From: Magallana gigas
Lineage: Eukaryota
NCBI RefSeq assembly: GCF_963853765.1
Contig: NC_088855.1
Span: 20,088,001 to 20,152,000, forward strand
Direction: 5' to 3'
Length of the DNA: 64,000 nucleotides
Part shown: positions 1 through 64,000 of the stretch, one piece after another
Numbering within the stretch: the stretch's first letter is position 1
Layout of the letters: every line of letters starts with the position of its first letter
The notes under the pieces: model-generated
Seen by the model: the letters and a program-made list of their open reading frames with translations, nothing else
The model's database searches: none
What the model was told of the DNA's origin: nothing
Program-made: the position numbers and the translations under genes

Positions 1-13203: not shown

Positions 13204-16200
13204 CACGGATGGATGAAGGAGATCATACATGTATACCGGTTTATGAGATTGTTACATCACAAGATACCCCATTCTAGCTTTGCAACAACTTACCTGGGCT
13301 GTACGTATATTTTCAGCACCCATATAGGCTACTATACACACTTAAATTCTTTGTAAATATCAACATTCTGTGACCACGCATAGTCTCCGATTTTCTTCAA
13401 GACCCCATATTTCCTTAGCAACGGCAGTTTCAAGATGTTGAGTAAAGTTTAGATATATTTGATATAACAGTTTGGCATTTATCCTACAGATAACAACAAA
13501 GAATGGTTCTAAGTTTTGTTTAAAGGTCATATGAAACGATTTTTAACACTATGATTTTCTTTCATGAATATAAAGCTCGGTATAAACAAATGTTAAAATA
13601 CATGATGGAAGATTTTTTTGCCTTTGCATGACTGAGAAATAACCGTGAAAACTGAGCACCTGAAAAAATTCTTGCCCGCTTATCGTTCTTGATTTTGTGG
13701 ATTTATGACGTCACAAAGACCCACCGATGTAAACAATGCATTAAAACTAGTGTAATTTTACAGTATTTTATCGATTAAATTTTAGTAATTTTTGCATATA
13801 TGAACGTGTCTTTCTTTTCAAATGAGATCATTTGATTTCGTAGTAGCCTACAGATGACTTAGTTTTAATTGGTCGTTAATGAATAAATCTAATATCAGCT
13901 TCTCACAAAAGTAAAATCATGATGAAGATCCCGTACTGGAGTGGAAATTTAACGAAAAAATGCTCCATCATTAACAGATGATTAATGAATTATCCTTATC
14001 CTTTTGAAATAGAAACATCATTTTCTTCTTCGGTACGTATGATGATGGAGCTACATTTAAAGGGAATTAAAGCATTTAAATTGTTTGATTTATTTTGTCA
14101 CATAAAAAAGTATAAGGCAGGCCAATGACAATGTTTGAGGCATTGTGTACATAGTTTGTATTTAAGAGTTGCTATAAAATGCCGCAAAATTATTCTTAAA
14201 TTTTATTTCGAAATAATATAAATTTCTGACTTATTGATATATATATGTAGCAATATCTTTAGTTAATACTTTGTGTACATGTGTATTAACGTTTTATTAA
14301 ATTAGATCGCGGAAATATGGCATTTAAGGATTTAGAAATGTATCGGTAAAATAAATCGGTTGTTTGATAAAAATATTTGTGAACGAATGTGAAGATAATC
14401 AACAGATTTTATTAAGAACAAGCATCAATAATGATAAAAAAAACGAAAGAAAACATTGCGAAAGAAAGTGAGATAAAAGGGATCGGTGAGTAAACACCGC
14501 ACATACACGTTTTAAAATCAAAACACCGCACATTCAAGTACACGCGTACGTTTCAAAAACAAAACATTTGAAGAAATTTCTCTTAGACTAATAATAATTA
14601 AATGGTAACATATTTGTGAATTTGAAAGTGAAACAAACAATATAATCGTGAAGCGAATGAGGCACAATGAGGCCTACAAGTTGTTTAGAAAAAAAATCTT
14701 AATGAATTGCATGAACGTGCAAATGGGAAAAAACGATCAGATTTATTTTTGAATTTGTCAATTTCATTAAAAAGATCAAAATAAAACATATAAATATGCT
14801 TATATTAAAATTATATTATACTTGCATGTGGATCTATGAAGAAAATCATTTATTCTCCCTGCAGTCTCGAAACTGAATATCATTATGTACGTACACGCTA
14901 TTACATGTAAATAAAAACGCACACGATTTCATTTCTTGAGAGAAAAAATACTGACGTGGTTGATTATTGTATAATTATACAAGTTTTTATATAAAATAGT
15001 ATTTTTTTTCTTTTAAAATGCTGCAAAATGACATGGATATTTGTATTCACAACATAGCTTTATAAGGCGATTGGGTCTTACTGACGTCATAAGCAAGGGA
15101 GGTAAGCCGCGTAAGTCAATGTTCCTTTTCCCGATTAAGTAATTTTGATCGACTGTGGCGCTCACATTTTGCATGAAATATCCAAAAAACAATGTCAGTC
15201 TTATTAAATAGGCACTTATGAACTCATTCCCGTATATAACTCAATATGGTCAGGATATCGTTTCATATGACCTTTAAAACAAGGAGTTTTGCTTAAAAGA
15301 AAAACTATGATTTTCACAATTTTTTCTTATTCTTAACTGCATTACCATAGCAACAGACATGTGTCAAATTTTCAAATTTACTAGTATATTTAAAATACAG
15401 CTATAAATTTATGAGTTTGGTTTAATAATAACATCTATTTTGTTTTTAAAAATACGAAAAATCATGTTTTAAAAATGATTTTCAGTTACCATGGTAACAT
15501 TTTGTAGATTTTTATTTGCCAAGAAATATTATTTCATAATTAAAAATTGACGATATAGTTCATTTAATATTTTATATTTCATCACTAAGATAAGCTGCAC
15601 TTTCTTTTCGTATTACTGAGATTATTGTATAATAACCTTTGTGTATCAATTATTTTACAGTGACGCTGACGAGCTTTTTGATAGAAACCTTAAAACCATG
15701 ATAGACTGCATGGAAATGACAGCATCACTCGGAAGCCAGAACCCGATGATGCAAATCAAACCGTCTGGACTTTTCCCTCTTGCCTTATGTGTTTGTATTG
15801 AAATTACATTGTATATCCAAAATTCTCCTGATATAAACCACTATTTTACGACTTTATATAAATCATATAATAAATTTGTTAATAGAAATCTATTTCCACT
15901 GAAGTTCCATTTCCAAGTTCTCAACCGGAAATGGTGGAGAAAATAGCAAATTCGATAGAAACATCCAAAGAGGTAAGACGGGCGTTCTTTTAACAACAAT
16001 CAATTTGTGAGACTTTTATCTTTCGTTACCATAACAACTATATGTTTTTTGACAAAGTAAAATAATATTTTGAATAAAATACTTTTTACAAATGAATAGG
16101 TAACGGAATTGGGAAAACTTTCAACGACGGAAATTGGAGAACTTAACAAAGCTTTAAACAGAATAAATCAAATTTGTGAGGTAAGCTAGAATGTATTTTG

Positions 16201-17653
16201 CATACGAGCGTACATGTATTTTGCGACATTCTAGTATTTTTGATGAATTGTATGTAATTTTATACTAATAATATTGTTTCAGGTTGCCATGAAGAGAAAG
16301 CTAATGATTATGGTAGATGCCGAGTACACTTATTTGAATCCTTGTCTGAACTTGTTAACCCTGGCTATGATGCTTCACAGTAATCGCTCCGAACCACTCG
16401 TAGCCTACACTTACCAAAATTATCTTAAGGTTAGAATCGTCATATTGCATATTCGAATAGATTTCATTTGATTGCTTTCCATGACACGGCATTTTTTTTT
16501 TTATCTTTTTTTCCGCCAGGAAACCCCAAACATTCTCTTGAAGGACATCGAGCTTGCAAGGACACATGGCGTTACGTTTGGTGCAAAGCTCGTGCGTGGG
16601 GCCTACATCTACAAAGAGAGAGCTTTAGCCAAGGAGAAAGGATACCCAGATCCCGTTTGTGAAACTTTCGAGAAAACGACCGAAAACTACAACCGTTCAA
16701 TGGACATCATGATGGAGAAAGTCGTAGAGCATCCTGGGAAATTCTGCGTAACTATTGCATCTCACAACGAGGACACGGTCAAAAGAGGGACGAACAAGTG
16801 AGTACTTAGTATTTGGCCGTCACAGGAATAGTAAAATAATCATCTTGTTAACACTATATTCTGTTAACTTGACCTTTCCTTTTCATAGACATATAAAGAC
16901 ATCATTTGGCCTGTAGAGTGTTCGTATAGTAACCCAGCAGAGAAGGTGACGTGTGCAAGGAGAGGAACTCATTTTAATATCTCCTTAACATTTTATTAAG
17001 ATGACCTCAATGGAAACTAATTAGGTTTTTTGAATTTTCTAACAAGTCTTCCTATATAGATTGAAGTAAACTGTTTTAATCGTATATAGTTTGTTTTGTT
17101 GTTTAAGAGGCAATTGATCGAACACCTATATATTTTAGTTTGAAATAGACGAATCTTGTGAACATGCAGCTTTAATAATAAAGAATAAGTTCATGATATT
17201 ACGGTATTGGTTTTCTGTAATTGGCATTTCAGGATGGCTGAACTGGGCATATCAGGAAGAAGTTTAGACCAGAAAGTGTTCTTTGCACAATTGTATGGAA
17301 TGTCCGACTTCATTTCGATGTCTTTAGGTATAAAATATTAAAGAATTCTGTAATCTCCAGACGTAGATATATTTCTTGTAGTTTTTCAAAATTCCAACCA
17401 AATTCTTATTTTGTTGGAAAGTAGGACTTTCCTGGCGTCTAATAATTTTACAATACAATTTATTTCAGGCCAGGCAGGCTACATGACGTACAAATCCATT
17501 CCCTATGGCACTATTGATGAGGCTCTTCCATACCTTTCTCGAAGACTGAATGAAAATAGTTCCATACTGGGCGGAGTCAGAAGAGAACGCGAAATCATCC
17601 GCGCGGCCCTCGGTCGTCGTTTGTTTTCACCCACCAACTTAATGAAGCGATGA
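11748..17653 (+). CDS. PRODH2: Proline/hydroxyproline dehydrogenase (PRODH2-type), copy A, 486 aa; exons 11748-12014, 12971-13161, 15661-15790, 15886-15972, 16100-16180, 16283-16429, 16520-16797, 17233-17327, 17469-17653
   Basis: Nine GT/AG exons in consistent phase (1461 nt). Motifs: VYKQFVGG, MVDAEYTYLNP, FGAKLVRGAY, IASHNE, FAQLYGM, YKSIPYG, PYLSRRLNEN. YKSIPYG (Ser) is the PRODH2-type motif rather than PRODH1 YKYVPYG. Confidence 0.88.
13168..13201 (+). repeat. (AG)n microsatellite just after the exon-2 donor of PRODH copy A
   Basis: Pure AG run starting about 6 nt into the intron. Confidence 0.95.
13524..15273. mobile_element. 1.75-kb non-autonomous DNA transposon with TTAA target duplication (Kolobok-like)
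   Basis: TTAA|AGGTCATATGAAACGAT ... ATCGTTTCATATGACCT|TTAA: perfect 17-bp TIR with AG terminus and TTAA on both sides. Absent from the paralogous 415-bp intron of copy B. Confidence 0.8.
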
Positions 17654-18098
17654 CCGATATTCATACGTTTCCTTTTTTATATTTTTATATTCATTTTTAT
17701 TGATCAAAATGTTGTTGTGTTGTTTTTCGTAAAAATCTTACTTTTTTTCCATATGAATAACAACAATTCTATGATAATTATTATTTGATACTTTTCCTCA
17801 TTTATTATGAATAATACCATGGCTTCTATTTATTTTATTGTTGAAATGTTAAAATTGATATAATTGTATTTACAAATATTAAACAAAAATATACTGTAAT
17901 TATATGTTTTATACGGTTGATGGTCATAATAAAAATTGTACATTCTATTAAGTCAAAATTGTAAATAAAATGATTACAATAATTTACTTTATTTTTTTTC
18001 TTCTCTTTTTCACATCAAAAACACGTCTATGTGTTAAATGTTCGTGTACCACATGTTAGTTAACGTACAGGATAATAAACGGACAACTGATGGTCCTA

Positions 18099-18310
18099 TA
18101 CTGTATACAGGGTTATTTTTGCCCTGCGTAATTTTCGCCATTCTACACTTGCAAAGAGTTTAAACTTCTCTTGAATTCGCCTAGACACAGTTGTGTTTTA
18201 AGAGTGACAATTTGAGACATTGGAATTTTCTTAGTCTAAATTCGCCCAAAGACAACGAGGGCGGGAGAGATGAAAATAAAATGGAGGCTAATATTTCCCA
18301 GCATACAGTA
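18099..18310. mobile_element. MITE with TACTGTA...TACAGTA ends in the 5' region of PRODH copy B
   Basis: TACTGTATACAGGG versus TTTCCCAGCATACAGTA termini. A related inverted fragment lies at 49163. Confidence 0.65.
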
Positions 18311-18645
18311 ATTGAAGCTGGTTGCTCTAGTGAATTGATTTGGAAAAGGTATAAACCAACCAGACCTTTTTTTTTTTTTTAAAATATTTAATGCAAGCGT
18401 GTAGACATCCAACAATAATCAGTTTTGAAATGAATACATGTACGTTGTTTTGATATATTTCAGTTGCCAGCCAAGAATGTATACCGAGCGTTACAAATAT
18501 CTACTGAAGCGTTCCTTTGTCAACATGAAATTGTATTGTATGCCTCCTATATCGTTTTTCATTCCTTAAATTACTGAACCTATTTAAACAAATTTCAATA
18601 TGACAGACGGAATAAAATAACTGCTGAAAAAAACCAAAACAAGAG

Positions 18646-20335
18646 ATGCAGCGCGGAGTTTCGTATCAGAAACTCTTGGATGGATTGCAACAAAGAACAT
18701 GGAATTTACCATTTTACCGACAGCAAAACACTATAGCCAGTGGTGGAAGACACAGTTTCGCGATTCCTGGGCATCGTTTCACTCAGAACGAAACCATCAA
18801 TTTTGATGATGCAGAAAAAGCTTGCCAATCGAAAACAACTTTGGAGCTTTTGAGATCCTCTCTGATTCTAAATGCTTGCTCGGTAGAAACATTTGTAAAA
18901 CATAATTACAAGGTAAGTATTTTAGATTTTAAACAAAATCCGTTGAAGGAAAGGTACAATGTACATGTTTTGCTTATCAAATTTCGAAATGTAAACAATC
19001 TAATTTGATTAAATGATAATCATATTGTCAAAGTAATTCTGGAATATTTTGTCATTTTGAAATCACAAAATAGTAAGCCTACATGTACATGTATACCCCA
19101 CACACCCACCCCCTTCCGAAAAAAGAAGAATTATTTCCGGGCTGCTTTATATATTAAAATTTCGAAAAATTGGTGTAAGCATAGTACATATGATATCTAT
19201 TTAGTATTTGAAAATGTACATCTGAATCAACGCGACATACATACACCACAACAAACAATTTTAAGGTGAATAACCGTCGTTGGATAACTCTATTGCAGAC
19301 GCTTTTTAAATTAATTATTGACAAATTATAAACTTACTTCAGGTCTTAATATAAAGCAATTCTATTTGCATCAAAACTGTCAGAGTCAAAATATAGTTGA
19401 ACGACCCTGAAACTAAAACTGACACTGTATTTAGGTTCTGTACGTGTAACATAATCTTGAGCTAAAATAAATGTTTACTCTACAACAACTGACTGCTTCT
19501 CTTCACTTAGGAGGTTGGAACCTGAAATACCAGTAATGTCAATCACCCAAAAACCACTTGGATATAAAAATAGGGACCTAAAATGTTCTTTCTATATGTG
19601 ACCCATATCACATGCATTTTTGGGAAATAAAGGGCCCCAAACAGAAATGATAATAATTTTTCTGAATTTTTTGCTAACTTTTTGGCATGGAAATTGATTA
19701 TTTGAAGAAACCAAATATATATTGTTTGAACTATTAGTTGAAGACATGTAGTGACTATAAAAGTAATATCTAAGTCAAAGTTTAAAAGAATCATATAGTT
19801 TTTGAACACAGTCTCGAATTGCATAGTCTTACTCAGTTCTTTCAGAAGGAAAACGTATACTGTGGAATCATAAATGTTACTTTTCGAGGGGTTTAATTTT
19901 CGTGGATTATCAAATTTAACAAATCATGGGGATTTTCATGGATTTTTTGGTATAATAAATTAGATAATATTGTGATTCATATAAACCGATGGAAAAATAT
20001 TGTAAATTCACAAAGAGGGGAATGAGTTACATGAAATCAACAAACATTGTGTCAGCACGATTTCCTTCATTGAACTGATACATTCATACTTATAGTACAT
20101 ATACAGTGTTATTATTAGCTATTCCTTTCAAAATTCTCCAGATTTTGTCATGGACTCGCCGATTGATGGGGAGGTCGGTTTTCAACGCCATGATGCGCCC
20201 CACGGTCTACAAACAGTTCGTAGGGGGAGACGACTTCACGTCATTCCAAGAAACAGTCAGTCGTCTGCAAACCGTAGGGGTGAGACCCCTCGTCATGGTG
20301 ACCTTGGAAGAAGACGTCAAAGATGACGGACCGTA

Positions 20336-20388
<53 letters not shown>

Positions 20389-22671
20389 ATAACTTGGTAA
20401 TTGATATCATGGTACTCTTACAAGGTTAAAATTTACCCCGTCTAAGGTTTGTAATTTGCCCAAGATGTAAACTTAATATAGTAGCTACACAAACTTCATG
20501 TGTAGGTTGGTTTCTAAAAGGATCAGCAGCGCACAAATATGTTTTTATTGTGCGAAAGAAAGTTATACATCAGGAAGAACAATTCTATGCTTTGAACTAC
20601 TTCAGTTTGGTGTTTTTGCGTGGACGCTATCTTAAACTACGAGGCCTACGAGGTTCCATAATATTCTTAACTACATCGACATTATCCCAATATTTATAAA
20701 TTCATTTAAACGTGTCATGATTGAGTAACAACTGTTTTGTTTTACAGTGACGCTGACCAGCTTTTTGATAGAAACCTTAAAATCATGAAAGATTGCATGG
20801 AAATGACAGCCGCACTCGGAAGCCAGAACCCCATGATGCAAATCAAACCGTCTGGACTTTTCCCTCTTGCCTTATGTGTTTGTATTCAAATTATGTTCAA
20901 AATTCTGCTGATATTAACAACTATTATTTTAATACGGCTTTATAAATCTTTAAAAAAAATTTCATAGAAATCTGTGTCTGCTGAAATTCCATTTCCAAGT
21001 TCTGAACCAGAAGTTGTGGAGAAAATAGCAAACTCGATGGAAACATCCAAAGAGGTAAACTAATACTAACAATAAACTACCCCCAAATTTTAATCTCTCA
21101 AAAGGATCAACAATTTTTATTTGCGAGGGTATAATCTTTTATAAACATTTTTTTCCATAAAAGGTGACGAAATTGGGTAATCTCTCAACGATAGAAATTG
21201 CACAGCTCAACAAAGCTTTAAACAGAATAAAACAAATTTGTAAGGTAAGATGTAATATGAACACGAAACAAGTGGAAACTAGGGTATTATACGGGCAATA
21301 CATTTTGCATATTTTGCCCTATTCTAGTATCGTTAGTATATTCAGAACAAAACAATGAATATCATTAACAGGTTGCCATGGAGAGAAAGCTGATGATTCT
21401 GGTGGATGCCGAGTACACTTATCTGAATCCTTGTCTTAACTTATTAGCCCTGGCCATGATGCTTCACTGTAATGGTTCAGAGCCTCTCGTGACAAATACT
21501 TATCAAAATTATCTCAAGGTCAGGTTTGTTTTCATTCTTATTTTCACTTAATTTAATTTCAATGCATTCCAGGACACGAGAAAAACATTTCTCTTTTGTT
21601 TCCCTCCCCCAGGAAACTCCAAACATTCTCCTGAAAGACATCGAGCTTGCGCAGACGCATGGCGTTACGTTTGGTGCAAAACTCGTGCGTGGGGCCTACA
21701 TCTACAAAGAAAGAGCTTTAGCCAGTGAGAAAGGATACCCAGACCCCGTCTGTGAAACTTTCGAGAAAACGACCAAAAACTACAACCGTTCAATGGACAT
21801 CATGATGGAGAAAGTCGCAAAGCATCCTGGGAAATTCTGCGTAACTATTGCATCTCACAACGAGGACACGGTCAAAAGAGGGACGAACAAGTGAGTACTA
21901 AGTATTTTGCCTTCACAGGAATAGTTAGATAATCATCTTGTTAACAATATACTCTGTTAACTTAACTTTTCCTTTTCATAGACGTATAGAGACATCATTC
22001 GGCCTGTAGAGTGTTCGTTTAGTAAACCAACAGAGAAGGTGACGTGAGCACGCAATGGATATTTAGTATTATAAAGAACGGCAAAGCAGAATGAAAACGA
22101 TTTTATTAAAGTTTCTTTATATTTCCTATTAGTTCTGTCATGTAACTTGAAGTGAATTGTTGAAAGCGTTTGTGATGTTGACAGTTGATCAAACAACCTT
22201 TATCATTTTTTAGCATGAAATAAATCATGTAAATCTCCAAATATAAAAAAATATATTCAAATCATGGTTTTTGGCTTATTGCAATTTAAGGATGGCTGAA
22301 TTGGGAATACCAAGAAGTTCAGACCAGAGAGTTATCTTTGCACAATCATATGGAATGTCCGACTTCATTTCCTTGTCTTTGGGTAAATATTAATAAAATC
22401 TTTAATTCTAAGGCATCACATTTTATATACTTAGTAGTTTTTCAATTTTTGAATTTATCCTTTTCTGAATAATTTTAATTTTACAATATGATGTATTATA
22501 GGCCAAGCGGGCTACATGACGTACAAATCCATTCCCTATGGCACTATTGATGAGGCTCTTCCATACCTTTCTCGAAGACTTAATGAAAATAGTTCCATAC
22601 TGGGCGGAGTCAGACGAGAACGTAAAATCATCCGCGCGGCCCTCGGTCGTCGTTTGTTCTCATTCAACTAA
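18646..22671 (+). CDS. PRODH2: PRODH2-type dehydrogenase, copy B, 480 aa; exons 18646-18912, 20142-20332, 20748-20877, 20968-21054, 21164-21244, 21372-21518, 21613-21890, 22291-22382, 22502-22671
   Basis: Same nine-exon structure and phases as copy A with an intact frame (1443 nt). Exon 8 is one codon shorter, the motif reads FAQSYGM, and the stop is earlier (TAA at 22669, followed by the remnant TTA ACA AAG CGA TAA). Confidence 0.86.
19858..20050. mobile_element. Decayed MITE of the TACTGTGGAATC family in intron 1 of copy B
   Basis: The 5' end matches the TIR of the element at 365. No intact 3' TIR is seen. Confidence 0.4.
20339..20383 (+). repeat. (AG)n microsatellite after the exon-2 donor of PRODH copy B
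   Basis: Same position as in copy A, with a longer run. Confidence 0.95.
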
Positions 22672-23179
22672 TTAACAAAGCGATAAAAGTCAACACACAA
22701 GGCAAAAAAAAATCAATAATAATAATAAGTGGGAATATTCTGAAAAAGAATGACAATTTTCAATGTGTTACCTGCATCTAGGTAATTTATCAAATTATGT
22801 ATATTTGATTTTGACCGAAATATATAATTATATACATGTATTTTAAAAATCCATATGAGATGTTTTGTATTCACAACACCATTTTGTGATTATTTGTAAC
22901 GCATTTATACATTTTTAAAAAAGATTTATTTGGTTATTTTATTGTATTGTTATTGTATTTACAATTATTCAATATACAAAAATATTTGTACTTTTTTTTT
23001 TTAACGGTTTATGGTTATCTAAAAATATGTTAAACACTGGTACTCTATTAATGTTGTGAATAAAATAATTAAGACAATAATGCACCTTATTTTCTGTGTT
23101 AACTCACGGCTATTTGTGTTTAAACTTTGTAAAACGACTGCATGGTGACACGACATGCGACTTTTTTAGCTAAGATGAA

Positions 23180-23895
23180 AACTATGTTCAAATTTAACAT
23201 GGGGAGTCTGCCGGATTATTTATTTGATATTATTCCTAACAAGCGGGAAAATATATCGCGATACAACACACGAAACAAGGATCATTATTAATGTTCCTAA
23301 GTGCAGTTTAGATTTACTTAAAAAATCATTTGTACCCAATACTGTCAATCAATGGAATTTACTAAATATAGAAGCCAGAACAGCCACCTCAATCAATTTG
23401 TTTTGCAAACATATGCCTAAAGTTACGAAACCCCCTATTTATTTTTCTTTAGGCAAACGCTGTACCAACATTATTCATACAAAGCTGAGACATAACTGTG
23501 TATTAACCTATGATCTTTGTAAACGTAATATTATAAATATGTGGTCAAACAGAAGATGTGTATCATTTCTTTTTTTCTTGTAAAATATATTCTAGAGCGA
23601 GAAACAACATGTTTATGTTAGATTTAGTCAATATTGATACTAATTTACTTTTATATGGCAACAACAACCTACCTTTACATATCAACAAAAGCTTTTTTTG
23701 CTTCTGTACAAAAGTTTCTAGACGAATCTTTGAGATTTAAACAATATTTCTTTGTGTATATCTGTATTATAATTTCTTTTGTTCTATATTCATATGCATG
23801 ACAACTATTGTTATATTTAATGAGAGGAACTTGTAAGTTGTTAGAACTTGTTTCTGATCTTTTTGTTTAATCAATAAAATATGTTCAAAACAAAA
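23180..23895 (+). mobile_element. 5'-truncated, frameshifted non-LTR retrotransposon 3' end (CR1/L2-group-like)
   Basis: Broken frames read PDYLFDIIP...RYNTRN, KKSFVPNTVNQWN.L, P.YFSLGKR..NIIHTKLR, HFFFSCKIY..AR and LLLYGN, typical of post-RT LINE C-termini. They end in AATAAA and an A-rich tail near 23875-23895. Confidence 0.7.
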
Positions 23896-25126
23896 CTTTT
23901 TTCAAGCTCTAATTCGCAAAACATTGTTTTTCTACCACGAACGACGAATTTAAAAAGCATAGTTTTTTTTTTTTTTTTTTTTTTAATTATGCTTTATTAA
24001 TAGCATAGTTAATTTTAACTTGCGTTGCGAGGAATGAAATCAATATCATTTCACAAAAAAGAGTGGTATTTTTTTTTACGCCGAGATGGCAATTCTGATT
24101 TGTAAGAAATACTTAGGAAGATGTTTGCATTGAACACAAAGTCTTCAAAGTTTTGACAAAAAAGCTAAAAATTAAGAAAAGTATTTATAAACTGACAATA
24201 AGAAGATTAAATGTCGATCTCAGTTCACATTATGAACACTAATAACGTACAAAAAAAAAATTGACAAAATGCATTCGACACTTTAGAGCGTTTATTGCTT
24301 AAACAATTTTTAATTCAAATTAATTTGATTAAAATTTCATATTTTAAAATCATTCGCTTTTATATATATATGCGCAATACAACAAGAGCTAAATGGGCCA
24401 TGAATTGATATTTTCACTTTTTAATCTTAACCTTGAGACAGGTAAAATTTTTCAATGAAATATTATTTTAAAAACAGCAGGTACATTATGTGTCTACAAA
24501 AATAAGCATAGATACACATTACATAATGATATTCAGCTTGAAAACTAAAAAAAAAAGGAAACCAGAACACAAAAGAAACTAAAACCGAGGCAGATCTGCA
24601 ATTTAATCTAAATAAGATACATGTACCTTGCTAAATATGTCATCCTTTATTATTTGTGAATTGACATGCTGGGATTTAATATGCACATAGCAAGAAATTA
24701 ATGTTTGAAAATTGTTCAGCAATAAAGTATATTTCAAATTTCTACTTGAGAACTAACCCGTCTCTGTTTACAAAAATAATATGGAATACTAGTAAGGGAA
24801 TGTTTTGTTATAATAGAATTTTTACATTTTCTAGTGTATTTGTCAATGATAACACTACAAATCGATTTTTAATGTATTGTCCAACATGTTTTATCAGTAA
24901 CTATTTAACTTTTAATCGCATAATTGTTGAAAATTACATAAATGTACAAAATAAGAAACCATTCTTTGAATATTATCAGGAGACCACCTCCTTATACTCA
25001 ATAAAAGATTATATATTCTTTAAATATGTTCAGTTTCACGGCTTCTAGTAGATTACCTAGGGCTTTTTTCAGTCATTGATTCATGTTTCTTTAGATCTTT
25101 ATCGCCGTTATCACCTTTATCACCAT

Positions 25127-25258
25127 GATATTGCATCTTTAAATGTGTTGTGAAACACAGAAGGTAGTTGTAAAAATACACAAAATGCACATGTTATTTT
25201 TTAAATCGGCACCTTGAGTACATGAGCCATGTGCCGATCGTTAAAAAGATGCAATATC
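25127..25258. repeat. Nested inverted repeats (hairpin)
   Basis: GATATTGCATCTTT (25127) / AAAGATGCAATATC (25245) is a perfect 14-bp pair. Inner pair: ATCGGCAC / GTGCCGAT. Confidence 0.6.
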
Positions 25259-26360
25259 TATTATTTTTATTACAATGAATATAAATTGGTAAGTCATTTG
25301 ACTGACATTTACAAAGGAAATATTGACACTTTGCCAATTACAAACGCAGTTTACATCCAATGCAAAACTTGCAATTTTCAAAAGAATCCGATATATTGCT
25401 AATATATCCTTGTCTTTAAGTTTTTAAAAATCGATTTTAAAAAGAAACATCTGATTTATTTAAACCAATTTATATCTTTAATGTTGTCCCTTGCTTTGTG
25501 CTTATTTTGTGTTATTTAGTCCAAGAAAAAAATATTTCTAAATTAGGAAGCATTGTCCCTACTAGTATATGTTTGAGAAACTAAAATCCTCATCGAACAA
25601 CAGTGGATATTTAATTTTATTTCTGTAAATGTTTTACCAAGTGCTTTTATTAACCATGATGAACAATTCATGTTTCAGACATTTGAAATCTACATGATAA
25701 AGAATACATTATACATTATGAATTTTGCAAACAAAACCATCTTAATCAAGCACTTTTACGATGTTACAAGCAGTGTTAAAGAGTAAAAAATGATTAGTTG
25801 AATGTCCGTAGTTTCAGAAAAAATCTTTAACAAACCTTAAACTTCAGCCCCGTGATATATCATATAACATGTTCTAATAAAAATGTTGTTCGACAAATTA
25901 AAAAATATTCTTTTCGTGAAAAAAAAACACAGTTTGGGAATATCATGAAAAAAAAATAAAACCAAATCAGATGCACTTTTCTTATTTAATAATTTTTATA
26001 TACATATAAAGGATTTAATTTCTATTTATATCAACCTAAAAATATTTATGAAAGTAACTATCCTTACCAACTAACACATTGGCACTTTGAATTATTCACG
26101 GTTCATAGATTGTTTCGAAGAATTGATGATAACATTTTCAGACAAATTGACACACACCTGTCCCAAAGAGAAGAAAACACGCGTAGCTGTCACTTTCATG
26201 TGGCCACTCGTTCCCTTTCTCCATTACACCTGAAGCAGGGGTCATGACGGTTACCGTCGATTCGTCACTCAGACGAGACATGCATATCTTGCACATTACA
26301 ACTTTTGATTTTTGTAAACGTTGTCTGAACAATGCCTGAACATGCCAGGTTTCAACTAAA

Positions 26361-26477
26361 ACCGGAAAGAGCATCGGAAGTGCAATCGTATAAAAATTGA
26401 GAGACATACGATAAAACCTTACTCCGTCCCCTGCTGGTGTTTTTCCTTTCTCTTCAACCACAGAGAACAGAAAGAGA
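26361..26477 (+). promoter_or_regulatory. Promoter and non-coding exon 1 of Met-rich gene P1
   Basis: ACCGGAAA (26361), CGGAAGT (26375), TATAAAAA (26389), donor GA|GTGAGT at 26477/8. Confidence 0.6.
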
Positions 26478-26648
26478 GTGAGTAAAATGCAGTAGCCTCT
26501 ATTATCAGTGAAGTATTCCTCAAAGGAATTGGTTTACATTACTTTATTTTAAATCTCAATATGTATTATAAGATGTTTTTCAAGTTTGCCACCTTTTGCA
26601 ATGTTAAGCTTGTAGTAATATGACTCATATGTTTTATTTTAGTTGACC

Positions 26649-28503
26649 ATGCACTACTTTGGTATATTCACTTTTCTGCTTTTTGTTGGAGCTCATGGAT
26701 TTGTTCTTCGTAAGTAGAAGTTCATTTTTGAGTTCAGCAGCATCCTTTGGGTTTCCTCATTGTTTCTATAGTCTGTCAAAATATTTACGCTGGACATTTT
26801 CTTAAATTATTCTATACTTTAATATTGATACCTCTGGGTTGAAATTATATCCATTCAATAGTATGAAAAAAAACCCCAAGATTTTACATTTGAAACACTC
26901 CTTAGGTTTTAATACACGGTTTAAAATAAAAAGTCTACGGGGATTTTCATTACAAGCGAGATGAAAGTACCCATATGAAAACTTTGAAAAATTAATTGTA
27001 CGAGGTATTCCGATTGACCGATTGAAGTGGAGAAGAGATGTAAACATTTCCCATTATAAATTTCCGTGAGAATTTTTTTTCGTTCCTGTGAATTTTTCCG
27101 AGTGAAAAAAAGATAATGTGCCAATTCAGATATCTTTAATATTTTCCCTTTCATCGATATTTCAATTGCATTCTTTCACAGGTATGTATGTTTCTATGAA
27201 AAAATCGTTCAAATGTGCCGCATGAATATCTTGGGACAGAAACTTTATTCAATTTCAAACAGTAAAATGAGTTTTGATTAGTTCAGGAAAAAAAATCAGA
27301 ACACTACATATAAAATATGTTGAATCAAGGGTTTCAAGTTATCTAAAAACTTAACGTTACATCTCATCATTTCAATTTCAAGAAATGTTTAATTAGTTTA
27401 ATGTCATTACGGTGAATTGTTTAACTTTTTTTTTAACCAAGAAAGACCGACAACTGTGGTTAAAGCATTGAATGGAGAGACCGTGATGAATTCTGGGCCA
27501 CCAATTGGCAGTCCGGACCAGTCAACTCAGAACCAGAACCGCTTTATGAGGGACCCAACCATCCTTGATGCTAGAAGAAACAGAGCTAGCCCAGTGATAG
27601 TTTCAGCGAACGCCATGATGCCAAACAAGAATAGAATTATAGCTTCTCCAGGTTCGAACAATATGGCACAGGAAGCGTCTAATGTTAACATGTCAGATAT
27701 GGTGGCCATGATGATGAACATGATGAGTAACGAGCCAAATATGGCTGACGTGATGGCCGACAACACTGCAAAAGCAGACATGATAAATGCCTTATCGTCG
27801 GCCACTGAAGTAATGTCAAAACTGAAAGCCAACATGAATCAACCAAGAAGACCCAATATGCAGTCACCAACTAAAACATTGCCTTCGATAGAAAATTTGG
27901 GATACATAGTGCCATCAATGATGAATGCTAACATACCGTCTGGTGCCAATATGATGACGGGTACCAATATGATGCCAGCTATAGGTTCAGGATCCAACTT
28001 TATCCCCACAGAATCTCAAGGACCCTCAAATAGTTACATTAATATTAGTCCAAGGCGTAAGTTCTCTACAAGTTTGTATAAAACTAATATATTTTTGTGG
28101 ATATTTAGCTGTTTAGTTTTTTAAGCCTTAAAACCATCATTTGTCTGTAGTCACCATTTCGAGGGCCATGACCATGTGACTAAAAAATGTCTAAACCAGG
28201 AATATACATTTCAAAATCTAAAAAAAAGCATTATTAATAAAACAAAAAAAAACTCCTAAAAAGGAACGTTGTATGAGATTGTCATCTTAAAAAAAGGCAT
28301 GGTGTGTTATATTACAATTTGTTAGCTATTAATGTTTTATTAATATTTTTGTTAGATTTGTAAATGATAGAAAAAAAGAAAGAAATGAAATCATCAATTT
28401 TAGTCTCATTTTTATTTCATCAATCAGAATTAATCACCTGATACGACTGTTCTATTGAAAGAAATCAAAAATTCAGGTTTTTATCTTTTTTTTAGGATAT
28501 TAA
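26649..28503 (+). CDS. Secreted Met/Asn/Ser/Pro-rich protein P1, 227 aa; exons 26649-26709, 27442-28056, 28496-28503
   Basis: The signal-peptide exon MHYFGIFTFLLFVGAHGFVL ends at C|GTAAGT (phase 1). It joins a 615-nt Met-rich exon (MVAMMMNMMSNEPNM...) ending at C|GTAAGT. The next exon gives RRY*. Confidence 0.72.
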
Positions 28504-29765
28504 GACGACGAAAATCCTGCAGGTAAAACTCTCAACATTTCTTATTGTCTAAAATCTTTTGGGGAAAATTAAGCAATGAAAAATGAATTCAATTATTATT
28601 GAAACAGATCTTAATCAAATTTTGCACAAATGCATTGTCCTGATCGCAAAGATTTCCTATTTAAAGGACAGGTATGATTTTAAAATTTTCATTTGAAGGG
28701 GATGATGGGAATCAAAAAGAAGAAAGACTATCTCCGTGATTGTATATATATTTACATCTTGAAATAATTAAATAAATATTCATTTGTGTACGCAGCCTGT
28801 TTTTTTTTATTTCATTTGATTTGTACAGCGATTCACTATTACATTATTATAATAAGAACACTAGTTTTCTGAGAAAATATCACCAAAATCCTTTTTATTT
28901 CTTGCATATCATAATTCCATGCAATCTATATTTGTTTATTATGTATATTTATGTTCATAATTTGCAGACTGATATAAAAGATGCCCAAAAGCATTTTAAA
29001 GAAAACAGTTAGGGTTATTTGACGGACAAAAATAAGTGTGAAGAAGCTTTCATGAAATGATTTTTCCGAATATTTTTATTTCCGAAAGATATTTTACTTA
29101 ATCTTATTTTTTTCACAGACAATGGTCAGTATAAACTATGAGTAAATATGTAATTTTTAAATTCGTATCAATTTATTATTATTATTGCCTATTATTTTAT
29201 TTTTAGAAGGAAACCAAAAAGCTGAATTTCAGATCAGAACATCGAATTCATTCCTTAACAACAGGAATAAGAATATATTTTAATAACGAAAAGTGCATTT
29301 ACTTTATTAATAGCAAAACATGAATTTGGCCTATAATTGCAAATGAAAGAGGTAAAATTTATCAACTAACATTGTCATTTCTTGTGCTAATCTTAAATTT
29401 CTTTAAAAAATTAATATATAAGGCCTTTTATTATGTTATAGGCATTTTTAATCATGCGTTTTCCGCATGACAACCTCAGAATAAATACTGAAGGGTGTCG
29501 GCTCCTTTTTACATCAAATAATGGTTGTAAGAATATAAGTTTCTGAAATGCTGTCATATTTTCAGCACTTTGTTTACTAGCACACGCTACTTAAGCGTAG
29601 AAAAACACCTTAGTGTTTTTGATACTTCATAAAATGAAACTTTATAATATGAACCAGAAACGCAATAAGTAAAACAGTATTTGGTATTGTATACATAATA
29701 TTTTAAATCGAAAATAACAAAATACAGTTTTCATTGTCTTCTTGGATAAGCAAGAGCAGCTCTTT

Positions 29766-32733
29766 CTACCATACTACAAAAATTCAAAAGAAAATATTAG
29801 AAGACAATTGCAATTTTCTAAAGTTGATGAAATAATGATTACATTTTAAATGATATAAAAGGAAAAGAAAAAGAACTTACGTCTCATCATGGAACCTGAT
29901 AAAAAAGTACAAATTGTATCAGGACAATATCACCAATAAGACATTTGTCCGTTAATGATTAAGGAGCTCCTGTTTATATTTTAAAAGTGAAAATTTATAA
30001 ATATTAAAATTTTCTTTACCTTTTCCATTATTGACCATTCCTGATGGATATCCTGGTCCCAATATATTTCCCATCATTCCTGGTCCCATTTTATTTCCCA
30101 TCATTCCTGGTCCCATAGAATTTCCCATAGCAGGTATCATTGCATTTCCCATCATACCGTTCATTCCAGGTGTCATCATGCTTCCCATTGCGTTAGGCAT
30201 ATTAGTCATTGCAGGCATCATTTGCATTGGGACCATTTTTGGAGAAGGAATCATAATTTGAGGACCTCCCATCATCATGGGTGGCATCATCATGTTTGGT
30301 CCTGCCATCATTGATCCTTTCATTCCCGAGTTCATTCCATTCATCATTGAGGCAGCAGCCATCATCATACCCATATTTATAGGTGACATTGGGATTCCTC
30401 CCATTCCATTCATTCCCATGTTTCCTCCCATTCCACTTCCCATACCAGGTGTCATGACCATCATATCACCGGCACCAGCACCGCCAGATGACACCAGTGT
30501 ACCACCTCCATTGGCTCCGCCTACCATAATCATCATTTTAGAGCCAGCATTAGCGCCTCCACCAGCAGCGCCACCTTCAAACTCTCCTCCTTCAACTTCA
30601 GCGGGCTGCGCTGGCTCTGCTGGTTGGGGTGGTGCTGGCATTGCTGCCTCGCCTCCTGCACCCATACCACCTGCACCCATGCCTTGTCCCATTTGACCAC
30701 CGTTTCCCATTGGCATCATTTCTCCCCCAGCCATCATTTGTCCTTGCATACCACCTGCCATCATACCCCCTGGCATCATTGCTCCTGACATCATACCAGA
30801 GGCAGGTTCAGGGGCTGACATCATAGGACCCTGATTCATTCCAGAGGATTGACCGTTCATCATTGAGCCTGGCATCATTCCATTTGACGAGGAACCTGGC
30901 ATCATACCAGAAGCTGGTTCAGGAGCTGGCATCATTTGACCCTGGTTCATACCGGGTGGGTTATTCATCATTGCACCGGGCATCATTCCATTTGAAGGGC
31001 CTTGCATCATTGATCCGGGCATCATACTTGACGTTGCCGAGTTCATTGCGTTTGGCATCATTCCTTGAGCTGGCTCAGGGGCTGGCATCATGTTTCCAGT
31101 CATCATTCCATTTGGTGAGGAACCTGGCATCATTGATCCGGGCATCATTCCTGGTTCAGGGGCTGGCATCATGGGTCCCTGATTCATACCATTTGGAGAC
31201 TGCGAGTTCATCATGTTTCCGGGCATCATTCCATTTGGTGAGGAACCTGGCATCATTGATCCGGGCATCATTCCTGGTTCAGGGGCTGGCATCATGGGTC
31301 CCTGGTTAATACCATTTGGAGACTGTGAGTTCATCATGTTTCCGGGCATCATTCCATTTGGTGAGGAACCTGGCATCATTGATCCGGGCATCATTCCTGG
31401 TTCAGGGGCTGGCATCATGGGTCCCTGATTCATTCCATTTGAAGATTGTGAGTTCATCATGTTTCCAGGCATCATTCCATTTGGTGAGGAACCTGGCATC
31501 ATTGATCCGGGCATCATTCCTGGTTCAGGGGCTGGCATCATGGGTCCCTGATTCATTCCATTTGAAGATTGTGAGTTCATCATGTTTCCAGGCATCATTC
31601 CATTTGGTGAGGAACCTGGCATCATTGATCCAGGCATCATTCCTGGTTCAGGGGCTGGCATCATGGGTCCCTGATTCATACCATTTGGAGACTGCGAGTT
31701 CATCATGTTTCCGGGCATCATTCCATTTGGTGAGGAACCTGGCATCATTGATCCGGGCATCATTCCTGGTTCAGGGGCTGGCATCATGGGTCCCTGATTC
31801 ATACCATTTGGAGACTGTGAGTTCATCATGTTTCCGGGCATCATTCCATTTGTTGAGGAACCTGGCATCATTGATCTGGGCATCATTTCTGGGGCTGGTT
31901 CGGGATATGGCATCATGGGTCCCTGATTCATACCATTTGGAGACTGAGAGTTCATCATTTTTCCGGGCATCATTCCATTTGGTGAGGAACCTGGCATCAT
32001 TGATCCGGGCATCATTCCTGGTTCAGGGGCTGGCATCATGGAACCCTGGTTCATACCAGATGACATTGCATTAATTATACCTTGCATAATTCCTGGCATT
32101 GCTGGTGAAGATGGTTCTGGTGCAGGCATATTACCTGGTCTGTTCATCATATTACCGGGCATACCCATATTAGGCATTCCATTACTGGACATACCCATAT
32201 TAGACATACCAATACCAGACATACCCATATTAGTCATTCCGCTACCAGACATACCCATATTAGGCATTCCATTAGCAGGCATACCCATATTTGGCATTCC
32301 ATTTCCAGACATACCCATGTTAGGCATTCCATTTCCAGACATACCCATGTTGGGCATTCCATTGCCTGGCATACCACTACCAGGCATACCGCCAGGCATA
32401 TTGTTGCTTCTCCTGCGTCCTGTGACAATGAAATAAAGTTTAATTCATTTGATAATAAATTTTTGAGAATTTTTAGAATTTCTTCAAAAAGTATCAAAAG
32501 TATACAGTGTTTCACCTGATCCTTTATATTCGAAAAAATATATAAAAATATATACATATGAGATTTGATCATCATTTTAAGCATATACTTTTTTTATATA
32601 ACTGATACTCTGGTTTATTTACATACACATGATAAGAACTAAAGACAAACAAAAGCTAAGTACCATACACTCCAGCCTGGGCACCGGAAACAGCGAGTAG
32701 AATGACAATGAAAGACATGGTATGCGACACCAT
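29766..32733 (-). CDS. Large secreted Met/Gly/Pro-rich repeat protein (MGP), ~830 aa; exons 32733-32664, 32419-30020, 29895-29881, 29773-29766
   Basis: Signal peptide MVSHTMSFIVILLAVSGAQA-GVYG in a 70-nt phase-1 exon, a 2400-nt open exon, a 15-nt micro-exon (GSMMR) with TTTTATCAG/GTAAGT, and a putative last exon giving LW* (least certain part). Confidence 0.8.
31070..32045 (-). repeat. Coding 123-bp (41-aa) tandem repeat in MGP, 7 full units plus a partial unit
   Basis: MMPAPEPGMMPGSMMPGSSPNGMMPGNMMNSQSPNGMNQGP units, near-identical at DNA level (e.g. anchors 31159 and 31282). Confidence 0.92.
32140..32375 (-). repeat. Coding 30-bp (10-aa) repeat GMPNMGMSGN, about 7 units, at the MGP N-terminus
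   Basis: ATACCCATAT/GTT...GGCATTCC recurs every 30 bp. Confidence 0.85.
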
Positions 32734-33533
32734 CTGTAAAGAGTAAATACCAAAAATCACTTTATAACTCTCTCTACCTATTTGTATGGATTGAAAGTGG
32801 AACATTTATTCATTTTCTTTAAAATGGCAATTCATTTGTTTTATTTGGTTCATCTGTTGTCTATCCTAATTCATTCAGTTCATAACTAGTTGACGATAAT
32901 AAAATATTTCAAACTCAGTAAGTTGAACAGTCTCAAAATGTGTAGGATATAATATGTAAAACTAATATCAAGGACACACGAGACGTATATTTCATTATTG
33001 TACAATTTTTTTCTATCTCCACAATTGGAGGATTTCCACTGCGTAATTCCGTAATGATATTTAATTTCATACGATATATTTTACATATTTTGATATGCAT
33101 GAAAATTTATCTAAAATAAGGAACCTCTCGTGTGTCTTTAAGACTGGGTGCGTATTAAGTTTTACAATCCAAGATTTTACTGAGCTTAAATATGAACAGC
33201 TCTGACTATTCAAGCTATATATATTATTTAATATGTTTAACCATATATGATGCTGGGGGAAATGATGGATCAGGAATAGGCATAATAATGAAAACAAACA
33301 ACAACTTAAAAAATTAAAGACAAATCATTTTTTTTGTTTATTTTTGCACTTTGCAATATAGATATTCTTAATAATCAGTACTATGAAAAAAATCAATAAC
33401 CGATAAACAATTATTTGTTAATCAAAATTCAGGTAAGATTTATTGTTATATAAGTTGTATGCCCCATTCTGCTTTATAAAGGCATACATATAGGTGGTAT
33501 AAAAAGAATTACTTCTATGTATTATTGCCTTAC

Positions 33534-33632
33534 CTTAAATTTGTGGTAGTGGTCTATTGAAATCTTTTCGATAAGAAGACCCCAACTTGTGTAAGATTTT
33601 TGTTTTTATACCTCCAATATTCTATTTCCGCC
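33534..33632 (-). promoter_or_regulatory. Promoter and non-coding exon 1 of MGP
   Basis: Minus strand: GGCGGAAAT (33632), TATAAAAA (33610-33603), then a ~45-nt exon ending AAG|GTAAGG at 33534/3. Confidence 0.55.
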
Positions 33633-35287
33633 AGCTCTCGCGCCGCAAGGGTTTGGGCACTGATTTACAACTTCCAACACGAGCTGCAACACGGAGACTT
33701 AAAAATCTTACACAATTCAGCCATAAAATGGGGGAGACCAACATGTGTTCTGTGGTAGGATTATCACGAAAATCTGATAATTTTGAGCTCCTATTTGGAA
33801 AAGATGAAAAAAGAGGGAAATGTTGGCAGTGCACTGTGTCCTTTGCGAATCGGTTTATACGTGTACAACTCAAACAAACAACAAACTTAGATAATTAATG
33901 GGAGGCGTTTGTCCTATGACGATTTAAAAACAAACGTTTAGAGTAAGAGTATTGAAATTACTCAGACATATTTACCATTTTTTATCAGTACAGAAATTTG
34001 ATGTTTGAAGAATGACTTACACCTTGCTGTGCAAATTTTATACATTGTATAGTCCTTTTTTTAAAAAAAAATCCTACAGTATTCTAAAGAGATTTTGTTT
34101 TAAGTATTAATGAGATGAATTGACTAATTTTATGATACAAGGGGCTAGGAATTGCACTTTTATTCAGGGAAATTAAGTATTGATTCCACACATAAATCAT
34201 AAAACGCCGCTTTTCATCATTTTGAAATAAAGCGCTGATATTGACATGCGCGTCTTGTACACAGCGTTATATGCAAATTAAGTTAAAAAAAAACCCGGAT
34301 TAATATACATTTATGAACCATTCAATATTGAATGCCTAATATAAATATATAGGATTTCTCATGATCTGCTAGGGTATACACCTAGTATTTTTAACGAGTT
34401 GGATAAAAATCATATACCATCGCAAATCATGAGATATTCTTTTTATCACGTTTTACCTCGCCTTTTGTTGTACTTCAATCTTTTCTGTAAAAAATTATAA
34501 CAACAAGCACAGAAAAAAAAGTTCTTTGAAAGTTAACAAACATTTCATCTTCGAACATATTTCATTCACAATTCATGAAAAATATACATTAAAAGCTTTA
34601 CTTTTACAACACGGTACTTTTTTTTTACTTTTTCATTCTACGTCAATCATCAGCCTTAACCTGCGTAATGTGTAATTATGACGTCACATTTGGTCTTGAT
34701 ACACAGTGTAATATCAAACATTTATTACACGAATGGTATATACCGTATATTGAGCTAAACATATGAATAAGTCATATAAGTTATACTTATAGGTACTTTT
34801 TGATTAACAATTCTTTTTTTCCTACATGTAATGTTTGGAATTGTTGTTTTGACCGTTAAATCTGATTCAATTTTTCAAATTTTATTCGATTGTAAATTTA
34901 TTAACATTGATATATAAAAGTTATATTACATTGGTAATGCCATTTGCATTTACATGATTACCTTGAGCATACGGTCAAATAATCCCCGACATGTTTTTTC
35001 TAAAGCTATGCAATAATAATCTATGCGGTGTCTATGAATATCTCTAGTGTTTCAAAATCACATCTTATATGAAAACTTTCAAATTTTGATAAAGTACTAG
35101 TAAGATGAACTTTTATCTTTGTGTCAAACCCTCGTCAAATTGTGTCAAGGAGTTACAGAGGTTTTGTATGTCACACCAAAAGCAGCGCTTTTCTGCTGTA
35201 AAAATAGAACACCGGAGACTTAACGTACATTCGTACATGATCTGATTGTAAAACATCAAACAACTTGAACACCCAGCAGATTTCGCC

Positions 35288-35413
35288 ACCGGAAAAAATA
35301 CAAACTTTTCAAACTCTATATAAAGCATGTTCGACTTATAAATCTTTGCAGATCTTCACTCCTCATACCTCCAGTGTTCTTTGTTGCCAAGCGTGTCATC
35401 TCCTTTGATCACT
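35288..35413 (+). promoter_or_regulatory. MN1 promoter and non-coding exon 1
   Basis: ACCGGAAA 35288, TATATAAA 35317, donor CACT|GTAAGT 35413/4. Confidence 0.65.
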
Positions 35414-35699
35414 GTAAGTATGCTTATAGCTATGAACGTTTTATGATTTACTTAATTTTCATAATGTTATCATAAGAATATTTTGTTTGGTAAAATTAAT
35501 CAAATTTTAAAGGATGTTCTATGAACAATTTCTTACAACATTCTAGCTATGCTCAAAAGGTTTCTTGATTTATAATCAAATACCGTACATGTACAAAAAA
35601 ATAAAGAAAGAATAAGAGTTACGATAATCCACAACTTAGGCAATTAATTAACAGTGTTATAATAGATTTTATCCATTATCTTCAACGTTGTTGTTTCAG

Positions 35700-36566
35700 A
35701 TGGGTTTCTTCTTGATTGCCGTTACCAGTCTTATTGCTGTAGCTAGCGCCGCCCCAACTTATGGCGGAGGTAAAATAAAAAGCAAATTATACATATATTT
35801 AAATAACTCAAAATAGTAAAATGTTCGATATATGCCTTTTTTTATTGTTCAAATTAATGCCCTTTGTTGTAGGAAATGCTAACAATGGCAATAACATGAA
35901 TATGCCAGCGAATTTGGGAATGAACAACGGAGCTATGAATGCAATGCCCGCTAATATGAATATGGCAACTAACATGGCTAACAACATGATGATGCCAGCA
36001 AATATGGGCAACAGCATGAATGCCAATGTAGCCAATATGATGAACGCCGTTAACATGGGCAACAACATGAACACGATGCCAGCTAACATGAATAATGCTG
36101 TAAACATGATGATGGCAGCTAATATGGGTAACAACAACAATGGAGCCAATATGGCAAATATGATGAACGCCATGAACATGATGCCAGCTAATATGGGCAA
36201 CAACAACAATGGAGCCAATATGGCAAATATGATGAACGCCGTGAACATGATGCAAGCTAATATGGGTAACAACAAAGGAGCAATGAACGCTATGATGCCA
36301 GCTAATATGGGCAACAATAACAATGGAGCCACAAATGCCAACATGGCAAATATGATGAACGCCGTAAACATGATGATGATGAATGGAGGAAACAATGGAG
36401 CTATGGGAAATGCAATGATGCCAAACAACATGGGACCTAATAACAACGCTGGTATGAATATGAAATGTAAGTAGACGTTTATATGATTTCAACATTGAAA
36501 TTGTTTACGCAATAAAATTAAGATGATAACTTGTTGATTTATTTTACAGCCTCCTATGTGGGGTAA
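35700..36566 (+). CDS. Secreted Met/Asn/Ala-rich protein MN1, 226 aa; exons 35700-35769, 35873-36466, 36550-36566
   Basis: Signal peptide MGFFLIAVTSLIAVASA-APTYGG. PANMGNN-type repeats, with about 53 Met in the 197 codons of exon 3 by hand count. Ends MNMK-SSYVG*. All junctions are phase 1; AATAAA near 36647. Confidence 0.85.
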
Positions 36567-37225
36567 ACACCTGCAGATATTTTGTACCGTTGAACAAAAG
36601 ACCCAGAGGAGCTCTGTTATACGCCTTATTTTCATTTTTCATGAATAATAAAATACATTGCTAAAACACATTGTCTATTGTATTTTGTATTTCTCATTTA
36701 TAATTGCTATCAAAAGCATGCATTGATTACGAATAAAACCCAGAATTTTAAGGAGGCAGACTTTTGTTTTCATTTTGCATGTTTTGTGCATTCTAGTAAA
36801 ATGCCGTGTATTTATACCTTTTATGATTTATTTTGATTCATGCTTCAGTAGGTGTGCTTTGCAATTGTACTTTTATGAAGTGATGATAAAATGATGCTTT
36901 GTAGGAGTATGTTTTAACAAATTACTTAAAAGTATGCCTATGAACTACTATACACAAAATAACGCTATCATCAGGGTTATTTTTTAATGTACAGTATTCA
37001 TGGTACCATGCAATCTGTATTTGTAACAATCCAAATATACAGCAAAATTCTGTGCATTTTTTTCTTATTATAGATGACCCCACTAGAACTAGACGGTATA
37101 GTTTAGGTTTTATTTTACATATAAAGTAGACAATAATATTACTAATCAAATATTACAATTTGAGGAAAATCGGTCTTGTTGTATTCGTTTAATCTGCTTC
37201 GAAGTGCGGAAAATGTCAATTAACT

Positions 37226-37838
37226 TTATTATACTTTCATGTTAAATACTGAAATCTGATTGGTTTAGACGCAGTTGATTATCCGTTCTATTACCCAATT
37301 GCAACTTCTCGGGCCTTTCCGGCAGGCTCGAAAAAACACCTCGAATGTATTAACATCACCGGATGTTTGAATTTTATACAAAATGGAGTCGCTTCCCATT
37401 AAAATAAGTATCGGCTAGACAGTCTTATTTGTCGCTTCTGTGATAAATTTTAGGGTATATCGTTTACTTTTATAAAGTATAGCTCACATCTAAACAGATC
37501 GTAAGAAGTGTTGTATTTATATCAAGTTTTATAAAAAGGGGGGTTGTCATGGACGCTTAGGTAATACATTCGAGGTGTTTTTCTGAGCCTGCCGGAAAGG
37601 CCCGAGAAGTTGCGATTGTTCTATTACCCTCAGCGTTAGCAATACACTTGGAAACGGGTAAGACAACGAATTGTTGCATGTGTGCGAGTAATTTATGCGC
37701 GTACGGTTTGCCATAGAATTCACGTCATTCCTTTATAAAAGCAGTTAAGTTTTCTTTAGAAAAAAGACATTTAGTATAATAAAATAAAAGTGCCTGTTTG
37801 GGAGGGTAAGAGTTGCCCTCCCAAACAGGCACTATTAA
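37226..37838. mobile_element. Non-autonomous DNA element with TTATTATACT/AGTATAATAA inverted ends and a terminal 18-bp perfect hairpin
   Basis: 10-bp inverted repeats at 37226 and 37773. AGTGCCTGTTTGGGAGGG / CCCTCCCAAACAGGCACT at 37789-37833. A partial copy lies at ~43427-43586. Family not assigned. Confidence 0.55.
37297..37617. mobile_element. 321-bp MITE with ~56-bp TIRs and a 10-12-bp target-site duplication, nested in the previous element
   Basis: AATTGCAACTTCTCGGGCCTTTCCGGCAGGCTC...GAATGTATTA mirrored at the right end. GTTCTATTACCC flanks both sides. The empty site is visible in the MN2 duplicate (~43484-43505). Confidence 0.88.
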
Positions 37839-39313
37839 ATATCATTGTAGTGAATGTAACCATATTTTTAGATGGCCCCTAAAAAGAGCAAGAGGTTGAT
37901 TTTCTTGAAACTTCGCAAAAAACTAAAGTTGGTGTAAATTATATATGTTTGAAAAGAAAGAGTAATGCTGTTGTAGATTTTACGCAATAAACCCAAATCG
38001 GTCTCCTCAGAAGAACGCAATTACTGTATCATGCGAGTTCTTGTTTTATCATTTTGGTATAATTTATAAAATTTTACAAGAAGAAATACACAAATGTACG
38101 TGTTGAATGGTTACATATAGGAAATATATGCAAGGACTTGTCCTTATAAAACCAGTCACTCAGATGACGTAGAGCCATGGGCTTTCGACCGTAGTTGTAC
38201 GTGTACTGTCTTGTCTCGAAATAACTATCTGAAACCACTTAATTAGCCAATCTTGGGTAAATGTGATGTGCTATATTTATTTATGAAACAGGTAGGATGT
38301 GAATGTCAATTTTAAAATATGTTATCCTAGAGCCAGTGGAGATTATATATTTGGTAAAAGCTGTGAAAATTGATGAAATCTTTAAACAATCGTATAATCT
38401 AATTCCTGAAAAAGTCAAAACATGGTGTACAAACAATCCAAAAAATATTAGATTTTAAATGCAAATATGTCGCCTTTTGTCGTACTTCAATCTTTTCTGT
38501 AAAAAATTATTACAACAAGCACGGAAAAAAAGTTCTTTGAAAATTAACAAACATTTCATCTTCGAACATATTTCATTCACAATTCATGAAAAATATACAT
38601 TAAAAGCTTTACTTTTACAACACGGTACTTTTCAACTGAATTATTCTTTTTGTTTACTTTTTCATTTTACTTCAATCATCCGCCTTAACCTGCGTAATGT
38701 GTAATTATGACGTCACATTGGGTCTTGATACACAGTGTAATATCAAACATTTATTACACGAATGGTATCTACCGTATATTGAGCTAAACATGTGAATAAG
38801 TCATAAAAGTTATACTTATAGGTACTATTTGATTAACACTTCTTTTTTTTACATGTAATGTTTGGAATTGTTGTTTTGACCGTTAAATCTGATTCAATTT
38901 TTCAAACCTTTTTCGATTGTAAATTTATTAACATTGATATATAAAAGTTATATTACATTGGTAATGCAATTTGCATTTACATGATTACCTTGAACATACG
39001 GTCAAATAATCCCCGACATGTTTTTCTAAAGCTATGCAATAATAATCTATGCGGTGTCTATGAATATCTCTAGTGTTTCAAAATCACATCTTATATGAAA
39101 ACTTTTAAATTTTGATAAAGTACTAGTAAGATGAACTTTTATCTTTGTGTCAAACCCTCGTCAAATTGTGTCAAGGAGTTACAGAGGTTTTGTATGCCAC
39201 ACCAAAAGCAGCGCTTTTCTGCTGTAAAAATAGAACACCGGAGACTTAACGTACATTCGTACATGATCTGATTGTAAAACATCAAACAACTTGAACACCC
39301 AGCAGATTTCGCC

Positions 39314-39439
39314 ACCGGAAAAAATACAAACTTTTCAAACTATATATAAAGCATGTTCGACTTATAAATCTTTGCAGATCTTCACTCCTCATACCTCCAG
39401 TGTTCTTTGTTGCCAAGTGTGTCATCTCCTTTGATCACT
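39314..39439 (+). promoter_or_regulatory. MN2 promoter and non-coding exon 1
   Basis: ACCGGAAA 39314, TATATAAA 39343, donor 39439/40. Confidence 0.65.
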
Positions 39440-39732
39440 GTAAGTATGCTTATAGCTATGAACGTTTTATGATTTACTTAATTTTCATAATGTTATCATT
39501 AGAAATATTTTGTTTGGTAAAATTGATCAAATTTTAAAGGATGTTCTATGAACAATTTCTTACAACATTCTAGCTATGCTCAAAAGGTTTCTTAATTTAC
39601 AATCAAATACAGTACATGTACAAAAAATAAAGAAAGAAAAAGAAAAAAGAGTTACGATAATCCACAACTTAGGCAAATAATTAACAGTGTTATAGTAGAT
39701 TTTATCCATTATCTTCAACGATGTTGTTTCAG

Positions 39733-40597
39733 ATGGATTTCTTCTTGATTGCCGTTACCAGTCTTATTGCTGTAGCAAGCGCCGCCCCAACTTATGGCGG
39801 AGGTAAAAAAAAAAGCAAATTATACATATATATAGATAACTCAAAATAGTAAAATTGTTCGACATATGCCCTTTTTTATTGTTCAAATTAATGTCCTTTG
39901 TTGTAGGAAGTGCTAACAATGGCAATAACATGAATATGCCAGCGAATATGGGAATGAACAACGGAGCTATGAATGCAATGCCCGCTTATATGAATATGGC
40001 AGCTAACATGGCCAACAACATGATGATGCCAGCAAATATGGGCAACAACATGAATGCCAATGTAGCCAATATGATGAACACCGTTAACATGGGCAACAAC
40101 ATGAACACGATGCCAGCTAACATGAATAATGCTGTAAACATGATGATGGCAGCTAATATGGGCAACAACAATGGAGCCAATATGCCAAATATGATGAACG
40201 CCATGAACATGATGCCAGCTAATATGGGCAACAACAACAATGGAGCCAATATGGCAAATATGATGAACGCCATTAACATGATGCCAGCTAATATTGGCAA
40301 CAACAAAGGAGCAATGAACGCTATGATGCCAGCTAATATGGGCAACAACAACAATGGGGCCACAAATGCCAACATGGCAAATATGATGAACGCCGTAAAC
40401 ATGATGATGATGAATGGAGGAAACAATGGAGCTATGGGAAATGCAATGATGCCAAACAACATGGGAACCAATAACAACGCTGGCATGAATATGAAATGTA
40501 AGTAGACGTTTATATGATTTCAACATTGAAATTGTTTACGCAATTAAATTCAGATGTTAACTTGTTGAGTTATTTTACAGCCTCCTATGTGGGATAA
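39733..40597 (+). CDS. Secreted Met/Asn/Ala-rich protein MN2, 225 aa; exons 39733-39802, 39907-40497, 40581-40597
   Basis: Near-identical to MN1: MDFFLIAVTSLIAVASA-APTYGG...MNMK-SSYVG*. Confidence 0.85.
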
Positions 40598-40791
40598 ACA
40601 CCTGCAGATATTTTGTACCGTTGAACAAAAGACCCCGAGGAGCTCTGTTATACTCCTTATTTTCATTCTTCATGAATAATAAAATACATTGCTAAAACAC
40701 ATTGTCTATTGTATTTTGTATTTCTCATTTTTAATAGTTATCAAAAGCATGCATTGATTACGAATAAAACCCAGAATTTTAAGGAGGCCAA

Positions 40792-42959
40792 TGGAACGTA
40801 GAATAATGACAGGGGTTATTTTCGTCGTAGAATAATGACCCCCCGGTCATTATTCTACGCAGAAAAATTACCCCCGGTCATTATTGTACGTAGCAAAATG
40901 ACCCTTTTGCCTGAAGAGTAAGTGTCGTTTTCATAAAAATGAGCACACTCTACATGAAGAAAAGTGACCTCTGTAGAATGATGACCCCCTTATAGATTAA
41001 AGTTTTTCAGGATAATTTTTTATTATTTGTGAAATAGTCTTTACAATATTGTACTTTTTACTGCAGTTTACAGAAAGTAACAAAAATTATAATTCATATT
41101 CAAATAAACTTAAAGTGAAAGAAGGGGTATATCCTTCGTTATAATAAGATACTGACGTATTGTATAGGGGTATGGTTGTCATCTTAACGAGTTACATTTA
41201 CATGTATATATCTCATTGTAACGAGTGACAACACATTTAAATTATTTTGAGATACAAGACACTATAAAACAAAATTCTGTTTATTGGCTATGAAAGAGTA
41301 GGCTCGATATTGTTCATGAATCATACTTACATTGACGATTTCCCCCTACTACAAACCACTGGGTATGCAAGTGCATCACCCAGAATAAATGATGAAACCA
41401 ATGAAGAGTTTACTCCATGGTTAGGCATTATAACCATGCTGAAGTTAGCAACCACTTACAGCAGCCATTCAATAAGGAAAAACGAACAGCAATAAATTTT
41501 ACTTTTTCATCGGAATACTTTAATTAATATAAAAATGATTCATACCTTACTAGTTTGTAGAAACATTGATAACTTCGGAGGCACTAAAGATCGTGTGAAC
41601 AAGATCAAGAGAGATATAAACCCTTCGGAATTACCCGTTGGTACCCGTACAGCCCAAATTTGGGACCAGGAAATAATAGCCCTATAGGTCTCCTGCACTG
41701 CCCTGTAATTTGTTTGATGTACACTATAAAGAAAAGGGAGATAACGGCCCACCATTCACCACAATATCGTTGTAAAGAGTTTTAAAAATAGCTAGTGAGC
41801 TAAATGGACACATTTAGATATGATAGAGGCCCTCAGACCCTAGGCCCTCAGACCCTTGTTATATATATTAAGAAACGTCCTCAACTTAACGCGTGTGTTT
41901 CAAAGTTCGTGTGATCAAAATCAAGGGGGATATAAACCTTCAATTTAAGCCCTTAACCCCTTATCAACGCTTTTAGAAATAATCACTTATTATATTCGAT
42001 CAGTGTTTATTATCTATTTTAGACTTACTATAGTCAGGCACTTTTCATACATTTGCTCTAAAAAAGTCTATTCATGATCACAAATACAACATTACAACAA
42101 ATGTTTAGAATATCGATGTATATGTATTACATTATATTATTACAACAATTATTCTTTCATGATTGTTGTTCGTTAATTATCACACAATTTAATTCCTCAA
42201 TGTATATAAATTTGTTTTTCATTTGTTTTCTTTTTTAATAACGGAATGGCTTTGCAACAGTAGATTTCTAAACACACACGTGCAGAACTGGCAATTTGTT
42301 GCCGATGCAATTGTAAAATCGCAATATATAAAGTTAAGCAAGCTGTGCATACATTTTGTAAACGAAAAATCGTCTTTAAATAATAAAGCTATATAATGTG
42401 TTGTTAAGAATTCTTCATGGTAAAGATATATAAATATATAAAGTTAAGCAAGCTGTGCATACATTTTGTAAACGAAAAATCGTCTTTAAATAATAAAGCT
42501 ATATAATGTGTTGTTAAGAATTATTCATGGTAAAGAGTCGAGTATAGTTCAACAGATTTCTACACAAGTGCAGCGTTATTTACCGCCAAATGTCGACAAG
42601 AGAAGAAACGTAACTGTTAACAATCAATTTGTGGCAATGTAAGTGTGTTTGTATGTGTGTTTGCTACGGATATGAAAAACTAAAACTCAACTGAACAGAG
42701 TGAAAATTCCAGTAATTTCAAAGTCAGATACCTTGTCGGGATACTGGGTAACCAATTTCTATTCTTGTTTACAGCGGGGGTCATTTATTTACGGGGGACA
42801 TTTTTCTTCACGTTTAACACGAAGAAAAATGACCACTAGGTCGTTTTTCTTAAGAAAAATCCAATTATTCTACAGCAAGGGGGGGGGGGGGGGTCATTAT
42901 TCTACATCGAAAAATGACCCCCGGTCATTATTCTACAGGGGTCATTATTCTTCGTTACA
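40792..42959. mobile_element. 2.17-kb non-autonomous TIR element with repetitive palindromic subterminal arrays (TG..CA ends, Ginger-like by inference)
   Basis: TGGAACGTAGAATAATGAC at the left end versus GTCATTATTCTTCGTTACA at the right, with multiple TAGAATAATGACCCC/GGGGTCATTATTCTA copies. Absent at the homologous site after MN1 (36765-36775). No clear TSD. Confidence 0.7.
42323..42535 (+). repeat. 110-bp direct tandem duplication inside the 2.17-kb element
   Basis: AATATATAAAGTTAAGCAAGCTGTGCATAC... occurs at 42323 and 42433. Confidence 0.85.
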
Positions 42960-45501
42960 GGGGCTTTAGTTTTCATTTTGCATGTTTTGTGCATTCTAGT
43001 AAAATGCCGTGCATTTATACCTTTTATGATTTATTTTTGATTCATGCTTCAGTAGGTGTGCTTTGCAAATGTACTTTTATGAAGTGATGATAAAATAATG
43101 CTTTGTAGGAGTATGTTTTAATAAATTACTTAAAAGTATGCCTATGAACTACCATGCATACACAGAAGAACGCTATCATCAGGGTTATTTTTTTTAAAAT
43201 GAATTCATGGTACCAATCTTTATTTGTAATACTCCAAATATACAACAACATTCTGTGAATTTTTTCTTATTACAGATGACCCCACTAGAACTAGACGGTA
43301 TAGTTTAGGTTTTATTTTACATATAAAGTAGACAATAATATTACTAATCAAATATTATAATTTGAGGAAAATCGGTCTTGTTGTATTCGTTTAATTTGCT
43401 TTAAAGTGCGGAAAATGATAATTTACTTTATTATACTTTTATATTAAATACTGAAATCTGATTGGTTTAGACGCAGTTGATTATCCGTTCTTTTACCCTC
43501 AGCGTTAGCAACACACTTGGAAACGGGTTACACAACAAATTGTTACATGTGTGCGAGTAAATTATGCGCGTACGGTTCGCCATAGAATTCATTCACTTGT
43601 ATTTTGAGATACCCCTTACAAATAAGCAGACGATATATTTTCGTGAAACTTTACAAGAGGTTTTCGATTATAGAGCTTGCTTAAAAAGATCATGTCGGTC
43701 TCTGTATAACAACATCATCCATCTGCAAACGGCGGGTGTTGGAAACGAATGTAAAAACCGAGATAAAATCTTATTTACTAAAAACCTCTACCATTAATAC
43801 AACTTATCATAGCAACCATACAAATGTTACACACTCATAAAAAGAGTTCTGTAACCACTATGTCTGGTTTAAAATATCATGTTAATGTTTTACACAATAA
43901 GATAGACGCGGGCAATAATTGATCTAAATTTTAACATCAGATTATTTCAAAGATGTTCAAATATACCAAATTCTCTTAAAAGTTATAAACTTTCACCGAA
44001 TTTTTTCCGGGAATCGGTCTTTTTAAGGTAAAAAAAATATTCAAGGCAAGTAAAAGTACCGGCGACCAGCTTAATCAATGCGCGCACACGAAATTTTCAC
44101 AAGGTTCGTGAAAACTCGTCGTTGCTAATATATCGCACCGCAAACCAGACATAAAAGTTTTGGGTATTTTATTTTTGAGATTACATATGGTCGAAAAACA
44201 ATAGGCTGCAAACCAGATTACCTCCAATAAATTGCGGGAAAATGTTTTCGCAAAAAATGTTGGTATACAGTATTTTTTAATATCTTCGATCAAACAAAAA
44301 AGCAAAGAGTCTAAGCTATGAATATATAGAAGCTACATGTATATAGTTTCGACATCAATTCACTCCGAATCTTTAAGTTTTATTTGTCTATACAGACTTG
44401 ATAAAATTAATATTGGCTTATTTTCATGGGCTTAGTTTTGACCATGTAAATTGTTTTTGACAGCTGATTAACGTTATTGTTGGCCAACAGTTTTATGCTA
44501 AATTTCCCCCTGACTCTCATCGACACAAGTATGTTGAAGGGCCACAATCAACCGTTACACTTTGAAATACTCATAGATTTTTGTCAGTTCAATTTGTTCT
44601 GAAAACAATTTTATGCGTCATCTTATTCAAAGGAACTTTTAAAAAAATTAATAATTCATATCAAATTATATGCACTGCAATAGCACTTTGTTGTGGTGTG
44701 ACAATCACTTTAATCTCATTCTCTTTAAGTTAAAATGAATTGGATTACGATACAAAATACATTTAGAGTTCTTTGTCGACCTCTTTTTTATAGAAAAAGG
44801 AAAAGAAAAAAAAACCGTTAAATAGAAATAAATTAAAAAACAAAAGAAGGTTACGAGTAAAGATAAAATTCAGATAGTCTTGGAATATTTGTTACTCGTT
44901 AAATGTCAAAATGACGTATACATGCATATGTATTGATGTTTTAGGCTTAGATCGCCTATGTGTCTGTCGTAATGTACTCCTAAAATTCATAAAAATATAA
45001 TTTTTCAAACAATGTAACTTCATATATTTCGTTTTGACCATCTATGGACTAGCTGTTTTTTCATATTATATCACTGATATTGACATGTGAGATATATTAT
45101 ATTTTTATCTGTTGTACCAATGTCATGAATGTTCTTTACATACTAATCCTCAATAGACACTACTAATATTCAAGCCAAATCGGCATGTTTCCAAACGGTT
45201 ACAAACCTTAAAGGATATGATTAATCAATGTAGTGTCCACAAAAATAGACCGTTTCCCTTTCTTGTCGCAATTGAAGGCCGTTTATATTCAATCAAATAC
45301 CTGTAAATACAAGTAAAATAAACTTTTATCTTTTGTGTCAAACAATTGTTAACAGGTGTTAATCTGTGACATATGTCTCGTATGTCACACCAAACGCAGG
45401 GCATCTCTGCTTTTAAAATAGAACACCGGAGACTTAACGTACATTCTTACATGATCTGATCGTAATACACCAAACAATTTGAACACCCAGCAGATTTCGC
45501 C

Positions 45502-45626
45502 ACCGGAAAAAATACAAACTTTCAAACTATATATAAAGCATGGCTACATCGAAATCTTTGCAGATCTTCTCTTCCCACATCTCCAGTATTCTCCGTTGCC
45601 AAAGCGTTTCATCTCCTTTGTTCACA
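45502..45626 (+). promoter_or_regulatory. MN3 promoter and non-coding exon 1
   Basis: ACCGGAAA 45502, TATATAAA 45530, donor CACA|GTAAGT 45626/7. Confidence 0.65.
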
Positions 45627-45739
45627 GTAAGTGTGGTTCAACCTCTTTTAAAAAATTTAAGGTGCGAAAATAATAGATAGAAATTTTCATCAAATTTTGA
45701 TCAATTTTTTTTAAAACTTAGGTATTAATTCCGGCTTTA

Positions 45740-45875
45740 NNNNNNNNNNNNNNNNNNNNNNNNNNNNNNNNNNNNNNNNNNNNNNNNNNNNNNNNNNNNN
45801 NNNNNNNNNNNNNNNNNNNNNNNNNNNNNNNNNNNNNNNNNNNNNNNNNNNNNNNNNNNNNNNNNNNNNNNNNNN
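45740..45875. other. Assembly gap (136 N) in MN3 intron 1
   Basis: Run of N characters. Confidence 1.
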
Positions 45876-45901
45876 ACAAATTTTCAACATTATTGTTTTA
45901 G

Positions 45902-46738
45902 ATGGGTTCCTTCTTGATTGCCATTACCAGTCTTATCGCTGTAGCAAGCGCCTTACCTTATGGCGGTGGTAAGTATTTTTGAAAATATCTAATTTTTTTT
46001 AAAGATAATTCAAAATAGTAAAATTGTTCGACATTTGCTTGCTTAAATTGTTCAACTGTAATGTCCTTTGTTGTAGGAAGTGCTAATAATGGCAATAAAA
46101 ACATCGGCATGAATTTGCCAGCAAATATGGGAATGAACAACGGAGCTATGAATGCAATGCCCGCTAATATGAATATGGCCGCCATGAATATGATGGCAGC
46201 TAACATGGCTAACAACATGATGATGCCAGCAAATATGGGCAACAACAAAGGCGCCATGAATGCCAAAGTAGCCAACATGATGAACGCCGTAAACATGGGC
46301 AACAACATGAACACAATGCCAGCTAACATGAATAATGCTGTGAACATGATGATGGCAGCTAATATGGGCAACAACAATAATGGAGCCAATATGGCAAATG
46401 TGATGAACGCCATGAACATGATGCCAGCTAATATGGGTAACAACAAAGGAGCAATGAACGTTATGATGCCAGCTAATATGGGCAACAACAACAATGGAGC
46501 CATGAATGCCAACATGGCAAATATGATGAACGCCGTAAACATGATGATGATCAATGGAGGAAATAATGGAGCTATGGGAAATGCAATGATGCCAAACAAC
46601 ATTGGACCCAATAACAACGCTGGCATGAATATGAAATGTAAGTTTCCTTTATATGAGTTTTGTAAATCAAAATTGTATATCAAAGTGAATAATATACATA
46701 TCATTCATTTTTTTACAGCCGCCTATAAGGCCTATTAA
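45902..46738 (+). CDS. Secreted Met/Asn/Ala-rich protein MN3, 215 aa; exons 45902-45968, 46077-46637, 46719-46738
   Basis: MGSFLIAITSLIAVASA-LPYGG...MNMK-SAYKAY*. Phase-1 junctions as in MN1. Confidence 0.85.
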
Positions 46739-47749
46739 ACACATGTGGATATTGTGCCAATAACAAACGTCCCGAGGAGCTCTGATTTACGCCTTATTTC
46801 ATATTTCATATTTAATAAAATGCATGGCTAACACATTATGCAGTTTCTTGTACTTTTTATGCCAACCATATCAATATTTTGTGATTGTTTTTTCATGAAA
46901 ACGCCAACTAAACATAAACAGCAACATATCGTAAACGTTTAGGAAGTTAAAGAATAAAGTACTTGAAAACAAATTATATTATTTGTTTTAGACAACTATT
47001 AAATTATGAACTAAAAATGAATATACATAAACGGGTATAAATAATGTGTGTTATGACCTGAATGCTGGTTTTATTGTTTTGATGTTGCTGTAACAATACT
47101 TACAAGGTTTAAACAAAATCATATATAATTGACAAAATATTATGTAATATCGCACCATCGTCTAATAACATTTTTAAGTTAAGATTTATTGTAAAAAAGT
47201 TTAAACCGCGATTGTTTACTTATTGTACTTATATCTAAAAGTATATTCAAACAATGAAGATTTCCTCAAAATGAACAGATATGATGCCTACTGCTTTGAA
47301 GGTTACAGTTACAAGATTGAGAGTCGCTTTCAAAGCATATGACTATCTAAGCAAAAGTAAATCATAATTTTTATTTGTTTTTTGTGTAACCGTTTGCAAA
47401 CTTAACTAAATTTTAAATCATGGTGGTTACTAGTGTAAAACATATGGTTAAGACTTTTTCTTTATTAATCGTATTCGTTGTTATAAGACAAAATTGACCC
47501 GTTTAAATCTACCAAACAAACAAAAATATTGTTTTTGACTAATTAAAGCCTACTGAAAACATTAAAAACAAAATAATATATGGCAATCAATTGAAATGTT
47601 TTGATTTTGTTCACGATGAACATGAAAAATAATGAAAAATGATGTATAATTTAGACTAAGCTTATAAAAAAAAAAAAAAAATGACAATAATAAAAAAATA
47701 AATGTAAACCTTATCTGCATAACTGACCTTTGGAAACTCTGTTAATTAC

Positions 47750-48225
47750 ATGTTATACTATAGCTCTTGAATTTGATTTCTTCAATCAATAAGCATATGT
47801 AGTCTGTCTCAAGATACATGTATTTATGCAGCACATTTGAACGAATTTTAATAAAAATACCAATACTTGTGGAAGAAGTGCTATTAAAATAGTTGAAAGA
47901 GATATTACCAAGATAATTTCATTGACACATTATCATTTTTCAGTCGGAAAAACTTACAGGAACAAGAACAGATTCCTTACGGAGATTTATAATGGACAGT
48001 GTTTACATCTTTTCTCCATTCGGAATACACTCGGAATACATCGCGCAATTTTTCAACGTTATCATCCGGGCTTGCTGCTATACAAAATCCCCGTAGACAT
48101 CACATTTTTTAGCACTGTATTGAAACCTGATAAGCTAACAGGGGCGTTTCGACTGAGAAATCTATCTTGAATACGTTTAAACCCTGAGGTATTTATAAAT
48201 ATCAAGCAATAGGACAGACTATAGT
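47750..48225 (-). repeat. Diverged inverted copy of P1 intron-2 sequence (~26765-27330)
   Basis: Shared blocks include GTCTACGGGGATTTT, GATGTAAACA..CCATTATAAAT.TCCGT.AG and AATCGTTCAAATGTGC.GCAT. The ORF track shows the same spurious peptide LTEIYNG.CLHLFS at both sites. Confidence 0.7.
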
Positions 48226-48329
48226 TTATCATAGATAAGATCAGATAAGATATTCTTTATTTTCTCCAAATTATTGGAGAGTATTACATAATCAAATTAT
48301 AAACTCAAGTGAAAATAGAGCAGAAACAA

Positions 48330-48870
48330 AACTTATTTATATATGTGACAAAATGTACATATTTTGATAGACATTTATAGATTACGGCAATCTATTACAA
48401 AGAAACCTCTGTTTTTATACAACATAAATGCAACGATTAACATAATCTGTTTCCATTTTGTATACGATATTTTTTCAAAACTTGTACCATTGACACATCC
48501 CATAAGGGATAAAAACTGTAATTCTAGATCTTGATTTTCAAACAGTATATATTCGTTGACATCAAGAAATTCTAAAACGTTTTCAAGCATAATTTCTCCG
48601 TCTTCTAAAAGATTATAACAGCTTCAAACAAGGTGCATATTATAGCTATCTGTTTCCTTATAACATAAAGGACAAGTTTTACATACAGTTTTCATTGATG
48701 AAACTTGTACTAAAAAGTTGATCAACAGTCGTTTTGAGGGTTCCTCTTTAGCAATTTGCCAAAGCTTATTAGGGTATTCTACTAAAAAAGGAAAGTTCAG
48801 GGTTATGCCAGAGCTATGCCATTGTTTTTCTTCCCCTGCCCAAATTGTTTTGATAACTAATTTATCATAT
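48330..48870 (-). mobile_element. Degenerate LINE C-terminal fragment
   Basis: The minus frame reads KLWQIAKE...CKTCPLCYKETDSYNMHLV*SC...LLE, resembling the Cys/His knuckle at the end of non-LTR ORF2. In-frame stop present. Confidence 0.45.
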
Positions 48871-49162
48871 AAAGTTTCTCATTTGAAATAATAATGAAAA
48901 ACATTTTTAATACAACCCGAAAGATTGTTAGTAAACACCAGTGTTGACACTCACATTAAAAAAAGTACGCACTTTAAATTTTTTTCTTAAAGTGCGTTGA
49001 ACATTGTCTTTTCAAAACTTAGTTAAGAAGATACATCAAAAGTTTTTGATATCGAGAAATTTAACGCACTTTGAAAAAATATGTAGCCTTCTAGAATTGG
49101 ATTGAATTCATTTGATAGTTACCTCTTAGGCTTATAAGAAAAAAATTGATCAAGAAAATGTT

Positions 49163-49240
49163 TACTGTATACACGGAAATATTTGCCCTGTTTTATTTTC
49201 ACCCTTTTCGCCCACGTTGTCAGCGGGCAAATTTGAGACT
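49163..49240. mobile_element. Truncated MITE end, same family as 18099-18310
   Basis: TACTGTATACACGGAAATATTTGCCCTGTTTTATTTTCACCC...GGGCAAATTT matches the reverse complement of the 18240-18310 end. Confidence 0.55.
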
Positions 49241-52007
49241 GAGTGATCTCCAATATCCCATAGCATTTTTATTTAGACCTGACATGAATTGTAAATACGC
49301 ATTGTTACCCTTTTATCTCCGACTACCGCCATATTAGTTGACGATTTATATTGCTCATCGCTACACACCCGTATATAAGGCAGCACTTTTCATGCTTTAT
49401 CGCATTCAAGTGGTATTTCATTCGTCGAACACCCGAAGTTACATAAATGATAAAAAAGAACAAGAAGATCAAATTTTGATTTGAATGGTTTTTGTGTCAA
49501 GTGACTTATAACTTATGAAACGTCAACGTTTAGTGAAATTAACATTTGGTAAAAAAAAGAAATTCTGTTCATTATGCTATCATAAACGCTAGTATCAATT
49601 ACAGATATTGCTAATAATCTACAATCCTAGAGCTTTTAGGTATACTATAGTTATGTGAATAAATGTAATTTAAATATGGCTTTAGGACCCCAAAATAACT
49701 GATAGATAGATAAACATGACTTGTACACACATACAATTTATTTTTCAAGGAGTAGAGATTAAAAAATAAACCACTGCATCAACTACATGATCGAAGCATG
49801 ATCGAAATCAACATGTAGCATCCCCTCCCTTGATTAGGGGTAGGTGAGGTTAGTACCAGCGATTGTCTAACTGCACGTCCCAAGATAAATTCACACACAC
49901 ATAATTACATTTGAATGCTAATCCTTGATCTACTTATTCCCAAATCATAATGGGGGTATATATAAAACCTACAATCCCCATTTGTAGCAAGTGAAAGATG
50001 ACCACTTGTTCTGAAGCAAAGGTAGTGATTAGCTACCTTTGTGTACTTCCGAGTTTTTTTTTTTCATAACTTTGTTAATTTCAGTTCTTTTCTGGTCCAT
50101 CCCTCAAAGATGTGTAATGCCAATATACACACCTGGGTAGCAAACAAGGCCAGCCGGGTGTTTGTTCAAAATGAAAAGAGCATTTTGCCTATATAATTGA
50201 AGACTTGGAAGTTACATCATAGAAGTTAGTTCATTTGACCAGGAATTAAAACTTGACCCATTTGGAGTAGATTAGTTGTTTTTTAATAACAGCAATTTTT
50301 TCCTCGATTCGGTGCAACTTCTGTGCTCGGACACCATTCCGGGCTGGCAGTTTGAAATTATTGTACGCGGGCTGTGCCCAGCCTCTTTTCTCGTTCAACA
50401 AGAAAAAGATGATTCGACTTTCCAGACAGAAACACAAAAATCCTGATTTAACTTATCCAAGGATTTAATAATTGATTTAATAATTGATAGACTTTGTATA
50501 AAAAAAAAACTAAAGGAGGGGGACTTAATGAACCTGGAATGTTCTTACTGGTGTAGTTTCGGCTTAATGCTTACCTCGATCCAACTTTACTTGAACGCCA
50601 AGATGTCAATTTTGGTCGCTGTGGTATCGGACGACAACAAAAAGCCAAACCAATTAAATTTTATACTTCGATATTCATCAAATAATTTTGACCATGAGAC
50701 ACGATCCGTAAGCTGGTTAATTAAATATAATGAGCTGTTTGTTTGCACTGGAAATAACTGGTAGTAACCGGTAGTTGATGAAGATAAAGAAGTTAAAACT
50801 ATTAATGGTTGATCCATGTATAATGATTGTAAAATTGCCAAAAAATTTGTTCATTTATTCAATAAAAAAGTATGGTAAAAATTAAAAATGATTTGTTAGA
50901 AGTATTCCAACCGACCCATTGAAATGGTCCCTTCCCGAGAATTTTTTCAGTTTTGGTTTTTTTAATTAATTGTCCGTGTGATATTAAAAATTCATTTGAT
51001 TATGTTTTTGTATTAATAAATAGCTTTATCAGTAAAAGAAAAAAAAAGTTTAATTATCAATTATCTATTTGTGGTGTTAAGGAACACTGCCTAAAATCAA
51101 AAGTCCAAAGGAAAAATACATAACAGGAGCAGATCAAACATGGACCTCTAAACAAATTAGAAGAAGTGTAAATGCTAAGGAGGAGTGAATATCATCTGCT
51201 GACCGGTCACAACTGCAAGAAAAAATATTTTAAAAAATAAACGAATAAACTACGTACCACCCCACTATGAACACTTTGCGTTGGAGTACATCAATCATTT
51301 ATATAATTAATTCTGACCTGTTTTTTGTTTTTGTTTGTTTGTCTGGTTTTTTTTTTATATTTTGCCTGAAATTTTAATACGACGCAAATAAAAGTATCCT
51401 ATTATATCTCTACCTGTTAATCAATCAAAGAACTTTTCAAATATGTTGTTTATTTAACAATCACACTATCAATATCAAGTTTTCTCTTTTAACATTTTAA
51501 TAATGAATTAATGTTTCAATTTTTAAAAACCATTCAATATATAACAACCACACAGTAAAGGTTTGCCTCTATTTTTTACATTTGAAATACAATCTGGAGA
51601 AATTTTAAAATTTTCTTATAGATATTTCATCATTCCTTAATATACAAGTACATATAATGTTTAGATGTTATTTGGGGGAAATTGCAAATCTCAGTGTTAC
51701 TTTTGAAAAGAATTATAAAAAGAAGTACATTAAATGTGTTTGAACACCTTGAATCTATTTGTACTTAGAAATCTGATTTTCCATTGATTTTCAATGTACC
51801 ACTTGTATTGTTAGAGGGCAGGATGTGATTATACTACAAGACAATTGACAATGTACACCATACAGACCGTTAGAAAGTCTTTAAGTAACGAATAGATCAA
51901 ATTAAGACTTCCGTGTGATATACACATATCTTCAGACTACAAACATGCATTCTGACATAATCAATTTGTGCGACGTAAAACATTTTGATCACTCTGCAGA
52001 ATTTGTC

Positions 52008-52126
52008 ATCAGAAAATATGAAGTTCGGAAACTATATATAAAGCTCGTTCGTATCAGAGTCTTTACAGACCTTTGCCTTTCGTTCCTCCAGTGTTCTTCG
52101 TTACCAAACGATTCATTATCTTTAAA
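52008..52126 (+). promoter_or_regulatory. MN4 promoter and non-coding exon 1
   Basis: TATATAAA at 52035, degenerate ATCAGAAA 27 bp upstream, CGGAAA abutting the TATA box, donor AAA|GTAAGT 52126/7. Confidence 0.6.
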
Positions 52127-52331
52127 GTAAGTACCTACGTATAGTTGAAAACAAAGTGACTCTTCTCAAATAATCTTTAATAATAGAAAGAGAAAAAAGT
52201 CCTGACATTTCATAATATCTCAAAGAACTAAAACAAAATTGAAAAACGGTTTTAAATAATTTGTTTATAGTTGTTATTTCAGATTTTTACAAGTTTTACA
52301 AATATTTGTAAGACTATCATTTCTATTTCAG

Positions 52332-53101
52332 ATGGGTTTCATTTTGATGACCGTTACTTGTCTTATTGCTTCAGCAAGTGCCTTTGCAACCTACGGGGGT
52401 AAATGTTTTAAAAGATGTTTCTATAATAACTGGATTAACAAAATTGTTCTATTTCGTTTATTTTATTTGATTTATCTAAAAACCCTATCTTTTAGGAAGA
52501 GCAATTAATGGCAACAACGCCAACATGAATGCCGCCATTAACACGGTGCCAGTCAATATGGGACTGAACACTGGAGCAATGAATGCACTGCCCGCTAATA
52601 TGAATATGGCCGCCATGAATATAATGGCAGCTAACATGGCTAACAACATGAACAGAATGCCAGTAAATATGGCCAACATCAATGGCGCCATGAACGTGAT
52701 GCCAAGTAATTTGGGAGTGAACATGGGCAACAACATGAACACAATGCCAGCTAATATGAATAATCTTGTGAACATGATGATGCCCACCAATAACAATGCC
52801 AATATGCTGAACAATTTGATACCAGTTAATTTGGGCAACAGAAACAATGTAGCCAGGAATGCCAATATGATGAACGCCGTGAACCTGATGTTGCAGAATG
52901 GTGGAAACAATGGAGTTTTGGGCAATGCAATGATGCCAAACAACATTGGAAATATGGGACCAAATACCAATGTTGGTATAAACATGAAATGTAGGTTACC
53001 TTTAATGCGATTTTCGTCATTCAAATTGTAATGGTGTACTCTACCCAAATCAAAATACTAATTTGCTGATTTACTTTACAGCCGCCTACGCAACCTATTA
53101 A
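52332..53101 (+). CDS. Secreted Met/Asn-rich protein MN4, 193 aa; exons 52332-52398, 52496-52990, 53082-53101
   Basis: MGFILMTVTCLIASASA-FATYGG-R...INMK-SAYATY*. The core is more Leu/Val/Ile-substituted than in MN1-3. Confidence 0.83.
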
Positions 53102-53785
53102 ACACAATCCAGATGTTTGTACCATCAACGAAAGACCCCGAGGAGCTCTGTCTTGTTCTTCATAGAAAATTAAATTGCATTCCAGAAACATTTTATATGT
53201 TGTGCTCTGTATTTTTTCTTGCTATTTAAAAGTAACTTGTATCGATAGTCTGCGATTCTTTTCTAGATAAAGCCAATTTATAGTAAGCAGCTATTAAGCG
53301 TAAAGGTATTGCATAACAATAATAAAACAATATGCTCAAACAAACAGCATTTATATTCGGAAAACGTTTTCGATTTTATCATGACACAAAGATCAAATGA
53401 ATACTACATTAAATTAACAAAATGTAGGTTTGACAGTAGCTGTTCTTTCTATTTGATGAAACGCTGATTTGATGGGGGGAAATGCTGAAGTTTATTACAA
53501 ATTCTAGGCAAGGAGTAAAATTTAGAAATCAAAATCAAGGACAACATAATGAAATAAAATTTAGATACTTGAACAAAAAAACTAATTGAACATTTTCCGC
53601 CAGATAGTTAAACTAAAATCCCACTTTTCCAAACATCTTTAAAAATCTTGAGTTTTGAAAATGGAGTCTTTTTACTGTTATTTAAGTACATGTTATAATT
53701 TTGAAATTTCTTTGCAAACCTACTTTTCGTTGTCTTTAAGATTTTTTTATGGTACAAGCCGATTGCCTTTTTAGGTATTAATATT

Positions 53786-54027
53786 CTATAATGATTTGGT
53801 GTAGAAAAATAATCAACACATTTACGACACATTTATTATTATTATTGACATTATAATTTTCATAAAATTCGAAGACAAAATCATATCTTAATTTATCGAA
53901 AAAAAACTATAATGATTTGGTATAGAAAAATAAACAACACATTTACGACACATTTATTATTATTATTGACATTATAATTTTCATAAAATTCGAAGACACA
54001 ATCATATCTTAATTTATCGAAAAAAAA
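53786..54027 (+). repeat. 121-bp direct tandem duplication
   Basis: CTATAATGATTTGGT.TAGAAAAATAA... occurs at 53786 and 53907. Confidence 0.9.
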
Positions 54028-56954
54028 TTATACACATGTATATAGTAATATTGTTTATCCTTATAATAAAAACATTATGACCTTGTTTACAAAAAAAAAA
54101 CTATTGCGGTAATTCACGATGCGGAAATCACTGGAAAATGGAAATAGAAAAAATCTTACTTAAGAATGTTTGTTGGTTTGACCACAAACCACTTGGGTTA
54201 ACCTACTTCGAATTTGATATGCATCGTTTACACATTAGTGAAATTATTCCTGATTATGCAAAACATTTTTGACAGATTATTTGCGTTACTTGTTCCAATA
54301 TGAATTTATATTAATACTGTTGATATTAAAATGAATATGTATATGATACGAAATAATAATTAACTTTTTTAAATGGAGATTTACCGCCATATTAATCTAA
54401 TTTAACAAAATAAAAAGGCGAAATTTATTATCGTTACATATAATGCAAATCATTGAATGAATTTTTTAAATTGTAATTAAAATTGAAATTGAAACTGACC
54501 ATAGGGACTTCTTTATCATGTTTGTAATGCACGAATTATTTAAACAATAATTTATGGAAAGTTTTTTTTTGGTAAAAATTTCTTTCACAAGCTCATGAGT
54601 CTAGGTATAGAGTTAAACCATCCTTATAATTTCTTTTAAGGATTCTTCTCACTTGTTTTGTAAAAGTAATTTGTTTTGTTTCGTAGGCAAATTACATTGT
54701 GAGGACAATTTACTCAAGAATACACAAAATAGTACCCTTTGAATAAAGAACTCTTTTCAAATGCAAAAGGGTCAATGTCGCGTTATAATGTGCAATTTGC
54801 CGTATTGTATTACTGAAAGCATGGGGGAGGGGTCCCAAAATAATCCCTTGCCCCTTATTTGTAATTTTGAGGTTGGATCAAAATGAAAGTGAAGCAAACA
54901 TATTCTAACTTAATATTTATGAGATAAACTTGCATATTGTTCCTTCCTACGTTTATTTCAAAAGTCTGTGCAGCTCCTCATGTTTGGGTTTCTGATTAAT
55001 ATGTCACTAACTAGATTCTTTTTAGGGTATTGTTACGCATATAATTATTCATGGGTACTGTATACGTTAAACTTGTCTTGTTAACGCTAGGGTTGTTATA
55101 ATACACTTTACGATATTTTTCTCATTAGTTGATAACGACAATTAAGAGGACTAGAGTGTCAGGACCATTTTTAGACTATTTAAATCTTATTGGAGAAAAG
55201 TGCTCTATATAAAGATAAAAGACAATAACCACGTTTTAGTTTATATAAATGAAATGTTTTTACTAAATATTAATATACAGCTAATCAATTTTTTTTAAAA
55301 TATGAAGTGAATCTGATAAATTTTTGTTGACATCCGATCCTACAAAAAAGAAATCAAATTAAATTTTTTTTTCATATTCTTATAAATTCACAAGAGTTTC
55401 TAAAATTTGATCCTATGTTAAAATATGAAACGTTGAGAAAAATGTTAGGAAAGGACTTTATACTGCACATTCAACTTTAACAGATACAGTTTATGGTGTT
55501 TTTGTTTTATTTTAAATATTAATTCGGTGGTGTTATGATTAATTTCAGATTGTTTATCATAGCATAGAACAACAATTTTAAGTTGTACTTGGGAATATTA
55601 ACTTGGTAGGTTGTGTGAATCAAATTTTATGATGCTTGAAGAACTTGATTTAATCACATACCAGCCAAGAAAGACAATTGAAAGATTGCTACACTATTCT
55701 GTTAATTAACTCGGGAGTAATGTTTGGACAGAACGTGTATAAAAAAATTACCAGCAGTATTCAAGATACAGAGATATTATATAGGTTAACCCATAAAGAC
55801 ATTGTAATGACTTACTTTAGAAGATTTAAGAGTGTTCAAATTATTAATTGACAATTTTTAAACAAAATAGTAAAACATGTATGGTCAATGATGATATAAA
55901 GCGTTTAAAAATTTGTCCTGTATAGTTATTAGACAAAACATGAATCAGAGCTTAGGAAACTATTAGAAAAATAATGAGAACATTTTACACTTTACAATTG
56001 TAAAAAAGATAACATTCATCCCCTCTTAAGTGAAAACCCTAAATAGACTAAACCAATTTTTGTAAAGACCTTCTTACTCATCCAACGCATGACTTATATG
56101 TACGTTGCCTAACAGTTATCAAGAAGGAGAGAAGATTATGGAAAAAAAATTAATCCACAAAAGGTGATGTAACTTATGACCTCCCTGCAGTAAAATTCTC
56201 TACTCCAGAAGTCATGAAAAAATATGGTGAAAGGCTTCACGTTCTTTCTAACTATGCAGAAAGTTTCTATTCAGTGTTACTAAAAGAAAAGAAGAAGGTT
56301 TATAAACATCATATACGCTACTACAATATGATCATTTCTGTCACGCCCTGCAGTGAGAACACTATCCGACGTCATATTATCTACAATTTAAGCAGAATGA
56401 TTTATTGTCGTTTTAAAAACGCAAGACAACAACGGACAATCACAAATTGCAAAAGGTCACCAAAGAGACTCAATCAAGCCACCTTAAAACAAAATAAATG
56501 TTTATTTGTAAATCATGCAACATACAGATTAAGAAATGTTTTTCTTTCGAGTAATTTTTAAAATCAAAATTAATCATTAGTTTATCATCAGATAATTATG
56601 ACAAACCTAAAACATTAAATTAAACCGCATTATAAATAAACGTTTAAGCATTTTATATAACACGTTACTCATAAAAAGATACGCTTAATAATTGAGGACA
56701 CTTAGAATTCATTTGCTTTTTGAAACATTTTACCATTGATTTCTCAATAAGAAACTTATTGTACGTAGACAGGATGCGAATATACAAGAGAATTTACAAT
56801 GTACATTATACAGAAATTTAACAAGACCGACAGGACTAACAGATCGAATTCAGACTTCCCTGTGGTAAAAACAAAATTTCAGACCACATACATACGATTT
56901 AACATGACCAAGATGTTCGTCATCAAAGATTTTGATCACTCTGCAGAAATTGTG

Positions 56955-57071
56955 ATTAGAAAAATAATTTTCTAAACTATATATAAAGCATGGTCTTATC
57001 AAAAACTTCACAGTCCTTTGTATTTCGTTTTCTCTGTGAGCTACGTTGCCAAGCATTAAATTATCTTTAAA
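56955..57071 (+). promoter_or_regulatory. MN5 promoter and non-coding exon 1
   Basis: TATATAAA 56980. Upstream block TTTTGATCACTCTGCAGAA shared with MN4. Donor AAA|GTAAGT 57071/2. Confidence 0.6.
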
Positions 57072-57195
57072 GTAAGTACCTACCTATGGAGGTATTAAAT
57101 ATTTTGAATTTAGCACAAGAATTAAGTAGTAGAAACATAATGTTTTGTTGCATATATCTTCTCCTTTCGTTATATTTGAAAGGTTTTTGTTTCAG

Positions 57196-57942
57196 ATGGG
57201 TTTCTTTTTGATGGCCGTTACTTGTCTTATTGCAACAGCAAGCGCCTTTCCAACATATGGCAGTGGTAAATGTTTTTAAAAGAATATATCTACAAATATA
57301 ATGTACGAACTACTAAAATTCTTCCATATTTGAATTTATTTCAATTTTTTTTTAAGGAAGAGCAAATAATGGCAATAATGGCAACAACAATGCAGCCATT
57401 AACATGCTGCCTGTGAATATGGGACTAAACACTGGAGCAGTGAATACAATGCCCGCTAATATGAATGTAGCCGCCGTGAATATGATGGCGACTAACATGG
57501 GCAACAACTTGGCAATGCCAGGTAATATGGGCCTGAACAACAATGGCGCTTTGAACATCATGCCAGGAACTATGGGTATAAATATGATGCCAGCCAATAT
57601 CGGCATCAACATGAACAATATACCAGCTAACAGGTATAATGCTGTAAACATGATGCTAGCAGCTAATATGGGCAACAACAACAATGGAGCCATTAATGCC
57701 AATATGATGAACGCTGCGAACATGATGATGGTGAATGGCGTAAATAATGGAGCTATGGGCAATATAATGACCCCAAACAACATTGGAAATATAATGGGAC
57801 TAAATACCAATGCTGGTATGAATATGAAATGTAAGTTAGCTTGAATACAAATATTTTGAAAACTCTAATGGATTATAGACGTTTAAAAATACTAACATGA
57901 AGTGTTTTTGTTTATTTTACAGCCGCCTATGCAACCTATTAA
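57196..57942 (+). CDS. Secreted Met/Asn-rich protein MN5, 187 aa; exons 57196-57265, 57357-57830, 57923-57942
   Basis: MGFFLMAVTCLIATASA-FPTYGSG-R...MNMK-SAYATY*. Confidence 0.83.
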
Positions 57943-60900
57943 ACACAATGCAGAGGTTTGTACCATCAACGAAAGACCCCGAAGAGCTCGGTTTTATTCT
58001 TCATAGATAATAAAAATACATGGCAATATTATATACTGTTTTGTTTTCCTATTATTTAAATATTGATTTCTTACAAGTTCTTTTTTCATGAGAACACTTA
58101 CAATTTAGCGTGCCTTTTGACATACTTATATATTGGATTTTATTTGATGTATAAGACAATGTGGACAATATATTCAAATCCATTATTTGTAGTATGGTAA
58201 AGAATTAATAATGATTCGAAATAAACTTGATAAACAGCAAAGATGTTTTTAACTTTGCAAGTGTCGCTGTGCGTCTAATCTTAGCATAGATTTACGATAT
58301 TATTAGAATATTTATTGCTGAGTGACATGCAATTTCTTATAAACATTATCTTAAATTTCATATTTCCAAATAAGTTTTTGATATAATTTCCAAAAGTTTA
58401 TGACAATAATATTTATTTATAGAAGGACAAGGGGGGAAAGTTCACGGTCGTTTATTTTTTTAAATCAAAGTACTCAAAGTCCTGGAAAGCACTAAGCCAG
58501 CCTTATTGCTTCTTTTTCAAATGTTAATTGTTAATATTTTTAACTCATAATTATACAGAAAGTATAAACAAAATTTCATGAAAATGCATGATATGTATGA
58601 GACCCTGACCATACCTTTTCGATCAATTTGAAGAGAGGAGTTTGTAATGCATATTAACTGATCAGTCAGCCCACGGACCGATTAATTAGGTTTTGATAAC
58701 CGAATTGTGCTTTGTAATTTGATTGTGCTTGTGTACATTGGAATTCTGGAAAGGAATAAGACAGTCCGTGTTAACGAAATTCGAAGTTATGAAACCGATT
58801 GTCACTGGGTTCCGGAGTCCGCATATATATATTTCTCGAATTTGAATTTGAGGATATATCTTGACAGTTGTTTGAAATTCAGAGAGCGAACTTTGCAAAG
58901 TTAAGAGTCTAATAAATAAATAGGTGTTCAGTCATACATTGCACCGCTGCAAGCCTGTTTCTTATCCTACAGTCATAAAAGTAAAGTGTACAAACTCAAA
59001 TATACACCCGCATAATAGTATTGTTCCGGAAACTATATATCTTGTATATTTATAGAGTATTCGCTTTTGATCAAAATTAATATTCTGCTGGCTGACTTTA
59101 TTACTTTTTTTAAAAGCTAACATTGTTATTTATATATATATTTAATATAAATAAAGTGAACGGCAAGTTTTGAATACACTTAAAAAAAAAGACTGACCGT
59201 ACCTTTTCACCAATTAAGACCATAAAATCTGACTAAATGTCATTGAATTAAAAAATTCACAAAATGCAAGAGAAAAACACGACATGAATCAATAGATCAA
59301 AGTTACACAACAAATATTTTAAAAATATCATGTTAATAAATTTGTCGGCCTTTGAGGGTCTCAAATTTTGTCAATGTAAACTTTTGATATAGCGACAAGA
59401 CAAGGAAATATCTCTGATCGCATGCTTTGACACTCCGAGATCAGCACCACTGACCATCCTTTGTTTACATCGCACAGCGGTCATCCAACATGTGTCTAAT
59501 ATTAGCAGCATGGAATGCTTTGTGGCATGTTTAGTTGTGTAATCGGCAATGCACCCTCAGATTTCACTAATATTGTGAAAGTTTGCAATTTTTTCTGATC
59601 TTGACTAAATAAACCCACAACTCTACGTTCTTTTTGCAAAACGTGGAATCTAAATACTAACTTAGGGATTACCACGATTACCATGATCTTGCTTTTTTTA
59701 GAATACGAGCGGTCGGTCAGCATGATCACTATGTGGCGCTTATAAAAAGATCATGAGATTGGTGCATCCCTAATAAGCGCTAGCGCATGCGCTGGATAAA
59801 AAACATCTAAAAGTACATTTTTCATTAATTTGCAAAGTATTGGTTTGTGCCAACTTCAATTAGGGCTTTATGACAATTCGAAAATTCTATCCCGTGTTTA
59901 CTTTCTTTATTTAAATGCATTTTTAAAATATTGGCGGAATGAGGTATTAAAGGTGTTTTTTTAAATAATTTGTTCTAAATATTTTGTACAAAGGCAGAAG
60001 GTTTTTATTGAATCACAAATCATGTAAAGTAATAAAAGATAGATTTATATCCCAACTGCTTTATGTATAAATGTGTTTCAACTTTAGACCTGTACTTTAG
60101 ATTTAGCAATGCTATTTAACGTAGATTGTGTAATATTGATTTGTCTTTGGGAGTCCAACATTTTTTGTGCACCGTAAAGTGCAACTACTTGATAGAATCT
60201 GAACTGTAGCTCCAAGGACGTCCACCCGATTTTTTGCAGACCAGAGCAACAGACCAGCAGCTGAAACTTATTCTTAAAATAAAATTCTTCATTTTTTCAG
60301 TTCCAAGCATTTAAAAAAAATTTGGATAATGCAAAATATATCGGTTATCACGTATCTTCAAAGTGTTTAAATTTATATGGTTTAGCTACAAGAATGTATT
60401 CATCATATAAGTCAAAAGCAAAGATCAATATCAGTCTGTTTTTATTTTTTAAAAAATAAGATATCTAATTGTTGATAAATCGTCATATGAGTCATACAAA
60501 TTTACTAACTTGAACAGGATGTGAATGTTAAATCTGGATTGCCATTTGTATTGTAGACAGGAAACCATATCTAGTATCGTATTGTTTACATATTTAACAT
60601 GTAATAACATTATAAAACTCATCTTATGGTAGATTTTCAACATAGCAACGATTTATAAATTTTAAAATTCTTCAGCTTACTTTTTATATATAAAACGAAT
60701 TACATGTATTGTTGATTCAACATGCATTAGCTAAGAACCATTAACAGACTCTAATTCAAGTTATGACTTAACCCATTTAATCGTCATTTTAATATACAAC
60801 ATATTCAATGAAGTTCAATGAAGTTTTAAGCCTTTGCAATACATCGTAAGTCCTTTTCAAATAAAAAAAGAACATATTATGCAGCAATAGTTTTTTGAAA

Positions 60901-61522
60901 TTTACTTTCCTTCCATGTTTGTGAAATTGTGTTGTAAAAATAATATACACTGTAATAATAAATGCCTGGAATCGACTAAAGCATGTTTTCTATATTTAAC
61001 TCAGCTTAATTCAATATAAGTAGTTAAAATCTAATAAGCAAGAACATGACATTTTTGTCGCAAGTTACAATAATATTAGGGAGTGTTTATACTCTGAAAT
61101 GTTTCACATTGATGCTTTAAAAATAAATACATCAGAATATTTCTTCCTTGTGTGTAGGTTTTTGTATGCTTCATCAAAGTTATATATATATATATATATA
61201 TGATTTAAGTTTGAAAAAAATTAAAAACAAACTACATCAAAATATTATTATATCACTATGAAGCATTTCTTGCTATTTTGATAATACATAGATTCTGTTG
61301 TGACGGAATTGTTCTTTAAGCTTCTTCTAGAGGGCGAGAAAAGTATAGAAAAAGCACACATTTTAAATGATGTCAATGTGCATCATGAACAGTAGAAAAC
61401 CTTGTCCCAGACCAAGAAGAACTATCCTGTCATCAAAATAGAACACGTCTGAGTCAAAACATAAATTCTTACAAGGTTCAGGTGTAAAACATCAGACGTT
61501 ATCATCGGCTGACGAATCTGTA

Positions 61523-61647
61523 ACCGGAAAGTAATAATGTATTATACAACTATATAAACCCAAGTTTCGTTCTGAATCCTCACAACTTTATTTGTCATCC
61601 TCCGGAGTTCTTCGCTGTTCCAACGTTCTCTAGTTCCTTTGTTCATG
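61523..61647 (+). promoter_or_regulatory. MN6 promoter and exon 1
   Basis: TGAGTCA (~61460), ACCGGAAA 61523, TATATAAA 61551, donor ATG|GTAAGT 61647/8. This terminal ATG is in frame with exon 2. Confidence 0.62.
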
Positions 61648-62311
61648 GTAAGTAGAACTTAAGTGGACTGTATGGTCGTGGTCATTTTTACACTATACTA
61701 ATTTCCTTAACAAGAAGACTTCTGTATAAAAATATATAAAAATATTCAAATTTCAAAAGATAAAATATATGGTATTTTTCCTTATTGAATTAAAGCTTAT
61801 AGCTAAATACATCATATCTATAAAAAAAAGAGTTAAGAAAGATGTGATGGTTGATTTGTTGACAACCAAGCCCCCTTTATAGTTGAAAAAGATTTTCAAA
61901 GATCACACAACGTTGGCGATAAAGTCGTTTAGTATAATTCTTTAAAGCTGTAATAAATGATTTGTAGACATTTGTAAAATATGTACTTTGAGATTTTTTG
62001 TCTCTCTTGCTGATTATCTTACATCTTAGAATACTTTTATTTAAGAAGAAATATTTCTGAAGTTTAATAGTTTTCTTTTCGAGTTTTGTAAATTTGTCAT
62101 ATATGAAAGGAATACAAATCTTTCGAAGACACTTAATTTTGAAACATCGTTGTGTTTATGAATTTGTCATGTTTTGAAGGAAGACAAACACATATAAGAC
62201 ACTTTATTTTCAAACATTCAATCTTTGCTATTTTGAAAAAAAAGTGTCAGATTATTTTTTTCAAAGTTTATTTGACGTACTAATGAACTCTGCAATAATT
62301 CCTTGTTTTAG

Positions 62312-63531
62312 ATGGGTTCCTTCATTGTTGCTGTTTCATGCCTTTTTGCTGTCATTAGCGCTCGTCCCCAATATGGAAAAGGTAAATTTAAACATTTATT
62401 TTACTCTTATTAGAACTTTGATTAAAAAAATTGTTTAATAATTTTTTCCCTGTAAAATGAAGATAAAATCAAAGAGACAATTTTAATTTTTCTCTTTAAG
62501 GTGGTAATGTAGGCATGTCTAACATGATGATGAACATGATGCCAGCTAACATGGGCATGAACATGATGCCAGCTAACATGGGCATGAACATGATGCCAGC
62601 TAACATGGGCATGAACATGATCCCAGCTAACATGAACATGATCCCAGCTAACATGAACATGATCCCAGCTAACATGAACATGATCCCAGCTAACAGGGGC
62701 ATGAATATGGTGCCAGCTAACATGGGAATGAACATGATGCCAGCCAACATGGGAATGAACATGAAGAATGGAGCAATGAACATGATGATGCCAGCTAATA
62801 TGGGAATGAACATGATGCCAGCTGATATTGAAATGAGCATGCCAGCAGGTATGGGTAATAACAAAGGAGCAAATAACATGATGCCAATTGATATGGAAAT
62901 GAGCATGCCAGCCGGTATGGGTAACAACAAAGGAGCAAATAACATGATGCCAATAGATATGGAAATGAGCATGCCAGCTAATATGGGTAACGGAGCAAAT
63001 AACATGCCAATGAAGGTGGAAATGGACATGCCAGCTGCTAATGGTAATAACATGGGAGCAAATAACATGATGCCAATAGATATGGAAATGAGCATGCCGG
63101 CTGGTAATGGTAACAACAAAGGAGCAATGAACACCATGATGCCAGCTAATATGGGCATGAACATGATGCCAGCTAATATGGGCATGAACATGATGATGCC
63201 AGCTAATATGGGCAACATGATGATGCCAGCTAATATGGGCAACATGATGATGCCAGCTAATATGGGCAACATGATGAACAGAGCTATGAACATGATGATG
63301 ATGCCAATGAATATGGGTATGATGAATGGTGGAAACAATGGCGGTATGCCCAATGCTATGATGGGAAACATGATGGGAGCTGGTAACAACAAAATGAAAT
63401 GTAAGTACATAGGTCATATGTCTGTACAACTGCAAAAATTTAAATAAAATGATTTTTTGCGAGTACGTGTAAAAGAAAGTATTTTCCTATGTATATTGAT
63501 GTCTTGTTTTATCATTACAGCTCTCTATTAA
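62312..63531 (+). CDS. Secreted Met/Asn/Pro-rich protein MN6, 326 aa; exons 62312-62381, 62501-63400, 63521-63531
   Basis: MGSFIVAVSCLFAVISA-RPQYGKG; MMPANMGMN, MIPANMN and MMPIDMEMSMPAGMGNNKGANN repeats; ends NKMK-SLY*. AATAAA at ~63609. Confidence 0.85.
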
Positions 63532-64000
63532 GTTTTTAATACACCAACACACTGGATCATAGAGGAAGGACCCCGGGGATGAACTAGATTTTTTTCCATT
63601 GCACATTGAATAAAATTTGTATTCAAATTTAAACTGTTTATATTATTTTGTTTATAGTAAGGAGGGTTTAAAAATGTTTTTAATTCATTCTTTTCAAATG
63701 TGCATGTTCACTGCAATCAAAATGATACTTTCAATTCACACTTTAAATTCGGTTTTCGTTTACAAATTCATAATTTATCTCCCGTGATGCAACATGCGTT
63801 GACCTTATCTCATAGTAAAAAGAAAACATTAACCGAAACCAATATTTAAGATTAACATTGTATTATTTACAAAATATGGAAATGCTATCAAACGTATTCG
63901 GATTTAAGAAATGCTCATAGACTTGGACGTGTAGTTGTAGGAGATAATGTTGGAGGCCAATCTAAGGGTCCAGAAAGATTCTCTTATTCCTTGTGGTTGT

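What the first reader, a model, noticed from the sequence alone, without database searches (positions are those of the whole stretch)
26361..63620. Eight-gene cluster of secreted methionine-rich proteins: candidate biomaterial (ligament/shell/cement) locus
Seen: eight intact genes in 37 kb (P1, MGP, MN1-6). All have a TATA box, a non-coding exon 1, a 61-70-nt signal-peptide exon, one large phase-1 low-complexity exon and a tiny terminal exon. The products have no globular domain, and MN cores are roughly a quarter Met and a third Asn. Established: Met-rich structural proteins occur in bivalve extracellular materials (scallop abductin, Pinctada ligament Met-rich protein, Met-rich nacre protein MRNP34). 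Inference: a co-expressed family building an elastic or mineral-templating matrix. I do not recognise these PANM/NMMN sequences as any named protein.
Basis: partly seen in the sequence, partly recalled or inferred. Interest (0 to 1): 0.9.

Follow-up and report, generated by a model that had tools for sequence, protein, structure and literature searches.

The report
Oyster cluster of secreted methionine-rich proteins
Eight neighbouring oyster genes encode secreted, unstructured proteins made mostly of methionine with asparagine or glycine and proline; the genes are real and unusual, and probably supply hinge-ligament or shell matrix, but where they act has not been tested.

Summary
The stretch 26.4-63.6 kb carries eight genes: P1, MGP and MN1-6. 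Each has a TATA box, a short non-coding first exon, a 61-70-nt signal-peptide exon ending in phase 1, one large low-complexity exon whose length is a multiple of 3, and a tiny last exon.

Corrections:
- MGP lies on the minus strand and has an extra 15-nt micro-exon.
- P1's last exon is more likely 28151-28179.
- Met is 16-32% and Asn 20-31% across the MN proteins.

The assembly gap (45740-45875) lies in MN3's non-coding first intron. No coding exon touches it.

The window comes from an oyster, Magallana (Crassostrea) gigas or a very close relative. UniProt lists MN4 as an uncharacterised protein with the same splice junctions. MN paralogues show dN/dS of 0.16-0.34 in the coding frame only. AlphaFold2 predicts disorder.

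No Pfam family and no relative in another species was found, but those searches have blind spots. The nearest known proteins are Pinctada ligament proteins (LMP and an M/N-rich protein) and scallop abductin. The likeness is in composition and design; homology was not shown.

A role in ligament or shell matrix is plausible (about 0.55) but untested. The scan had already noted MGP on this same window (s1-361717).

The parts
26362..28260 (+). P1 gene. CCGGAAA 26362-26368; TATAAAAA 26389-26396; inferred non-coding exon 1 ending at 26477|GTGAGT; signal exon with CDS 26649-26709; large exon 27442-28056; preferred last exon 28151-28179 (protein ends ...SPRLTISRAMTM); AATAAA at 28236. Alternative last exon 28496-28503 (protein ends ...SPRRY).
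   Evidence: No Pfam match. AlphaFold2 mean pLDDT 56, with helices at residues 83-131 of the exon 3 translation.
29766..33617 (-). MGP gene, 830 aa, Met 25% / Gly 20% / Pro 15%. Signal exon 32733-32664; large exon 32419-30020 (2400 nt); micro-exon 29895-29881; last coding exon 29773-29766. Candidate promoters: TATAAAAA at 33610 with GGCGGAAAT upstream and an exon 1 donor AAG|GTAAGG, or TATATATA at 33223. Contains 7.9 copies of a 123-nt (41-aa) repeat at 31086-32058, 7.5 copies of a 30-nt repeat at 32151-32375, and an acidic stretch PAEPAQPAEVEGGEFEGG.
35289..36652 (+). MN1, 226 aa. CCGGAAA 35289; TATA 35317; exon 1 ends at 35413; signal exon 35700-35769; large exon 35873-36466; last exon 36550-36566; AATAAA at 36647.
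39315..40683 (+). MN2, 225 aa. CCGGAAA 39315; TATA 39341; exon 1 ends at 39439; exons 39733-39802, 39907-40497 and 40581-40597; AATAAA at 40678. Recent duplicate of MN1: 96-99% identical from about 400 nt upstream of the start site through the 3'UTR, with similarity lost about 100 nt after the poly(A) signal.
45503..46819 (+). MN3, 215 aa. CCGGAAA 45503; TATA 45528; exon 1 ends at 45627; intron 1 holds the assembly gap; exons 45902-45968, 46077-46637 and 46719-46738; AATAAA at 46814.
45740..45875 (.). Assembly gap (136 N) inside MN3 intron 1. It is non-coding, and no exon is expected in it by comparison with the paralogues.
52033..53174 (+). MN4, 193 aa. TATA 52033; exon 1 ends about 52126; exons 52332-52398, 52496-52990 and 53082-53101; ATTAAA at 53169. 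Matches UniProt A0A8W8K0W9 (M. gigas): exon 2 exact, exon 3 98%, same junctions.
56978..58014 (+). MN5, 187 aa. TATA 56978; exon 1 ends about 57071; exons 57196-57265, 57357-57830 and 57923-57942; AATAAA at 58009.
61524..63614 (+). MN6, 326 aa, Met 32%. CCGGAAA 61524; TATA 61551; exon 1 ends at 61647; exons 62312-62381, 62501-63400 and 63521-63531; AATAAA at 63609. Internal repeats of 27 nt (MPANMGMNM, 12 copies), 21 nt (5 copies) and 66 nt (5 copies).

Best explanation
This is a tandem cluster of eight protein-coding oyster genes (Magallana/Crassostrea gigas or a very close relative). Their products enter the secretory pathway and are released as intrinsically disordered, low-complexity, Met-rich polymers. 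They most likely act together as structural matrix of the shell apparatus. The non-acidic MN proteins look best suited to the hinge ligament (resilium).

**Proposed mechanism (inferred).**
- The six MN proteins (17-33 kDa mature size) are almost uncharged chains of Met, Asn, Ala and Gly. Tyr is confined to the first 3-4 and last 1-5 residues of the mature chain, and one Lys lies next to the C-terminal Tyr.
- These ends would be the cross-linking points, through tyrosine- or quinone-type links or Met-Lys chemistry. The flexible Met/Asn middle would then form the compliant strands of an end-linked network.
- MGP (81 kDa, Met/Gly/Pro, 41-aa PAPEPG-spaced repeats plus one acidic hinge) would be the large scaffold or mineral-contacting partner.
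- P1 would be an accessory component.

**Shown:** gene structure, secretion-type N-termini, purifying selection, disorder, shared promoter module and oyster origin.

**Inferred:** extracellular structural role, ligament as the site, and cross-linking through the termini.
For: **The genes are real and coding.**
- Splice sites, signal exons, TATA boxes and poly(A) signals are conserved across the paralogues.
- All eight large exons keep a length divisible by 3 despite many indels.
- dN/dS is 0.16-0.32 among the recent duplicates MN1-3 in the sense frame. Other frames give about 0.7-4.7, except the antisense frame that shares the wobble position.
- An independent public gene model for MN4 has identical junctions.

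**The products look secreted.** Each N-terminus has a hydrophobic core (Kyte-Doolittle 2.6-3.1 over 10 residues) followed by A-S-A, A-Q-A or A-H-G type sites.

**The products look disordered and domain-free.**

**The source is an oyster.** The KCTD7 open reading frame is 93.6% identical to C. virginica and 86.7% to O. edulis, and the NIF3-KCTD7-ProDH gene order is kept in C. virginica.

**Analogy with known ligament proteins.**
- In Pinctada fucata the two top LC-MS/MS hits of the insoluble ligament matrix are LMP (MMMKPD repeats) and pfu_aug1.0_1662.1.
- The C-terminal part of pfu_aug1.0_1662.1 is Met/Asn-rich. It contains NGGNN, as five of the six MN proteins do (MN5 has NGVNN), and ends in ...ASIY. 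MN proteins end in ...KSLY...SAYATY or ...SSYVG (PMC7591529 supplement 4).
- That paper notes that ligament proteins, unlike nacre and prism proteins, lack acidic regions. MN1-5 have 0-1 acidic residues.
- Abductin likewise has Tyr at its extremities, and both Tyr-Tyr and Met-Lys cross-links have been proposed for it (PMC9999432).

**Shared regulation is plausible.** CCGGAAA sits 27-29 nt upstream of the TATA box in P1, MN1-3 and MN6. The window has 18 CCGGAAR sites against 5.3 expected.
Against: - There is no expression, localisation or proteome evidence of any kind.
- No spliced transcript of these genes turned up in the protein collections.
- Similarity to the Pinctada ligament proteins rests on composition plus a few short motifs judged by eye. 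No alignment statistic supports homology.
- Met-rich regions also occur in Pinctada nacre and prism scaffold proteins, so the composition does not single out the ligament.
- MGP and MN6 carry acidic residues, which is more typical of shell-layer proteins.
- P1 and MGP are linked to the MN genes only by architecture and position.
- Signal peptides were judged by a heuristic, not by SignalP.
Confidence: 0.55

Rival explanations
1. Same kind of protein, different material. The cluster encodes insoluble framework proteins of calcified shell layers, periostracum, the ligament-valve interface, or the larval shell or cement, rather than the elastic ligament itself.
For: - Insoluble proteins with Met-rich regions were recovered from nacre, prism and ligament alike in Pinctada (PMC7591529).
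- MGP has an acidic hinge and 20 Glu. MN6 has D/E-bearing PIDMEMSMPAG repeats.
- Six diverged MN paralogues could serve different layers or life stages.
Against: - MN1-5 are almost free of acidic residues, and none has a chitin-binding or other matrix domain.
- The closest compositional match in the literature read here, an M/N-rich region, is a ligament protein.
Confidence: 0.22
2. Secreted non-structural proteins: for example a mucus, lubricant or adhesive component, or a sacrificial antioxidant or Cu(I)-binding Met-rich protein of the extrapallial or mucosal fluid.
For: - The proteins carry dense M-x-M and M-x-x-M spacing, with 42 M-x-M in MN6. From general knowledge, this resembles the Met motifs of Cu(I)-binding proteins, and Met can scavenge oxidants.
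- Nothing tested here ties the proteins to a solid material.
Against: - There are no His or Cys partners and no known metal-binding domain.
- Tandemly amplified, repeat-homogenised genes with TATA promoters are typical of bulk structural products.
- Tyr confined to the chain ends suggests cross-linking.
Confidence: 0.1
3. The low-complexity open frames are expanded microsatellite-like DNA and the 'genes' are prediction artefacts or pseudogenes.
For: - Antisense frames are also open (His-rich and Ile/Leu-rich), as expected for ATG/AAC/AAT-rich repeats.
- No transcripts were found in the collections.
Against: - Substitutions are frame-specific.
- All indels among the paralogues and in an allele are multiples of 3.
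- Signal exons, splice sites, promoters and poly(A) signals are conserved.
- UniProt holds a matching model for MN4.
Confidence: 0.03

Closest known systems
Pinctada fucata ligament protein pfu_aug1.0_1662.1_66071.t1 (PMC7591529, Fig. S3B)
   Same: - It was found by LC-MS/MS in the insoluble hinge-ligament matrix.
- Its C-terminal ~130 residues are dominated by Met and Asn.
- It contains NGGNN followed by M/G/N, as does the most conserved MN block (NG[GV]NNG in all six MN proteins).
- It ends in ...ASIY, compare MN ...KSLY and ...SAYATY.
   Different: - Its Met/Asn region is rich in Lys and Asp, whereas MN1-5 are nearly uncharged.
- It has a long N-terminal Asn/Gly repeat domain with Trp (PWDSQNGNGN) that the MN proteins lack.
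- The resemblance was judged by eye from the supplement. No statistical alignment or gene-structure comparison was possible.
Pinctada fucata LMP, ligament methionine-rich protein (Suzuki et al. 2019; sequence in PMC7591529, Fig. S3A)
   Same: - It is a secreted, extremely Met-rich tandem-repeat protein and a framework of the ligament.
- After the signal peptide comes Tyr-Gly and then basic residues (...VYSYGPRNRGK). Compare MGP ...GVYGRRRSNN and MN ...PTYGG.
- Tyr lies near the C-terminus.
   Different: - Its repeat unit is MMMKPD (charged, Lys/Asp/Pro). No such unit occurs here.
- There was no detectable sequence similarity in searches.
- Synteny could not be tested: in Pinctada the KCTD7 neighbourhood differs.
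Abductin (Argopecten irradians; Cao et al. 1997, as reviewed in PMC9999432)
   Same: - It is a small secreted elastomer of the bivalve resilium with unusually high Met.
- It is a random coil.
- Tyr lies at the extremities of the chain, and these are proposed cross-link sites.
   Different: - Abductin is about 58-60% Gly, with GGFGGMGGGX decapeptide repeats.
- The MN proteins have 9-12% Gly and 20-31% Asn, and no FGGMG or GGMGG motif.
MRNP34, the methionine-rich nacre protein of pearl oysters (Marie et al. 2012, cited in PMC7591529)
   Same: It is a Met-rich, low-complexity, secreted shell-associated protein of a pteriomorph bivalve.
   Different: It is a nacre protein, and oysters have no nacre.

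Membership tests
Abductin | Gly-rich (about 58-60 mol%) core built of GGFGGMGGGX-type repeats | tested here: not met
   Gly is 9-12% in the MN proteins and 20% in MGP. There are no FGGMG or GGMGG motifs.
Abductin | Signal peptide and Tyr residues at the extremities of a small repetitive chain | tested here: met
   In MN1-6, Tyr lies only 3-4 residues after the predicted cleavage site and within the last 5 residues. The exceptions are one internal Tyr each in MN2 and MN5.
Abductin | Protein of the resilium (inner hinge ligament) | not testable with these tools
   No expression or proteome data were reachable.
Pinctada LMP (ligament methionine-rich protein) | Tandem MMMKPD-type Met/Lys/Pro/Asp repeats | tested here: not met
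   There are no MMMKPD units. The MN proteins are 1-7% charged and MGP 4%.
Pinctada LMP (ligament methionine-rich protein) | Detectable sequence homology | tested here: inconclusive
   Searches returned no Pinctada protein. However, low-complexity bias filters, length windows and cluster representatives limit them. Only short N- and C-terminal motif likeness was seen by eye.
Pinctada ligament M/N-rich protein pfu_aug1.0_1662.1 | Met/Asn-rich C-terminal region with an NGGNN block and a C-terminal S-x-Y | tested here: inconclusive
   The motifs are present in both, but the sequences are low-complexity and no statistic was computed.
Pinctada ligament M/N-rich protein pfu_aug1.0_1662.1 | N-terminal Asn/Gly/Trp repeat domain | tested here: not met
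   The MN proteins have no Trp and no such domain.
Classically secreted protein | N-terminal signal peptide with hydrophobic core and small residues at -3 and -1 | tested here: met
   Heuristic only. The best 10-residue Kyte-Doolittle score is 2.6-3.1, with sites such as ASA|AP, AQA|GV and AHG|FV. SignalP was not available.
Any Pfam family | Match above threshold to a curated domain model | tested here: not met
   No family at E <= 0.01 for P1, MGP, MN1 or MN6.

The most novel reading that the evidence does not exclude
The MN proteins are a previously unrecognised class of bioelastomer. They would be nearly uncharged Met/Asn chains capped by Tyr (plus one Lys) at both ends, end-linked into the rubbery matrix of the oyster resilium, with MGP as the scaffold. 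They would have escaped every shell and ligament proteome because they contain almost no tryptic sites: MN1 has two Lys and no Arg in 209 residues. They may also be restricted to the Magallana lineage.
Probability: 0.25. Interest if true: 0.8.

Novelty: new variant of a known kind. Interest (0 to 1): 0.55.

Why it matters
**Open question it bears on.** Apart from scallop abductin and Pinctada LMP, the proteins that make bivalve hinge ligaments elastic are largely unknown. Oysters are the best-resourced bivalve genomes.

**What is unusual.** A compact eight-gene locus encodes chains that are 45-59% Met plus Asn, or 62% Met plus Gly plus Pro. That gives concrete candidates.

**A testable design rule.** Cross-linkable Tyr/Lys sit only at the chain ends, with a flexible, uncharged, oxidisable middle.

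**Why they may have been missed.** The near absence of Lys and Arg would explain their absence from trypsin-based shell proteomics.

**If the role is confirmed.** The sequences would be of interest for protein-based elastomers and for studying how Met oxidation tunes material stiffness.

**If it is not.** The locus remains an example of fast-evolving, repeat-homogenised secreted low-complexity genes.

Tried and rejected
1. **Word-indexed search of 5.8 billion proteins.** MN1 gave one hit, a Logan genomic contig of the same species that is an MN5 allele. MGP gave none.
2. **Profile of the six MN cores against 1.84 billion cluster representatives.** Only two hits came back, both unspliced genomic ORFs of the same species, for MN5 and MN4. 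Representatives can be short fragments and stand for 50% clusters, so absence from other oysters is not proven.
3. **ESM Atlas look-alikes for MN1 and MGP.** Only generic low-complexity neighbours scoring 0.70 or less.
4. **JGI metagenome scan with the MN alignment.** Nothing.
5. **Exact look-ups of ten window ORFs.** None is in the collection. Looking up the UniProt MN4 protein on contigs found nothing on record.
6. **Synteny walk from KCTD7.**
   - In Pinctada and Mizuhopecten, KCTD7 has other neighbours.
   - In C. virginica the NIF3-KCTD7-ProDH order is kept, but the 10-kb flank ends 3.4 kb past ProDH and shows no family member there. In the window P1 starts 3.7 kb past ProDH, so this is not far enough to decide.
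   - In O. edulis ProDH is not within 10 kb.
7. **Rfam.** No match in the window. The MN 3'UTRs have no consensus structure.
8. **Literature.** Ten full-text searches found no paper on Met/Asn-rich oyster proteins. The C. gigas larval/adult shell proteome paper mentions neither methionine nor ligament. Two run accessions were not found in any paper.
9. **Considered and rejected.** Byssal or adhesive-type proteins were rejected because there is too little Tyr, Lys and His. The antisense His-rich and Ile/Leu-rich frames were rejected as genes because the signal exon and splice signals exist only on the sense strand (+ for P1 and MN1-6, - for MGP).

Full report
**What is in the sequence.** Six-frame scanning shows eight long stop-free, compositionally extreme frames between 27.4 and 63.4 kb.
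- P1 (27402-28121, +) is Asn/Ser/Met-rich.
- MGP (29955-32444, minus strand) is Met 25%, Gly 20%, Pro 15%.
- Six plus-strand MN frames have Asn 21-32% and Met 16-33%.

Because the DNA is rich in ATG, AAC and AAT, antisense frames are open too, so openness alone proves nothing.

**Gene models.** Each MN frame is preceded, 90-120 nt upstream, by a 67-70-nt exon. It starts exactly at AG|ATG, encodes M-G-F-F-L-I-A-V-T-S-L-I-A-V-A-S-A-type hydrophobic N-termini, and ends in phase 1 at a GTAAA/GTAAG donor.
- Further upstream, MN1-5 share an alignable block holding TATATAAAG and a non-coding exon of about 70 nt that ends in GTAAGT. MN6 has the same parts at 61551-61647.
- The large exons all end ATGAAAT|GTAAG. 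They splice 82-120 nt downstream to a last exon coding 3-6 residues (SSYVG, SAYKAY, SAYATY, SLY).
- AATAAA or ATTAAA follows the stop by 67-81 nt.
- P1 and MGP follow the same plan. MGP needs a 15-nt micro-exon.
- For P1, an acceptor at 28151 fits the family pattern better than the acceptor at 28496. It gives a 94-nt intron and an AATAAA 57 nt after the stop.
- All eight large exons have lengths divisible by 3.
- tblastn finds no ninth copy or fragment in the window. Whether the cluster continues past 64 kb is unknown.

**The assembly gap.** N 45740-45875 lies between MN3's exon 1 donor (45627) and its signal exon (45902), so it is in a non-coding intron. The flanks align collinearly with MN1 and MN2 intron 1, which have 130 and 136 nt opposite the 136 N. 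No reading frame crosses the gap. Only the linkage of MN3's promoter and exon 1 to its coding exons depends on the join. The gap was left as it is.

**Are the genes real?** Several results say yes.
- Nei-Gojobori dN/dS among MN paralogues is 0.19-0.34 for most pairs.
- On nucleotide alignments of the recent duplicates MN1-3, the ratio is 0.16-0.32 in the sense frame. Other frames give about 0.7-4.7. The one exception is the antisense frame that shares the wobble position, as expected.
- MN1 and MN2 are a recent duplication. They are 96-99% identical from about 400 nt upstream of the start site through the 3'UTR, and similarity ends abruptly about 100 nt past the poly(A) signal.
- A Logan contig from another individual (L001) is an MN5 allele with introns. 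Its only exon 3 indel is 6 nt.
- Decisively for MN4, the 90% cluster of a genomic MN4 ORF contains UniProt A0A8W8K0W9, 'Uncharacterized protein, Magallana gigas'. Its residues 36-228 equal my MN4 model: exon 2 exact, exon 3 161/164, and the same ...ATYG|GRAI... and ...NMK|SAYATY junctions. Its 35-residue N-terminal extension reads through the non-coding exon 1 and looks like a longest-ORF artefact.

**Where the window comes from.**
- A single-exon KCTD7-like ORF at 4436-5227 (-) is 99% identical to a Logan cluster that includes C. virginica XP_022342361.2.
- It is 93.6% identical to the C. virginica locus, 86.7% to Ostrea edulis, 73% to Pinctada and 70% to Mizuhopecten.
- The order NIF3-KCTD7-ProDH is kept in C. 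virginica.
- Together with the MN4 match, this places the window in Magallana (Crassostrea) gigas or a very close relative.

**What the proteins look like** (compositions below are for the predicted mature chains).
- Predicted mature MN1-5 are 17-22 kDa, with pI 9.4-11. They are 45-59% Met plus Asn and 1-3% charged residues.
- MN6 is 33 kDa with 33% Met in the mature chain, built of MPANMGMNM, IPANMNM and MMPIDMEMSMPAGMGNNKGANN units.
- Tyr occurs only 3-4 residues after the predicted signal cleavage (xPxYGG) and in the last five residues. One Lys lies just before the C-terminal Tyr.
- MGP (81 kDa, pI 4.6) has 10-aa MPNMGMSGNG repeats and about eight near-identical 41-aa repeats spaced by PAPEPG. 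It also has an acidic PAEPAQPAEVEGGEFEGG hinge and a Met/Gly/Pro tail, and RRR follows the signal peptide.
- There are no Pfam matches.
- AlphaFold2 on the six-member MN alignment gives mean pLDDT 40.7 with no secondary structure.
- P1 is mostly disordered, with helices at residues 83-131 of its large exon at pLDDT 70-85.
- After composition correction, P1 and MGP are not alignable to the MN proteins or to each other.

**Regulatory hints.** CCGGAAA, which has an ETS-like GGAA core, lies 27-29 nt upstream of the TATA box in P1, MN1, MN2, MN3 and MN6. The window holds 18 CCGGAAR sites against 5.3 expected. MGP's distal candidate promoter has GGCGGAAAT in the same place. For P1, which is otherwise unrelated in sequence, this is modest evidence for common control. 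MN1-5 also share a 17-nt 3'UTR block without predicted structure.

**Relatives elsewhere.** Word-indexed and exhaustive profile searches returned only same-species genomic ORFs. Atlas and metagenome scans gave nothing. These blanks are soft, for three reasons.
- Cluster representatives can be short fragments.
- Candidates are limited to a window of lengths around the query.
- HMMER penalises biased composition.

Synteny walks could not reach the equivalent region in C. virginica or O. edulis. In Pinctada and Mizuhopecten the anchor genes are not syntenic.

**Comparison with what is known.**
- In Pinctada fucata, the insoluble ligament matrix yielded LMP (MMMKPD repeats) and pfu_aug1.0_1662.1. 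The C-terminal part of pfu_aug1.0_1662.1 is Met/Asn-rich, contains NGGNN and ends in ASIY.
- The authors note that Met-rich regions are common to nacre, prism and ligament scaffolds, and that only the ligament proteins lack acidic regions (PMC7591529).
- All six MN proteins keep NG[GV]NNG in their most conserved block and end in S-x-Y-type tails.
- LMP and MGP both show Tyr-Gly followed by basic residues after the signal peptide.
- Abductin has Tyr at its chain ends, and Tyr-Tyr or Met-Lys cross-links have been proposed for it (PMC9999432).

These are likenesses of design and composition. None of the defining repeats of abductin or LMP is present, so membership in those families is not claimed.

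**Verdict.**
- A co-located, probably co-regulated family of secreted disordered Met-rich proteins is well supported.
- An extracellular structural role is the best reading. I rate structural matrix of the shell apparatus, with the ligament as the most likely site, at about 0.55, and the ligament specifically at about 0.35-0.4.
- Nothing here tests that role.
- The near absence of tryptic sites is a concrete reason why such proteins could have been missed by shell proteomics.

Noticed in passing
window 11706-17650 and 18628-22668 (+); L005:3477-9088: Two tandem sets of proline dehydrogenase exons lie upstream of P1. Each set matches, exon by exon, the single ProDH gene beside KCTD7 in C. virginica. 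This points to a lineage-specific tandem duplication of ProDH (Pfam Pro_dh; tblastn).
   Followed up: partly
window 36598-36614, 40629-40645, 46766-46782, 53132-53148, 57973-57989: A 17-nt block, AAGACCCCGAGGAGCTC, lies about 30 nt after the stop codon in MN1-5 with 0-3 mismatches, and in a diverged form in MN6. It is conserved even between paralogues with dS above 0.5. There is no predicted RNA structure and no Rfam match.
   Followed up: partly
window 26362, 35289, 39315, 45503, 61524: CCGGAAA (an ETS-like core) sits at a fixed 27-29 nt upstream of the TATA box in P1, MN1-3 and MN6. MN4 and MN5 have degenerate versions (ATCAGAAA, ATTAGAAA).
   Followed up: partly
L001 versus window 57098-58075: An MN5 allele from another sequencing run differs by 4.7% in the large exon (22 substitutions plus an in-frame 6-nt indel; dN/dS 0.42). 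It differs by only 0-2.6% in the introns, the signal exon and the 3'UTR. The repeat exon is therefore the most polymorphic part of the gene.
   Followed up: partly
P0039 (UniProt A0A8W8K0W9) versus window 52033-52398: The public MN4 model starts 35 residues upstream of the conserved signal-peptide ATG, by translating through the non-coding first exon. This buries the signal peptide and is probably an annotation artefact.
   Followed up: no
window 2686-3027 (+), 4433-5227 (-); L005, L006, L003, L004: The NIF3-like and KCTD7-like genes are neighbours in this window, in C. virginica and in O. edulis. The KCTD7 neighbourhood differs in Pinctada imbricata (a retroelement) and in Mizuhopecten (thioredoxin-domain and 2OG-oxygenase genes).
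   Followed up: partly
window 42323-42536 and 53786-54032; 40829-40904: There are near-perfect two-copy tandem duplications of 110 and 121 nt, and a 31-nt repeat, in the spacers between MN genes. Their nature was not examined.
   Followed up: no
window 31086-32058 (-), 36214-36446, 40245-40477, 62809-63115: Tandem Repeats Finder reports the same 123-nt (41-aa) period in MGP, MN1, MN2 and MN6, although the sequences are not alignable. This may be coincidence or a shared length constraint.
   Followed up: no

What the first reader, a model, noticed from the sequence alone, without database searches (positions are those of the whole stretch)
35700..63531. Tyrosines placed at both chain ends by the two small exons (telechelic cross-linking design)
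Seen: each mature MN N-terminus carries a Tyr (PTYGG, PTYGG, LPYGG, ATYGG, PTYGS, PQYGK). Each C-terminus is MK followed by SSYVG, SSYVG, SAYKAY, SAYATY, SAYATY or SLY. The 160-300-aa cores are Tyr-free apart from one Tyr each in MN2 and MN5. MGP starts GVYG and P1 ends RRY. Established: Tyr/DOPA-Lys and dityrosine cross-links harden or network molluscan and arthropod matrices. Inference: end-linked flexible chains would form a rubber-like network with defined strand length.
Basis: partly seen in the sequence, partly recalled or inferred. Interest (0 to 1): 0.72.

Follow-up and report, generated by a model that had tools for sequence, protein, structure and literature searches.

The report
Tyrosine-capped methionine-rich oyster matrix proteins
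Six neighbouring oyster genes encode secreted, almost uncharged methionine/asparagine-rich proteins whose only tyrosines sit within a few residues of each chain end, the layout long suspected to cross-link bivalve hinge-ligament "rubber" proteins, though cross-linking itself is untested here.

Summary
Six + strand genes (MN1-6) share one structure: a 5'UTR exon, a coding exon that starts at the ATG (17-aa signal peptide plus x-x-Y-G), one Met/Asn/Ala/Gly-rich core exon, and a tiny last exon (S-x-Y...). All coding introns are GT..AG and phase 1. RNA reads confirm every coding joint of MN4 and MN5.

Of 17 tyrosines in 1,270 mature residues, 15 lie within six residues of an end. The two core tyrosines are single-base Asn-to-Tyr changes, and the MN5 one reads Asn in other individuals. 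The assembly gap lies in MN3's 5'UTR intron and touches no coding sequence.

The same ends flank quite different Met-rich cores in neighbouring genes (MGP, MG7, an M/S/T-rich pair). They persist in Saccostrea (MGP N-end Tyr, P1 C-end Tyr). Published Pinctada ligament proteins show the layout too, and reviews already speculate that abductin is cross-linked through tyrosines at its extremities.

The MN family has no Pfam domain and no detectable homologue outside Crassostrea.

Verdict: a new, lineage-restricted variant of Met-rich bivalve matrix or ligament proteins. End-group cross-linking is plausible but unproven. Tissue, modification and network geometry remain open, and two ends that only pair cannot make a network.

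The parts
35700..35769 (+). MN1 first coding exon: signal peptide plus APTYGG; Tyr codon 35760-35762. A 5'UTR exon lies upstream (TATA about 35317, donor at 35414).
35873..36466 (+). MN1 core exon, Asn/Met/Ala/Gly-rich and Tyr-free; ends ..NMK with phase-1 donor GTAAGT.
36550..36566 (+). MN1 last coding exon, (S)SYVG plus stop; Tyr codon 36555-36557; poly(A) signal at 36647.
39733..40597 (+). MN2 CDS: exons 39733-39802, 39907-40497, 40581-40597. End Tyr at 39793 and 40586. Core Tyr at 39987 (Asn in the paralogues).
45740..45875 (.). Assembly gap inside MN3's 5'UTR intron. MN3's promoter and 5'UTR exon (about 45530-45626) lie to its left. The acceptor of the ATG exon lies 26 nt to its right.
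45902..46738 (+). MN3 CDS: exons 45902-45968 (..LPYGG), 46077-46637, 46719-46738 ((S)AYKAY plus stop). A 34-mer of its core occurs inside an RNA-library contig.
52332..53101 (+). MN4 CDS: exons 52332-52398 (..FATYGG, Tyr as TAC), 52496-52990, 53082-53101 ((S)AYATY plus stop). The 5'UTR exon ends at 52126.
   Evidence: Both coding joints are seen in RNA.
57008..57071 (+). MN5 5'UTR exon; approximate start about 30 nt after the TATA-like box at 56980. Its donor joins to 57196.
   Evidence: The joint 57071|57196 is seen in three RNA runs.
57196..57942 (+). MN5 CDS: exons 57196-57265 (..FPTYGS), 57357-57830, 57923-57942 ((S)AYATY plus stop). The core Tyr at 57635-57637 is polymorphic (Asn in other individuals).
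62312..63531 (+). MN6 CDS: exons 62312-62381 (..RPQYGK), 62501-63400 (Met-richest core, 33% Met, with acidic DxEMSMP repeats), 63521-63531 ((S)LY plus stop).
29766..32733 (-). MGP, an 830-aa Met/Gly/Pro-rich neighbour with the same end architecture. Exons: 32733-32664 (signal peptide plus GVYG), core 32419-30020, mini-exon 29895-29881 (GSMMR), tail 29773-29766 (LW plus stop).
   Evidence: Saccostrea orthologue.
27442..28503 (+). P1: core exon 27442-28056, then a tiny last exon from 28496 encoding (R)Y plus stop. It matches C. gigas LOC105335585, which ends ..SPRRY.

Best explanation
MN1-6 are a tandem, lineage-restricted family of secreted structural matrix proteins of an oyster (Crassostrea gigas or a very close relative).

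Each mature chain is 170-309 aa. It is a low-complexity, nearly uncharged spacer of about 30% Asn (21% in MN6), 16-33% Met, Ala, Gly and Pro. It has no Cys, Trp or His, and its only Phe is the first residue of mature MN4 and MN5. Two short conserved end modules, encoded apart from the body of the core, cap it. The N-end is x-x-Y-G, directly after signal-peptide cleavage. The C-end is M-K | S-x-Y(-x-x-Y).

The genes belong to a larger cluster of more than 100 kb. In it the same end exons are attached to different Met-rich spacers. Most likely this is the oyster counterpart of the Met-rich hinge-ligament or insoluble-matrix proteins of other bivalves (abductin, Pinctada LMP).

Proposed mechanism (inferred, not shown): after secretion, a tyrosinase or peroxidase oxidises the terminal Tyr. 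These then couple to each other or to the adjacent invariant Lys or the alpha-amine (dityrosine, di-DOPA, quinone-Lys or methylene-bistyrosine type links). This ties chains mainly through their ends into an insoluble, compliant network. The Tyr-free spacer is left chemically inert, apart from reversible Met oxidation.

Shown: gene structures, splicing, transcription, secretion signal, composition, Tyr positions, and their conservation.
Inferred: tissue (ligament or mantle), any modification, and network formation.
For: Gene models and Tyr positions.

RNA: splice joints, strand and high depth in RNA libraries. MN3 sequence occurs in an RNA contig.

Conservation within the family: the end Tyr, the following Gly and the preceding K-S are invariant in 6 of 6 copies while neighbouring end residues vary. 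These copies have diverged to dS 0.5-1.1. Synonymous TAT/TAC changes occur at three of the end Tyr codons, counting MG7.

Core tyrosines: both are derived from Asn, and one is polymorphic.

Same ends on other cores:
- MG7: RGYGPG ... MSMK|SSYM.
- M/S/T-rich gene in L009: Tyr only at mature positions 7, 8, 257, 260 and 261 of 261.
- MGP: Tyr 3, Tyr 794 and C-terminal Trp 810 of 810.
- P1: ends RRY.

Across genera: Saccostrea MGP keeps ..SAYG|, its tail reads YW plus stop, and the P1 orthologue keeps (R)Y plus stop.

Literature:
- Pinctada ligament LMP has Tyr only at ..VYS-YGPR.. and ..PYNLYQG around a Tyr-free (MMMKPD)n core. The ligament protein pfu_66071 has an M/N-rich C-terminal region ending ..ASIY (PMC7591529 supplement).
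- Abductin: Tyr 'at the extremities' is speculated to form dityrosine and the cross-links are still unknown (PMC9999432). Tyr 20, right after the signal peptide, is linked to methylene-bistyrosine (PMC13052691).

Orphan status: no Pfam domain and no homologue outside the species in 5.8e9 or 1.84e9 proteins. This fits a fast-evolving structural low-complexity family.
Against: No chemical evidence exists for any modification, and no tissue information (run metadata are coded).

The termini are not more conserved than the cores overall. Given the background constraint (dN/dS about 0.25), keeping two Tyr in six copies is only mildly surprising, roughly P 0.1 by my estimate.

The absence of Tyr from the cores is not specific. 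His, Trp, Cys and (except in MN6) Asp and Glu are absent too, so it may simply reflect the narrow repeat alphabet.

Lys is also present mid-chain in MN1-3 and MN6.

MGP of this genome ends LW, not Y. P1 has no N-end Tyr. The gene in L008 ends in Phe and has an internal Tyr.

A Lys or Arg follows shortly after the N-end Tyr in MN4, MN5, MN6 and MGP. Proteolytic removal of the N-end peptide therefore cannot be excluded.

MN orthologues from other genera could not be obtained.
Confidence: 0.45

Rival explanations
1. The proteins are structural, but the network is held by something other than tyrosine. Candidates are Met-Lys sulfilimine bonds, Met-sulfoxide-dependent interactions, or non-covalent Asn 'polar zipper' (amyloid-like) or helical packing. 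On this view the terminal Tyr are passengers of two exons conserved for biosynthetic reasons: signal-peptidase context at the N-end, and protection or export context at the C-end.
For: Met is 16-33% of residues. An invariant Met-Lys pair precedes the tail exon in 6 of 6 copies. Sulfilimine Met-Lys links have been proposed for abductin and for Pinctada Met-rich proteins. About 30% Asn is typical of prion-like, self-assembling sequences (established knowledge). The cores are under purifying selection and are more conserved than the end exons between MN1 and MN3. AlphaFold suggests helical segments rather than a coil, at low confidence.
Against: It does not explain why Tyr specifically is invariant while its neighbours change. 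It does not explain why Tyr reappears at the ends of unrelated cores (L009 gene, LMP, pfu_66071), or why it survives between genera. MN4 and MN5 have only one Lys, too few for a Lys-limited network.
Confidence: 0.25
2. The terminal Tyr are non-covalent 'stickers'. The few aromatic residues on an otherwise aliphatic/amide spacer would drive coacervation, or anchor chain ends to chitin, aragonite fibres or partner matrix proteins. No covalent cross-link would be involved.
For: All aromatic residues of the mature chains sit at the ends. MGP ends in Trp and the L008 gene in Phe, so aromaticity rather than Tyr chemistry may be what is kept. Aromatic stickers drive phase separation in other extracellular disordered proteins (e.g. 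PMC6884462, listed; abstract only read).
Against: One or two aromatic residues per 200-aa chain make very weak stickers. Bivalve ligament proteins are notoriously insoluble and covalently cross-linked (PMC7591529). Tyr, not Phe or Trp, is kept in all six MN genes, MG7 and the L009 gene.
Confidence: 0.2
3. The proteins are not a structural matrix. They could be, for example, a secreted Met-rich oxidant sink or a storage or other soluble protein, with no mechanical meaning to the Tyr positions.
For: No tissue or localisation data were obtained. A high Met content can scavenge oxidants (general knowledge).
Against: The genes are clustered with many other secreted low-complexity Met-rich genes. 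They resemble proteins identified by proteomics in Pinctada ligament. Word depth is very high in some RNA libraries. There is no enzymatic or binding domain.
Confidence: 0.05

Closest known systems
Abductin (Argopecten irradians hinge-ligament elastomer; Cao, Wang & Bayley 1997, as summarised in PMC9999432 and PMC13052691)
   Same: It is a small secreted protein with a Met-rich low-complexity core, very few Lys, and tyrosines at the extremities (one directly after the roughly 19-aa signal peptide). Its cross-links are unknown, with end-Tyr coupling and Met-Lys sulfilimine both speculated. The neighbour gene MG7 (MGGNMMP repeats) comes closest in composition.
   Different: Abductin is about 58-60% Gly, contains Phe, and has a GGFGGMGGGX decapeptide. 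MN cores are about 30% Asn and 11% Gly, lack Phe, and have no such repeat.
Pinctada fucata LMP (ligament methionine-rich protein) and ligament protein pfu_aug1.0_1662.1_66071 (PMC7591529, supplementary Fig. S3)
   Same: LMP has a signal peptide followed at once by Y-G, a Tyr-free Met-rich repeat core, and two Tyr in the last six residues. pfu_66071 has a Met/Asn-rich C-terminal region ending ..ASIY, close in composition and ending to MN (..MK-SLY..SAYATY). Both are proteomically proven insoluble ligament components.
   Different: The LMP core is charged (MMMKPD repeats) whereas MN is almost uncharged. pfu_66071 carries a long Tyr- and Trp-containing N-terminal Gly/Asn/Ser region. No detectable sequence similarity was returned by the database searches. 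The exon structure in Pinctada was not examined.
Shematrin / KRMP-type shell framework proteins of pearl oysters (recalled from memory: Gly-rich cores and basic C-termini ending in Tyr such as RKKKY; not checked here)
   Same: They are secreted low-complexity framework proteins with a basic-plus-Tyr C-terminus. Compare P1 (..RRY), the L009 gene (..SKYY) and MN (..MK-S-x-Y).
   Different: Shematrins have many Tyr inside their Gly-rich repeats, whereas MN cores are Tyr-free. This is a lead from memory only.
Resilin and elastin (reference elastomers)
   Same: They are disordered, cross-linked extracellular networks. Resilin uses dityrosine (PMC9999432).
   Different: Resilin's Tyr are spread through its repeats, and elastin uses dedicated Lys/Ala cross-linking domains along the chain. 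Neither restricts its cross-link residues to the two chain ends.

Membership tests
Abductin | Secreted: N-terminal signal peptide of about 19 aa | tested here: met
   A 17-aa hydrophobic leader with A-x-A before the predicted cleavage site is present in all six genes. No dedicated signal-peptide predictor was available.
Abductin | Gly/Met-rich core built of GGFGGMGGGX decapeptides (about 58% Gly, with Phe) | tested here: not met
   MN cores have 29-34% Asn (21% in MN6), 16-33% Met, 9-12% Gly, no Phe and no such decapeptide. Only the neighbour MG7 is Met/Gly-rich (36% and 29%), and its repeat unit is different, MGGNMMP.
Abductin | Conserved Tyr at the extremities of the mature chain | tested here: met
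   Tyr lies at mature position 3-4 and within the last 0-3 residues in 6 of 6 genes. The abductin feature is taken from PMC9999432 and PMC13052691.
Abductin | Detectable sequence homology to scallop abductin | not tested
   No abductin sequence was returned by any tool. Searches with MN and MG7 cores found nothing outside the species.
Abductin | Located in the inner hinge ligament (resilium) | not testable with these tools
   Run and tissue metadata are coded. No paper on the oyster proteins was found.
Pinctada LMP-like ligament Met-rich proteins | Signal peptide, then Y-G; a Met-rich Tyr-free repeat core; a Tyr-bearing C-terminal tail | tested here: met
   MN1-6 and MG7 show all three elements. 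The LMP sequence was read in the PMC7591529 supplement.
Pinctada LMP-like ligament Met-rich proteins | MMMKPD-type charged repeat, or sequence homology | tested here: not met
   MN1-5 cores have no Asp or Glu and few Lys. No cross-species hits were found.
Tyr-cross-linked matrix proteins (functional class) | Presence of DOPA, dityrosine, Tyr-Lys or methylene-bistyrosine on the protein | not testable with these tools
   This requires mass spectrometry or amino-acid analysis of native material.

The most novel reading that the evidence does not exclude
The locus is a natural kit of end-functionalised ('telechelic') protein macromers. A shared pair of mini-exons supplies the reactive Tyr (plus Lys) end groups. 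Evolution swaps and expands the inert spacer between them (Asn/Met, Gly/Met, Pro/Met, Ser/Thr/Met; 120-810 aa). Co-secreted chains of different length and chemistry would then be end-linked into one network whose mechanics are set by the expressed mix. This would be an exon-level modular design not described for any natural elastomer, and it could settle the unresolved question of abductin and ligament cross-linking.
Probability: 0.25. Interest if true: 0.8.

Novelty: new variant of a known kind. Interest (0 to 1): 0.5.

Why it matters
The cross-link chemistry of bivalve hinge-ligament elastomers (abductin and relatives) has been open since the 1960s. One reason is that the native material is insoluble and the known proteins are few.

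MN1 and MN2 offer an unusually clean test case. The mature chains carry only two (MN2: three) tyrosines and two lysines, all at known positions, in an otherwise chemically quiet polymer. Mapping cross-links by mass spectrometry and testing Y-to-F or K-to-R recombinant proteins would therefore be straightforward to read.

The locus also shows how a family of structural proteins can keep short end modules while its low-complexity spacers diverge beyond recognition. This is relevant to annotating orphan genes in molluscs. It also gives sequence templates for end-linked protein hydrogels.

Tried and rejected
Searches for homologues:
- MN1 core against 5.8e9 proteins found only one same-species Logan fragment.
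- A profile of the six cores against 1.84e9 representatives found only two same-species fragments.
- The MG7 core found nothing.
- Pfam found nothing.

Own-genome searches: the MN family and its tail-exon and 3'UTR motifs occur only at this locus. The weak MN6-core hits on contigs C1 and C5 turned out to be unrelated Tyr-rich tandem repeats.

Literature searches found nothing on these oyster proteins. I tried peptide motifs, C. gigas LOC identifiers, oyster ligament proteomes and mantle-isthmus transcriptomes.

Reaching an MN orthologue in Saccostrea by walking from the P1 orthologue failed. The fetched 21-kb locus ends 3.3 kb past MGP and holds no MN-like exon. A second P1 relative (P0008) had no contig on record.

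Single-sequence AlphaFold of the MN1 core gave mean pLDDT 54 with helical segments. That is too weak to decide between coil and helix, so I made no fold search.

I considered and rejected the idea that the termini are more strongly conserved than the cores; they are not. I also rejected reading the Tyr-free cores as specific selection against Tyr, because several other residue types are equally absent.

Polymorphism comparison: there are 12 non-synonymous variants in the cores and none in the end peptides, where about one would be expected. This has no statistical power.

Full report
**What is in the sequence.**
The window is AT-rich eukaryotic DNA. It corresponds to G000:C3:20088001-20152000 of a 564-Mb oyster genome. 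The neighbouring gene P1 is 95% identical to C. gigas LOC105335585, so the source is C. gigas or a very close relative.

Between 35.3 and 63.7 kb lie six + strand genes, MN1-6, with one shared architecture:
- a TATA-like box and a short 5'UTR exon;
- a coding exon that begins exactly at the ATG and encodes a 17-aa signal peptide plus x-x-Y-G;
- a phase-1 intron of 91-119 nt;
- one core exon of 474-900 nt;
- a second phase-1 intron of 81-120 nt;
- a last exon with only 8-17 coding bases (S-x-Y...), followed by a 3'UTR and a poly(A) signal about 70-80 nt on.

All coding introns are GT..AG.

**RNA evidence.**
I laid four RNA libraries, one of raw stranded polyA reads, on 52250-58150. They confirm all four coding joints of MN4 and MN5, the + strand, and an extra 5'UTR joint at 57071|57196. 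Word depth in some libraries is in the thousands. A 34-base stretch inside one chimeric RNA contig is an exact match to the MN3 core. MN1, 2, 3 and 6 are modelled by homology.

**The assembly gap.**
The gap at 45740-45875 was tested first, as asked. Its left flank carries MN3's TATA box and 5'UTR exon, colinear with MN1 and MN2. Its right flank is the acceptor 26 nt before MN3's ATG exon. It therefore sits in the 5'UTR intron and no reading frame crosses it. I did not try to fill it.

**The observation.**
The predicted mature N-ends are APTYGG, APTYGG, LPYGG, FATYGG, FPTYGS and RPQYGK. The C-ends are ..MK followed by SSYVG, SSYVG, SAYKAY, SAYATY, SAYATY and SLY.

Of 17 Tyr in 1,270 mature residues, 15 lie within six residues of an end. 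The two core Tyr (MN2, MN5) sit where all paralogues have Asn, a single AAT-to-TAT change. The MN5 one reads Asn in 10 of 10 raw reads of another sample, in an RNA contig, and in the Logan contig L001. L001 is 96% identical to MN5 including introns, and it keeps the end Tyr while its neighbour changes from Thr to Arg.

The mature chains are remarkable in other ways too. MN1 and MN2 have no Asp, Glu, Arg, His, Cys, Phe or Trp, and only two Lys.

**Is it more than chance?**
Treated as independent, the placement is overwhelmingly non-random (P about 2e-17). The six genes are paralogues, however, so the real question is retention.

Pairwise synonymous divergence reaches 0.5-1.1 between the MN1-3, MN4/5 and MN6 lineages. 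Over that span both end Tyr stay invariant, as do the Gly after the first and the Lys-Ser before the second. Flanking end residues vary, and the Tyr codons themselves show TAT/TAC synonymous changes.

Against neutrality that retention is significant. Against the family's general constraint (dN/dS 0.2-0.56) it is only mildly so. The end exons as a whole are not better conserved than the cores: for MN1 versus MN3 the core is 95% identical, exon 1 is 88% and the tail 71%.

**The stronger evidence comes from outside the six genes.**
The same end modules flank unrelated spacers in the same locus:
- MGP (- strand, 810 mature aa, Met/Gly/Pro-rich) starts GVYG at a phase-1 exon end. It has a GSMMR mini-exon and a tiny LW-stop tail.
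- MG7, 6 kb beyond the window (Met/Gly-rich, MGGNMMP repeats), reads RGYGPG ... GMSMK | SSYM-stop.
- An M/S/T-rich gene about 27 kb further (locus L009) has Tyr only at mature positions 7, 8, 257, 260 and 261 of 261. Its tandem paralogue in L010 ends identically.
- P1 ends in a tiny exon encoding (R)Y-stop, as the C. gigas RefSeq protein also does.

In Saccostrea cucullata, the MGP orthologue keeps ..SAYG at the exon end although the neighbouring residues differ. Its tail reads YW-stop, and the P1 orthologue (47% identity) keeps the (R)Y-stop exon.

In Pinctada fucata, two proteins identified by proteomics in the insoluble ligament show the same layout (PMC7591529 supplement). LMP has a signal peptide, then YG, a Tyr-free (MMMKPD)n core, and a ..PYNLYQG end. 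pfu_66071 has a Met/Asn-rich C-terminal region ending ..ASIY.

**What it most likely is and how it may work.**
These are secreted, fast-evolving structural matrix proteins. They have no Pfam domain and no homologue outside the species in two very large protein searches. They belong to a cluster of more than 100 kb of Met-rich genes.

The closest functional relatives are the Met-rich ligament proteins: abductin and LMP. Reviews state that abductin's cross-links are still unknown. They also note that dityrosine between the Tyr 'located at the extremities' and Met-Lys sulfilimine are the current speculations (PMC9999432; PMC13052691).

My best reading (confidence 0.45) is that the end Tyr, helped by the adjacent invariant Lys and the alpha-amine, are oxidative cross-linking handles, and that the spacer is deliberately inert.

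Two ends that only dimerise extend chains but do not gel. A network needs junction functionality of three or more. The second C-end Tyr of MN3-5, the K-S-x-Y pairing, or trimeric Tyr products could supply it.

'Defined strand length' is also loose, because chains range from 170 to 309 aa and some cores carry Lys. Whether the spacer is a random coil is open. Single-sequence AlphaFold gives pLDDT 54 with helices between Pro/Gly breaks.

**Rivals.**
- The network is made by Met/Lys or Asn-zipper chemistry, and the Tyr are passengers of processing-constrained exons (0.25).
- The Tyr are non-covalent aromatic stickers or anchors, which fits the Trp and Phe ends of MGP and the L008 gene (0.2).
- The proteins are not structural at all (0.05).

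**Limits.**
No tissue information was available because run metadata are coded. No chemistry is possible with these tools. No MN orthologue from another genus was found: the Saccostrea locus I could fetch ends 3.3 kb beyond MGP. No abductin sequence was available for a direct comparison.

**Verdict.**
The gene family and the exon-level modularity appear undescribed, so I class this as a new variant of a known kind, with interest 0.5.

The scan's first readers had already flagged this stretch and the next window as a Met-rich 'ligament/shell biomaterial' cluster. I used those notes only as leads.

Noticed in passing
window 36597-36614, 40628-40645, 46765-46782, 53131-53148, 57972-57989 (weaker in MN6, about 63570): An 18-nt 3'UTR motif, AAAGACCCCGAGGAGCTC, lies about 30-45 nt after the stop codon of every MN gene. 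It stays nearly invariant while the rest of the UTR diverges to 50-70% identity. At one mismatch or fewer it occurs nowhere else in the 564-Mb genome. It may be a family-specific regulatory or localisation element.
   Followed up: partly
L003 5659-6406 (G000:C3:20157659-20158406), just past the window's end: A seventh gene (MG7) has the same end exons but a Met/Gly-rich MGGNMMP-repeat core. It is the most abductin-like member of the locus. Its ..GMSMK is a separate 15-nt mini-exon, as in MGP, whereas in MN1-6 it is fused to the core exon.
   Followed up: partly
L008 6531-6947 (+), L009 5172-6132 (-), L010 824-1609 (-), i.e. G000:C3:20.168-20.184 Mb: The Met-rich cluster continues for at least 30 kb downstream. 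It holds a Met/Pro-rich gene and a tandem pair of Met/Ser/Thr-rich genes that start IPKSIKYY and end KFGYSKYY.
   Followed up: partly
window 32419-32405 (MGP, - strand) versus L011 about 17590: The RRR site directly after MGP's N-end GVYG is not conserved in Saccostrea, which has QGRNQ. This argues against a conserved convertase cleavage there.
   Followed up: partly
window 11748-17653 and 18646-21894 (+): Two tandem copies of a multi-exon gene have ORF pieces that resemble proline dehydrogenase (e.g. ..GVTFGAKLVRGAYIYKERALA..). This was recognised by eye only.
   Followed up: no
window 4433-5227 (-): A single 264-aa ORF has a BTB/KCTD-like N-terminus (..ITLNVGGRIFATRLSTL..). It was not analysed.
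   Followed up: no
window 52593-52990 and 57588-57692 (tables 5, 5c, 7): Logan RNA contigs jump between MN4, MN5 and MN3 core sequences (for example joint 52758 to 57660 with an MN3 34-mer in between). These are assembly chimeras among near-identical repeats, not trans-splicing. Paralogue-specific expression cannot be read from such contigs.
   Followed up: partly
L011 11230-11560 (Saccostrea cucullata, GCA_032062105.1): The public protein model of the P1 orthologue (LOC134254493) reads through the last donor and ends ..SSKYRASIYYDYCI. A GTAAGT donor and a downstream cag|GGTATTAA exon, conserved with Crassostrea, would instead give ..QRS-RY-stop, so the annotation is probably wrong at its 3' end.
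   Followed up: partly
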